DNA of 64,000 bases from Amoebophrya sp. A120. Lineage: Eukaryota > Protista > Dinoflagellata. Shown piece after piece: positions 1-64,000 of the stretch. A model generated the notes under the pieces. That model made no database searches. It saw only the letters and a list, made by a program, of their open reading frames with translations, and was not told where the DNA came from. A program made the position numbers and the translations under genes. The DNA lies in NCBI GenBank assembly GCA_905178155.1, contig CAJINV010000001.1, positions 9,631,865 to 9,695,864 of the forward strand, given 5' to 3'. Numbering within the stretch: position 1 is the stretch's first letter; each line of letters begins with the position of its first letter.

Positions 1-55
1 AAGCTTGCCCTTCATGTTTTTTGCAAAAAAAGAAGTGTACTACTTTACATGACTT

Positions 56-3000
56 TCACAACTTTCGTGTGTTTTCATCGGTCCTGGTTGTTTCTCTTCT
101 TCTCCTTTCTTTGTGCACATTCTCTACTTTGTCCTTCCTCGGTAAGTCTTGTTCCTTTCCCTTTCTTGCGTCAGTCTTTCTACGAGAACGGTGACGCTGC
201 GTCTGGCCCACCTTCTCCTCGGCGCCTTTCTCCTGCCGTCGGCTTCCCGATGCATTGTCTTGCTGCTGAGAAACGTCGAGGCCGGATTTCTTTGTGCCGG
301 GCTCCTCGTCGAGCTTGATCTCATCGATAGACGCCAAGACTTCGTCCAATGCTTCCATTTTCTCATTCGGGTCCACCAGATCGGGCGAACACAAAGCAGA
401 TCCAGAAACGGATGCTCCGCTGCCTCCCGGGTTTTGATCAAGCGTCGCTGTGGTATCCTTCGTGCGGAATTCTCCTCGTTCCTTATTCGCGGCAATGAAA
501 CCGTCTTGCTGTCGGTCCTGTTTCTCGGACCCCACGGCTGCGTGATGTTTCTTCGCCTCCGGCACGGAGGCTTCTGCTTCCTTCTTGGATTTATTCTTGC
601 CGTGGTCCCCCGTTTTGGCCTCAACTTCTACAACTGAGTCCCTCGCTGCGCCGCGCGTCTTCCGGCGATCTCGCTCACGATGGTCACCACCAGTGCGCTC
701 TTCTTTCTTGTTCCGATGCCGGTCCCGGTCCTCATCCCGCTTATCATCTCGGTTCTTTATTTTGTTCCGGTCGCGACTCTTCTTGTGTTTCTGCTCACGA
801 CTGTCGTTAACATCATCGTCTCGGTCGCGAGCATCAGTTTTTTTCATCTTCTTCTCTTTCTTCTCGGAGGCGTCAACGTCTTCCTTCCTGCCATTCGGGG
901 ATCGCGGCCGCTTGTTATTCTTCTTCGTACCCTTTGCTTCATCCGATTTCGAGGTTTTTCGCTTGTCGCCGCGGTCCCGAGAAGGCTTCGGCTTCGTCTC
1001 TTTGTTTCTGTTATCCTCCTTGCGGTCCCGGTCGCGGTTTGTAGTTTTATCCGCCACAATTTCTACATCCTTGGCGCCAATGGTATCCCTCGATCTTTTA
1101 TTTCCGTGCTCGCGGCGTGTCTCGCGGCCCTGCGCGGTGCCATCGGAGCGATCGTCTTTGTTTCTCTTCGGCGGGTCTCTTTGCGCCGCTGTTGAGCGGC
1201 GGTTCTTTGGACGATGCTCATGCTTGGCCTCGTCGCGATCTTTTTTTTGTCCGCCACTATCATGGTCTTCTGATCGTCCACCTTTTTGCTTCTCCTTCGA
1301 CGCCTTTTCCTTCATCTGTGGTTCGTCCGCTTTTTGGTTCTTCTCTTTCGCGGCAAGCAACTCCTTCTGTCGCGCCTTTTCGGCCTCGGCCTGCTCCGCC
1401 CTCTTTTCGTATTCAAACCGCGGGTCAATTTTCGTCACAGGCGGCTGGGGTTCCGGTGGCGGCACCTTCTTGTCGCGATAGGAGCTGCCTTTTTCTTCCC
1501 CCGCTTCGGTCACATTCACGCCTTTGGTGTGACTTTTACTGCTGTTCTGCCTGCTCGACACGTTATTGTCGACGCCCTGCTGGGCAGTTGAAGAGGACGC
1601 TGCACAAGAGCTATTTTTTGATTTGTTCTCCACGATGCTTTGCGGCTTCTGATCCCATTTGCTCGAAAGCCTTTCGTTCCTCTCCGGCGCCGGTTGGCGA
1701 TCACCACGCTCGCGTTCTCTAGTACGTTCGCGTTCTCTACGGTCGCGTTCTTCACGTTGACGCTCACGCTCCCGGTCACCGCGGTAGCCATGATTGTAAT
1801 CGTTGCCCCGCTGCGGGTTCCTGCCACGATCGCCCCCCGCACCAGCCCCGCGTTGTTGGAAATCACGCTGATCCCCCGAGCGATAGCGATCCCGATCCCA
1901 ATGTCTGCAGTCCTGTCGCTCGCGATCCCTAGTCGTCGCGTCCCGCGCACCAGGGCGATCCTGGTTACGATCTCGATTCCGTGCCCTTCGGTCATCTCGG
2001 TCGCGATCCCTGTTCGTTTCCCACGGAGCAGGGCGATCTCGTTCCCGATCCCGATCGCGATCGTCACGCCTGCAAATACAAGTGGAGTTCACGATGTCAT
2101 TGTGTTCCACCAAGCACGAAGTAGAGCAGCATGACCACTCTGAGTCCTACCACGATAACTGCACCATGATAGCTGGCGCCATATCCCTTGCGATCCTTGT
2201 CATCACATCAGGGCATCAAGAACGTGATCATAAAACAAAAAGATACAGCGTAGTACTGCAACAAACTCAAGCTTTTTACCTGTTCCGGTCGTCGCCAGCA
2301 TCCATCCAAATATTATGATCGTTATGGAGGTAACCTGGTGCACCCCGACCGCTCCTCTGCCTACTGTCATGCCGGCCGCCGCGAACACGGTCTCGCCCTG
2401 CTGGCAGCTGACGATCGTTGGCTCCGCGCGCTCCTCGAGGAGAGTGAGATAGATGTCCACACTCCTGAGCGCTGCTGGTCTGTCTGGATGCGTTGTACTT
2501 GGGTTGATGTTGCTGCGAAAAGTTGGAGCTTGAGCGCGGTGGTTCCCAGGCGTCCCTTTTTTGCGTGGTCTTGCTGTCATTTTTGCCTTCTACGTTTGCG
2601 GGTTCTGCCTTTTGTCTTGTGAGGAACGGGAAGGTACTCGTCTCGGACGACAGAACCGGATGTTTTGATGTATCAGCAGAAGCAAAAGCCGTTCGGCCAT
2701 CAACACCCGTCTCACTCGCCTTGTCCTCGGACTGTTGCTTCATATCTTTCTGGCTGTGATTGTTGTTATCATCACCGGAAGAGCCCGGGGCATTATCCGG
2801 CTGCTCGGGTTTCGCAGTCGCACCTGACGATGCCGATGGGGCTCCCGCGCGCGCATCGAGAAGCGGCGCAAGGCCAGCAGTCTCTGGTCCTTTGTCGGCA
2901 GCAGATCCTTCAATGACCAGGCTAGCCGAAGGGTGGACCATCACATCAGCAGACGTGGCACGCTTCGTTTTCTTCCGCGGGCCGAGCGCTTGGTCCGCTT

Positions 3001-6000
3001 CCACCTTCGTTTCATGTTCCGCCTTGTCGTCTAGTTTCGACAAACGGCAATTTTCCGAGGTAGCCTGCTGCGATTCTGCGCTCTCGCGCCGACGACGTTT
3101 CTTTTTCTTCTTGGCCGAGGCGGGCCGCTGACGTAGGCTCGTACTTCCTTCCTTATCCTTCGGCACGTCTTGCGCAACACCTGGAACTACGTCAACGACC
3201 GCACTCTTTCTCACCGGCAAATCCTGGGCCTGCGGCTGCGTCTGCTCTTTGTCCTTCTTAAGGTTAATCTCTTCTACACCACTTTCACAGGAGGTCTCTA
3301 TCTTGTGCATCGCGTTCTCCAACTCCGAAGCACCGGGAAAGGCGGCAAGTTCATCACTTTTTTTCTGTTCTTCTACTGCCGGCAGGACCACCTTTTTTCC
3401 ATCCTTGTTGTTAATGTCCAGGGATCCCTCGCGTTCAGAAGGAGCAGCGTCTGCAGCGCGCGTGATTGCCTCTACTCCGGCCACGGCAGGTGGTGGCGCA
3501 GCCTGTTTCCCTTGTGCTTCTGCTGGGTGGAGTTCCACGTCATCCCGAATGAGAAGATTCTGCTTCATGACCTCGTCCTTCTGCTGGGAGACATCATCCG
3601 AAGACTTGTCTGCTTTGAACGCGTATGCTCCACTAGCTCCACCTGTTTCATGCGCCGGAAAAGCCGGCTGAGCCGCGAGAGCATCCTGTCCCACCATCTC
3701 TGAGGGCGATGCAGTCGCAACCTCCTGGTGCTGGCGCCCACTGCTTTCGGCCTGATCCTCCCTCTCTTCCAGGGAAGATTGCTCACCCTTCGCCTTCGCT
3801 TTGTCGTACTTCGTGCTGGCGTCTTTCTTTGGTCCTTCAGGTAGCCCATCCGCCTTAAACTGAATGGCCTCTGCATGTTGAGTCGCGTTTTCCTCACGAA
3901 CTTTGGGCGCTTCAACAAAAATGCTGTCCTGCTTCAGCTCCTTCGACGAGACAGCTTCATAATTTGCTCCCTCTGGCTTTTCAACTTCTACTCCAACTGC
4001 AACTCTAGACGTCGTGTCTGCTTTCGCCGCGTCGCTGTTCTTTTCCTCCGCTGGCACTTCAATCGTATACGCCTCCACTTTCGCGCTTTGTAGCTCCGGC
4101 ACCGTAATCTTGATGTCTTCCCCTTTAGCAGCATCTTCTACCTTTTGGGCAGGCGCCGAGAGTTCAGCTCCTGACCCGCGTGTCTCATTCTCTTGAACAT
4201 GCTCTACCGGTGCCTTGCTCTTTTCCGTCGCTAAGCAGGTTTCATTCGGGTCCTCGATCCGTTGTACGTCGACAGCGACAGCCTGAGGTTGTACCTCGGT
4301 CGCAACATTATCGGGCTGCATGTTTACGTCTTCGACTTGGCCAGAAATAACTGTGCTTCCTGAGCTGCCTGTCGCTGGTCCCGCGGTCGTGCTGGCCATG
4401 GCCAGGGGGTGCGGTATATATTGGTCGTGCGACTGCGACGAGACGGACGCTGGCGCTGCTGCTACCGAAGAAAACAACTCGTGCAGGTACTTTGTCTCGT
4501 CGTTCTGGTCATCGTTTAGAAGGTCGGGAACCAAAGGGCCATCGGGGAGAAGATCTGGCATCAAGGATGTGGCGCAAAAGCCGCCGGGGCTCACCGCGGT
4601 CGCAGCAGCAACATCAAATTCGTCTTGAAACACGGGCTGCATCGCCATCGTCGCAGAAGCACCGATCTGGTCGACAGGAAGAGAATTGATTTGAAGATCG
4701 CTATGCTCACGAACTTCAACTTCCGCTTGCGGCTCCGCTACCGCTTCCGGTTCCGACATGCGGGTTGCATGACAATCGTCCTTGTTGCCACCAGAAGCGT
4801 CAACTCTCTCGGCGGCAGGAGGTGCCTTACCACCACTTTCGTGCTCTACCACCTGTAGTTCTTGCGGGACCCGAGCCGCGGCCAACTCGTGTTGCTTGTC
4901 TTCATGAGCGCTCGTTCCTGAGACAAATGCGTTTACTGATCCAGCGGCGAAAGGAGGAGGAGTAGCTGGACGAGCTTCTGTATGTTCATCTGTAGAATTT
5001 TATGATACAGGGTGGGGTACGTAGAATTTCAACATTTTGTTGCAAATGCCGGTCGCGCAGAAAATGTGAGCGCTCACTACTTCATCAGATGCTCATGCTA
5101 TCGAACGGCGTACTTAATACGCGAAAAAATGCGACCAAGTTGTCACTGCAAGATCCTAGACCAACCAAATCCAAATACTTCTCGATACCAAAACATAACA
5201 AACAGAAATAAGTACGAATGGCTTTGATTTTCTGTGCTGCGTCCACTGGTGTTTCGGGCACAGCATCAACTACAACTTCAACGCGTGATTCTTCAGGAAC
5301 CGCACCTTTTTCGGACGACGCCGTGGCCGCAGCAGCAGACGCGACCGACGCGGTAGGGGCCGAAACTGTCAGAACGTCGGTGGTGTTAGCATCCGCGGGT
5401 GCAGCAACCTGGACTTTTCCTGCAACTGTACCTAGAATAAAGTAGGAGTAGAGTTTGTTCCTACTGTCCTATCTATACCGGGAGCTCGAAAGAGTTTTGA
5501 ATTTCAATAAACGTGAAGCAAAATAAAACTATGGACGAAAGGATACAGAGCACGTGCTTGGAAAGGAGAAAAAAACGCGAAGTCGCAATGGCAATACCAA
5601 TGGAAGAAGTCGAGCTTTGTTCTGCCTCGGCAACGGCAGATTCGGGCTGGTCTGTGGTTGCACCAATCAGAGGAAGTTTTTCTGGACCTTTGCCTTTCTT
5701 CTCGGGGACAGAATCTTGCGTGTGTGTGGTGAGCGTCACAGAAGCAGAAGGGGGCTTCGTTGAAATTTCGCTGGCGCCAAGAAGTTGCTTCGCACCTGCA
5801 GAGAGAAAAAAGTCACAAGATGCTACTTTCTCTTCACATGCACGATCATGTGACTTTGCATACCGGCCAACTTGCGAAAAGCCAAACAAGAACCACAGAA
5901 AGTGGGATTAGAGTCTAAGTAGAAGTACGCGGTGCTATCTAAGCTCACCCAGACCCAGTAGAAAAAGGGCGCAAAGGCAAACAAGGTAAATAAATAGCAC

Positions 6001-9000
6001 TTTCTGAGCTTTGCGTTGCGTCGTTGCGGCTCACTGCATCCGCTCTCGAGTCCTGAGCCTCCTTGTTTGAAAACGCCGCGACAGTAGAAGCGACCGCTCC
6101 CGTCTTCGCATTTTTTTCTTCTTCAAGTATCTCACCTGTGACGTGTTAATGTACGCACAGCATTGGCGTTAGTTTTACTTGATCAAAATCAGACATAAGC
6201 TATTCCTTCCAGATTAGTTGCACACAACAGAATAGTGAATGTTAACGTTGACATCGAATGATGTGGCATGACTGTGAAAATGACCACCTTGAGCAGTCGC
6301 CAGTAACATTTTCAGTCCAATTCCAAGTATTAGCATTTATTCATACATACCTTCAACTTCAACCGCCCGCACAGCTTGATCGCAGACTTTTACCTCGTCT
6401 TTTCTTCCGAGAGAGGTCCCATCTGCATGCGACTGAGCATCCGTATCCGGAAATGCGTTTGCAGCATGAGCGCCTTTCGTTTCATATTGCACTCCGACTG
6501 CAGGGGGACGCTGCTCACACTCACCAGCAACGATCATTTTCTCTTGGTCGGCAACTACAAGCTTTTTCTCTTGGTCGGCAACAGTCTTCTCGCCCTGGTC
6601 GGCACCAGTCTTTTCTCCTTGGTCGGCAAGACGCATACCTCTTTCTCCAACACCAAGCTTACCTGCTCCAGTTGAACTCCGACTTTCCTTCGCCGGTATT
6701 GAAGTTTCATCTCTTTTCCCAGACTCGAGTGGTGCCACAACCGCACAGTCTCGAGAAGAAACAGCCTGGGTTGCTGGTGCACTCTCCGAGGCGGCGCCCG
6801 ACGGAATTATCGACATAGTTGCAGCTGGTGGTTGATGTTCTGGTGGAGCCTCCGACTTCTGTGCTCTAGCAGCACGCCCGGCTACCGGTCCCGTCGCCTT
6901 CTTGCTGCCTGCCCGGCTTTGTTCAGATTCCTGATTTGAGTGGGCTGGCACAAGCGCCGGCCCTGCGCTTGAATCGCCACGTCGGTCGCGCTTATTTCCG
7001 GTGGAAGTGGTTGCTGTCTTGGAATTAGAACGCTGCTCCTCTCCACATTTCGGAATAGCCAAAGCGACCAAAGCCTGCAGCTCTTCAGCGCTTATCATGC
7101 CACTCTCTTTCGTCTCAGTCTTGGTGTTACCCGGTTGTAGTTCCTCGGAGGATGCGGGTTGTTCTTCCGCCGCGTTCTCCCCAGACGACGCGGTCGCACT
7201 TGCCGCGGAGGTGGCTGGGGCGACGCTCGTGGCAGCAGATTGTTGGTCGTTGAAGATGTTGGAAACACGCTGAACGTCAGGAAAAGTAGAGAGTTGAGTT
7301 CGATCAGCCCATCCAGATGTTGAAACGCGAGGCCCGACAGCTCCCATAAAGTCTTCCCAAGGAGCTGGCTGCTGATAGTCCGCTGATCCTTGATCCGCCC
7401 AAGACCACTGCTCCACCGTCTGATGTGGTGCGCTGCTTGACGCGTCGTGGCCGTAGGGAAAGCACTGGTGCTCCATCAACTGGCTTCCGACGGTCCACGG
7501 ATCTGCGAATCCGAAAGAAGACGCAGCCGGATCTGAGTATGACAGTTAGTTTTGCATACAACTACGGATCACGCCGGCTTTTGCCTCGAAAGAATTGAGA
7601 GGTCGATCCGAGTTACATCTTCAGGAAGGAATGGCGCAGCAACATAATGGATATGCATTCAGTTTCGGAGAGCACTAACTAGAAAACAAGATGAAGAGAT
7701 CATGGTCAACATACATGCGGTGCTCGTTTATACCATGCCTCGATGTCGTGGGAAAGGAGGGAAAAGTAGGCGTGCTGAGCGAGAAATCATTTACGGATTT
7801 CGAAGATGCGGCACAGCTTCCTACGGGAGGAGGATCCATCGTGACCGGACCCATCCAAGACGGGTTGTAATCTGCAGCGCCAATCGTAGCGGAGTAGTTG
7901 GTCGTGCTCAGTTCTTTTGCATTCCAAAGACTCTCAAACAGTTCGGCGTCGGTCACGGACTGGGATTTTGCAGTTGTGTGATTATCCTGTGCAAAAGTAT
8001 CGTACTCGTATAAATCCGCTAAAATTTCTATGCAGAATCTGACGGACAAGTCGGTGAGAAGTCGGTTGCGAAGTTGGTTGCGAAGTTGGTGCGGAAGTCG
8101 GTGAGAAGTGGCGCGCGCCACTTCTCACCGACTTCCGCACCAACTTCGGTGAGAAGTGGCGTCGCGCCGCGACATGCTGGCGTCGTTCTCGCCTCGACCA
8201 AGCGACGCGTCGCGTCACTCCGTCGCTGCGAGTTATATCGTGCTCGCTGCTTGCAGTTGCCACTGCAGCTGCAAGAGCTGGAAGGAACAGCGCTGCAGAT
8301 AAATGGAAAGAAGACCGCAGTCTTGTTCTGTCCGTTTATCTGCAGTGCAGTTTCATCAGTTAGCACGACGGAACCACGCGCAAAGCCGTATACAAGAGGC
8401 GGCAGGCCGCGCGACCGTGATTTCTGCGCGCGCGCATCTGTCCTGCGTGCAGCCATCAAAGAAAGAATCGCCGGAAGCGGAAGACAGCTTCCCTCGGCGA
8501 TGTGGAGCTGCGCGCGGCTTGGGCGGGCAAGCTTTGAACGCCGGCCATTCTCGCCTGGCGCTGATTAATTAATTGATTAGCTGAGCAGCCAATTACTCAG
8601 CTAATCAATTGATATATTGTCTGCGTTTTATTTGTTTTCACAAAAAAACGCGAGTTTGCGTGCGCCCTACATCAAGTAATGCGCAAATCAATAGCTCACT
8701 TCTCAACAACTTCTCCACGCACTTCTCAACAGCTTCGCGACGAACTTCCCGACGCACTTCGCAGCAAGCTTTAAGCTTTTGGAGGCGTCATGCAAGAATT
8801 AGCATGACGCCTCCAAAAGCTCAAAGCTTGCCGCAGAATGCGCCGGAATGTTCGTCGCGAAGCTGGTAAGATGAAGTGCGTAGAGATGTTGTTGAGAAGT
8901 GAGTTATTGCTTTGTGCATTAATTGATGTAACGCGCCGCGCTTGCCGCAAAATGCGGCGTCGGCGTGCTTTTTACGTGCGGCCACGAATCGAGGCCCGGG

Positions 9001-12000
9001 ATATTCCTTCTGAGACGTCCTAGCCGGAAGCCTGTCAGGAGCTTCGCGTGGATTTCAACTCTGCGTCAAGCGTCGGAACAACCGCGGCAAGCGGTCTACG
9101 CCAACTTCTCAACAGCTGGGAAGTTGGTGAAAAGGTTGGGAAGAAGTTGATCATAAGTTGTTGGGAAGTTGGTGAGAAGTTATATTCATGCCAGTAGCGG
9201 ATTTATACGAGTACGATACTTTTGCACAGGATAGTGATCTTCGGGCAACAACGTTTCTCCAGACAGCGGTGCTGCGGAAGAGAAGGATGAAGACGAAGAT
9301 GGGACAATGACAGGTTCTTCGGCACGCGCACAGGCCTTATCTTGATTTGCTTGAAGCTCTTCTACAGCTTGATGATGGGGCTTCCCCGCGGTGGTACTTT
9401 CTGTAGCTTCCTTGATCGTCGTGGTCTCGTCGACGATTTGCTCTCCCACCAGATCGGGAATTGCAGGAGCAGCCTTTTCTTTGACTGCAGTATCACCATC
9501 AGAGGGTCTTTCAACTTGTACTTCAATACATTTCTGCTTCTCTTCCACTTTATTTCCGGCGGCTGAAGCCGAGGGCGCGCTGTTTTCATCTTTATTGCCG
9601 GGGACTGCAATCTGATTTGCGGTGTTTTCCTTTTCGGCAGGGACTGCTACCTGATTCGGGTTGTTTTCCTTGTTTCCGGAGACGACTGCAAACGGCGGAT
9701 TTGCGTTGTTTTCCTTTATTCCGACGGCTGCAGCATCTGCGACCGGATTTGCGTCACTTCCTTTTTTGGTTGCAAATGCAGTCGTATCTGCAGTCGCATT
9801 TGCGTTGCCGGCACTGGCAGACGAACTCGCGGGAATCTGGTTCTGGATCTGGGCCGTATCTTTACCTACCGGGGCCGCCTTATAATCGCCCTTCCTATTA
9901 CTATCTTCCTCCTTGCCAGTTTTTCGCCGCTTTCGAATCTTGTTCATCTCCTCCTCGTCCTCTTCTTCGAGCTCGAAAACACGGCGGGGCTTATCAACTG
10001 GTCCCCCGCGGACGGACTCTTGGCGCGAGCCGGTGCGGTCACGACGGCCGCGGGAATCACGACGGCCGCGGGATTCGCGCCGACCGCGGCCGCCCCGGTG
10101 GTCGTGCCAGCGGTTAATATCGCGAGCGCTCGTATGCCAGTGTTCCCGGTCGTACCGATCGCGGTCGTGGCGGCGGTTTTCCCGAGCGCTTGTATGCCGG
10201 TGGTCCCGTCCTTTGTCATTCGCACTAAACCCTGCAACCCTGGACGAGGCAAGTTCCTGAATGCCCTGCTTGCCCGCCGAGTCATAATCCTTACTGGGAA
10301 AGCGCCCGCGATCCGTACTAGCTCGTTTTCTCCTGCTGCCCTCTTGTTCATGATAATGATCGCGACCTTGTTTATTTTTCGAGAAGTCCGCGCCAGTAGT
10401 GTCAGCCTCCTTGTTGCTTCGTTGTCCTCCCCGCACGCCGTCATAGTTTCCATCATTCTGCTGTTGAGCCCCGTCAGCGAGGGTGTCTTTCCTGCCACGC
10501 CTCATTTCCCAGGAACGTGCGCGCTCATTGACGTGCACGTCTTTCGCGTCGGTATCCTTTCTATCTCGAACTCGATCACGTTTTATGTGTGGGGAACGTG
10601 TGGTCTTTCGATCATGCTGGCGCGGGGAATGCGACCGGCTTCGCTTTCCGCCCTTAGCACTGATTTTTTTGGTGACCGCAGCAAGGCTCTGCCTTTCATC
10701 GTCCAGATTTTTCTTCTCTATCCTTTCGCCGCCAGCAGTGTCAGTGTCTAGCTTCGCCTCTTGTCCATCCTCGTTGTTGTGGTCCTCTTTCGTTTTAGTA
10801 TTACCAACGACGTCGTAGTACGTGCCAGACGCGCTCGTGGTCGCTGCGGGCACAATATCTTCAGATGGCACAGCCATCCACCAGGGCTCCGACGACGCAG
10901 ACAGCGGCGCATCATTTGGAATATTAGCTTGGGGCAGTTCACTCTGCGCTTCACGAGCTAGATCTCCACTCGCTGTCGTGGGGCCTTTCCCTTTATTTTC
11001 CCCTTTCGGCGGGGGAAGGTCGCCTTTGCATTTCCCTTTTTCAGAGCTGCTGCCGAACTTGGAAGTGAAGCTCTTCCATATTTCCTTTTCTTGTTCTTTG
11101 GTTTTTCCCTTGATGGTTGCTGCTGCGCAATTCTTCCCGCCCTTATCGCCTTTCTTGCTTCCCTTAGCAGCTCCACCAGTTTTTCTGCCAGTTGCAGCTG
11201 GCGGCGCAGAAGAAGCCGACTGCGAGTCTTTGTTCGAAATTGCTGCTCCTTTCTTATCCACAGGTCCCTTCCCCTTTTCGACGGAGCCAACCTTACTGGC
11301 GTTTTTTCCCGGCCCTTTGCCTTTCGATCGCTTTCCCTCCCATGGAGCTGGCTCGCGGTTTTTGTGTTTTTCTTGCTCCTGCTGCTTCTCGTTTTCGTTC
11401 GCAGCGTTTGCCTTTTGATCTTGATGTGATTCGCCCGCGTCGTCCAGAGGAATTTTCCAACCCTCATCACGTGCATTCGTACGCGCCGACGCCGTTACAG
11501 TAGTCTTTGAAGCTTTCCGATTTCTATCATGCCCTTCCTCCTTGGAGAGGAGGTCTTTTTCGGGCTTGATCAACGAGTCCTTCAGTGACGCAGACGCGAT
11601 GTTGGGTTTCTCCACTTTCTCCCGCCCTTTGTCAAGCTGTTTTTGCCTTTGGTCGTGCTCAGGTACTTCCATAGCAGTAGTTTTCTTTCTTCCTCGGTCG
11701 CCCTTGTCGGAACAAGCCACGACGGCAGGCACGGAGGGATCAGAAGATTTCTTGTAGTTGGTAGAATCAGTGTGCGCGGCTGCAGTCCCTGGTCGTTGTT
11801 GTGCCTGCTTTTCCTCTGCTTTTTCATTCTTCTCCGCTGCAGCGGCTTGCGGTTTTTTACTAATTCGAGCGGCGGCCACTGTCTCACTCACATGCGCTTC
11901 ATCTGCAACGACGGAGGGAGCAGACTTGTTTTGGACGACCGGATCAGCCGACGAGGCAGCTGAGGCGGGCAATATAGATGCTGAAGCCTTCTCGACAGGG

Positions 12001-15000
12001 TTTCCTGATTCACACGGAGTTTGCACCGGTTTGATGTTGTTCAAACGCGAGTCATTACGGTCACCTTTGCTCTTACCCTGTTCCGCACTAGAGAGCGCTG
12101 CGTCGTTCCTCGAATTTTCGTGCTCTTTGCCTTCGATGTCTGCTGCTGCAACGACGGGCGGCAGAAGGCTACCAACCACAGGTGGCGGTACACTACCTGC
12201 AACCTCCTGCGGCGGCAGGCTGCCGGCAACAACCGGAGGCGGAAGACTAGCGGCAACCGCTGGCGGATGGCTACCGGGAACTTCAGACGCGAACGCGCCT
12301 CCGCCCTTAGTCTTACCCAGCCCCTTCATGTCGCGAAACTTCTTCCTCCGAGGCGGAGCAGGAGCAGGAGGTCGAGGGGCGGCAGAGGGTTCGGCTGCAA
12401 CGGGTGCCGACGCGGCAGGAGGAGGCGCGCGAACTGTTTCGCCGGCCCTTGGCCGCTGAGGTACTTCTAGATCTAATGGAGGGAGGCGCGGGGCTGGCTC
12501 GCGGTACAAAGGCCCGTTTTTCGGAGAGGCACGTTCTAGAATGGATGGAATGTGGCACGAATTCGAGTTCGACCTCCCCCGTGTCTCGGTTTGACCCGGT
12601 TGCTCTGCAACTGGATCTGGAACTGCTGGCTGCATTGTCTTTCGTGCCATGCCCAGCCCAGCTCCTTCAGAAGAGCTCGCACTGCTTGACTGCTGTTCTG
12701 GCTGACCAACGTGGTCGTAGTCGGCGCGTTTTTGCTCCTTCGACTCCTGAACAGCGGGCACCTCGTTTATGCTCGTCTCGCTTTCCAGCACTCGCGCTGG
12801 CACGTCAGCTACGACACAAGGCGCAGATGATTGCTCGGCTTGACGCAGTTGTGCCGCAGAGGCTGTGGAAGAAGACGAAGCAGGAAGGTTTTCTTGTTTT
12901 GTCCCCTCCGGTAATTGAAGACTGCTGCTGGCGCTTTCTTTTTGCAGGCCAACAGCTTCACCACCCTTAGGTGTGCTTACAGAGCAAGCCGCAACCGCAG
13001 CCAGCGATTCAGTTCCTGCATCTTCTTTATTTCCCTTAATTTCCGTCGATTCCTTCGCCAGTTTTGGCGATTTAGAAGCCAAGTCGACTTCTCCAACGTC
13101 GGCAGGGAGTAGAGGCTCACCCTCTATTGCCGCATCGGCTTTTTCTTTTTGTGCAGGAGGAGAAGGCGGGGGAATGTTCGTGTTGCTTTGGACTGGTGCT
13201 GGAAGTGGCTGGTCCTGCGGTTCTTCCTTGCTGCTGTGCACCTGTGCGTCGCCTGGGACTGGGCCTGGCGCTGGGTTTTTTCCTACGATAGATGTTGCCG
13301 TTGCCGCAGCAGCAGCATCTGCGGTAGCCTGGCCGCGCGATTCCTTTTCGCAGTCTTCACTTGACTTTTCCACTGTTTTACCCGGCAGCTCCGCCACTTT
13401 ATCATCCGCGGTTTTAATTTTATCGACTTGCGCAACTTCACCACCAGGGGTGAACTTCTTTGCTTCATCTGTGCCTTTGACAGGTTTCTCTTGTGCTACA
13501 GCATCTGTCAGTTGTAAAGCGGAGCTGCCTAAAGCAGGGTCGTCGTGCGATTCCTTCTGATTTATGGTGAGCGAGCGGTCTTCTACTGCTGCAAGCTTCG
13601 CTGGCGCAGCAACCTCTGCAGTCGAGCGCCGCGGTTCTTCTCGATCAGCAGCAGTTTCCGGTAGTTCCCACGCTGGCCTGCCCGCTGCCACTCCCTCAAC
13701 GCCGCCAGTGACAGTTTCTGTGTCCGGGACCGGATTTGCTACATGCGCAATCATTGCATTTTGATTTGCGTTTTCATCTGCCCGCTCGACGAGCTGCGGT
13801 AGACTCGGAGGCTGCTCTGGCACCTGCTCGCCCGCGGCCTTCACATACGGCCCTGGCTGCTGCAGCGATTGTTCCTGTGGCACTCTGGTACTTGCTTTCA
13901 CATCTTCATCTCCGGCTCCCGGCGATTTTGTGGCTCCCGCATCTGGAAAAATTGCGGACTTTTCATCATCCTCAGGAGTGTGCGACGCTGCTTCCATTTT
14001 CTGCACTGGGTCGTCTTTCGCGAGAGCAGCCGCATCTTCCCTGGCCTTAGGCTCCGCTCTCTCGCCCGTCGCCGGCACAAGCGGCCCTGGCGGCTGCAGC
14101 GACTGTTTCGCTCTTGTACTTGCTTGCGCGTCAGCGTCTTCCGCTGCAACCAATTTTTTGGTTTCCGGAGCTGGTTGCACCGACTTCTCATCATGATCTC
14201 CAGAAGTTGAAGTGTGCAATGGTGTTGCTTCAATCTTAGTGTTCTTCACTGGGTCAGGTTTCGAAAGAGCAGCCGCATTTTCTCCGGCCTTAGGCGGCGC
14301 TGCATCCCCCGCCTTCACAGGCGGCTCTGGTTGCTGCAGCGATTTTTCCGCTGTCGTGCTTGCTTTCACGTTTTCATCTTCGGCTGCCGCTGATTTTGTG
14401 GCTTCCGCGTCTGCCAGAATTCTTGCGGACTTTTCATCGTGATGATCTCCAGAAGTGTGCAGGGTTGCAGCTTCAATCTTATTCACTGGGTCGGGTTTCG
14501 GAAGAGCAGCCGCATCTTCACTGGCTTTAGGCGGCACTACCTCGCCCGCCCTTGCAGGCGGCCCTCCTGGTTGCTGCAGCGACTGTTGTTGTTCGTCCGC
14601 TCTGGTACTTGCTTTCACGTCTCCATCTTCGGCCGCAGCCAATTTTTTCGTTTCCGGAGCTGGCCGCACAATTGCGGACTTCTTATCATGATCTCCAGCA
14701 GGTGAAGTGTCGTGCAATGGTGTTTCAATCATGTTCACAGGGTCAGGCTTCGCAAGAGCAGCCGCATCTTCTCTGGCCTTAGGCGGCGCTGGCACAGTCA
14801 CGCGATCGCATTCTGGCCATACTTTGGCGGATAGTTGATGCGAAGATGGCACAGAAAGAACAGGTGGCGAGCTACTCACTACAGCTGGTGCGTCCTGCTG
14901 CTTGTTGGTGCTCCTTGCTGCATCATCAAGAACATTGACATTCTTATTCGGATCATCTGCTGCTCCTGTCGCTTTTACCGATGAATTAGAATTGCAAACC

Positions 15001-18000
15001 GCCGGAGCCGTGGCATCTTCCTCCTTTTTGACAAATGCAGGCGCGGCGGCAGGAGCGCTTGGGGTGTTACGCGCCACCGCCTTTAGAAAAACTCCTTGCG
15101 CGCTTTCGAGCAACTCGGCAAGTAATTTCTGCTCCTCGGGCAAGACCCCCACCTCGCGGCCCATGTCCTGCACCCGCTGCAGGTTCTGCGCTAAGATGTC
15201 CAATATTGGACTGCCCTCTTTACTTTCGTTTTGCTTGCCAGAGGAGCTGGAGCTGCCGCCCTGATCATGCGTCTCAATATTTGAAGCCGGGCGTGCCGAC
15301 ACCTCAGGAGATATTTGCTCCTGCTTAACGTTCACGTGGGGTTTCGCCACAACAGAAAGAGCGTCACCGTCGTCTTTCGGCATCGATATTTCAAGAACGG
15401 GGACGTCGACGTTCGCGGCGCTGCATGAAATCTTTGGGTGTGTCGGCTCCACCAGCTGCTTGACATCGGTGGTATTGGCCCGGTGCTGTTCCGGCTTCTC
15501 GCCCGCCCTGATCGAAGGAGTGAGCTGCGCCTGCGCCATCGAAGGGTTATTGCTCTCCTGCTCTGCTAACTTTGTCTCCATTCTTTCATCCTGCTGGTTA
15601 ACATCAACATCGTTTAAGCGGCTCTTCGTGAATTCAGTTGAAGGCTTGCGTCCGGTCGATAGCTTTCCCTCCACGCGTCCAGCAGCTGATGGCAGCTCCT
15701 GGTGCACGTAGTCCTTCGTCAGCGCTTTCTCGACCAACAGACCCTCGGCGCCGGACGCAGCTTTACTAGTCGTCTTCAGATTGAAAATATCCACATCATC
15801 AACAAGCTCATCAGCACAAAAACTCGTGTCCCGTTCCTGCATCCCCGTGGACTCCGGCGCGGCTTCTCGATCTACTGCCACTTCAACGCTCTTAGTACCT
15901 CGGCCCGCTTGACTATCGACCGCGACTGCTGCACCCAACTGGGCCGCGTCATCTGGCGAAACGGAAACTTCTGGAAAGGCCTCTTGCAAACCTCCACGTC
16001 CCCCCTCGGTAGGGGGCACGGCTGGCAACACTGATTGCGTAGAAGCTCCCGGCCGCTCCCGCTCCGCCGCTTGTTTGTTGTCCTGCGAAAGGGGCTGGAA
16101 TTGCAGTTCTCGCTCTTTCGTAACCTCGCAAAGCGCAGCCTCGGTCTGCAACAGATTCGGACGCTGCTCGGTTTTTTCTTCATTTTGCTTGTCCGCCTTG
16201 ACCTTGTCCGCCTCGACGCCAGGCTTGTCATCATCACGCACCACGGACACTGCTCGATCAATGATGTTGCTGTTGACATCGGCTGCTGCTTTTTCCGGCA
16301 ACTCTGCCTCGTATCCAGAAAGTTTTTTCGCGTCCTCTTCGGACTTTTCCTGCTGCACATTTCCTTCTTTTTTCTCCACTGAAGTAGCCGGAACAAGTTG
16401 TGGCTTCTTCTCAACATCAAGCGAAACCGAGAGCAAGCCCTGACTGTCATCGAGATTCTTCTTCGCGTCTTGTTCAGCGCCAATCGCAGAGAGGCCGACA
16501 CGGTTGCCGTGTAGACCACTTCCGCTTGCCTTTACGACTTCAACCTCATTTTTGTCGTCCTGCTTAACCATCGGCTCGTGCTGGTTCTCCGTTGCCTCTT
16601 TCTCCGCTGCGGTCCCCCTAGCGGGCACGTCGACGATTTCGATTTCCTGCTGACGCCCTTGTAGCTGCTTTTGCAAATGTCGGCTGGTGGTGAATTCCTC
16701 TCGAATAGGAATCGCAGTCGGTGTCGGTACACCTACCGCTAACGGCGCGGAGTCCGACGCTTCCTTGCTGTGCAGGTTCAGTGGTTCTCGCGCAACAGGT
16801 TTTGACTCACGCTTGTCATTTTGTATGTGTTTTCCCTCTTCCGCAAAAGCTGGCTCTCCCTTGTTTGCACTTTTCTCCGGGATGTCTTTAGCCGGAACAG
16901 TAGAGGGCAGGGCTACAGGTTGTGGTTGATGTACACCGCTTGTTAAATCTCGACTAATTTTCAAATCGTCAACAGAATTTTTGCGCGGGGCTGTGGGCTC
17001 GTGCTGAGTGATCTGTGGTGCGGGTGCAAGTAGTGCGTCAACAGCTCCCGCTTCATTATCTTTATTGACCGTAAACTGGTCCTGGTCGTCAATCGGCGGC
17101 GATTCGAGACGGGGAGAAACGCTTCCTGCATTCTTCTCCGTATGGTGCATTAACGCCTCTTTCTCCGGTGATCGAGGCTTCATCGGAGGAAACAGCGCGC
17201 CCTCCTTATTCACCAGGGAATTCTGCTGGTTCACGAGGTTACCATCTTCCGCCGGAGTTGTTGCGTTGTCCATTTCGAGGTTAGCTGGCAAGACGCACTC
17301 TTCCGTGGCTTTTCCCACAGCTTCGTCCGGCTTGTTGTCGTTGATACTAGGCTGGAGCAGGGAAGTAGTGATCTCTTCTGCATTCTGGCCGTCCATGATC
17401 GCGCCCACTGCGTCTTCAAGATCGCGGGCACCGCCTCCGTCTTTAGACAAACTGGATTCGGCTGCGACACGTGGTCCGTTCTGCCCTGCGGATTCAAAAC
17501 TGGTACTGGGCTTCTTTTCTTCTGCAGCATCACCTGGATTTTGTGGAAGTGAAGCTTTCTCTCCAAGTTCGACGCTGCCCTCCTGGTCAACATCCATCAT
17601 ATCCGCCCCTCCTGAAGGGTCCTTCAGTTGTAGTTGAGCTGGTTCGTTTTCCCCGATGATCCCAGTAGAATTTGCGATCACGCTGCCATCCTGCTCTCCT
17701 GTGCACACCTTGTCAGCGGGTGCGCGAGGGGCGTCTGGGGGTGTAGGAGCAAGGTCTTCTTTCGTAACCCTGACGCTCGAATTCCCTGGCGAGTGCTGCA
17801 ACGACGAATTATATCCGTCTTGCTGTTCATCTCGTCTCTGATCAAGGCGCGCAGGCAAGTCCGAAGTGACCGCTGGATTCTTCAACGCTCGATCTGCAAC
17901 ATGCACGCGCGCTTCGCCATTTTGCACAGGCTCCGGTGCGGACTTCAGCGGGCCACCGGGAGCGAGTTGAGAGCAGGAAGGCCCAGGTTGCAATGCGATA

Positions 18001-20487
18001 GGCTTCCCGGACGCTTGTTCGCGCTCGTTCTGTCCAAGTCCGACTGCCAAGTCCTGCAACCGCGCTGTTTGTTCCGCGTCTACTCCATCGCCAGCAACTA
18101 AACCTACTGCAGAAGACAGTAGTTCCGCAGACATCGCTGCCGCTGCGTGTAGGTCTGGCACGGCACACCGAGCGGCTTCTTGCTGCAAGTCCTCGAAGAT
18201 CCGCGGTGTAATTTGCTTTATCGCGGGTATCGGTATTTTGGTCTTGGGATCCAGAATTGCAACGTCCCAAAGATCGCCCGGGGAAATATCTGCCTGCTCC
18301 TGCAGTATGAGCGCTAGCTCGGCTTCTGCTTTCTCACACGACCGTTTTAAGTCTACCGCTTTCCCGAGGTCATACCCAAGATACTCTGTGCCCGTCATTT
18401 TGCTCTCAAACAGCCTGTCGTAGTACCCCTCGAGCTCGTTTCTATGTTTTTCTATCTCCCTGGCTTTCTTGGTCATGTCTAGGGCCCTTTCCGGCGGAAA
18501 TCTGTCACTCAGTATCTTAGCTGGTGATCGTCCGTTCGGCTTTTCCACCCACAAGGGGAGAAGGGCGGTGGACGACGACGCACTGTGCTGCTGCGACTGG
18601 ACTTGTGGAAGTAGTTCGGGAGGAGGGACTGACGGCACGGATGGCGCAGCACGTTGGCTCGTGACGCACTGCTGCGGATGGTTCATCTGGGCCAGTGAAT
18701 TCATCCCAACTGCAAGCGGCGCGTCCGCACCAGGAGCTGGCACAGGCAGAAGTCCCGCACTGTTTTAGTTGTTTTGCGCTTTCAATCTTGTGTCTGTGTC
18801 TAGATGCGCTTTTTACAATTCCAGGGATCAAGTTTGAAAAATCAGGAGAAAATTTCAATCGGTATCAGCCCCTGCGAAAACTTTAAAAGACATAACTGCC
18901 CAGCGAAAACAGAGCGAAAATGACTATCAACACAGAAAACGATCAGGAAGGTCAACACACTATCGCGAGCACAGAAGCAATAACCACTGAGAATCTCAAT
19001 ACTATTGCAGCAACATATATTCCCAATATCCCGGGTCGTGCCGCCGCGCCCTGAATTCGGCGACGGGAGAGTCGACCCGTATCACGGGGATGCACGGCGC
19101 GTTATATGCATCTCTTGGATACTGCGTCCTCGGACCGACGCGAGGCGCTTTCGTCGAGCGGTCAGTAAAAAAACTACAAGTATCCGGCGACCAGCGCACG
19201 GGGATCCATTGACTGACCAAGTTCGGCGACAGAACCTGTGAATGTGTGAATCGTATTTTTTTCAATGAAAAAGGGTCGGAAACATGTTGATCAGAAAGAG
19301 TCGGAAACATCATTCTATGTCGAAGCCGGTTGCGAAACAAATACATGTGCCGTTGCGAAACAAACGTCATTCTACGCCGAATTCTAATTCATGTGCCGTT
19401 GCGAAACAAATACAAAAGGACAAACGTGTAACGGTAGTTAGTAAGTACATTGAAGAATATTCGCGGTGCATTCCGATGGCAGTCTGCCCAGGTTTTTTTG
19501 TAGGCCTGGGTATATCCGAATCGGATCCGCGATCCTTCCTTTGCAGCCTGGGCAATGAGTTCATTCAGGCTTCCCGGTTCACGTATGAAAGGCAAAAGTG
19601 GCTGCGCTCCTCGAATTCCAGTCAAAAAACTTGAAATCGGATCTTTGATTGTACTATTTCTATTTTGCAGTGAAGCGACCAGCACATTACCGTCAGTAAT
19701 CCTACAAACTGTGACGCATGAAACATGTACCTGCGCCTGCCAAGAACTACAAGAGAAAAATTATAAGTACTTTTGTATGAATGTGTGTCAGCGAGGAGCC
19801 TCTACCTCTATTTCTTTTCGCTTGCATAAGGCTTCCACTCCATTGAAAGTACTCGACATACACCTGAACGTCCAGCTGGTTCTTCTTCTTCTTCTTTTTT
19901 TTCGCATTTCCTTTCCCGGCTGTTTCTGCTTTCTGTATAGGAAAAGCTTGTCGCAACTCCGACAAGTCTCGATGCACCTGGTGCGGCGCCTCCTTTGATG
20001 GCGCTCCTGCGAGTGCCGCAACGGTCTTAGCGTGAGAGACGGATGACGATGAGCTGGACGCGGAGCCCTTCATCCCCTTCGCTTGGTGGACCTGCACTTC
20101 TTCCTTAGCGAAAGAGGCATGAGCACCGGTCTCGACACCGTCTGTTTGTTTATGATCCTGGTCCGATCTTGCTGGAGGTAGAAGTTCTGCTGGCTTCACG
20201 TTTTTATCGGTATTCTTACTTGACTGTCGCGACTTATTTTGGCCTTGTTTTCCAGCGCGCCCTCCCACAGTCTTTCTCTTCTGGTTCTGCCTTTTTCCTC
20301 CTGTCGTTGTCGCCTCTTGCTGTGCTGGCGCTCGATTGGTGGCAGAAGAAACAGGTTTTTCGCCCGCCGGAAGGTTTTCTCCGTTCTCGATTTGCACATC
20401 CCCCTGTTCTTCCCCTGGCCCAGCTGGTAAACCCGCCTGCTGGGAGTCCAGCTCCTGTAGCCTATCCAATAAGTTTTTCTTTCCCAT
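56..20487 (-). CDS. Giant multi-exon low-complexity/disordered protein (~5,800 aa, ~11 exons), function unknown
   Basis: ORFs 19747-20487 (MGKKNLL...), 19389-19685, 19002-19370, 9186-18743, 7675-8121, 6337-7479, 2276-4885 and 56-2113, plus short exons near 6000-6136, 5598-5795 and 5216-5432, can be joined with phase-compatible GT-AG introns (e.g. AACAG|GTAAAA near 2279 to TTTGCAG|G near 2090) and one non-canonical intron (7983-9233). The protein is A/E/K/P/S-rich with an R/D-rich C-terminus. The joining is manual and the 3' end is uncertain. Confidence 0.6.
6520..6632 (-). repeat. Coding tandem repeat, ~30-33 nt unit (ADQ[GE]EK..) x4
   Basis: TTTCTC(C)TTGGTCGGCA-like unit recurs; protein reads LADQGEKTGADQGEKTVADQEKKLVVADQEK. 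Confidence 0.75.
7983..9233. mobile_element. TIR introner-like element 1 (1251 bp, non-autonomous, composite), TSD GTGAT
   Basis: Perfect 39-bp TIR TATCCTGTGCAAAAGTATCGTACTCGTATAAATCCGCTA at 7983-8021, with its reverse complement at 9195-9233. GTGAT lies at 7978-7982 and 9234-9238. Removing the element plus one TSD fuses ...LPEDH to TTAKSQSVTDAELF in frame. Confidence 0.93.
12150..12290 (-). repeat. Coding tandem repeat PPxVAGSL x~5
   Basis: Translation reads PPAVAASLPPPVVAGSLPPQEVAGSVPPPVVGSLLPPVVAA. Confidence 0.65.
13840..14790 (-). repeat. Coding tandem repeat, ~240 bp (~80 aa) unit x4
   Basis: PKA[RSG]E[DN]AAAL.K.DPV...[HD]D[EK]KS...A.D..VKAST....SLQ.PG unit is repeated four times in the 3185-aa ORF; GAGCAGCCGCAT recurs at about 14043, 14267, 14505 and 14756. 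Confidence 0.85.
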
Positions 20488-22054
20488 AGTGGCTTTGTGG
20501 CAGGTACGACTACGAGATAAGCAGTGCACCAAAAAAGGCCAAAGTCGATGTGCTGCTGGAAGATCCAATTGCTTACTCCGCGGAAGAAAATCAAGTTGTA
20601 GATTTCGTTTTGGTGCTAGCGGCCACAGCTCCGCAAAACACACTAGAACACGGTCGCAGATTCGGATCCTCGTGCTGCTGCTCGAAATCTATTTCACGAA
20701 CTCGTAGAATGGGTGAGCAGGATCGTCGGATTTATGTCCGACTTTTCGTTCCCAACGAGGAAAATTCGCGAATCACATGCGCCGCACCGACTCACTTTGT
20801 AGCCAGGTACCGCTCCGCACACGTTCGCGCCTGATGTCCGAGGAAATTCTGCTGATTCAGTTTCAGGAGGGGGCACCTCCTTCGTCGTGTGTCCGCGCTT
20901 TTTTCTTTTTGTTCTTCGGGGAAAACAAGCAGACTGTCGCGCAACTGCAAGACGATCAATTACTTAATCAAGGGGATGAGTAGATGTCCCGTAGAGAGGT
21001 GGACCCGAACGTAGAATTTAGTCGTGCGTTGAAGAAGTGCTTCAGACGGAGGGAGGGGATCTCGGATCAAGACGACCAACTTTCTCCACCGTACAGATGA
21101 TGTCAATAATTTGGGGCTGGCACTAAAATTCAGATGTACGCAGCCAAAGAAAAGAAGTCGAGCCTTCACACGATGACTTCATTGTCAGTCTTGGTCCATA
21201 ACGACCGCCATTCCATGATAAAAATGCCGTAACTTATCAAAGCAAAACCAATCTTTTTTTTACCCGACGCTTCTATGAACCAACTCTAAGTTGAGTAAGA
21301 GTACCGGTTTAGAATCTCAAGGCCTGGCAACCATGAAGAATGAGCGAGGTTTCTTGATGCTCGCGGAAATGATTAAACTCACAAAAACTGCACACGTGGC
21401 AGTGGGCTTCTCTTTCTACATCTAACTCTACTGATGTGGCTACTCCAATACGTACACACTAGTCACAGCATTGCTGGAGTGGATCTGGATGCCGATGGCA
21501 AGTTGTATCTCTAGGACACACAAGAGACCATCTTCACGGCAACAAGAATGGAACAATGCGCTGCGTGGGTACGATATCCTTGAGCGAGCTGCGATCTTTC
21601 TGATACTGTGTGTATTCACGTCGACCGTTCACGATGTTTGCGGCCGCACACCTCACTACTCATGTATGAAGATCACGGGAGGGTCGCTTTCGCCTAAGTG
21701 TTGTACTCGATGGGATCATAATGGGAATCGTGCTCGCTCGGCTGAGCAACGCGTTTTGAGTTGTAGGAAACACTATTAGAGATCGATATCATGAGTTCGT
21801 AGAACACGAGGAAGTGGCCACTTGCGTACGTGCCACGAAGAAGGGCACAGCTTTTTGCTTTTTTGCGAAATAAAAAGTGCATGCGCTTGCACGTATTACT
21901 GAGTGTCGTGCTCGTCGTTGACAAGAAAACAAAGGTGTTATTCCGGCGTCGTAATTGCGTTTGCGAATGCGGATGCGCTTCCAGCATGGCGGGAAAGTTG
22001 CATGTATAAATCTCAACAAAGTAAGCCAAGCATCGCAAAAGTCTCTCACACTCT

Positions 22055-24860
22055 TCATCCCTTGGTATGTGCACGCGGACCCAGTTCGCCTCCACCTTGC
22101 GCCAACAGCTCCGGCGGCTCGCTTTGCACGTAACCGTACTCTTCGCTGTAAGACACGCCATCGATGGTAGCGCTGCAGTTGGCGGTGCAGGTATAGAACA
22201 GAACCGTGCCGAAGTCATGATGCGTATTCGCGATCGCAATCATGGAGGGCAGCAGCTGGAACTCGAATGCCCGCGGCGCGCCGCAGCGTCGACAGGGGGG
22301 GATGCGATCCGGCCGTGTGTTTTCCTTGTCTTTCTCGTGGTACCAGAGGATGAGATCCTCTGGCGTTGTGATAGAAGACAAGGCCGCCATTCTGTCCCCT
22401 GCACTGCAGCCGCTGTTTGGAGCAACGATAGTACTACTATCATCTCCATCAGGAACATCTTCACCGTCTGGCCCTCGACGCGCGGGCGTCGTGGTCATTG
22501 ACAGGTTTTCGTCCACCAGTTTCTCCGTGATGAGTTCCTCGGGGGGAATCTGTGCGTTCTCGCGCAACGCGTTCTCAAGAACTTGCTGTCGCGTTGGATG
22601 GAGCGGAACTCTGTGGGCGGGTCGCCGACTGCGGGAGGGGGAAGAAGCGTTCGAGGATGTGGTCGTTTGCGGACTGCGAGTTCGCGTTGCACCATGATCC
22701 TGTTGTGCTCGCACGTTTGAAAGAAAATTGCTTGCAGCTCCTGAAACCGTGGGCGGTTGCTGGAGATTGATATTCTCTGGCACGGTCGTCAAAAAATTAA
22801 CATTTCGGCTCAAGGCGCCATCATCGGACATGGAGCGAGCCTTGGTCACCAGCGTAGAAGAGGACGGGGTGCTATTGGTCCTCTGCGCGTGCGCCTCCTT
22901 CAGGCGCTCATTGGGGCTCTTCCCGTCGACTCCGAGAGCGGTTTTGGGCACTTGGGGTGTGGATGGGCGGTCCTGGATGTAGCAGCCCTGAATGCGTTGC
23001 ACCTCGAAGTTCTGCACTAGCTGTTCCTTGCGCTCCGCTTCCTGGCTTTTCGTTGCGGAGATTGTGGGCTTGTTGCTGCTGCCCGCCGGCGGCGGTGTGC
23101 GGGTGGCCGGAAGAAAGTTTTTGCGCATCAGAGCACTGATGGCGTCCGTGTTTTCACTGTCGTCGTTTCGTGGAGGGGCGGACAGGCGTCGTTTCGGCAG
23201 GGGTGACGGCTGCAGGACCGCTGAGGCGGGGGAGTTGTTGTTGGCCCGGCAGCTGTAGCTGTCGTCACAGCCAATTTCGGAGCCGCTGTTTTCATCTTCG
23301 ACCTCGATCTCTTCGTCGTCCTCCTCTTCCCTGGGTATCACTACGCGCAAAATGCATCGCGGCCGCCGCAGACACTCCTTTTTGAACATTCGAAAAGCCG
23401 GATCGTCGTCGCGGCCGTGCGTCTTTTTCCATTCTTCAAAATATGCCATTTCCGACGCATCCAGCTGAGGCGACTGTTCCCCTTTTGCGCTGTCGGGCGT
23501 CGTCGTAGACAGATCCTTCGCACCAATACTACTCTTGATCTTTGTCTTTTGCGCAGACGAGGACGGCGTCGCTGTTGTGGTGGTGCTGCTACTGTTGGTG
23601 CTTTCGCCATTCCCATTTTTTTGGAATGAGGAATGATCAACTGTAGTCGTCGTCACCGTCGCAGTACTGTCTGTTGCACATTCTTGCTCCGCCGTCGTGG
23701 GGAAGACCTGCACGTTGCCATTCGCCTCCTGGTACTCCCGAAACAGTTCCTTGTCCCGACGGTCTTGCAAGACCGCGGCGAGATCCACCTCGTCGTCGCT
23801 TGACGTGCCCTCCTCCTCGGTGCTCGAATCGGCTTCCGCATCTATTTCGTACTCCGAAAGCATGGCCAGATCTGCAAAACAAATAAGTTAAAGTTACGTC
23901 TCAATCTCGAACTACACGTTATTTGATTTCTACCTAGATTGTTCGTCTCTTGCAGCATGTTGTGTACCGAAACCTTCTACCCATCGAAGGTAGGAATGCG
24001 AACTCATCGCATCCCTTTTCATCAAGAAATACGAAACAGGTTGGAAAGTTTATGTTTAGAAGTAAAAAACTAAAAGAGAAACGTTCGTTACCATTAGGTT
24101 CCTTCGTGCCCTTGCTCCAGCTGCCGTGTCGGTAGAGGTCCATTACGTGGGAGACCGAGGGGAAGTTGTTCGGGTTATCGGGGAGATAATACGGGTTCAG
24201 CCTTGGTAGTTGCGCCCGGAAGCAGCGGAACTGGTCGGGGCAAACGCGGCAGGTGAACACGTAAAGCATCCTGTGAAAGGCTGCCGGGCTGGCGTCCTCC
24301 CGGCTGGCGTAGATCTGCAGCAGAAACCGCATCCGTGACCCGCACTATTGAGAGGAAAAATCCCCCCTCCCCATATTGAAAAGGCATGTTTCCGAAAATT
24401 TGCGTTGCTGATTTGAGGCCACAAATCACATTTGTTTTGCAAGAAGGCAAGGGCAGAAGCTTCCGCCCCATTATGGAAGCGACTTGTCATGCTGTTGGGC
24501 CTAAAGCGGAGCCGCTTGCCATGCTGAACAACTAGACGCGTACGCCCCTACCTAGCCTGGGGACCTGACTGCAATGCTTTCCTGCAATACAAAGCTGATT
24601 TGTGTACTCAAATCCAGCATCAGAAATTTCGTCTTGATATGGGGAGGCGGGATTTTTCCTTTTGATACGCACCGTGCGCACGTCAGGTCCGTTGGGTAGT
24701 TTTCCGGCACCAACCAGGCCGGCTTGCCGCCGATTTTGCTCGGAAAATAGTACCGCGTGAGTTGCCGAATGTCTTCCGGCGGGTCACGATACAAATAACC
24801 GAACTCCACGGCATTCTGCGTGGCGGGTACTACGGAGGATACCATGTTGTGGGCGGCCAT
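22055..24860 (-). CDS. PDCD2: Programmed cell death protein 2 family (PDCD2/Tsr4-like uS5 chaperone), 3 exons
   Basis: N-terminal FPSKIGGKPAWL..TCARC-GSRMRFLLQIY..FHRMLYVFTC..FRAQLPRLNPYY and C-terminal IPPCRRCGAPRAFEFQLLP..DFGTVLFYTCTANC..YSEEYGYVQ. Intron 1 is element 24346-24667 plus one TSD; intron 2 is canonical GT-AG at 23872-24091. Confidence 0.88.
24346..24667. mobile_element. TIR introner-like element 2 (322 bp), TSD CGCAC
   Basis: Left end TATTGAGAGGAAAAATCCCCCCTCCCCATATTGA versus reverse complement of right end TATCAAAAGGAAAAATCCCGCCTCCCCATATCAA; the imperfect IR extends ~100 bp. CGCAC lies at 24341-24345 and 24668-24672. Removal restores the conserved C-A-R-C-G-S-R-M-R-F-L-L-Q of PDCD2. 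Confidence 0.92.
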
Positions 24861-26286
24861 GCTGTTCTTCCTGGGATCAGCTCCTCTTGTCAGGAGCGTA
24901 GCATAGAACTAGAAGAGGTATTCTTTGATACGAATACTGAAAAACTGGTGAATAAAGCGCGCGAAAATGGAGGACCAATAAAAGCGGCTGCGCAAACCAC
25001 ACTGACTTCTATGCTACGGGCTCGTGATCTGGATGATATGTCTCCATTACCGTTTAGCGAGAATAGATAACGTAGTGCAATGTATGAGCCACCACGACCA
25101 TTACCATAAGTTCTCGCTGAAAGACTGTGACCACGGGAGGGAGCTGCAGGACATTTGTGTTTACTAATGAGAACGATCAGATCGCCATTTCTCTTTTTCC
25201 CTGATCAAATGGCTGCCAAATTCAATATGCGCAGGTATATCGATTTTCCTTGCTGGTCTATTTGCAGCTGAAGGGACTTCTACACTCTTATTTTCAGCTT
25301 TGAAAAACCAGATCATATTCTCCATGCTGGGCCAGGGGTACCATTCCATGTTGGAACATGAAATAAAGGATCCTGGCGGGGCACACTAAGTAAATTCTGA
25401 TCAAGAAAGTTAAAGGCGACAAGAAGACCTGCTGCCTGCTTCCCAGCATCGATTCTACTACAGTGTCAAATCCTCTCAAAAACAGGACCGAAAAAATCCA
25501 TGGTAATTCACTGCTCATTTGATCACACTGCTTGGGCATGCTCTGCGTCAAACACATATATTTTAAGGCACTTCGCTTCATCGCCATCGAGTACCTTTTC
25601 TTTCTCCACAGCTTTATCAAGTACTTTGTCGTGTGTTTCATTTTGCGCAAGGATCTTATCTAGTATTTTACATTCTGAAGACCTTCATAACGTCGGTGCC
25701 GCCGTTTTTCTTCTGTGTACAGGCATGCTGAGTCAATTTCATTTTTTTCTATTTACCACTTTTTCGCTTTATTTCAATATCAAGTGGCAGCTTGTTCTAT
25801 TTACGTCGGGGCCTGGGACGACCAATTTTTTACAAACTAAATCTCAAGGCGGGTTTACTACGCCATGATGATCGACGATAGCATAGCGCTTGCGCTTCTA
25901 CTAGCATAATTTACAACTTCAATTTCAGTTTTTCATTTTCGCATCCTATCAATCTAGATACTTTAGTGCTGCTTTCTACGAAACTCACATTCACGACCGA
26001 GTACGAGAGGAGCGAGTAGGAAGATCAGAGATTTCTAGTATCACTGAAAAGCACTCAGCGAGGTGCCTGCTGGCGGAGGAGGTGCTGCAGAATACTTTCA
26101 TAAAATCTTGCTATTGATCTTTTTCTTTTTGGTTCCCTGCTTGTTGAAACGGAATCGAAATTTGTCCTTGTAATGCTAAAGTTGTTCTTCTTCTGCCTGC
26201 TACTTCTGTGACTGTGCTACTTCTCTTCAAAACGTACATGTTAATTTTCTAGGAAACAGGTGAGAGAATTTCAAACAAGCAAGATG

Positions 26287-29200
26287 CTACGAGCTGCTCC
26301 CGAAGATCGGTATATTGCCAAGGACATTTCCCACGCCGCCAAGCAAATCGCCACAGAGGCCGCACATGTTGCCCAAATCGCAACCCATAGCCGGCAGGTT
26401 TGCACACGCTCCCATTTCACAGGGCATACACCCCTCCGAACACAACACCGGGCACGATGGGCACATACCGACGCCATACTCCGGAAGGCACCAGCAGCAG
26501 CACGGAGTCCCCGCCGGGATCCCGAACAGCGTCGGCGTGTAGAAGAAGGTTTCCATCATCGCTATCTGGCAGCACGAGTCGCAACAGTAGACGCAACAGC
26601 AGCAGCAGGGATCCATTCCACCAACGCTCCCACCATACATTCCACCGTATCCGTATCCTCCTCCGTAATACTGCGCCCGCGTCGGCCCCATGTATGCCTG
26701 CGACGGCGCTGCTGCATTGGGTTGCCATGGTGTGAAGTCCTGGTTCGTGTTTTATTGGAGCTGCTCGTGGTCGTGCTCGAAGGGGGAGGGCATTATACTA
26801 GTACTTTACAACTTACTACACATCACCGACTAGCAAATCGAAATCAGGAGGATGAAACAGAAAATCAATCTGTATCTGAATCTTCTTCTTGTTCAAAAAA
26901 AAAAAAGACTTTACCTGCATGGCCCCCGATGCTGATGCACGGTTGATTTCGTTCATCCGCATCTCCTGCTGCGCCGGCGGAATGAGCTTACTGATGTGCG
27001 CGCTTTTCTCCGCGATCTTCGGGAACTTTGCTGGGCAAAGCTGGTGTTCTGTGTGGCTCTTTTCCTCCTTACTGCAGTCTACGCCCTGCGCTTCCGTCGA
27101 CAGCGTCGGCTGGCAGGTTCCGTACTCGCGTAAGTACATGTACACCGTATCCGCGTTTCCGTCGGCGCCAGCCTTCTCGTCCAGCAGAAACAACTCTTCC
27201 AACTTCAGCGGCAACGACGGGAGTTCCGGAAACTCGTCCGGGAGCCGCTCCAGCACCTCGTCCAGCCCTCCCACCTTGGGCTCGGGTGCCCCCGGCGGGA
27301 GCTCGAGCGGCTCGAAGTGCGCGAGGACCTGATCCGCCAGGGCCCAGATGGCATCCGATACCTTGGTCATTTCTTTGTTCAATACGGCCGCGATGTCGCG
27401 CTTGCTACTGCTGTCCTTGCTGATGCTCAGTGGGGCCGCGGCGCGCGCTAGGTTGTCGAACTTCCCCTCGATGGCCGTCATGGACCGAAGATTGACCTCA
27501 AAATCCAGGTTGTGCATGGTTTGCTTGAAATTCTCTCGGAATTTGATTTTCATGTCCTCCTTGGCCTCGTGCCGAGCGCGCTCGGCCAACGTTTCGTTCG
27601 AAGAAAGGTAGTCGCGCAAAGTATTCCACGCGCTGGATCCTTTCTGCTTGGATCTTGCCGTCGTGGCCGTCGTCGGGGGGATGGGCCTTGCTTTCGCCAC
27701 TCCAGGGTCGAGGTCCTTTTTGCTTTCCGAGTCGTGATGCTTCCGCGCGAGGGGGTGGAAGATTGCTTTTTCCTGGAACGGAAACAAGACCATAGTCCAG
27801 TCCTGCGTCACTCCCGCCGGCTTTTTGGGTCCGTCGTCCATCTCTTTCATCTGCGGGAAAATGCGGTCAAACGCTTGCTCCACCAAAGCATTCAGCAGCT
27901 TCTCGACCTTGTCGCCCAGGGCCTTGCGCGTCATCCCGATATCCACAGAAAAAAACCTAAACCTGTCCACATCCATTTTTTGCATCATCATAATCATGTA
28001 GTGAATGTTTTTTGCATGACAAGCACAGGAATTTATGTATTTTTTGCATGACAAATTGGATGTGGATGGGTGTTTTTGCCTGGATACCCGATCACGGCCT
28101 GGTCGTCCAGGCCCCACAGGCTGAACGTCGTCCACCCGCGGTGGTATTTCGGATTCACCGTTAAGTGGGTGCGAATCCAGGTCCCGGACCGCTTTACTTC
28201 CGCGCGCAGCACATCCTTCAGCCGGTGCAGAAACGAGGCATCCAGTGTGACGTACCCGGTGCCCCCCGGGACGTCGTGGAGTCGGTAGATACGGGTGACC
28301 GCCTCCCGCGGCACCATGCGCGGCGTCTTGTCGAGCACCTGGTACGCGGAGGCCGGTACGCGGAACCCGTTATGGAAGCGTCAGGTTTGAAATCGTCAAA
28401 GTGGAAATGATTTGTGATGCATGAAATGCGATGCAAAAAGGACTGCATTGCAGAGGACGCCATGGAGGCCGACTATTGTCCTGCTAGGGGTGAAGAATTG
28501 GAGTGCTGCTTGGCACGACAGAACGGCACCCCTTTGCCTTATCCTGCATGACAGAGATGCTTTAAGTGCTCGGGAAATTTGTCATGCGCCGACTACAAAC
28601 GCCGCTTCCACTGGAGTCGCTTTTTTGCATCACAAATCATTTCCACTTTGAGGATTTCCAACCTGAGGCTTTCATACCCGTCGGCGACGACGTATTCTTT
28701 CGGATCCGCGGCCTTGAGACCGCTCCCGGGGACGGTGTGGCCCAACTGCTTAAGCCGCTGCATCTCTCCGGTTTCCGGTGCGTTCGCGTCTACCCGCAGC
28801 ACGGCCCCGGGAAAGCACATTTCCCGTTTTGCTTGCGTCGGGGTTGTGTAGTTGTCCAGGTGCGTCGCTTCCAGAAAACTGATCAGGTCGCCGGGTTCGG
28901 CCCTGCCGTACACGAACCGCAACGGCAGCTCAAATATGCTTCCGCCTTGTTCCAGCAACACCATTTGCACCTCGTTTTTCTCGAACCGTTTCCGAATTTT
29001 TCCGACCTGGTCCTGCAGCCTGGCCAGCAAACCCTCCTTGCCGCCGGCACGGACAATCTCCTGTCGCTGCATCAACGGATCCACGCACTTTTCCCATTTT
29101 GCTGTCGACGCCCCCTCTCCCTTTGTTTTGCGAGCAGACGTACTGTCCTCTTCTTGCGCTAGGAACGCGTTTTGTTCTTCCGCAGCTGGACCCATTGGTG

Positions 29201-30715
29201 AAGTTCCGTCTGCTTGCACGAGCATTTCATCGCCCCCTCCATCGTTGTTCTTCGACGTGGTCGAGCCTCCTGCTCTAGCTCCTCTACGCTGCCGCAAGCT
29301 GCTGCTGCCGCCGAATGTCCGCGGCCTCTGCGAGGAGGACGAAGATTCCATCATGGTTGTTGTCAAACCGGTATTTTTCCAAGAACCGCTCGGAGAAAGC
29401 GCTGGTATCTCCCCGGTTTCGCCCATGGTTTCCGCAATCATTTCTCCAGTCTCCCCGCGCTCGTCGGGTGCGTGGGGCGTGCGCTCCTGCTCCTCGTGGT
29501 CCATCTCAGCTGTTGGTCCCCCGGTCTCCAGAAACGCAGTCGACGACGGCCCGTCGAAGGCGGCCGTGACATCGGTCAAAGTCGGCGGCGGCCGGGGTAC
29601 ATTACATTGCACTTCGCGCACCAGACTGGCAAGGGCCGGATCCACGAGCTGGGGGAAAACTATGGGGCTCTCAAACGTTACATTCTCAACTGTTACATGA
29701 TTTGTCATGCAAAAACGCTATCACTTTTCACAATTTCAAACCTTCTCCGCATGACAAGTTCTCGACACGCTAGATAGCATTGTAATCTGCTCCAAACCTG
29801 TAATGCAAAAGGAGCAAGCTTTTCCCTTTCACTTTTGCCATTCTTGCATTACAAATTTCATGTAACAGTTGAGAATGTAACAGTTGAGAGCTCCATAAAA
29901 ACGACCTGCACTTTGCGGTTCTCGATATTTGGGTTGCAGTACTCCTCGTTGACGAGGCACACGTCCTGGTGGCCGTCCTTGCTCAGAAACTTGCCGTGCA
30001 GTGCCTCGACGTGATCTTCTTCGTCAGCGTTTTCCTTTTCATCCTCGTTGTAATTCGCGTCCGGGACAAGGTCTTGCGACAAATCGGGCGGGTAGAAGAG
30101 CTCCGCGAGCGCGCGCTGCATGTTGCGAATCGCGGGCGCCAGAGTGTGTGGGTGGTGTGCTTGCTGTTCGACGAGCTCCAGGGACTTCTGCTGGAACGCG
30201 GCGATCTGGTACTTTTGGTTTTGCAGATCGGCCGAATCGCGCATCTGCGCCACGTAACCGGGTGGTAGCCCGTTCAGGAAACGCGAGAGAAACGGCACGT
30301 CAAGAAGAGTTTCCTTGTACTCCAGCATGGCCTGCGTCATCAACTGACTCGCCGGCTCGCCCGGGTACCGCGCGAAACGGATCCACTGCAGAAGGTCAAT
30401 TGCGCTCAAGTGCAGAAAGCTATTCTGCCTCACAATCGCGGCCTCTGCATCCCCCGCTTCGATGAGGAGATCATCGCGTCGCAGGCCTTCGTCGTTCTCT
30501 TTATCCTCCGGCACATCAGCCACAAAGTCAAAGGCTGTGTGATCGTCGTTTTTCTTCGCGTTACCATCGTGTTCTCCCGAAGAAGGCGCTACGCCGCGGC
30601 TCAAAGTATCCAATGCAGCGAGGCCAGAGATCACACGGCAGGCAGAGCAATTTGCAACAGCTGGCTGTTGCTGAGGCGCTACTGATTTCCTCGACCGACC
30701 AAGGGACGCTGACAT
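26287..30715 (-). CDS. Hypothetical protein with Gly/Tyr-rich then Cys-rich C-terminal tail; 5 exons, three introns are TIR elements
   Basis: ORFs 29858-30715, 28593-29708, 28033-28338 and 26816-28135 fuse in frame once the elements are removed (KVQVV-FPQLVD, VVADG-FRVPAS, QAVIG-MTRKAL). A putative GT-AG intron at 26740-26914 links GAMQ to DFTPWQ...MGPTRAQYYGG...PCCCCCVYCCDSCC. Confidence 0.7.
27940..28086. mobile_element. TIR introner-like element 3 (147 bp), TSD CCCGA
   Basis: Ends are TATCCA...TGGATA with an inner TCCACATCCA/TGGATGTGGA IR. CCCGA lies at 27935-27939 and 28087-28091. The frame is restored on removal. Confidence 0.85.
28371..28676. mobile_element. TIR introner-like element 4 (306 bp), TSD CCCGT
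   Basis: 51-bp TIR with 4 mismatches (TATGGAAGCGTCAGGTTTGAAATCGTCAAAGTGGAAATGATTTGTGATGCA). CCCGT lies at 28366-28370 and 28677-28681. The frame is restored on removal. Confidence 0.92.
29661..29897. mobile_element. TIR introner-like element 5 (237 bp), TSD AAAAC
   Basis: ~55-bp imperfect TIR (TATGG[G/A]GCTCTCAA..GTTACATTCTCAACTGTTACATGA..TTTGT[C/A]ATGCAA). AAAAC lies at 29656-29660 and 29898-29902. The frame is restored on removal. Confidence 0.92.
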
Positions 30716-32123
30716 GGTTTATTCTGTTGGGAAGTCAAAGTAAGTGTGGTCTTATTGTTCCCCGTGAAACTACTTATATCACAATCATACACTTTGAGTA
30801 GAGCTTTACAACTATCAGCACGTCTACACGCTACAATTAGTAGATAGAACCATAGTGACGAAAAATGCGCGGATATACGTCTGGCTCCGGCCCGTACACA
30901 TGGCGATGACTTCACTTTGAGATTGCGCGAGTACATACGAAAAGCAGTTAAATGCTGTCTGCGAGCCTCCCGACGAACACGATTAGGTGCCGCGAGCCCC
31001 CACAACACAAGACGAAACGATGAAGTGACCTCTCTTTCGGTCGTTGACGTTGTCGATATCCTCTATACATCAAGCTGCTCCCCCAGCAGCTGTGCCCTTA
31101 CGACTCCCCAGAATGAACGCTCGATCGAATAGACTCACTACGACGAAAATCCGCTTTGCTTGAGCGACACGCTTCACAAAAATGAGCTGCGGCCGCTCAA
31201 AACATTGAGCAAAAAGACGAGGAGTGTTACTACTCAGAAAACGATGCACAACGTACTGAATGCGCATGGGGATTCGGGGAGACATATTTCATTTTTGGAC
31301 TTCGTGTTGCAAGAAACGATCCCATAAAACGAGGAGTCGGTTACGGTTTGTGATGTTCGTAGTTCATCATTCAAACACAGAAAAAAATTACAGATAATGT
31401 CACCTGGCGGCATTGCATGATAGGGCTTCGTCCGGCTCCGCGCGACCATCTCTTCAGGTTCATAAAAAGTCGGTGGTATCATACACAAGGAGACTAAAAA
31501 AGTTCGTCATGTTTACAAATTTGTCAAGAGGGAGCAACACCAAAGAACCATGTTCAGCAAAATTTGTTCTTTTGATGCTTCGTTCTTCTGCTAGTTCGTT
31601 TCTTCAAAAACGGCCAAAACCATCTGGTGACATTTTCTATCACCAGGAACCATACAGTTTCAGTTTCTTCTAAAAGTGCATTTGCTTCATTCTGCAACGA
31701 AGATGACTCTTATCGCATAGAAGAAGCCGAAAGAATGCACTCGTGCGTATCACTATTTCTATTTCTTCTCTGTGCACTATAATCGCCGCCTGCCAGCGAA
31801 GGCATTGGAGGCCTTTTTCTATCTGCACCATTCTTCGTCCTAGCTGCTGTCGATCACGCAGTGCTGTGCACTCAGGTGAGAAGCTGCTCGCGAAGATGAG
31901 ACAAACTACGCCCGACAAAGCCCAAGCTCATGTAGAACCGCAAATGATGTTTTCGCCGCCGACGTTGGTGATAAATATTACACAGGACGGCGCTATTAGG
32001 ACACTGGTCGTGGGTGCGCAATCCGCGCCAAGAAGCTGCCAAGAACTTTGTTTGCTGCTTCATACATTTGTAAGTATGACGAAAGTAGAAGTCGCTCGTC
32101 CGTTTATTCTTCCGAACGATGTT

Positions 32124-33648
32124 TTAAAGGCCTTTGTTGGCAAATATTTGCGTTATGGGCTCACCACTCTTGGTTTTCAAACCCTGAAACCGTTCCTCCA
32201 AGTCCTCCGGCTTTAATGTCATCCGTTGTGGCTGCAGCGCTAGCGTGAACGGCAAGAAGTAGTACATACACCCGATGATCATCGAAATTTCGGTGGCCTG
32301 TTCAATTTTTGCGTCCCTAATCTATCAGACACAGCCCGAAAGAACACAGATGAGATGTTGAAGATGGAAAAGAAAAACAGCCAAACAAGTTTTCAATCTA
32401 TGTATTAATATGTATCATTGTCGATCGTCGCTCCTACAAAGAAGTCGCACCACAAACACATGATTTCCAACCAACAACGCATACAGTACTTACTAGTATT
32501 CCAATAGAAGATACCAGCAACACGGTTTTGTTTGCAACCACCCGGCGTACAGCCATGATCAGGACAGGCGGCAGCACGAGGATCGGGAGTGGCGTGACCC
32601 AACCGCGCGTGGTGACCGTTTGCCACACGCCCTCGAAGCCGGCCTTCGCGCTGACGCCGAGCTGCTGCCCGTCCTGGTCGTAGACCGGCACGCCGTTGGT
32701 CCACTCTTCAAATCTGGTCAAGAACAGGTTGGCCATGGACGCCATGCAGACGCTGACATAGGGGACGAACAAGCCGAGGTTTTTCAGCGCCGGATTCCGC
32801 GCCACGAGTCTGCCCATCCCGAGCGCAACCGTGACGGACACCGTGCAGGCGGACGCGAAACTCATGAACAGGGCGGACGTGTCCACGGTGGCGCCCGACC
32901 GGTTCACGTAATTGGTCATGGCGTTGCCCGTCTGGTTCATGAACTGCCAGAACGCGGCGGCCGCGGGACCCGTCGGCCCGTGGAGCAGCATCCCCATCGC
33001 GGTGGGTGCGTTTACGGGCACGAACGCGGACATGCGGCCGGGCAAGAACATCACCTCCTGCGTCACAGGGTGCACCATGCTCTTCACCAGCTGTTTCGCC
33101 TGCCAGAAAGCGTCGTTCTCGGCGTCAGAGTAGTTTCTTCCAGGTTTCCAGCCCGCCAGAAGGGAAAGCGCGGCGCGCAGCTCGGCCTCCGACGTCAGTA
33201 GGAGACGCGGATCGATCACCTCCCGCATCGCGCGCACACGCCCAGAGTAGTCGTCGCCGTATCTAAATTTCATTTACGTATTTGTAATGGGTAGAGATAA
33301 GCTTAAGCCTAGCAGGCTAAGCATAGACATTTCTCAAATAGACGCGCTCGCTCGGCGTTTTCAAGCGGTTCGTCTAGCTCCCTGCAACGAACTGCACTAA
33401 AACTTGGCAAAATATCGGCACCTTTCTCCCTCCGGGTGGTACGGCCGTACGGGTGCCTCGTCGGCATGAATCGCGTCTGAAAGCATTGCAGTCACCACCG
33501 CCAAACCTGCTGCGAGCGCTGCGCCTCCCAGTGCATAGTGTGCCGCATTCAGACTCGAAGACGACTGCGAGGTGCCAAGATGAAACGGCACTGCGCTAGA
33601 GGCAGTACTCGAGGACACGGTGGCTGTGGCGCTGAAATCGCGCGTCAT
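32124..33648 (-). CDS. SFXN: Sideroflexin (mitochondrial tricarboxylate/serine carrier family), 3 exons
   Basis: DPRLLL, SMVHPVTQE..FLPGRMSAFVP, FWQFMNQTGNAMTNYVNRS and G.SAKAG motifs. A last exon read by hand (32124-32297) gives LPFTLALQPQ...LEERFQ...FANKGL*, the family C-terminal signature. GT-AG introns at 33263-33421 and 32298-32514. The start codon is uncertain. Confidence 0.92.
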
Positions 33649-34521
33649 ATTGAGAAAAACCGAGGTTATTCGCCCTTGTTGTGAAGCTGCAAGGACCGGA
33701 GACAGCGACGCCGTTTTATTGGGTGACGCGCAAACAGTTCGCCTCTGGAGAAGGAGGCGGAGCCTGAGTTGGGCACGGCGCGCAAGCGGATGATCCGCGC
33801 TGCACGAAGAACGTAGCTGCTTCATCATCATTTTCAAAATTGTCAAGCTCGCGAAGAAGCAAAACTAGGACACGACACGCGAGAAAAAAGCGCAAAGGAT
33901 AGACGTAAACTTCATCTCGTCGATTGGCATGGAAAGAAAAAACGCGCTGCGTCGTGTGGTCGCACCTCAGGACCTCAGTGCTCTCTCGCAACTGCTACAA
34001 AGCTCCACTACTTTGGTCCCGACCAGTGGTAGGATTAGATAGCGTTAGCTAGTAATGCTGCCAAGACCGTAAGTCACTCAGTGTTGGCTCCGTGCCACTC
34101 TTGCAAGCCTGTGGCTCTGCGGCAGAGCTAGAGCAAGCAGGTATTTATTATGCATAGTTTGAGTTTTCCCTGCTGATTCCTTTCAATGTTTGGTGTCCAC
34201 GGATACTACCATTCCTCTAAGCGAAAACGATAACGATGTTTGAGTTTGAAAAAATCTGCGCATTATGCTGTGCTGTCTCACAAATACAGACAGGCTTTCA
34301 TGTGCGTGAGAAGTCGGGTTTGCGAGCCGACCAACATGCGAATCGGAATCATGTGTGAAAAGAAAACTATGGAAAAGGATAAACGAATCTCGCGAGTCTT
34401 TGAGAGAGAGAGAGATCGAAATAACAACAGAATTCCTGTGCGTATGCCTCAGTGGGTGATATACCACGACACAACAAGTACACGACCCGCCGGTCAGTGA
34501 CTTCCATTGACAGGTATCACT

Positions 34522-37247
34522 TCACTTTTTTGGGCTGCTCTGCTTCGCCAGGGGTGGTACCGCGGAGCCAACCAGCACGGCCGCCATCATCACCAGCCCC
34601 GGGTCGTAGTGCTGAATACCGGGGACGAGCTGGCACGTCAATACATGCCGGTCGTGGAAAAGGAAGAGCTCGGCAACGGTTTCTCCAAACATGTTGTAAA
34701 CTTCGCCAAATTTCTGCTCTTTGCCAAGTTCCGGATCGCCGTAGTCGAAACCGAGGATCAACACCTGCAGTCAATAAAGTGTTCAATGTGAGCACATTTA
34801 CAGGACACTACGATGATGTGAGCAAATTTGCAGGGCACTAAGAGGGCAGGCTGGTCGCACTCGAGGAAGCTGACGCGAGTCCTTGCGTCAAATCAAAAGC
34901 TTGAAGCAAAATATAGAAATACACTGTGCCCCCCGTCCGTAGTTTGAAACTTGCAGTGGTAGGGGTACTTTTGCGATTCGTCGATTCCACTGTACAAATC
35001 GTACAGCGCCTCGTCCTTGGCGTTCAGAATCTGTTCCCGGCGAACCGATCCTAGTTTCTTCGTGTTCAGTTCTCCCTGCTCGTCCGCGTCTTTCTTCGGG
35101 CTGCTTTTTTTGCTCCCACCGGCGCGTTGAAGCGTGAAGCTACCACGCTTGCCCCGCACTTCCCCGTCAATGTCGGGCACAAACATGGGAAAATTACTGC
35201 CAGGATTCGGACACAGGTGCAGGGTATACCTGATCGTAGAAGTGGGTTGGCTAGTTTTTTCTGTGAAAGGGAACCAGTGATCATGTTGAAGTGGTGCAAA
35301 CCCCTGCATCCCTGCGCCGGGAAAAACGAGAAAAACAAGAACGCTTCAGAGCCATCTTGCGCTGCATCATGACCGTGAGCACGAAAACAAGCACAAAATA
35401 CTTATCTCCCTCGGCGTTCCACTCGACGTTTGGCATCAGCTTTAGCGTTGCCGTTTCCAGCGCAACTTTGCAGCCCTGGCACCTCCCGAGGCTGTACTCT
35501 AGCAGCGTCTGCAAAGTGGAGATTTCCTGCACCGCGGTATTGTACTGCGGAAATCTCGGTGCCGTTTTCGCCTTGCAGATTGCGAGCCTCTCTTTCAGCC
35601 CCGCGAGCTGAAAAAGGATGCGGTTGGCTTCGCGCTTGATCTCTTTTTTCTCTTCCGCCAACCGCTGCTCTGCGGAGGAGCAGAGCTCCACTTCCTGCGC
35701 TTCGTCATCCTTCACCACCACGTCGATTTCCCGCCCGCCGAGACTATCGACCGGCGGCTGCTGCTCCACTGGGCTGACGCTGATCTTTTCGGGTGGCGCG
35801 CGGGAGGACTGCTGCTGGTCTGACGAGCAGGTGAGCGCGACGAGCCGCTGGCGGAGCGCGGCGATCCGCCGGTCGTGTTTCTGCAGGGTGCTGCGCACCT
35901 TGTACAGAACTCCGTGGACCTGGAACCCGTTGGCGCACCGATCTGCCTGGCTGAGTAGGTCTTCCGTGGGATCGCCCAGCTCGAAGGCCTTCTTCAGCAC
36001 CAAGCGGGCCAGGTCGCCGGTGAGTTCCTTCGAGCCTGGAACCTTGTTTTCGTCTATCACGTCTTCCTGCACGCTCGGCCTGGCGCTATCTGTTTTTTTG
36101 AATAAAAAAATTCTTGTTGACCAAACGGAGAGGAAAAAAAGTTGCACTGAATGTAGACAGAGATGTCGATCGCTCCTCGGTGACCATCCAATTCATGAAA
36201 CGAAGGAAGCACAAAACCATGATACGGTCCTGCTGCAGGCGCTCGTAGAGTTGCACTGTCCCCGTGGAGCTCTCACTTTTTGACCGCCCGCGAGGACGGC
36301 TGAGGTCCTTTACCAAACTCAAGCGCAGAGGTGGATCTTTCGGGGTGGTGCCGTCGTTGGTGGTGCTGACGTGCAACAATGGAGCCTTAGAGGAGCTCGA
36401 ACTAGATGCGGACGTCCCGAAAGATTTCCCATGACCTCCAGGAAGGTCAACAGGTTCCAAGCCACCACTGCCGCGCTTTTCGTCCTGATTTAGAAGATTT
36501 CTTGAAGATCTTGATTTTATATACTTATAATGGATCGACTGCATGATCATGCTCGCAATTATAGTTGCCCCGAAAGCCAGTAAGACAGAGACTCTCGTCG
36601 TGACTTGGTATTTCATCCGAAAGATCGCGGAACTTCACGTCAAGAAACTCATCTCCTTTTATCCGTTTCCGTATCGACTCAACATGAGGATCGATGACAG
36701 TATTGAAACTCCTAAGTATGGGAATAAGCAGAAAATCTACGTTGCTTTTTGTGGCAGAAGACGACGACGATGATGATGAGCCGGACCTGAAATTCCCCGG
36801 GAGGGGAACGATTCTGACAGGTACAGAAAGGGGTTGGTGAAATTCTGTACTAGCTTTCGCTGTTGCAGCATGGCCTGAAGACTGTGGTCCTTTGGTGGTG
36901 TCTTCGGTACTTCTTGGTGGAACCGGCACCGCCTTGACACTGCTGATCACCCTCTTTCGCGTCGGGAGCACGGGCGCTAGCTCAAGTTTCGTACCACTAT
37001 CGCGTTTCTCCGCGGACCCAAAGCTGTCGCCGGACTTCGCCTTGAGATCCGGAGTCGGCTCATCTGTGCGAAACAAACGCCTTTGCGCAGCAGGCGTGAG
37101 AAACTTCTCATACCAATCGTCGTCGGAATCGAGCTTGGTGCTGTATCGAACCAGTATCCCGGCATCGCCGGACTGAACGACACGGCACGAAAGCCAGGCT
37201 GCAGCACTACCGCTCCATACGTACCCCTGATCTACGGACGCAGGCAT
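34522..37247 (-). CDS. Multi-exon hypothetical protein (coiled-coil middle; possible SH3/Tudor-like N-terminus)
   Basis: Consecutive minus-strand ORFs 36525-37247, 36086-36616, 35281-36147, 34893-35309 and 34522-34764 have coding-like composition and are separated by T-rich intron-like gaps. Exact junctions are not resolved and it could be more than one gene. Confidence 0.5.
34786..34841. repeat. Intronic ~30-bp direct repeat x2
   Basis: ATGTGAGCACATTTACAGGACACTA versus ATGTGAGCAAATTTGCAGGGCACTA. Confidence 0.6.
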
Positions 37248-37599
37248 GATTCGGGTGACGGAACAAACACACTCTAGGAAACTGCCATGGCGTCACATCC
37301 ACACGAGCACGAGTCAGAAAGTATGAGTGTAGCTTTGGAATGGTAAATCTCTCGCGTAACCCTCGAGCAACGTGGTTTGGTGTCCGAATCCGCTGTGCTC
37401 GCCCCTTCCTCTGTCTTCTTGTAAGCACTTAGGTATCGATGTGAAGTATCATCTAGGCCAACTCTGTTTGTTGCTACAACGCTTCGGCTAACTATGGAAC
37501 GCGAAGACGACTGAGTGACGCAACAACACAATGAACGCCACACATACGCGCGGACGCTCGTCGTGCTTCAGAACTCATATCAATTAGATAGGAAGCAGA

Positions 37600-39420
37600 G
37601 TTTTCGCAGAAAGTGGCGCAGCGATAAAACGCGAGCGCGCGACATAACAACGCGCGCGCGCCCGGAGGGAAGCCCTGCGCGCGGCGCCGGCCGGATCGAT
37701 CCCCCCGGCCCGCCGAAGGAAGCGCACCGGCTTCGGGGCACTGGGCCCGCGAATGGTCTCCAGTTTCGCCAGGACGGCGCTGCCTGCCCTCCTCACCCCC
37801 ACCGACTATCGCCCCGGTCTTCTTCGCTTCGTTTTGGGCCGGGACACACACAGGGGGGGCGGGCGGAGCGCTCGCTCTTCGGCTATGCATGCGGGGGCTG
37901 CTGCCCCGCTTCACGGCCGCAAACTGTTCCGCCGACAATGACTGCGCCCAGGAGCCGGCCGCCCCAGTTCTCTCCGGTGCATCCGGGCCACAGCTCTCGG
38001 GCGATCCGACGCGACGCCCCTCGCTACTTCGAGAGGGAGTGCGCTTGTCGGCGCCCGGGCGTGGTCCACCCTGGTAGCAGCCGCCGCAACATCTCAACTC
38101 GCTACGCAAGCAGGCGGCTCCTAGCTCAGCGGACCGGCCGCCGCCATTTGCGAGGCTTCTGGTGCAACCCTCACCGCCTTCCAGGTGGTGCCCAGGTCCG
38201 GCAATGGCTTCGCCTTTTAATCTTCCGCCATAGGCTCGCATTGGTGATCCCGGTGCTTTAGTAGCGCCTGCAACGTCCCAACCTGGCCGACCTATTTCGC
38301 TCCAATAGCAAAGGCCGCGAGGCGATCGCGCTTGGTGTGCTCCTTTATGGCGCCTCCCCTCCCCCCTGCGGCCGATGAACGAAGCCGCGGCCCTGCTGCG
38401 CATCGAGATCGACTCCGTCGCCGCGTACGAGAGGGCCTTCATGGCGGGCAATCAAAAATAAAGGGCCGGTAGGCGCGGCCGGCTGTGCGCTGGATATGGG
38501 CAACATCCCGGACCAGCCCCGCCCCGTCCGGGTTCCGGAAAAAAATCGCAAGGGGCCGGCCGGTCTCTTTGGTGGGGGGCCACGCCCGAAATACACCCAG
38601 CAAACAAAGAAACAAACCGGGGCCCGGGGCGGCGAAATGCGGCCGCCTAGGCGCGACACAGAAAGGCCGGGCCCCGACGCTTTCGACCGCGCCTCCTAAG
38701 CGGGTCAAGGCCTGCACGACCGCGGGCAGGTTGTGCATTTGGAAGCTGTACCCGTTTGGGACTGCCGGCAAGCGCGCCACCCGGGGCATCCAACCAGGGC
38801 CAGGTGACGGGCCCGCCGGCCACCAAGGGAAGGGAAGCGGCCCCGGAAAGGCGGGGCGCGCCCGATGAAAACCCCGCGGCGGTCCGCGGCGCCTCCCAGG
38901 CCGAAGATGCGGCGGACATCCTCCGCAATACGCCGCCAGACAAAGAGCGGCGCGACCGTCTGGAACCCTTCGCGGAAGCCGCCTTGGCTCGGGCTGTGCC
39001 GCCCGGTCTTCTCCAGCATGCACGCGAAGCGCTCGCGCAATGCCTTCCGCAGATTCTTCTTGAAGATCGCGGAGTTGGCTGTGCCTCGATGGTCATTCAA
39101 ATCAGCACGGTCCCCCTTGCCCTTGAACAGAAGCAGCGCAGCGGTGTCCAACACTTTAAAATCTTCGCCCTCAAAAAGTTTGAAACCCTGACAGGAGCGA
39201 CTCGTTGATCAGCTCCGTGATCGGCTGCCAGGCGGCTGCCAGCTTCCTCAGTAGCAGATCCAAAAGCGTTCCGGACGGAAAGCAGAACAAGAGGAATGGC
39301 AGCTGTGATTGTAACTGTGCGGCTGCGTACTGCCACACCGTCAATTTCTATAGTGCTGCTGAAATTGGGTCCTTACGTTTCTTCAGAACTTTTAACGTCA
39401 GCATTTTCAGACGCAGCACA
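37600..39420 (-). mobile_element. Degenerate non-LTR retrotransposon (LINE) reverse transcriptase relic
   Basis: Frameshifted fragments in the expected RT order: IDGVAV, ITELINESLLSG, LLFKGKGDRADLNDHRG, SQGGFREG..T..LF and VFIGRAPPF (decayed VFIDxxxAF). No intact YADD motif was found. Boundaries are approximate. Confidence 0.8.
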
Positions 39421-40055
39421 ATACGCCACGGCAAACGGAGAAGTTAGTTTTTTTCTAAAATGGTTGAGCCCCAGGACGAACGGGGGAGATATGAGCATTT
39501 ACACAAAGAAATGAACGGCAATTGGTCTGACTATTCAGAACTAGAGCAAGGCAATGATCAGCGTAGCTGGATGATTCTTGTACAGGTACAGAAACGAAAG
39601 TAGGAGAATGACGCTTGTTGAACTTATTGTGTAATCATTCAATTGACAAACTGAAACTACGCTGGCTTTGCACTAACAAAGTGAGCAACTAAAAGCATTT
39701 CGCAGAAACTTTTACAACTAGACAGAAACAAAAACTAGTACACGACAGTGATAGGTACGTAGAGGGGAAGCAGAAGCCATTTTGTTCATTGCAAGCCAAT
39801 GTCGATGTCCCACATGAATCGAAGAGGCGCGCCGCCCATTCGCAAGCGAGATGACACAAGGAAAGCGGCAGTCGTTAGCCTTCATAGCGAAAAAATCAAA
39901 AAAGAAAACGTCCTCTAACTGCAATGAACTACTAGCGAAACAAAAAAATATGGGTGATGCATGCTCTTCGTTTGCGACGTAATACGTAGATCTAGATTCA
40001 TTGTATCGAATTCGAATCTCCGAGGATATTAAATGCCAGGTGGTCGTCTACTTTT

Positions 40056-40883
40056 TCACTCCAAGTCCAAACTCGCCAATCCACCGTCTTGCTGCATGAC
40101 GAAGATCTTTGCCCGGTTACTTGAAGCCCGGCGAATTCCGCGCGCCGTCTGGTCGACACTGCTGGAGGAGGCTGGGGACCCGGTAAGAGGCGAATGGTCC
40201 GCGTAGTTTTGGTCCTGCACAACACCAGGAGACTTATGGTATTGGAAGTGTGGAAAGATGATCGGATGTGGAGGGTTCCCAGCAGCATTGACCTCCTCAG
40301 CGCCCGGAGAAGGCGAGGCAGAAGAGGAGTCTTCGTAAGACAGGTCCTGCTCCTCGTCGTCGCTGTCGAAACGATTCGGGCCTTCCTCCCCCATAACTTG
40401 GATCAGCGGGTTCCGTTTGCGGAGCTTCGTGTTTTGTGAGGCTTTGTCTTGCTCTTGCTGTGACCGCAAGAAAAAGGAAAGCGGCGGGGAGGTTGTCGAG
40501 CTCATGTTGTATCTTCCCGCTCGAGCTGCTCTCGTGCCGTTTTCAGAAGAAGTACTCGCAGGTGCCTCAGCGGACGCGGAATTCGAGGCCGAGCCGCCAT
40601 CCATAACCACAGGATCTTCATCGACCATGTCGAATTCCTCGTCGTAAACCGAGCCGAACGGCTTCAATTTGAACTCCCCAGCAGCACTGCGCGCCTCGGC
40701 GTCCGAAGAGGCGTCAACAAACAAGCTTGCATCTTGCTCTGCTTTCACTGGGGACGAGGGTGTAGCAGCCCCAAAGGAGCCTGCAGGAGCGGGTCCGCCT
40801 CCGGTGGCTGCGCCGTCAGGGTGATCCAAAGAGCCACGGCGTGGCGCATCAGCGGAAGAGTTGCTGCTCGCACTCCCCGCCAT
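40056..40883 (-). CDS. Hypothetical S/A/D-rich ORF (separate gene or last exon of the upstream gene)
   Basis: 275-aa ORF with coding-like composition. A phase-compatible GT-AG link to the upstream ORF was not found. Confidence 0.5.
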   Translation of the reverse strand: MAGSASSNSSADAPRRGSLDHPDGAATGGGPAPAGSFGAATPSSPVKAEQDASLFVDASSDAEARSAAGEFKLKPFGSVYDEEFDMVDEDPVVMDGGSASNSASAEAPASTSSENGTRAARAGRYNMSSTTSPPLSFFLRSQQEQDKASQNTKLRKRNPLIQVMGEEGPNRFDSDDEEQDLSYEDSSSASPSPGAEEVNAAGNPPHPIIFPHFQYHKSPGVVQDQNYADHSPLTGSPASSSSVDQTARGIRRASSNRAKIFVMQQDGGLASLDLE

Positions 40884-41129
40884 GGTTTGGAAGTCGTCGT
40901 CCTCGCTGCTGTGTATCCAGGAAAAAAAGTGTGTAAGTGTACCTTTCTTTGAGAAACAGCATCACAAATTTGCTCTACATGACAGAGAAAACCTGTCATG
41001 CGTGGCTTGTAAGGGAAAACACACATGAAAAGAGGACTTCATGGCTGTCTGGCATGACAGGCGTAACTCTGTTGCATGTTCTGCAACACAAATTTACACT
41101 TACACAGTTTTTTTCTTGCATACTATGCC

Positions 41130-44100
41130 CCTCCTCGTCAATACCGTGAAGTGGTGCAGGTGGGGCTTTCAGGCTCGGTTCGCTTTGCTCGTCTTCGCGT
41201 GCTCGATAATTGTTCCGCAACCTTCTACCGCCTTTGCTGTGCTGGTCGTCCCCGCCGCCGACGGAATGATCGGAGACACGCTCATCCACCTGTTGTTCTC
41301 CTGCCGATGAGGCCAGTTCGTCTGATACCTGGCTGTTTCTTTGTGTACCCGAACCCTCCGTTGCGGCGTCAGTATTCTCAAGCGGATCATTCTTTGGAAA
41401 GGAAACAACTTCTACCTCCGCAAGGCTAGTTGCAGGACCTTGTTGAGGCTGCCTGAGCTTGCGCTGCACCTCTGCAAATGAGCCGTCTACAACATCCTCC
41501 ATTCTCACCCCCTCTTCAGGGAGATACTTGCCCAAGAAAGCAGCGCCTCTGTTGCTGGATAACGTCCCTTGCCCAGTTGAAGATTCACTTTGACTTTGCC
41601 AAGGAAGGAAGTCTTGCGCGGAATAGTCAGGGTCGATGTCGACGACGCCCTGCTGTGTCAGGGAAGGTTCATCTTCTTCCGTCTTGGCCGCAAAGGCATA
41701 GCTACTCTCCACCTCGGGCGAACCACGATCGCCATCGTCAAGGCCACTATTCGTATTGCTTCTAGCTTCTGTCTGTGAAGCCGGGCGCCCTCCTGATCCT
41801 GAAGAATCATGCAGATTACTTTCACGAGCATTCGCGTTCTTGAGCGCATTTTGCAATGCTTGCTTGATGGTCAGCAACTGTGTATTCGTTGGAGGGGCAG
41901 GCGCAGGCTCCTCTCCCTCGCCATTGCTCCCACGGCTGCCTGCCCCCCAAGCTCCTTCACGCGGTGGCGGAACTGGTGGACACGAGTCTGCAGCACTACC
42001 AGCTCCATTTGGATTTCCTTCTGAGCACCGAAGAGACGTCAAGAAAACGTCCTCTTCATTATCATCGTCGTCAGCGGGACTATTTTCACGATTGAAGCCA
42101 TCGCGAGACGACCCGCTACCTCCTCCTTCCACATCGTCTGGAACGCCGCGGAGCGTTTGCTCCGGTAGTTGCTGTTGCGCGTCGGAGTTTGGATCATTTT
42201 GAGATGGAATATTGAGCTGCTGCTCCTGAGCAACCTCTTCGGCATCTTGCACAACCTCCTCGGGTGTGACCGTTCGATGAGATGAGGTGTCATCTTCGTC
42301 CTCTGGAGATGATTCGCCCTCCGCTCCGCCGCTGATACCATCCTCGTTTTCCGACCGCGCCGAGCCGTTCTGCGCCTCCCTGCTCAGTGCGCGCGACAGC
42401 CGCGCCGAGGCGGTTTCTGACGCTTCGGTCGGCGCTCGTGAGGAAGGCGGCACCGGCGAAGTGGTCATTTCCGGAGGCAGGTCGTCGCCAGAGTTGCTGG
42501 TGTTCACAGCTCGCTCATCCTCTTCTGCGTCTGAGACCCAGCTGGCTGGGGTTGCAATGTTGAAGCCTTCGTCGTCCTCGTTCATTCGATGCCAGTCCGT
42601 ATTTTCGTTCGTTGCATCTCCTGTCTCATCGTCCGTGTCCTCCACGATACCGTCCTCGTTCTCTTCTCCTGGACCGTAACTGTGCCCATTCAAAGCTTGC
42701 GGCGCCACTGCAGCGTTGTCTAGACGGGGTCCTTCGGGAGTAGTTCCGACGAGCGGGGGCAGAGGGGCTGGGGGACCAAGAGGAACTACACCGGCGGAAC
42801 TATGATCGCCTGGGGGAATCAGCGATTCGATTTCTCGTTCGTCGAGCGTCAAACCGGGGTGCAGCTGCGGTTGTAGTGGTGCGCCGGTGAAACTTGGGCG
42901 CCGGGTGGAGAGTCTTGAGACGTGAGTGGGCGTGTGAAAGTCGGAGTCGATGCCGGTAGGGGACATCAAGTTTGGGATTCGATAAGGATTGTTGTCGTCG
43001 GAGCCGGTCAAATGGCCGGGTCGGGCCACGAGCGGAAGGGATGGTGGCTGCTCTGATGTTCGGTGTGCATCAACGGTCTGTATATGCAGAAAAAGAAAAG
43101 TCAAACTTGTGCATTGGCTTGGCAAAACAAGCAAGCAGAGGAAGAGAATCGTAGGACCCTCAAAAAATGACTCGGCTCCTGTATTAACACAATCAGCAAA
43201 ACAAGAAGTATCCACTAGTAGTTTCTGTACCGGTCCGGGTCCGAAGCCGGGGGGCTGAGGTTGCGCTACAGGCGCAGCGCGCACGTCCGAGTCGTCATCC
43301 CAGTCGTCATCCCACCAACTGCTCAGGGTTTTCCGCTTCGGGGGACCAATGCGGTACTGCCCTGCTCCAGAGGCCAAGGGCACTTGAGGAGAATGCGCCG
43401 GCTGTGGTGGCGGGGGCATCAACGAGGCATGTGGCTGAGACGACCAGGCCCCCTGATGCTCCAACTCCCCCGGATCTGTAAAGTGAAGATTCAAGTACTT
43501 GATGAACTTGTGATGTTGATGTACTATCATAGTCATGAGAGTCAAAAACTAAGGCTTGAAAGAGCTATCGCGTACACTGTGGCGCAGCTGCAGGCTGGCC
43601 CTGAAACTCCGGTGGTCGGGGCAGGTAATTGCGCCAGTGATTGCCACTGCCGTCTGGGCCACTGCTGCCACCGGCTCCCCAGGCTCCGTGTTGCGCTCCG
43701 TGGTGCATCGCTTGTGCTGCGGGGTCACACCAGGAGCCCTGGTTTTGAAAATCGCACTGCGACGAGGGGCGCGGTGGTGGTGCGGACGCTGGAAATGCGA
43801 GAGGTACCGGCACGGATATGCCGCCAACAGTCGTTCCATTGTGGTACTGCGAATTCATCATGCTTGTTGCGCAACCTGCGCCAAAGCACTCCGTTTGCTC
43901 AACCACGGATCCGCGACGGCTTGCTGCGCCCTGGTGTTGCCCAGGAGGCAAGAGTGGTTGGTATCCAGACGGCTGGATGAAGCCCGGTGGTGCTGCTGCT
44001 GCTTGTCCTCCGATTCCTGCGTTTATAGTTCCCAAGTGCGGCTGCGTCGCCATAATTGCAGGTCCGGCTTGCGGCTGCTGAGGTGCGTTTCCGCGGAACC

Positions 44101-46114
44101 CCCAACCGAAACTGCCTCCCCAGCTGGTCTGCGGCTGCGGCACTTGCTGCTGTTGCGGAAACTGCGGCTGTTGCTGGCCCCGCGAAGACTGACCAGAGAA
44201 CATGTGGCGAAGGGAGGAAGCTAGGGAAGAACCCGGCCAATCACTGCCCATGCGTCCCTGCAGAGATTGCAAACTCGCAGACAGCACCTGCTCTTCGTAC
44301 GATGGGTGTCCTCCTGCCCCGGCGTCGAGTCCCGCACCTCCGCCTGGAATGATGTGAACCGGATCGTGCGCAACACTGAGCCGTCTTTCCAGTGCAGTGA
44401 TGTCGTGCCCATTTTCCACGAAGGAACCGCGGCGGTAGTCTTCGCGCGAAGAACCACTTGGCTTTTTTTGTTCGGGGCTCCGGCGGCGAAACAACGCAAA
44501 TGAGGAACTGCCGCCGGACCGGCTCAGCGACTCGTCTGCGGAGCCTTCAGGTCCGCGGGGGCGGCGTGGTTCTGGAGAAGGATCGCGAGACCGGCGGCTC
44601 GGCTCTCGTTGTGACCTGCGGACTGACTTATTACCACGTGCACCAGTCGAGGAAGGTTGCTCTTCGTAACCCTTGTTCGTCCTGGAGGAAGTTGTGGTTG
44701 CAGCACCCCGAGAGGAAGCTGCAGCGCCCGGACTGCGCGAGTCGGAGTCTGCAGCGTCTTCCACCGCACTGCGCCGGCGTGACTTTTGCACCTGGAAACG
44801 ACCGCGCTGCTCCATCACGGGCGACGACTCGCGGTCCGGACCAGAATCGGAGGTCGCCGACAGCTCCAGAGACTTTTCGCGATTGGAACTGCCACCGGAA
44901 TCTGACAGACCGCTGAGACTCGCAAGATCGTCTGATGCCGGCGTGGCGCCAGGCCTCGAATCGCCGCGACCAGAGCCGCGAGACCTTCGCTTTGCAGCCT
45001 CGTGCCCACTGTCCTGCTTCAGGCGCAGCTTGCTATCTTTCTCCCCCTCGGCGCGTGGGGAGGATGACTGTCTTGCGGTAGAACGGCGACCACTATCGTC
45101 CGTAGTCTCTGGTGTTCTACTGCTAATAATAGAAGAATTCCGAGTTTTTTTCGACTGGCCTCTTTCTAGCGGAGATTCGCGATGATCCTTGCTGCGCAAC
45201 GTGTTCCCCGAGGTATAGCGCCGTGGGCGATTTTCTTCACCGTCCAGGTCTATCTGCCGACTTCTTTCTTGCAGTGGCGGGACCGACCCTCGTCGATTTG
45301 GGTGAGTCGAAGAGCGTAAGAATCCATCCTCGTCCACTGTAACACCTTCTGTGCTGCCATGAAGATGCCCACTTGTTCCTGGGTTGAAGAGCACCCTCCG
45401 CAGATCCTCGGAGCACAGAATCGCCACCACTGTAACCGACCCGACCAACGCTAGCGAAATCAGAAGAGACAGCTGCAACACTTTACCGGGCATCATGGCA
45501 CCTGTGGCGGCTCCTACTCCAGATGGACCACTACTGCTGTTCACTCCGTCCATTTCCGGCGCAACTCCGGGGCGCGCATGCTTGCCGCCTTTGGTCCTGT
45601 GGTCCGGCGGGTAATTATAGGAGCTGCTCCCACCACCGTCCCCTCCTGTATTGGCCCCCGCACGACGCCATCCTCGACTTGCGTGAGCGCTGCGCTTGCT
45701 TCCGCGCAGCATACCTCGGCCGCTGCGCTGGTGACCACTCATGTTGGCTCTCCGAGTACTGGAGGATTTGTTCGAAACTTCTTGTGCTTGACTCAAGCTC
45801 CCTCGCAACGACGCCGGGGCCCAGTCGGGCGGCGGCCCCATGTTCTTTGGGGACAGCAGCTGGTCTCCGGAGGATTCGCCCCAGTCCGACACGTCGGCGA
45901 CGCTGCCGTGTTGCGCGGGGTCTTGCCGCTCCGCTTCGGTTGGAGGCTGGTAGCGCTCCATGATGCGTGTCCGCTCCTCCTCGAGCGCCATCAATGCCTC
46001 GTGCATCTCCTGCAGCTCGCGGTTCGCACCAGACATCTTCTTGTTCCTGCGCGAAGTCGGACCCGCTGCAGACGTTACGGGCGATGCGGATGGTTGCGAA
46101 CCTTCCTCATTCAT
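41130..46114 (-). CDS. Large low-complexity single-pass membrane protein, multi-exon
   Basis: ORF 43565-46114 has one hydrophobic helix (VLQLSLLISLALVGSVTVVAILC) and joins ORF 40996-43545 through a probable GT-AG intron (~43477-43574). A further likely intron lies at ~43078-43230. The 3' end is uncertain. Confidence 0.55.
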
Positions 46115-46466
46115 TCTGTAAGAAGTACTGCATTTTCATCGCTCCGCATTTTCGACGCGCGCGCATTTGCTGCAACACTCTGGTTATCTTTTTTACACGA
46201 GCCTGAGACCTCGCTAGAAGTTCAGGTTTGACATTGATGGCCAGTTGAAGTAGTTGTGGAGGGCCACACGCCGCCCTTTCGGCAAATCATGATCGCGACG
46301 CTTCGGGCATCCTAAGCATAAAGCACTGACGGAGCACGACGAGCGCGACTGTGACTCTGACTGAACATCCAGATTACAAAATGAGGCCGGGGCGGGCAAT
46401 TCTCTGATGATTTTGTGTATTTCATTTGCAAGAAAGATATTTCATTATTTTCAGCACGTTTTTTCC

Positions 46467-48608
46467 CTACGGGCCTGTCTTTTGTTCATCCTGTCCTGCC
46501 TGCTCCATCGGAGCATCTTCACTGGATTTCGTGGGTCCACCTTCTTGTTCTTCGCTTGCGTCAAAAAAGCGGTCTTCGAGCAATTCGCAAACCCTGTACG
46601 ACTTCTTCGCGTCGTACCAGGCCGGGTTGCTGTCGAACAAATGGAAAACCCCCTCGCCGAGATCAAAGATGCCGCTGACTTCCGTCAACACCGGGTCCTC
46701 CTCTTTCCACGTGCGGTACACCGGAAAGTGGTGGTCCGAATCATCCCCGAGAAAATTCCGCACGTCCTCGATGTTGTAGGTCCGTCGGTGGCAAATTTTT
46801 GCGTCCGGCTTCTTCGAGGAAAGCACGTTTTTCGTCCACCGCTGGATCAGGCCCTCTTTCGTTTTCGTTTCGCAACTGTCACTCTGGTTCGGGAAGTACA
46901 TTTGGTACATGTTTCTCCGGTACTTCGTCGACATGTCATCAAAATACGGACACTGCGCGTGCGGCGCGGCCACGTACTCGTTGCCGTGGAAAAACGTGAA
47001 ACCCGGCAGCTGCTTGTCGTCGATCTTGGTCAAAAAGTGCTGCCCCTTGTCGCTGGTTTCCACGTTCCACATGATCTTGCTCCGAAAACTGCCGAGATTG
47101 TAGCTAAAACCGGTCGTGGAGCGCTCGTCCGTGATGACCTGCAGAGCTTCGTCCAGCGTCTTCACTTCCAAAAGCCGGCGGGTCAGGAAGCTCAGGCCGA
47201 CCCCGCTCTCGCCGAATTTCACCGGGTAGAGGGAGTTGATGCTGTAGGCGATGCCGTGCTTGTTGAGGCTGAGGTCCATGCCGACCAGGAACCCGGGGTA
47301 GGTCCAGCTGACCCACTGAAACACGTTCTCGCGGTTGTAACACTCCACAACGCAATCCAAATGCTTGAAATCCTCGGACCAGTCATTGTTGTGCCCCCAT
47401 CCGTGAAAGGGCTTTGCGAACCCGCGACTTTCTTCCGAAGTCGCGGCATCTTTCGACTTGGATTTCGATCTGGATTCTTTCTTCGGTGATGCAGGAGCAG
47501 GCTTATTTTCATCGTCTCTTGAAGTTGTAGATGTTACCTGTGGCACTGCCGGATCCGGTTCTTGCACCCCTGGCGGAGGTGGGCCAATAGCAATAGGCGT
47601 TGCGCTCGCGGGGACCGGACTCGTTTTGACGACTTTACCGCGAATCGGATCAAAAGCGCCCGTAGTTGTGGCTGCGCTACCTGATTTCGCACCTACTAGA
47701 CCTCGAAAGAAAGAGCCAACGCGATTCTGAGACGAAGAAGTATTCGGTTCTTGTTGCCCGGCCCTGGGTGGGGTTTCATCTGCTTCTATTTCGTGAAAGT
47801 CCGTGCCAACTACGAAAATGTCGGTGCACGCACGGCCCGAGCGTCGCTGTTGGTTTCCAAATTGGTACTTGATTTCTCTTTCTTGCGACGAGAAACAAGA
47901 TGCAGATGCTCCTGTCGCTGTCCTAGACCCTTTTTCAATATTTCCCTTTCTCGTTCGTTCTTTCACGCGGGTGCGGGCGATCGTCGGCTTGCTTATTCTC
48001 CTCCCATCTGCTCTTCCTTCTCGCGTAGCTGTAGTATACTGGCTGTTGTGACTTCCGTCCCAATAGCCACCGTGATTTCCACTTTCGTCCCAGCCATTTT
48101 GGTCACCGCCGCCTTCCCCGTGGAAGTTGTCACCTCCGCCAGCATCCCAGTCAACATCTCCGCCGCCATCCCAATTTCCACCTCCATCGCCGTGCTCATG
48201 ATCCCAATTTTCGTCCCCGCCGTGCTCGTAGTCCTCGCCACCGCCATCCTCCCCCTCGCCGTACTGTTGCGCGTGGTAATCCGCGTCCGCTTTCCGCTTA
48301 AACTGAAGCAATTCCGTGCGCAAATTCGAAATGATCAAATCCTCCGCCAACACTCCCGCGGCTTCCGCAATCGCCTCGAGTTCCTCCATGTACTGCGGAA
48401 ACGCCTCGCGCGACTTGGCGATGAAGCCAAAGGTGATCTCGTAATGGGCCGGGTCCCTGCTCAGCCAAGCTTTCAGATGCTTAAACTCGTGATCCGTGTC
48501 CAGGGCCGTGTGCACCTGGTCCTTCGCCTGCGCGCCGATCTGCAGCCCGATCTGCCGGTACACAGAGTCGGCAGCTCGTTCGTCATACGTGACGCGGATG
48601 ATGCGCAT
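46467..48608 (-). CDS. Peptidase C45 family Ntn-hydrolase (isopenicillin-N acyltransferase / Tan-like)
   Basis: FPQYMEELEAIAEAAGV..LIISNLRTEL, putative nucleophile Cys in ACTDI, GHNNDW, YPGFLVG..SLNKHGIAYSINSLYP, FLTRRLLE, GFSYNLG, NVET and HGNEY. Confidence 0.85.
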   Translation of the reverse strand: MRIIRVTYDERAADSVYRQIGLQIGAQAKDQVHTALDTDHEFKHLKAWLSRDPAHYEITFGFIAKSREAFPQYMEELEAIAEAAGVLAEDLIISNLRTELLQFKRKADADYHAQQYGEGEDGGGEDYEHGGDENWDHEHGDGGGNWDGGGDVDWDAGGGDNFHGEGGGDQNGWDESGNHGGYWDGSHNSQYTTATREGRADGRRISKPTIARTRVKERTRKGNIEKGSRTATGASASCFSSQEREIKYQFGNQQRRSGRACTDIFVVGTDFHEIEADETPPRAGQQEPNTSSSQNRVGSFFRGLVGAKSGSAATTTGAFDPIRGKVVKTSPVPASATPIAIGPPPPGVQEPDPAVPQVTSTTSRDDENKPAPASPKKESRSKSKSKDAATSEESRGFAKPFHGWGHNNDWSEDFKHLDCVVECYNRENVFQWVSWTYPGFLVGMDLSLNKHGIAYSINSLYPVKFGESGVGLSFLTRRLLEVKTLDEALQVITDERSTTGFSYNLGSFRSKIMWNVETSDKGQHFLTKIDDKQLPGFTFFHGNEYVAAPHAQCPYFDDMSTKYRRNMYQMYFPNQSDSCETKTKEGLIQRWTKNVLSSKKPDAKICHRRTYNIEDVRNFLGDDSDHHFPVYRTWKEEDPVLTEVSGIFDLGEGVFHLFDSNPAWYDAKKSYRVCELLEDRFFDASEEQEGGPTKSSEDAPMEQAGQDEQKTGP

Positions 48609-49038
48609 GATCGCTGACCGTGACGTACTAGCGCATTTATCTTTGAACGAAAATAAAATTGAAAATCGTCATCGTGTGCTGGAGTAATAAATTAGGAAAG
48701 GAAAACGGTCCGACAAGGACAAAAGCCAAGTGAATCAGATCCATGAAGACTGGAACTGATATCGCTGCGTCTATGCGCGAAAAAGATCGCGTCAAGAACT
48801 CACATAGACAAGAACTCCACGTCAAGTCTTCTCCGGGCCCGGGTGATTGTTCGGTTTTCAACATTAGAAGTGACGAACACATTTTTTTTTTGAAGCTAAG
48901 TTGAGCGTTTCAAGGCTGGGCTCCTGTTCTTGTGTGTGGCAGCACAACATAAGAGCGGAGCTAGTTCTCTTGCCGAAATATCTGTTTTTTTGCGAGTCGT
49001 GAACGATGGATTTAGCTAGCCTGGTCACGAGACACTCA

Positions 49039-52000
49039 TCATATATCCGCAGCACTGACAGCGGAATGAAAGCGCTCCGGTTCCGCCCCTTCACCTTGAG
49101 GCGTTGCAGGAGGAACAGGAGTGGCTCCGCGTTCTACAAATGACCTCCTCTCGCCCCCCTGCTCGTCTTCCACTATTTCTTTCTTTCTATCGGTGACGAG
49201 GTGTTTCGCTGTAATGAGGATTCCCGGCAGCAAGACGAGGAGACCAGCGAGGATGAGAAGCATTGGCAACAACGAGATCCATTTCTGTAATTGCTTGTCG
49301 CCGGTCACCCGTGCGGCTCGCTCCTCGTTTTGCAGTCGCGTTGTGCGCTGCTCCGCCGTTTCGGAAAGTTCTGCCGCTCGAGGGGGCGGGACATCCTCCG
49401 CTACCGCAATACTGACGACGGGAAAGTGGTCGGACACTTTTGCAAAGTTTTCCGTGCCGCTTTCGACAAGCTCTGACCATGGGACCCAAGTCCTCACTGT
49501 GCGATAATACCTCTTGTTCAAGGAACCGCTCGCTGTAGTAGAGACCTGGCCTTCTCCACTCTCACTTTCTTGCTGCGCTCCTTCGGCAACACTACTTGTT
49601 TTCAAGATCTTCTGTTCTTGTTCAACACTAGTAGCAACAGCTTCCGAGTACGAAGAGTTCTTTGAAGATGCCTCTGTCCACGACGCTCCACCACTCGCCG
49701 TCTCATTGCTACTTTTGTAGTGTGGCCAGGGGAACACAGCTATCTGGTCAAAATTTGCGGTGTCCAGCATTGCCGCAGTCTGTCCGAAGGCTTCCGCTTC
49801 ACTGTCCCAGGCGATCTTGGCGGCTCCGGTGCCGGCGCAAACATTCTCCACGTCGAGTTTTTTTGCCTGTACGTCTTGCAGCGTGTTTAGTGGGAAAACA
49901 CCGGTCTTCTCGTCTATATCGTACTCCCGGTCCGCCATGGCCGGATTGTTCACGCAGGCGGGACTCAGCAATGGCTGCTGGGTTCCAAACACTTTTTCCG
50001 CAATTAAAGGCTGCATACCTGTCACCATTCGCAAGGCATCCGCCCCGTCGGTCCAGGAAAAGGGAGACAGAAAATCTGTTTCGAAGTAGCTGTTCACCGG
50101 CGTGTGCTGCAGTCGCGGTTGCCCAAAGATCCGCGCAACCGTGTCGGCGTAGTACAAATTCGGTGCGTGGAAGTTGAGGTCGCCGCCAATGACAACGTGG
50201 ACATCGGGACCGTACTGCTGCCGCGCCTGCTTCACCACCGCATCCATGAACAGGGCGAGGGATTTGTACTGGTGGATCAGAATCCTGAAATGCTTTTTTT
50301 CGTCCTCCTCCAACAAACCCGGTTGGTCGGCGGGCATCTTCGCGCGATGCAACTCCTCCGAGGTGAGATTCGCGCCGAACTGTCGCTGGAAAATCGCGCC
50401 GCTATCCGGGATGGCCTGCACGTGCGTGTTGAACAGCACGAAGGTCTGCTGCGTTTGCTTTTTCTGCAACACTCCGGCGACGACGCCCTTGGCACTTATG
50501 GTGTCGTCGCCCGCCACCTCCGAATACCGATGGTACAACCAACCAGTACTCGCGTCGGGTGCCAGAGACGAGTCAAGCGCCGGCTCGGGCCACCACACGA
50601 AACGAAACGAAAACCCTGCGGAAAGGAGAGCGGTGCCTGCAAGAAGCGCGTAGAAAGCCAAAACGTATTTGCATGCCCGGAGATGCACGTTCTTGGCGGG
50701 CCGTGCTGGGGCGTAACTACTCGCGGTCTTCGATTGATTGTCGGTATTTGAATGAGGCGCTGTATCACTATTTCTATCGCCCTGTAGTTGTAGACCACGC
50801 TTATTTTCAACATCGTCAATTTTTCCACTCACTTCGTCTGGTTGTGGCTCGGGCTCCTTCATCTTCGTATCAAGAGAACTGGCCGCTTCGCCGTTCTGGC
50901 CCTGTTCTCCAGCCGTTCCCTTCGAAGGTGCTCCCGCTTCCTTGTGGGTAGAGAACACCAATGCTACGATGGTGCATATGGAGAATACGTGAAGGAACCC
51001 TACTACCAAATGGCGAAGGCCGAGTTTTCCATCGCGCATGTAGTCCACGGCGGCAAACACCAAACCCAGCAGCTCGCCGTCGATGATCTTGGCTGCTGAC
51101 GGCCCGAAGAGCAAGAAGAAAAAGTTCACACTGACAACCACGAGCATCAATCGCAACAAGTATCCGAGGACGACACTATGGTCGTAGATCGACAGGAAGC
51201 CCACAATGCCTTTTTTGTCGCGTTCGTCCGTCATAGCAAATTCTACCTCTTCCGGGTCGTCTGCTCGCAGAGGATGATGTTCATTTTCTTCTGCGGTACT
51301 GAGCTGTGAGCTCCTTGTCGCAATGTCCGCGGCGACGGTGTCTCTGGCTGCTTGCTTCGCGTCCCCGCAGAGAAAAAGCCAACTGTCCGAAGCGACCAGG
51401 ACGATCGTCAGGAAACCGAAGAAAAAGCCCCAGAACAAATAGTCGTAGACCGGGAAGAAAAACCCCGCGTGTTGGACGTCCAACGTGAGGTCCGGCCGCT
51501 TCGCCCAGGCGCCCACTCGCCAGCCGGAGTCGTCGGGATGCTGCGACGCAGTGCCAATGGCGTTCTCCGTCGAAAACTGTACCTCCAACGGGGCATCCGA
51601 AAACTTGAATTCGGATAGCAGAGTAAACTCGTTTGTGTTGTAGCAGGACAGCAGGCCCGAGTTCATGCCCGCGGGATTTACCCGCATGCCAAAGTGCACC
51701 GGGGAACAGTCGATCTCCCTCTCCTTGAGCAGCCGGGTTCGCAGACCAACCGCGGTTTCCATGTCCCAGTGAAAGCCCCAGACCTCCTGGAAAAGCAAAA
51801 AGTCGAAGAAAGTTTTTCCGGTACCACCGGCAGACTTTTCCGTACTAGCCCCACCGTCCGTGGCGGCCCCATCATCGTCATTCGCGCGACCCTGGAATTC
51901 GCTTTGCTGCTCTTGATCGTGCTGCTTATTATTTTCCTCTCCGGCGTCAGTCGCCTCTGCTTCTGCAGATAAGGTAATGGAAGACGCAGCTCTCCTCAAC

Positions 52001-52638
52001 TTTTTCCTTTTCGTCCTTCGATGACTCTGCAAATTCTGCCCAACGACCGCGACCGTACTGGCTTTTTCGCGGGCTTGTCTATCTTCATCGAGAAAGGCCG
52101 TTCGTATGTCGCCGTCGGCGTCGCCGAGTTTTTCTTTCTTTTCTGCCGTCGATAAGAGTTTCTCTTTATCTGTGACGTTCGCCCACGCCGTTGCACCTTC
52201 TTCCAGAGCTGCAGAGTAACCACTACTCTCCCCCTTGAAAAGATTCTCGCGAAAATTTTTGAAAACGATGTCAAACAGCCAATCAGTGCGGATTGACCCC
52301 GGCGGATTGTTCGGAACCATGAAATCTGGCATGAATTGCAGGTTATATGACATCGTGACAACCTGCTCCTGATTTTTCGGTTCGACCAGCACTTTCTTCT
52401 GAGTAGGAGCCGCATGAGTTTCCAATTTCGTTAATGCTATCGCAGCGTTGTTCGTGTCTTCGTGAGATGCGGCTAATGGAACACCGGAGATGGCGGACAT
52501 GCTGGTTCCGGCGGCAGTCGTCAATCTTTCTGGACTCGCGGCAAAAACTTTTTTGGTGGTCGTGATCATTTGTACCACGATTAGAGCCCGGAGCAGAAAG
52601 AATCTGCTCCGGGCGAGGTAAGACAAAAACAAGGGCAT
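49039..52638 (-). CDS. Endonuclease/exonuclease/phosphatase-superfamily (neutral sphingomyelinase-like) multi-pass membrane protein
   Basis: Ordered EEP motifs MSYNLQ, LFQEVW, NSGLL, DDTISAKGV, FNTHVQA, IGGDLN, FDQI and VSDHFPV, plus several hydrophobic helices. Confidence 0.82.
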   Translation of the reverse strand: MPLFLSYLARSRFFLLRALIVVQMITTTKKVFAASPERLTTAAGTSMSAISGVPLAASHEDTNNAAIALTKLETHAAPTQKKVLVEPKNQEQVVTMSYNLQFMPDFMVPNNPPGSIRTDWLFDIVFKNFRENLFKGESSGYSAALEEGATAWANVTDKEKLLSTAEKKEKLGDADGDIRTAFLDEDRQAREKASTVAVVGQNLQSHRRTKRKKLRRAASSITLSAEAEATDAGEENNKQHDQEQQSEFQGRANDDDGAATDGGASTEKSAGGTGKTFFDFLLFQEVWGFHWDMETAVGLRTRLLKEREIDCSPVHFGMRVNPAGMNSGLLSCYNTNEFTLLSEFKFSDAPLEVQFSTENAIGTASQHPDDSGWRVGAWAKRPDLTLDVQHAGFFFPVYDYLFWGFFFGFLTIVLVASDSWLFLCGDAKQAARDTVAADIATRSSQLSTAEENEHHPLRADDPEEVEFAMTDERDKKGIVGFLSIYDHSVVLGYLLRLMLVVVSVNFFFLLFGPSAAKIIDGELLGLVFAAVDYMRDGKLGLRHLVVGFLHVFSICTIVALVFSTHKEAGAPSKGTAGEQGQNGEAASSLDTKMKEPEPQPDEVSGKIDDVENKRGLQLQGDRNSDTAPHSNTDNQSKTASSYAPARPAKNVHLRACKYVLAFYALLAGTALLSAGFSFRFVWWPEPALDSSLAPDASTGWLYHRYSEVAGDDTISAKGVVAGVLQKKQTQQTFVLFNTHVQAIPDSGAIFQRQFGANLTSEELHRAKMPADQPGLLEEDEKKHFRILIHQYKSLALFMDAVVKQARQQYGPDVHVVIGGDLNFHAPNLYYADTVARIFGQPRLQHTPVNSYFETDFLSPFSWTDGADALRMVTGMQPLIAEKVFGTQQPLLSPACVNNPAMADREYDIDEKTGVFPLNTLQDVQAKKLDVENVCAGTGAAKIAWDSEAEAFGQTAAMLDTANFDQIAVFPWPHYKSSNETASGGASWTEASSKNSSYSEAVATSVEQEQKILKTSSVAEGAQQESESGEGQVSTTASGSLNKRYYRTVRTWVPWSELVESGTENFAKVSDHFPVVSIAVAEDVPPPRAAELSETAEQRTTRLQNEERAARVTGDKQLQKWISLLPMLLILAGLLVLLPGILITAKHLVTDRKKEIVEDEQGGERRSFVERGATPVPPATPQGEGAEPERFHSAVSAADI

Positions 52639-53578
52639 TTTCTCCACGCGAGGAAATGTGTACCGGTAAGGCGGCTACAAATTCAAATTCTACAACTAGG
52701 AGCCCTTGTAGTTGAGAATATTTCATTACAAGACCGGCTACAACATCGTCGCGAAGAAGGACGGAGAGAAACAACGATAGCAGTACACGATCAACCAAGG
52801 GTACATCGAGGGAGCCACGATAAAACGATGACTCACACAGACAACGATATTCCGATACTTTCAGACGAAACCATTTTGCAGCGAGTAGCATGACGCGAAC
52901 GAGTCTCCCAACGATAAACCCGAACGACGGCATCCTCGATCACATTGCCTAAATTCCTCGTCCTGATCCTCCGAACGGGAACGAAGCAAGATATAGTCAC
53001 AACAAGCTTCTCGTCTTTATCTTCTTCGCATGAGAATGAGTACAACATCTACCACGATTGATGGGATAAGAACAAGCATTATATGGTGACAGGACGTCCT
53101 CGATGAACGTGACAAGACGAGATGAAAGTTGTACTCTCTGTCCCTTATTTCCTCGTAATATTTGCCCCTCATTACTATCAGCAGAAACACGACGGTATTT
53201 GACTTTCGCACCTGCAAATAAATACGTGTGGAATTACAAGGAGAAAGAAATGATTTTTGTCCAGCGAGACAAATCACACATCGTACGCGTCCACTTGTTG
53301 CTTGCCAATTGCCATTTACTTCCTTGTAGACTTCTGTCACACCTCCCTTTTGATTTTGTCTTTGATCCAGCGAATCTGCGTTGTTCATCTTCTAGGAAAT
53401 TGTTAGAAATACAGATGGGACACAATCATACACAGTCGCCCTATGGAATACTGAATCGCGTTTTCTTAGGGGTGCATAGGCATACACACCCAACTTCGGT
53501 AGCAATCAAAGCAAACGACCTATTGTGCGCATCCATTGGGATTCGCATTTGCAAATGCAATGGGCATGCCGATGCCGA

Positions 53579-56500
53579 TTAGGAATGCGGCAGCTCCCGT
53601 CGATGAGTGTAGAAATAGGCTTCGCCTATCCAAGCGCCTCGCTTAATGATGCCCCGAGACGCAAAAGTAAGTAGCGTCTGCGTTAACTGTTCCTCGGTGA
53701 ACCCGCTCGCAAGAACGTCGGTCTTGACATCCTTGACCATAACATGTATCCCCAGGCCAACCTTTTTTCATTGGAAATTTGGATGGCTCATGATGCTCTG
53801 CAGCTCACTTGTAAATCCTCGAAAAACTGATATTTCAACTCTGAAAAGAAAAAAGCATGCGACCGGTGCATTTAATGGTAGTGGTAGTTTTCGACGCACT
53901 TAGTGAGTGAAAATCTGCCCTAGATTATCTACGGCAAAAAAGAAAGCGCCTGACCTTCAACAGCGCCGCTCGGAGGATTCCCCAGACGGTAGTAGCGTCG
54001 CGCATTGGAAGATCCACTGCCGAAGAACTACTAACAGTGTTCGCATCCGTAGCAACGCCCTTGCCACTGCTGCTGCTACTGCTCGCCGCACTAGCCTCCT
54101 GTCGTTCCGCGACTCGGTCTGCAAGAACCCGCTTCGCTGCTGCGCGTTTCTTCAGAGCCAATTGATGCTGGATAACGACTTCTGTTTCCACGGTATCTCG
54201 GGTAACGAATCTCCACACGTGCACGGTTTTTTTCTGTCCGTACCGTCTCGCTCTTCCAATCGCTTGCGTTTCGTACGCGAGGGCTTTGGAGAAGGTGTTC
54301 GCCACTGGTGTAAATGAGCGATTTTAGTTTCTTTCTATTCCGTTTCAATTTTCCGTGTCGTGCTCCAAACTGAGAAAGAGCCTTTCCCTCGATCCATGAA
54401 ACATCAATCTTACTGTGCTGCCAGTGACCTAAAGATAAACTACCAGTGACAGAAAAAGGACCAAATCCCAAAGCGACCTAGTGAAAATAGTCAGGAAGTG
54501 GTTTCTTGTAGATACTTACCCATGGGATGCGCGAAGAGCACGTGGTTGGCACTGGTGAGATTTGCCCCGGAAGCGTTGTTTTCAAAAGACATCACCAGGA
54601 TCCGGGGCACACCGTGTGGAATGGCTTGACCGGTGGGGTAGGTGACTTGGAAGTCCTTCAGAATTCTCGCCTTGCATGTCGGGGAACCGTACAGAGTCGT
54701 GTAGGGCAAGCGGTACCCGTGGAAAGCGCTCTCAATCTTCTCTTCAATCATTTTCCACTGCGCAAACACGATGCACTTCGCACTCGGGTCGTCCTCCAGG
54801 ATCTTCTGCAACACCAGGATCATGGCTTCAATTTTGGAGCCATACTTTTTGTACGTCTTCCGCTTGTCCTCGGCCAAGATCCTCTCGTGCCGCTCGATGT
54901 GCCCGAACCGGTTGTTGTACAACTCCAGTTTTCCCCAGCTGGTTTCTAGATATTCGGATACTGCCATGTTGGACGACCTCAAATTTTCATATTTCATATC
55001 AAGCATAGTGGATATTACTATTACAGGACGATGAAGTTGTACTGCTGCAGTAGTACCTCAGGCTCAGCGCACGAAGAATAAAAGAATACACAGAGCGGCA
55101 AAGAAAGGCACGAGCACGACTTCTACTTCATCAGATCAAATCGAGTACAATACGCTGGCTCAGCCCCCTTCTCTTTAGGTCCATCGGACTCGGTGTGCTC
55201 TGGCACTTGCGCTTGGTGCTTTTCGATTTGCGCTTCTCTTTTCCGAATGTCGTCCGCCTCTTCGGCAATGTCGCATAAATCGGTGGTCTTCAGATTGGGC
55301 TTCCGGCACGTGGGACAACTTCCATGACTTTGCACTTGTTCCATCAGACACGAGCGACAGAACGCGTGCCCGCAAGGTGTTAAACGAATGTCACGCACCG
55401 CAAATTCTCCTTTGCTGTAGTCGACTGGCTCACTGTTGCCCTTCGCAACTTCCAAGCACACAGGACACTCAAACTCCACGGTAGCGACCTCCTCATTTTC
55501 GTTATCACCTCCGGCAGATGAAACCGCATTGCCTAGACTGGTATCCTGCTGCATAACCGGTGCGGAGGAGGAAGAGCTCGCGGTGGTGTTTGGGTTTGCC
55601 TTCCCCGGTGCCTGAGCCTGGGGACGGCAGAACGTTTTCAGAGTGCGACAAAAGAAAGCAAAGGGCTGGAAGTTCTGCTTCAACTCAACCTCAAGACGCC
55701 TGTGAAAATTCTTCAGCCCGTAATCGAAGACCTGTCGCACGAGCAGCGCAGCCGCATCTTCTCCTTCCCCGCAGTCTGGGCGGCCGGGCACCGTCTGCAG
55801 GGGTGTCATCTGTTTTTCCCAAAATCGCTCGGGATCCATCTTTGGGAAATACGGGTCTAGTCGATCACGGAATTGCAGCTCCTCCGGGCTCAAATTACCG
55901 GGCTTGCTGTTGTCAAACGCCGCGGAGAGCAGGCCGGGCAGTCCCAGGTCCCAGATTGGGTCGAGCTGCTTCGTCGGGTCGTCTCCAAAGGGGTCCCGAA
56001 ATTTAGTAGGAGAGAGTAGCAACCACCGCAAGTACTCGAGTCGCTGCAGCAAATACCGATCGGCGTCCAGTAGATCTAGTTTTCCACCGCGAGAGCCAGG
56101 CGACAGCGGTCCCGCCCGCTGCCTCGCCTCCTGAACGGCTGCGTCGAGCTTGTGGACCAAAGGCGTTGCACTATAATCCCGCTCGTTGCCCCAGTCGCGA
56201 TACAGCCGCTTGGCGCACTCCACCTGTCGCATGGCAGTCGCTACCTGTAGTTTTGTCGAGATGCACAGGAGTTGCTGATCAGACAGGGCTTTGATGCCAT
56301 GAATGATTGATGATAGAAAAGATCGTCAAATCCTGTTGTATCCTGGCCTCACCAATGACTCACTTCTTAAACCAAGAACCTACAAACATTGAATCAATGT
56401 CACATCAGGCCGAGACCGACAAGAGGCGACTAAGCGCATGATCTTTGTTCGTTTTGAGGCTCAAGGAAACGCTCCAGTGATGTCTCTGTATCTTCTGACC

Positions 56501-59500
56501 ACGTACCTTGCTCAAAGCCGCGTCGAGGCGACGTTGGTGCAGTGCGTATACTCGATTGATCTCCTTGTTCGCGGTATCAACTTCGACTCGGTCCACGGTG
56601 GAGAAATTGCAGCACAATTTGATCAGACGCTCACGACTCCGGGTGTCCGTCTTTGCGACGACCAGATTGCCGAAGTCGAGACCTTCGCTGCATATCTTTT
56701 GCTTCTTCAGCGCCGGTTTTTGCTCTGCGTCAGGATTCTGAGCTGCTGCACCTTTTTCGTTTGAATTTTCGTCGTCCTCCTGGTCTACCAATCCTACCTC
56801 GACGTAGTTCAGATTGTTCACTTCGTTCATGTACAGTGCCCGCTCCGACGGAGTCTGCGTCAAGGCAATCACGTGCTCCTGCGTCTCGATCCCTTCCAGC
56901 AACGACTCCGCCGAGTTTTGACGGATGAAGGACTGTTTTTGAGATCACATAGATATACAGCTTTTGGACAAAACTAAAAATGTCGACCCTGCATGCTCTC
57001 TCCCTTACTTTCTTACGTCATCTGCGTTGCTTTTTTCGTAGGGGTCCTCTTTATTTCAGTTAAGACGAAATCAATTAAATGGCAAACGGAACAAGTGCGT
57101 TCGCGTGACAAGGTCACGTAAGAAGAACTTTCAATCATCTAAACCGCAAACCAACCTCCACAAACTTCCGGGCTTGGCTCCAATGCACAGCAGAGTAGTC
57201 CCAAAAGTGCGACTCTGCCAAAAGTTCGAATCTGCGCTCGTCCCTTTTATCAGCTTCCGCAGGCTTCAACATTGCCTCGTTTTCTTGATGAAACTCGTCT
57301 ATCTTCACCCTGGCTGAACTCTGGCAAAATCCACACGAAAGCAGCGCACTTGCTTCCCTCTCGCCGTGTTCGCCCGGCACCTGCTGCGCCCCCTCTTCGT
57401 ACTCTGAGATCGTTACGCAGCCTGCAATGGAGCATACTGGACACGGGACTCGAGGATGAGGAACGGAACTTCCAGCGACGCGCAGCTCTTCGATCTTCCA
57501 TCTTCTCGTCTTTGCAGGGCAGCGCGATCTATTCACTGCTAGATCTTCTTCTGTCGTTTTTAAGTTTTTGGCATTCCAGACGCCCGTCGTGAGGACATTC
57601 TGCACGCGATCGCCCAGGTCCTGCGACTCTTCTTGCAGCCCCACCAGGTCGATGCGGAACAATGACGCCATCCCGACAACAGCCTTCACCGTTTCGACGC
57701 GGGGCGTTCCTGTCAAACCCCAGACGTTTTGCGCATTGAATTGCAGCAGGTTATCAATTTTCTCCACATCCATGCCCTCCAGTTCGTGGAATTCGTCATA
57801 GACAATGCGCTTCCAGAAGAAGTCCTCGAGCAGGCGGCAACTTTGGCTGCGTCTATTAGGTCGGTCAAAATGACCTGGAAGTCGCTGCGCCGGTTCCTCG
57901 GACCCGGCTTCGCGGCGCCGGTTCTCCTGCTCTTGTTCGTATGTCTTCGAGTACAAAAGCCTGTACGTGCACATAATCACGTCGTAGTCCTCTACGTACG
58001 CCCTCTGTGGCTTCTTCATGTCCGACACTGTTCGCACCACGAGGACTCTCAGGCGGCGTCCTGCGTCGAACTTACTGATCTCTTGCGACCACTGGCCAAT
58101 CAAATGGCTCGGGACGAGTATGACGGTGGCGTTGGAGCGGATCAGTTTGCGGCCGTCCTCTGTGACGATGTAACGCAAGCCGCCGTCGTCGCTCGCTGCT
58201 CCCACGCTGGTGGTGCTCTCTGACGCAGTGGACACGTTCTGATCTGCTGCCCTCGCACTGTGCCGAACGGACTCCATGTCTTTCGAATCGATGCGGAGAA
58301 GAGAACCAGGGCCACGCGGGGGCGCGACATTGTTTTCGCTGATGCTAGAGGAAATCAAACCGATACAGGTTGCTGTCTTGCCGTATCCCACCTTGTCCGC
58401 GAGAATCCCTCCGCCGATTGGTGTGCCGATCTTGATCGTCACCTGCAGAAAGCAATCAAGAACGTCCGTAAATCGGAAGACGCGGACGATTTCGGTAGTG
58501 TGTGTACTTGCCTGCCGCTCACGTTCCTGCATCCAGCGCAAGGACCGAAGTTGCTCAGGCCGAAGTGGAAACGTCTTGCTCCAGCCTGGAGGCATGGTTG
58601 CCGGAAGATCGTGATCGTTGTTCGGGAGTTCAAATTCTGCTTGCACGTCCATAGTGCCGATGCGCGTCAACTGCGGCAGCTCTTCGATTCTTCGAACTTG
58701 CAAATTGTACGAGACTTCTCGGTTTGGGTACAGGAAACGGACGCGCTTCACGCTCTCCTGTACGACGCGGCTCACATGGAGCTTCATCACGTCACCGCTG
58801 TTTGTTCTGAAAAAATCATAAAACCAGCTGTGCCGCGGAATGGCGAGCTCTGCACCGGGATGGTCTTCGACCTCTCTGTAGAAGCGATTCAGGTGGTACC
58901 GCCACAACTGCTCATCGGCTTTGTCGTTTTTCCTTTGGACGTGTCCGAACCACGGGCGGCTACGATCTTGAAACCAACGGGGCTCCTTGTGGTCCGCGTT
59001 CTCTTCACTAAGAACCTCAAAGGAAAGGAAGTCGCCCTGTTTTTCCTTCCAATCGTCACCGAGCGCCATTTTGTAGGGTTGATGACAGATGTAGCGCACG
59101 TCAAACCCCACCAGGTGCGGGCACAGCATATGCGACATGGTGTTGGCATCGCAAGCAAAATGACGGCCGAATTCGATGGCTCCCTTGCGGCCGTACTTCC
59201 ACAACTCTTTCCACCCGTAGTGGACGTGTTTCGGCGGGCCACCGAGGAAACGCGTCTGTGCCATGTCGTCGCGGAATCCCTCAGTAATGGTCTCCCCCTG
59301 AAAAACCCCTGCTGGTCGGTTCCACTTGAAGGAAATTCCGTAATCGCTGTTAGCTGTTCCTTCTTCACGATCTCCTATTCCCTCAATGCCGGCATGCTCG
59401 GCCGCGGCGAACGCTGCGGGCCTTTTTCCGCGCGCGACCGTGCTGAGAGTGGGTGGGGCCCCGGCCGCTGCGGCTGTGATGCTGCATGCGGGATCCCGCA

Positions 59501-60608
59501 GCAGGTCCGTCAGGTGGACGACATCCGATGCGCTCGCAGCTCCTTCCCGAACCAGGAACGGCACAGAAGCGAATTCTATGTCCCGGGCAGCGCTACTTGC
59601 GGGATCGTCCTCGTCCGACTCCGCGAACAGATATCGGCCCGGGTAGAAAGGCAGTGACTGCGACCGTACCAACATTGCTTTCGAGATGAGTGCGCGATGC
59701 AGCCGAAGGAATTTTCCAAGCTGTTCGTTCGCCTCCTCCGCTCTTGCACCGAAAATCTCCGGGTCCAGGCGCACTTGTTCCGGCATCCGCAGCAGCGGAA
59801 CGTCTGCGCCTACGGGGGGCTTTGGCGTTTCCCGACGTTTGTACCACTGGCCCCCGTCGGTGTTGTAGATGCGCCCCGGCTGTGTGCGTGCCGGATCTAA
59901 CCTGAATGCGTAATTGAAGCCGGTGTCGTCGTCACACTGAAGCATTCCATCAGCAAAGAATATCCATTGTTTGATCTTCATTTTTCGAAATTTTCCTCCG
60001 CCAGTAGAGATGTTCGCCCGCTTCAGTGCCTCGTTGTAGGCACTCTCCTCGCTGGCCTCGCCTTTTTGTTTGTGGCCCTTGAGGTCTGCGCCTCCGGAGG
60101 CGGAGCTTGACGACGATCCCGATGACGAAGAAGAGCCGGTCGTAGTACCTGTCGCAGGAGTGGACTCCGCTGCAACGTTACCTGTACCCACCGACTTCGC
60201 ATCAAATTCTCGCAACAAATGTGGATATAACAAATCACGAATCCTCAATGAGGATTCGTTTTTGATTTTACGAGTCATCGGGTTTGTACTCTGGCCATCG
60301 CGCAGTGTCTTGCTGGCGTCGTTTCTCGGCTCTTGTGCGTTATGTCCTAGTATGGGACTACGGCTGCGCTGTTCAAAGTCGTTGCCTCGCACCCGCTGGC
60401 CCGGCGAGTTCTTGGCTTTCTGCATCAGAAGTGCCGCCACTTCTAGGGGATTATCGGGCTGCGCCAGACTGGCATCATCCAGCACGGCATTCAAAAGCTT
60501 TTCCGCATCGCCGCCATAATATCCAAACAAGAGCTCTGCAACTTCCGCAGAACAGCCTGTAGTCGCAATCACGAGATCCACCATTGTTTCGCTTGATTGA
60601 AGATTCAT
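53579..60608 (-). CDS. SNF2-family ATPase with RING finger (DNMT5/Rad5-16-like), multi-exon, copy 1
   Basis: PLRPEQLRSLRWM, GGILADKVGYGKT (Walker A), VYDEFH (Walker B), WGLTGTP, RING CPVC..CGHAFCRSC..CPTC, YGSKI..IVFAQW, ASGANLTSANHV and QAIGRARRYGQKKTVHVWRF. GT-AG introns link the ORFs; the last exon is 53579-53761. The start codon is uncertain. Confidence 0.88.
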
Positions 60609-61621
60609 ACAATTACGCCTACAACTTACTAACTCCCAACTTGACGACTCATCTGAGAGATCAAAGTAGCCAGTGCCAGTCGCACGACGAATATTTGTAA
60701 TCCCCACGATCTTGAATCGAGCTCAAATGAAGAATGCCAATGCCTATGACAAGTGCACATATTCTTCATGTGGTCCTGCACTTCTTCTCTAGTTTTCCTT
60801 GCGTTTTTTGTACGCGATTTTTTTTTCTACTACTTTTTACGAAGCTACTTTTTACAATATCCGGTTAAAAACATGGGCATATTCAGCGCAATCAATAGAC
60901 AGCTGCTTTCAGTTTCGCGCAACCACGCCAAATTGAAATTTCACGGAGTTCCTGAAGTTTCTTTCTTCATCGGCGGTTTCAGAAGACAACGGTTTTTCTT
61001 TTTCGACTCCAACATATGAATCAAAAGCCACAGAATAGACATGGAGTTTTCTTCTATTTCTACTTCTAGTAAGTATCTGCATCCGGCAATCCTGGACATC
61101 AAAAGCGGCCACCATACAACATCAAATATTCGTCTAGAACTACAACGCTGTGACTCACAACTACTGACGAACTGCAACCAAACTATTCCTATTCATCGCA
61201 CAACTCAAATTTTCCATTTCTGTGGTCTCTTTGATACTGCATCTTGTATCTTACAAAGGTGAATATACATTTCAGTTTATCTTTCTGTTTTCTATTTCTT
61301 CAGTGCCTCTTCAAGATTGTATAATCTCGATAATTCGCGTCAATTTTCTTCTACAGCTGATTAGACTCGCTTCATATTTTAGCTACAAACATAGAAACAT
61401 GCGTCCGAGCTCCTCGTATCCGCGTTCTGCAGCAGCTCAAACGGTAGATTGATTGGAGGTGCAGGTATTTCCTTTCTTTCATAGGAATCAGGGGATGAGT
61501 TTCGTTTTTATCGTTCTACTTTATTACTTGATTCGATATCGATTTTGAGTGTGAGATGTAGACAAACAATTAAAAGAAAACGACACACATACGCTATTGG
61601 ATAAATTTGGTTTTTACGGTT

Positions 61622-64000
61622 TCAAACCATAGGAATGTCAACTAATTCACATTTGATACCGTCACCTGCAAATGACAAAGTCCGCTTGATGACACCGCGA
61701 TTCGTGTACCCGGCTAAAACGTCGTCACAGTCTCGCGCGGTAAAACCACGGCTGACAGCTTCCGATTTTATCTCCCTGACCAGAACTGAAGCCCCCAGCG
61801 ACACCTGTTCGTTATGGTTTTATCGGTTGGGTATTTAAAACAAGCTTGAAGCTTGTACTGTTTTGACTATCGCGTCCAGAAAAACAAGAACGTATTCTAT
61901 TTCATTCAAGCAAACCCAAGCAAATGATTGCACCTCAAGCAGTTTCTTCCGAATGATGCCCCAAACGCTGTTCTCCATCGGGTGATCGTTGTCCTCTTCC
62001 GCAGCTGCCTTGGAATCACCATCACGGTGTGCATCATCAGCCTGGTTGGCTTCGTCCGAATGCAACAGATTTGTCTTTCTGGCTGGAGGTCGAGCGCTGC
62101 TGCTGGACGCTCCGTTCGAAGTTGGTAGCTGCCCAGGCAAGCGGCTGCTGTTTTTCAAACTGCTGCTACCGAGACCGCCCCTGGTGGCGGAGGCGGATCC
62201 GAACGCCGGATCGGTGTCAAGTAAATCCAGCTGGTTCGATAAAATAATTCCGCTTCCCGTCGTGCTCTTCTTCGTGTTCGCAAAACTAGAAGAGGAGGAG
62301 CTTGAGCTGCCTCCCCCTGCCCCCAGCTCCTCTCCATTGTTTTCGCTACTGCTTCCGCTACTCGAAGACACAGCACCAGCCACGTCCGCGTCGCGGATCG
62401 GGGCTTTGATGCCTGCGGCTGTCTTCTCTTTTTTCTGGATCCGATCTGCAAGCTCGCGCTTCGCTGCGGCTCGTTTCTCTGTCGCAAGTTGATGCTGGAT
62501 GACAACCTCGGCCTCGACTGTGTCCCGTGTCACGAACCGCCACACGTGAACTGTTTTTTTCTGGCCGTAGCGTCTCGCCCTACCAATAGCTTGTGTCTCG
62601 TAGGCAAGAGACTTTGCGAACGTTGTTGCGACTGTGTGAAGTTTGATTTTGAATTTGCATTCTTCTTCTATGATCTACTTCTACATTGATTTCCGCACTT
62701 CGCTTTGGACTTGCTTCTCGTCGAAAAAAATTACGTGCAAAAAGTCTTGAAATGAGTGTACCCATGGGATGCGCGAAGAGAATGTGATTGGCGCTTGTCA
62801 GATTCGCACCAGAAGCGTTATTTTCGAAGGACATGACGAGAATTCGCGGCACACCACGCGGAATGACCTGCCCGGTTTTGTACGTGACTTGAAAGTCCTT
62901 CAAAATTTGCGCCTTTCTCATTCCCGAGCCCCAAAGTGTCGTGTAGGGAAGCTTGTATCCTTCGAATGCGCTTTCGATCTTTTCCTCAATGAGTTTCCAT
63001 TGAGCAAAGACGATGCATTTTGCACTCGGGTCGTCCTCCAAAATTTTCTGCAACACGAGAATCATCGACTGGATCTTGCTACCGTATTTCTTGTAGGCCA
63101 GCGGCTTGTCCCGCTGGGCGCTGCGCTCTTCGTGTCGCGCTTCGTGCCCGAACTCCGCATTGTACAACTTCAATTTTCCCCAACTCGTTTGCAAGTGTTC
63201 CTCCTGCAGGTTTACCTTCTTCGCTACGAATTTTGGTTTATTTGCCGTGCTTTTGTTGGCCGAACCCTTCTTCCTTTGCTGTTCCCGTTGCTCAATTTCG
63301 GCTTCCATTTTCCGAATCCCCTCCGCTTCGTTTGCGATGTCGCACAAGTCGGTCAGTTTCAGGTTTCGATTATTGCACGTCGGACACTTTCCGTACCTCT
63401 TAATCGAATCTTCCAAGCAGGCTTTGCAGAACGCGTGCCCGCATGGCGTCAAACGGATGTCTGACACGGCGAACTCCCCGCACTCGTAGGCAATTTGGGT
63501 GCCGTTCGGCTTCGCCTCGTCCATACAAACAGGACACTCAAATTTGATAGACTCGTCCTCCGCTGCTAACGCCTCAGGCGGGTTACTGGCTTCGCCCTGG
63601 TGCCCTCCTGCCGTCTGGTGGTCTCCTTGTGCGTCCGCGCTTCTCGTCTTAGACATGCCGTGCCGGGGCACAAAGGCCTTCATTGTGCGGCAGAAGAAGG
63701 AGAACGGCTGGAAAGCCGGTTTCAATTCCACGTTGAGACGGCGCTCAAAGTTCTGCAAGCCATACTCGTACACCTGGCGAACCAGCTGCGGACCGGGTCC
63801 CTTCCCTTCGCCGTGTCCGGGGCGGCCCGGAACGGTTTCTCGAACCTCGTCGTGTCTCTCTACGATCACGGGGTTGTTGTTGGCGTTCACCGGCGGGCCC
63901 TTTTTCTTGCCTTTTCCCTTTGCTCCCGCCTTCCCCTTCTGCTGAGCTCCGCCGTCTCCGTCGCGGGGTACATTATTTTGAGCCGCTTGCAACTGCAGGT
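61622..64000 (-). CDS. SNF2-RING ATPase, tandem paralog copy 2 (3' part only; runs off the window)
   Basis: RING CPVC..CGHAFCKAC..CPTC, YGSKIQSMILVLQKILEDDPSAKCIVFAQW, ASGANLTSANHILFAHPM and WRFVTRDTVE. Intron positions after AHPM and before the last exon match copy 1. Confidence 0.88.

What the first reader, a model, noticed from the sequence alone, without database searches (positions are those of the whole stretch)
7978..29902. Five TAT...ATA TIR elements with 5-bp TSDs act as non-GT-AG introns in three genes
Seen: elements at 7983-9233, 24346-24667, 27940-28086, 28371-28676 and 29661-29897 begin TAT, end ATA, have inverted ends, and are flanked by exact 5-bp duplications (GTGAT, CGCAC, CCCGA, CCCGT, AAAAC). 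Removing the element plus one TSD (1256, 327, 152, 311, 242 nt) restores the frame every time, including at the conserved CxxC of PDCD2. None of the six possible registers across the TSD gives GT-AG or GC-AG for any element. Established (from memory): IR/direct-repeat introners with non-canonical ends, including TAT-initiated families, were described in Amoebophrya, and the removal mechanism is unresolved. Inference: the stem formed by the TIRs, not splice dinucleotides, defines the cut sites, so a DNA transposon family is precisely removed at the RNA (or DNA) level.
Basis: partly seen in the sequence, partly recalled or inferred. Interest (0 to 1): 0.85.

Follow-up and report, generated by a model that had tools for sequence, protein, structure and literature searches.

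The report
Amoebophrya hairpin transposons removed as introns
These are small DNA transposons sitting inside genes of the marine parasite Amoebophrya A120; three are missing, with one copy of their 5-base flanking repeat, from a likely transcript although they lack normal GT-AG splice signals, a published oddity of this genome whose cutting machinery, likely a modified spliceosome reading the element ends, is still unidentified.

Summary
All five TAT...ATA elements, their inverted ends and exact 5-bp duplications are as stated, and no register gives GT-AG or GC-AG. The window is Amoebophrya A120, where such introners were published in 2021, so the phenomenon is known. One RNA-like contig skips elements 3-5 by exactly 152, 311 and 242 nt, while DNA-like contigs keep them. 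Elements 1 and 2 rest on the public annotation and, for PDCD2, on the A25 orthologue, not on reads. A sixth element was missed (40914-41122). Additions from 115 loci of a second assembly: the duplication is 5 bp (165 exact at 5 bp, 4 at 4 bp, 1 at 6 bp); 57 of 64 coding-flanked copies fit keeping one duplication; copies up to 96% identical lie in both orientations in genes (13:12 in one family). Against a pure-stem model: positions 4-8 pair poorly, A-C mismatches outnumber G-U on the transcribed strand (52:22), and one end type favours the 5' side (24:5). Best reading: RNA-level removal guided by the hairpin plus end sequence. Machinery and transposase remain unknown.

The parts
7983..9233 (-). 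Element 1, 1251 nt, perfect 39-nt inverted ends, 5-bp duplication at 7978-7982 and 9234-9238; ends match a ~150-nt family, interior holds nested palindromes
   Evidence: removed as 1256 nt in the public annotated protein P0001; no read evidence of my own
24346..24667 (-). Element 2, 322 nt, duplication at 24341-24345 and 24668-24672, inside the CxxC of PDCD2; very high-copy family
   Evidence: summed DNA depth about 33,000 against 27 in unique bins; annotation removes 327 nt; A25 orthologue has the same CxxCGS spacing
27940..28086 (-). Element 3, 147 nt, duplication at 27935-27939 and 28087-28091
   Evidence: X1 contig skips 152 nt; fold z -2.5
28371..28676 (-). Element 4, 306 nt, duplication at 28366-28370 and 28677-28681
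   Evidence: X1 contig skips 311 nt; fold z -7.8
29661..29897 (-). Element 5, 237 nt, duplication at 29656-29660 and 29898-29902
   Evidence: X1 contig skips 242 nt; fold z -10.5
40914..41122 (-). Element 6 (not in the finding), 209 nt, duplication with one mismatch (40909-40913, 41123-41127); constrains the cut register
   Evidence: 214 restores the frame, the 215-nt GT-AG reading does not; annotation removes 214; X1 piece ends at 40908
7012..18764 (-). Host gene 1: 3192-codon open frame running into element 1, continuing after it; annotated protein P0001 covers 9947-7012 only; no Pfam family
22058..24860 (-). Host gene 2: PDCD2 (752 aa, PDCD2_C), three exons
25715..30803 (-). Host gene 3: 4209-nt contig-supported transcript with a 1183-codon open frame, holding elements 3-5 and one canonical intron; no Pfam family
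26739..26913 (-). Canonical 175-nt GT-AG intron skipped in the same contig (may lie up to 4 nt further on); internal control that the contig is spliced RNA

Best explanation
These are non-coding, multi-copy DNA transposons with TAT...ATA inverted ends and a 5-bp target duplication, and the element plus one duplication copy is missing from a likely spliced transcript, likely cut out of the pre-mRNA by a modified, U1-independent spliceosome that would read the hairpin together with sequence signals carried by the symmetric ends. Shown: anatomy, high copy number, exact skip lengths in one contig for three elements, no GT-AG register. Inferred: (1) a DDE transposase making 5-bp staggered cuts, possibly integrase-related, inserts them with little target preference; (2) because both ends are the same motif, either orientation presents TAT at the 5' side and a pyrimidine-rich run before ATA at the 3' side, while the well-paired inner stem (positions 9-30) brings the ends together; (3) the cuts fall at a fixed offset, near the 5' TAT and 3-5 nt past the 3' ATA, so the original exon is rebuilt whatever the target sequence. 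This would make insertions nearly harmless and explain the invasion of coding exons.
For:: X1 record 1 skips 152, 311, 242 nt and a canonical intron; X5 keeps all element-flank junctions at 19-27x and shows no such joint; annotation removes 1256, 327, 214 nt; A25 PDCD2 spacing agrees; exact repeat length 5 in 165 of 288 end pairs (4 bp: 4, 6 bp: 1; the 288 include cross-pairings between neighbouring elements); 57 of 64 confidently coding-flanked copies need 5 (mod 3) bases kept (p about 2e-20 against 1/3); 1 of 57 has a canonical register, 10 of 57 have neither a GT/GC start nor an AG end in any register; duplication sequence near random; both orientations (13:12, 2:6, 3:4, 3:3, 3:3; two small families 4:0 and 2:0), opposite-orientation pairs 87-96% identical; strand caller right in 124 of 125 held-out tests; 3' side 70% pyrimidine. 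U2AF, SF3B, PRP8 and U1 proteins listed for A120; U1 snRNA not detected; a relative with canonical introns has U1. (abstract): in tunicates a modified spliceosome handles non-GT-AG transposon introns.
Against: No test here touches the chemistry; spliceosome involvement is by analogy. No branch point was sought or found, and one working in both orientations is not demonstrated. X1 is only guessed to be RNA and is one contig from one sample; two raw RNA runs laid 0 reads (no test). Elements 1 and 2 have no read support here and have in-frame GT-AG alternatives; 22 of 57 related copies also have one within 9 nt. The register rests on one piece boundary whose joint row was not displayed. TAT is not absolutely conserved (26 of 182 elements differ at one end). 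No transposase was found. The orientation result is inferred from a codon model on an assembly whose organism I did not establish, without RNA.
Confidence: 0.5

Rival explanations
1. Removal is RNA-level but non-spliceosomal: an endonuclease and ligase recognise the base of the hairpin plus short end motifs, as suspected for euglenid nonconventional introns.
For: No donor, acceptor or fixed dinucleotide; both orientations; strong hairpins; U1 snRNA not detected; Euglena introns are excised by unknown machinery with paired motifs at a fixed, asymmetric distance from the cuts (abstract and opening).
Against: A nearly complete spliceosome is present and canonical introns are removed from the same transcript; the 3' side looks like a pyrimidine tract; no such enzyme is identified.
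Confidence: 0.25
2. One reading: pairing of the inverted repeats alone sets the cut sites, with no role for end sequence.
For: Positions 9-30 are well paired; some copies carry a changed TAT with an intact duplication, 2 of 17 of them in a frame-consistent coding setting.
Against: Positions 4-8 are the worst paired; A-C exceeds G-U on the transcribed strand 52:22 in positions 1-10 (per-element sign test over positions 1-30, 30:13, p 0.014); A at position 5 is at the 5' end only in 24 copies and at the 3' end only in 5 (p 5e-4), seen both in the element-2 family (15:4) and in the others (9:1).
Confidence: 0.12
3. The junctions are reverse-transcriptase template switches across a hairpin flanked by short direct repeats (a known library artefact; own knowledge), and real transcripts keep the element or use cryptic GT-AG sites.
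For: Hairpin plus direct repeat is the classic setting; only assembled short-read contigs were seen; element sequence with foreign flanks is also present in X1; cryptic in-frame GT-AG pairs exist for some elements.
Against: Retention breaks the frames; element 4 has no in-frame canonical alternative within the 20 nt searched; 35 of 57 related copies have none within 9 nt; PDCD2 needs the exact join to match its A25 orthologue.
Confidence: 0.08
4. The elements are excised from DNA in expressing cells, like ciliate internal eliminated sequences, leaving one duplication copy.
For: The product (one repeat left) is what precise excision would give; X1's nature is a guess.
Against: X5 contigs carry every element-flank junction at unique-copy depth and none of the empty joints (contigs drop rare variants); X1 also lacks a canonical intron and has zero depth in two intergenic bins, as RNA would; no germline/soma nuclear split is known to me in this parasite, so excision would lose the elements.
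Confidence: 0.05

Closest known systems
Amoebophrya A120 introner elements (Farhat et al. 2021, PMC7789003)
   Same: Same genome (window proteins 100% identical to A120 entries); TAT-initial inverted repeats, short direct repeats, scattered non-canonical splice pairs, hairpins, unresolved mechanism.
   Different: No difference in kind. The text gives direct repeats of 3-5 nt and an unknown border; here the repeat is 5 bp once ends are set at TAT/ATA, and both orientations and an end polarity appear. Its supplementary figures S19-S25 could be seen only as legends and may already show part of this.
IS3EU/GingerRoot DNA transposons (PMC10045372, PMC6839031)
   Same: TA..TA termini, terminal inverted repeats, little target preference.
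   Different: Their duplication is usually 6 bp, here 5; no transposase found, so membership is not shown.
Euglena nonconventional introns (PMC12501133; review PMC11282704)
   Same: Non-GT-AG, paired ends, duplication-like repeats, suspected MITE origin, longer unpaired stretch on the 3' side.
   Different: The CDG/CH'G signature is absent here; cuts here lie inside a true 5-bp duplication.
Fritillaria non-canonical introns (PMC13326754)
   Same: Genome-wide escape from GT-AG beside a conserved spliceosome core (abstract).
   Different: There U1 is present and U2AF is duplicated; in A120 U1 snRNA was not detected and one U2AF65 and one U2AF35 are listed.
Micromonas and Aureococcus introners
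   Same: MITE-like TIR elements with a target duplication that become introns.
   Different: They carry or co-opt canonical GT/GC-AG sites; 1 of 57 copies here has a canonical register.

Membership tests
Amoebophrya A120 introner elements | Lies in the A120 genome | tested here: met
   P0002 and P0004, named A120 by NCBI, match the window at 100%
Amoebophrya A120 introner elements | Inverted repeat pairing the two ends | tested here: met
Amoebophrya A120 introner elements | Direct repeat of 3-5 nt at the boundaries | tested here: met
   5 bp, exact in 5 of 6 window elements
Amoebophrya A120 introner elements | IR begins TAT, seven variable bases, then at least three A | tested here: met
   TAT in 6 of 6; the A-run in 4 of 6 (absent in elements 4 and 5); A in 112-121 of 126 ends at positions 11-14
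Amoebophrya A120 introner elements | Repeated in the genome | tested here: met
   summed contig depth 2,758-32,968 over elements 2-6 against about 27; element 1 depth not measured, its ends recur in 19 of 115 loci
Amoebophrya A120 introner elements | Removed from transcripts at non-canonical sites | tested here: met
   3 of 5 in one RNA-like contig; the other two by annotation only
MITE (non-autonomous TIR transposon) | TIR, constant TSD, no coding capacity, many copies | tested here: met
   three ORFs inside element 1 have no Pfam match
MITE (non-autonomous TIR transposon) | A cognate autonomous element with transposase | not testable with these tools
   no whole genome held; none among exact-TSD elements up to 2.5 kb in 115 loci (longest ORF 137 aa in the two longer than 400 nt)
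IS3EU/GingerRoot | TA..TA termini | tested here: met
IS3EU/GingerRoot | 6-bp target duplication | tested here: not met
   5 bp in 165 pairs, 6 bp in 1
IS3EU/GingerRoot | Integrase-related DDE transposase in that clade | not testable with these tools
   no transposase in hand
Canonical U2 introner (Micromonas/Aureococcus type) | GT/GC-AG in some register across the TSD | tested here: not met
   0 of 6 in the window, 1 of 57 in related loci
Euglena nonconventional intron | N3-CDG at the 5' end paired with CH'G near the 3' end | tested here: not met
   read off the sequence: registers 0-4 put TAT bases in the motif; register 5 needs G at position 6, seen in 4 of 126 ends
Spliceosomal intron | Lariat with 2'-5' branch, dependence on U2/U5/U6 | not testable with these tools
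   needs experiment

The most novel reading that the evidence does not exclude
Amoebophrya A120 has a second, non-spliceosomal or radically rewired mRNA splicing route that removes a transposon from any exon position, in either orientation, at a fixed offset from its TAT...ATA ends, restoring the target sequence exactly; the mobiliser is an undescribed 5-bp-TSD relative of IS3EU/GingerRoot. That would be a transposon made invisible at RNA level without needing any host splice signal.
Probability: 0.3. Interest if true: 0.8.

Novelty: already known. Interest (0 to 1): 0.42.

Why it matters
The elements are published, but how tens of thousands of introns without GT-AG are removed is not. A constant 5-bp duplication explains why published splice pairs look random: aligners place the junction anywhere within the repeat (inference). 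It also makes the question testable. Copies with a mismatched duplication give the true cut register from existing RNA-seq, and opposite-orientation twins and end polarity say which features to mutate. A sequence-independent, precisely removed insertion would matter for intron origin and as a tool.

Tried and rejected
No whole genome is held. No RNA holder is on record in the run list; raw RNA runs X8 and X9 laid 0 reads, which is no test. The joint of element 2 was not among the 15 of 40 joints shown (X1 depth there 2-4), and element 1 has no read data. Pfam scan: 1 of 12 frames matched (PDCD2_C). Rfam: 0 matches. Element 1 end in viral contigs: 0. Earlier findings: none. G-U enrichment as a sign of selection on the RNA stem: tested, result opposite. 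General strand skew as the cause of that: interior composition is balanced, A 2976/T 2951, G 2580/C 2520. Co-option of a G before TAT as a GT donor: 23 of 57 against 28% background, p 0.054, not established. Whether a changed TAT is tolerated: 26 of 182 elements had a non-TAT end; I kept 17 with a substitution and the duplication in place and dropped 9 with shifted offsets or a mispaired partner; 4 of 17 had confident coding flanks, 2 frame-consistent, against 57 of 183 for intact copies (p 0.16): inconclusive. Register from mismatched duplications without RNA: 8 cases, no pattern. The 215-nt GT-AG reading of element 6 breaks the frame. Literature: six searches and word look-ups in three papers turned up no statement of the mechanism, of both-orientation insertion in Amoebophrya or of an IS3EU link; the library lacks most subscription papers, and Roy et al. 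2023 (Curr Biol) was not read.
Full report
Observation. All five elements are at the stated places with TAT/ATA ends, inverted termini and exact 5-bp duplications. They are the five best-scoring TAT..ATA pairs with a 5-bp repeat (50, 38, 34, 34, 14) against a best of 11 in 20 shuffled windows. No register gives GT-AG or GC-AG. Removing element plus five bases restores long frames, but so does any length equal modulo 3. In-frame canonical alternatives exist near four of the five, among them a 324-nt GT-AG reading of element 2 and a 1241-nt one of element 1. A sixth element with a 4-of-5 duplication lies at 40914-41122.

Identity. Searches with window exon pieces returned proteins named Amoebophrya sp. 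A120 at 100% identity and a GSA120 gene model. Farhat et al. 2021 (PMC7789003; seen: abstract, passages, sections 10 and 16, supplement passages and part 3 of 5, figures only as legends) describe these elements: inverted repeats starting TAT in A120, direct repeats of 3-5 nt, 29,850 repeated introns, scattered splice pairs, U1 snRNA not detected, transposases found only in A25, mechanism open. Gozashti et al. 2025 (PMC12130899; passages and part 16 of 33 of one table) list 15 of the 21 A120 families I saw as TIR DNA, superfamily unknown; two of its 14 files were not searched. The phenomenon is therefore known.

Removal. On 21500-41400, one 4209-nt contig of run X1 (guessed RNA) skips 152, 311 and 242 nt at elements 3-5 and also a 175-nt GT-AG intron. 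Run X5, with flat 27x depth, keeps every element-flank junction and shows none of these joints; its depth over the elements is 2,758-32,968, so they are multi-copy. The joined contig holds a 1183-codon open frame. Runs X8 and X9 laid nothing. For elements 1, 2 and 6 the public models remove 1256, 327 and 214 nt. These are annotation, probably from related RNA data, so not independent proof. For PDCD2 the A25 orthologue (CRRCGSQMGFLLQ) matches the 327-nt join (CARCGSRMRFLLQ) and not the one-residue-longer GT-AG form. Element 1 is the least secure.

Register. X1 record 4 ends at 40908 without differences. The tool places joints leftmost, so with a 214-nt skip the mRNA keeps the upstream copy's base at the mismatched third position. 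The cut then lies 0-2 nt before the 5' TAT and 3-5 nt after the 3' ATA. This is an inference from one boundary; the joint row was among the 25 not shown.

Family-level tests. A 24-letter end motif found 115 loci, all from one public assembly (JACKZZ01), 301 kb. It shares element families with the window at about 66-85% identity; I did not establish its organism. Of 288 non-redundant TAT..ATA end pairs, which include cross-pairings between neighbours, the exact repeat length was 5 in 165, 4 in 4 and 6 in 1. Of 198 with at most one mismatch, 183 had flanks, 73 passed a codon-model confidence filter, 64 of these agreed in strand, and 57 needed 5 (mod 3) bases kept. One of the 57 has a canonical register. 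The duplicated bases are near random. Families lie in both orientations relative to the host frame: 13:12, 2:6, 3:4, 3:3, 3:3, with two small ones at 4:0 and 2:0 (6 of 262 edges inconsistent in the largest). Opposite-orientation pairs are 87-96% identical, including element 2 itself against L072. The strand caller was right in 124 of 125 held-out tests, and the called strand had the longer frame in 49 of 57. None of these loci has RNA data.

Against a pure stem. The elements fold strongly (z -2.5, -7.8, -10.5), but pairing is worst at positions 4-8, next to three A-U pairs. On the transcribed strand A-C mismatches outnumber G-U 52:22 in positions 1-10, the opposite of selection for RNA pairing. 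Position-5 A sits only at the 5' end in 24 copies and only at the 3' end in 5, in both the element-2 family and the rest, while interiors show no strand skew. The system tolerates either orientation but is not blind to it. The A-run of the repeat gives a pyrimidine-rich 3' side (70%) in both orientations. Whether TAT itself is needed is unresolved.

Mechanism. Best supported: insertion by a DDE transposase with a 5-bp stagger (inferred), and RNA-level removal at a fixed offset from symmetric ends that supply both a hairpin and sequence signals. I put a modified, U1-independent spliceosome at 0.5, because its proteins are listed for A120, it removes canonical introns from the same transcript, a relative with canonical introns has U1 (PMC12005148, passages), and tunicates offer a precedent (PMC13326754, abstract). 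A non-spliceosomal endonuclease-ligase, as suspected in Euglena (PMC12501133, abstract and opening; PMC11282704, passages and section 5), gets 0.25; stem alone 0.12; template-switch artefact 0.08; DNA excision 0.05.

Transposon affinity. TA..TA termini fit IS3EU/GingerRoot, but those make 6-bp duplications (PMC10045372 and PMC6839031, passages). This is a lead, not a membership; no transposase was found.

Verdict. Real, and a known class in its type genome. The added points (constant 5-bp duplication, both orientations, end polarity, one register constraint) were not found in my searches (PMC9860276 passages) and sharpen an open question. Interest 0.42.

Noticed in passing
window 40914-41122: Sixth TAT...ATA element with a one-mismatch duplication, in a gene annotated at 1863 aa; removed as 214 nt.
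   Followed up: yes
window 8032-8148, 8662-8936, 9117-9181: Element 1 interior has a perfect 34-nt-arm palindrome, a nested 275-nt palindrome and a recurring subterminal repeat; only its outer ~46 nt match the ~150-nt family, so it may be a composite or closer to a parent element.
   Followed up: partly
window 9186-18764: 3192-codon open frame with ~240-nt tandem repeats at 13.8-14.8 kb and no Pfam match; the public model starts only at 9947.
   Followed up: partly
L005:632-1465 and L030:765-1461: Longer members (834 and 697 nt) of the ~260-nt family with exact duplications; longest frames 137 and 136 aa, not searched.
   Followed up: no
window 54096-55323 and 62423-63392: Paralogous segments about 8.2 kb apart at 71-77% identity.
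   Followed up: no
window 33159-33624: A joint with 38 other letters and linked variants appears in both X1 and X5, suggesting a tandem paralogue or allele not in the window.
   Followed up: no
window 31504-32082: An inverted repeat with a 4-bp direct repeat and non-TAT ends; X1 runs through 31618-32296 unbroken, so it is not removed.
   Followed up: partly
L001-L115: 198 elements cover 56 of 301 kb, often several per gene; the loci were chosen for holding an element, so this overstates density.
   Followed up: partly
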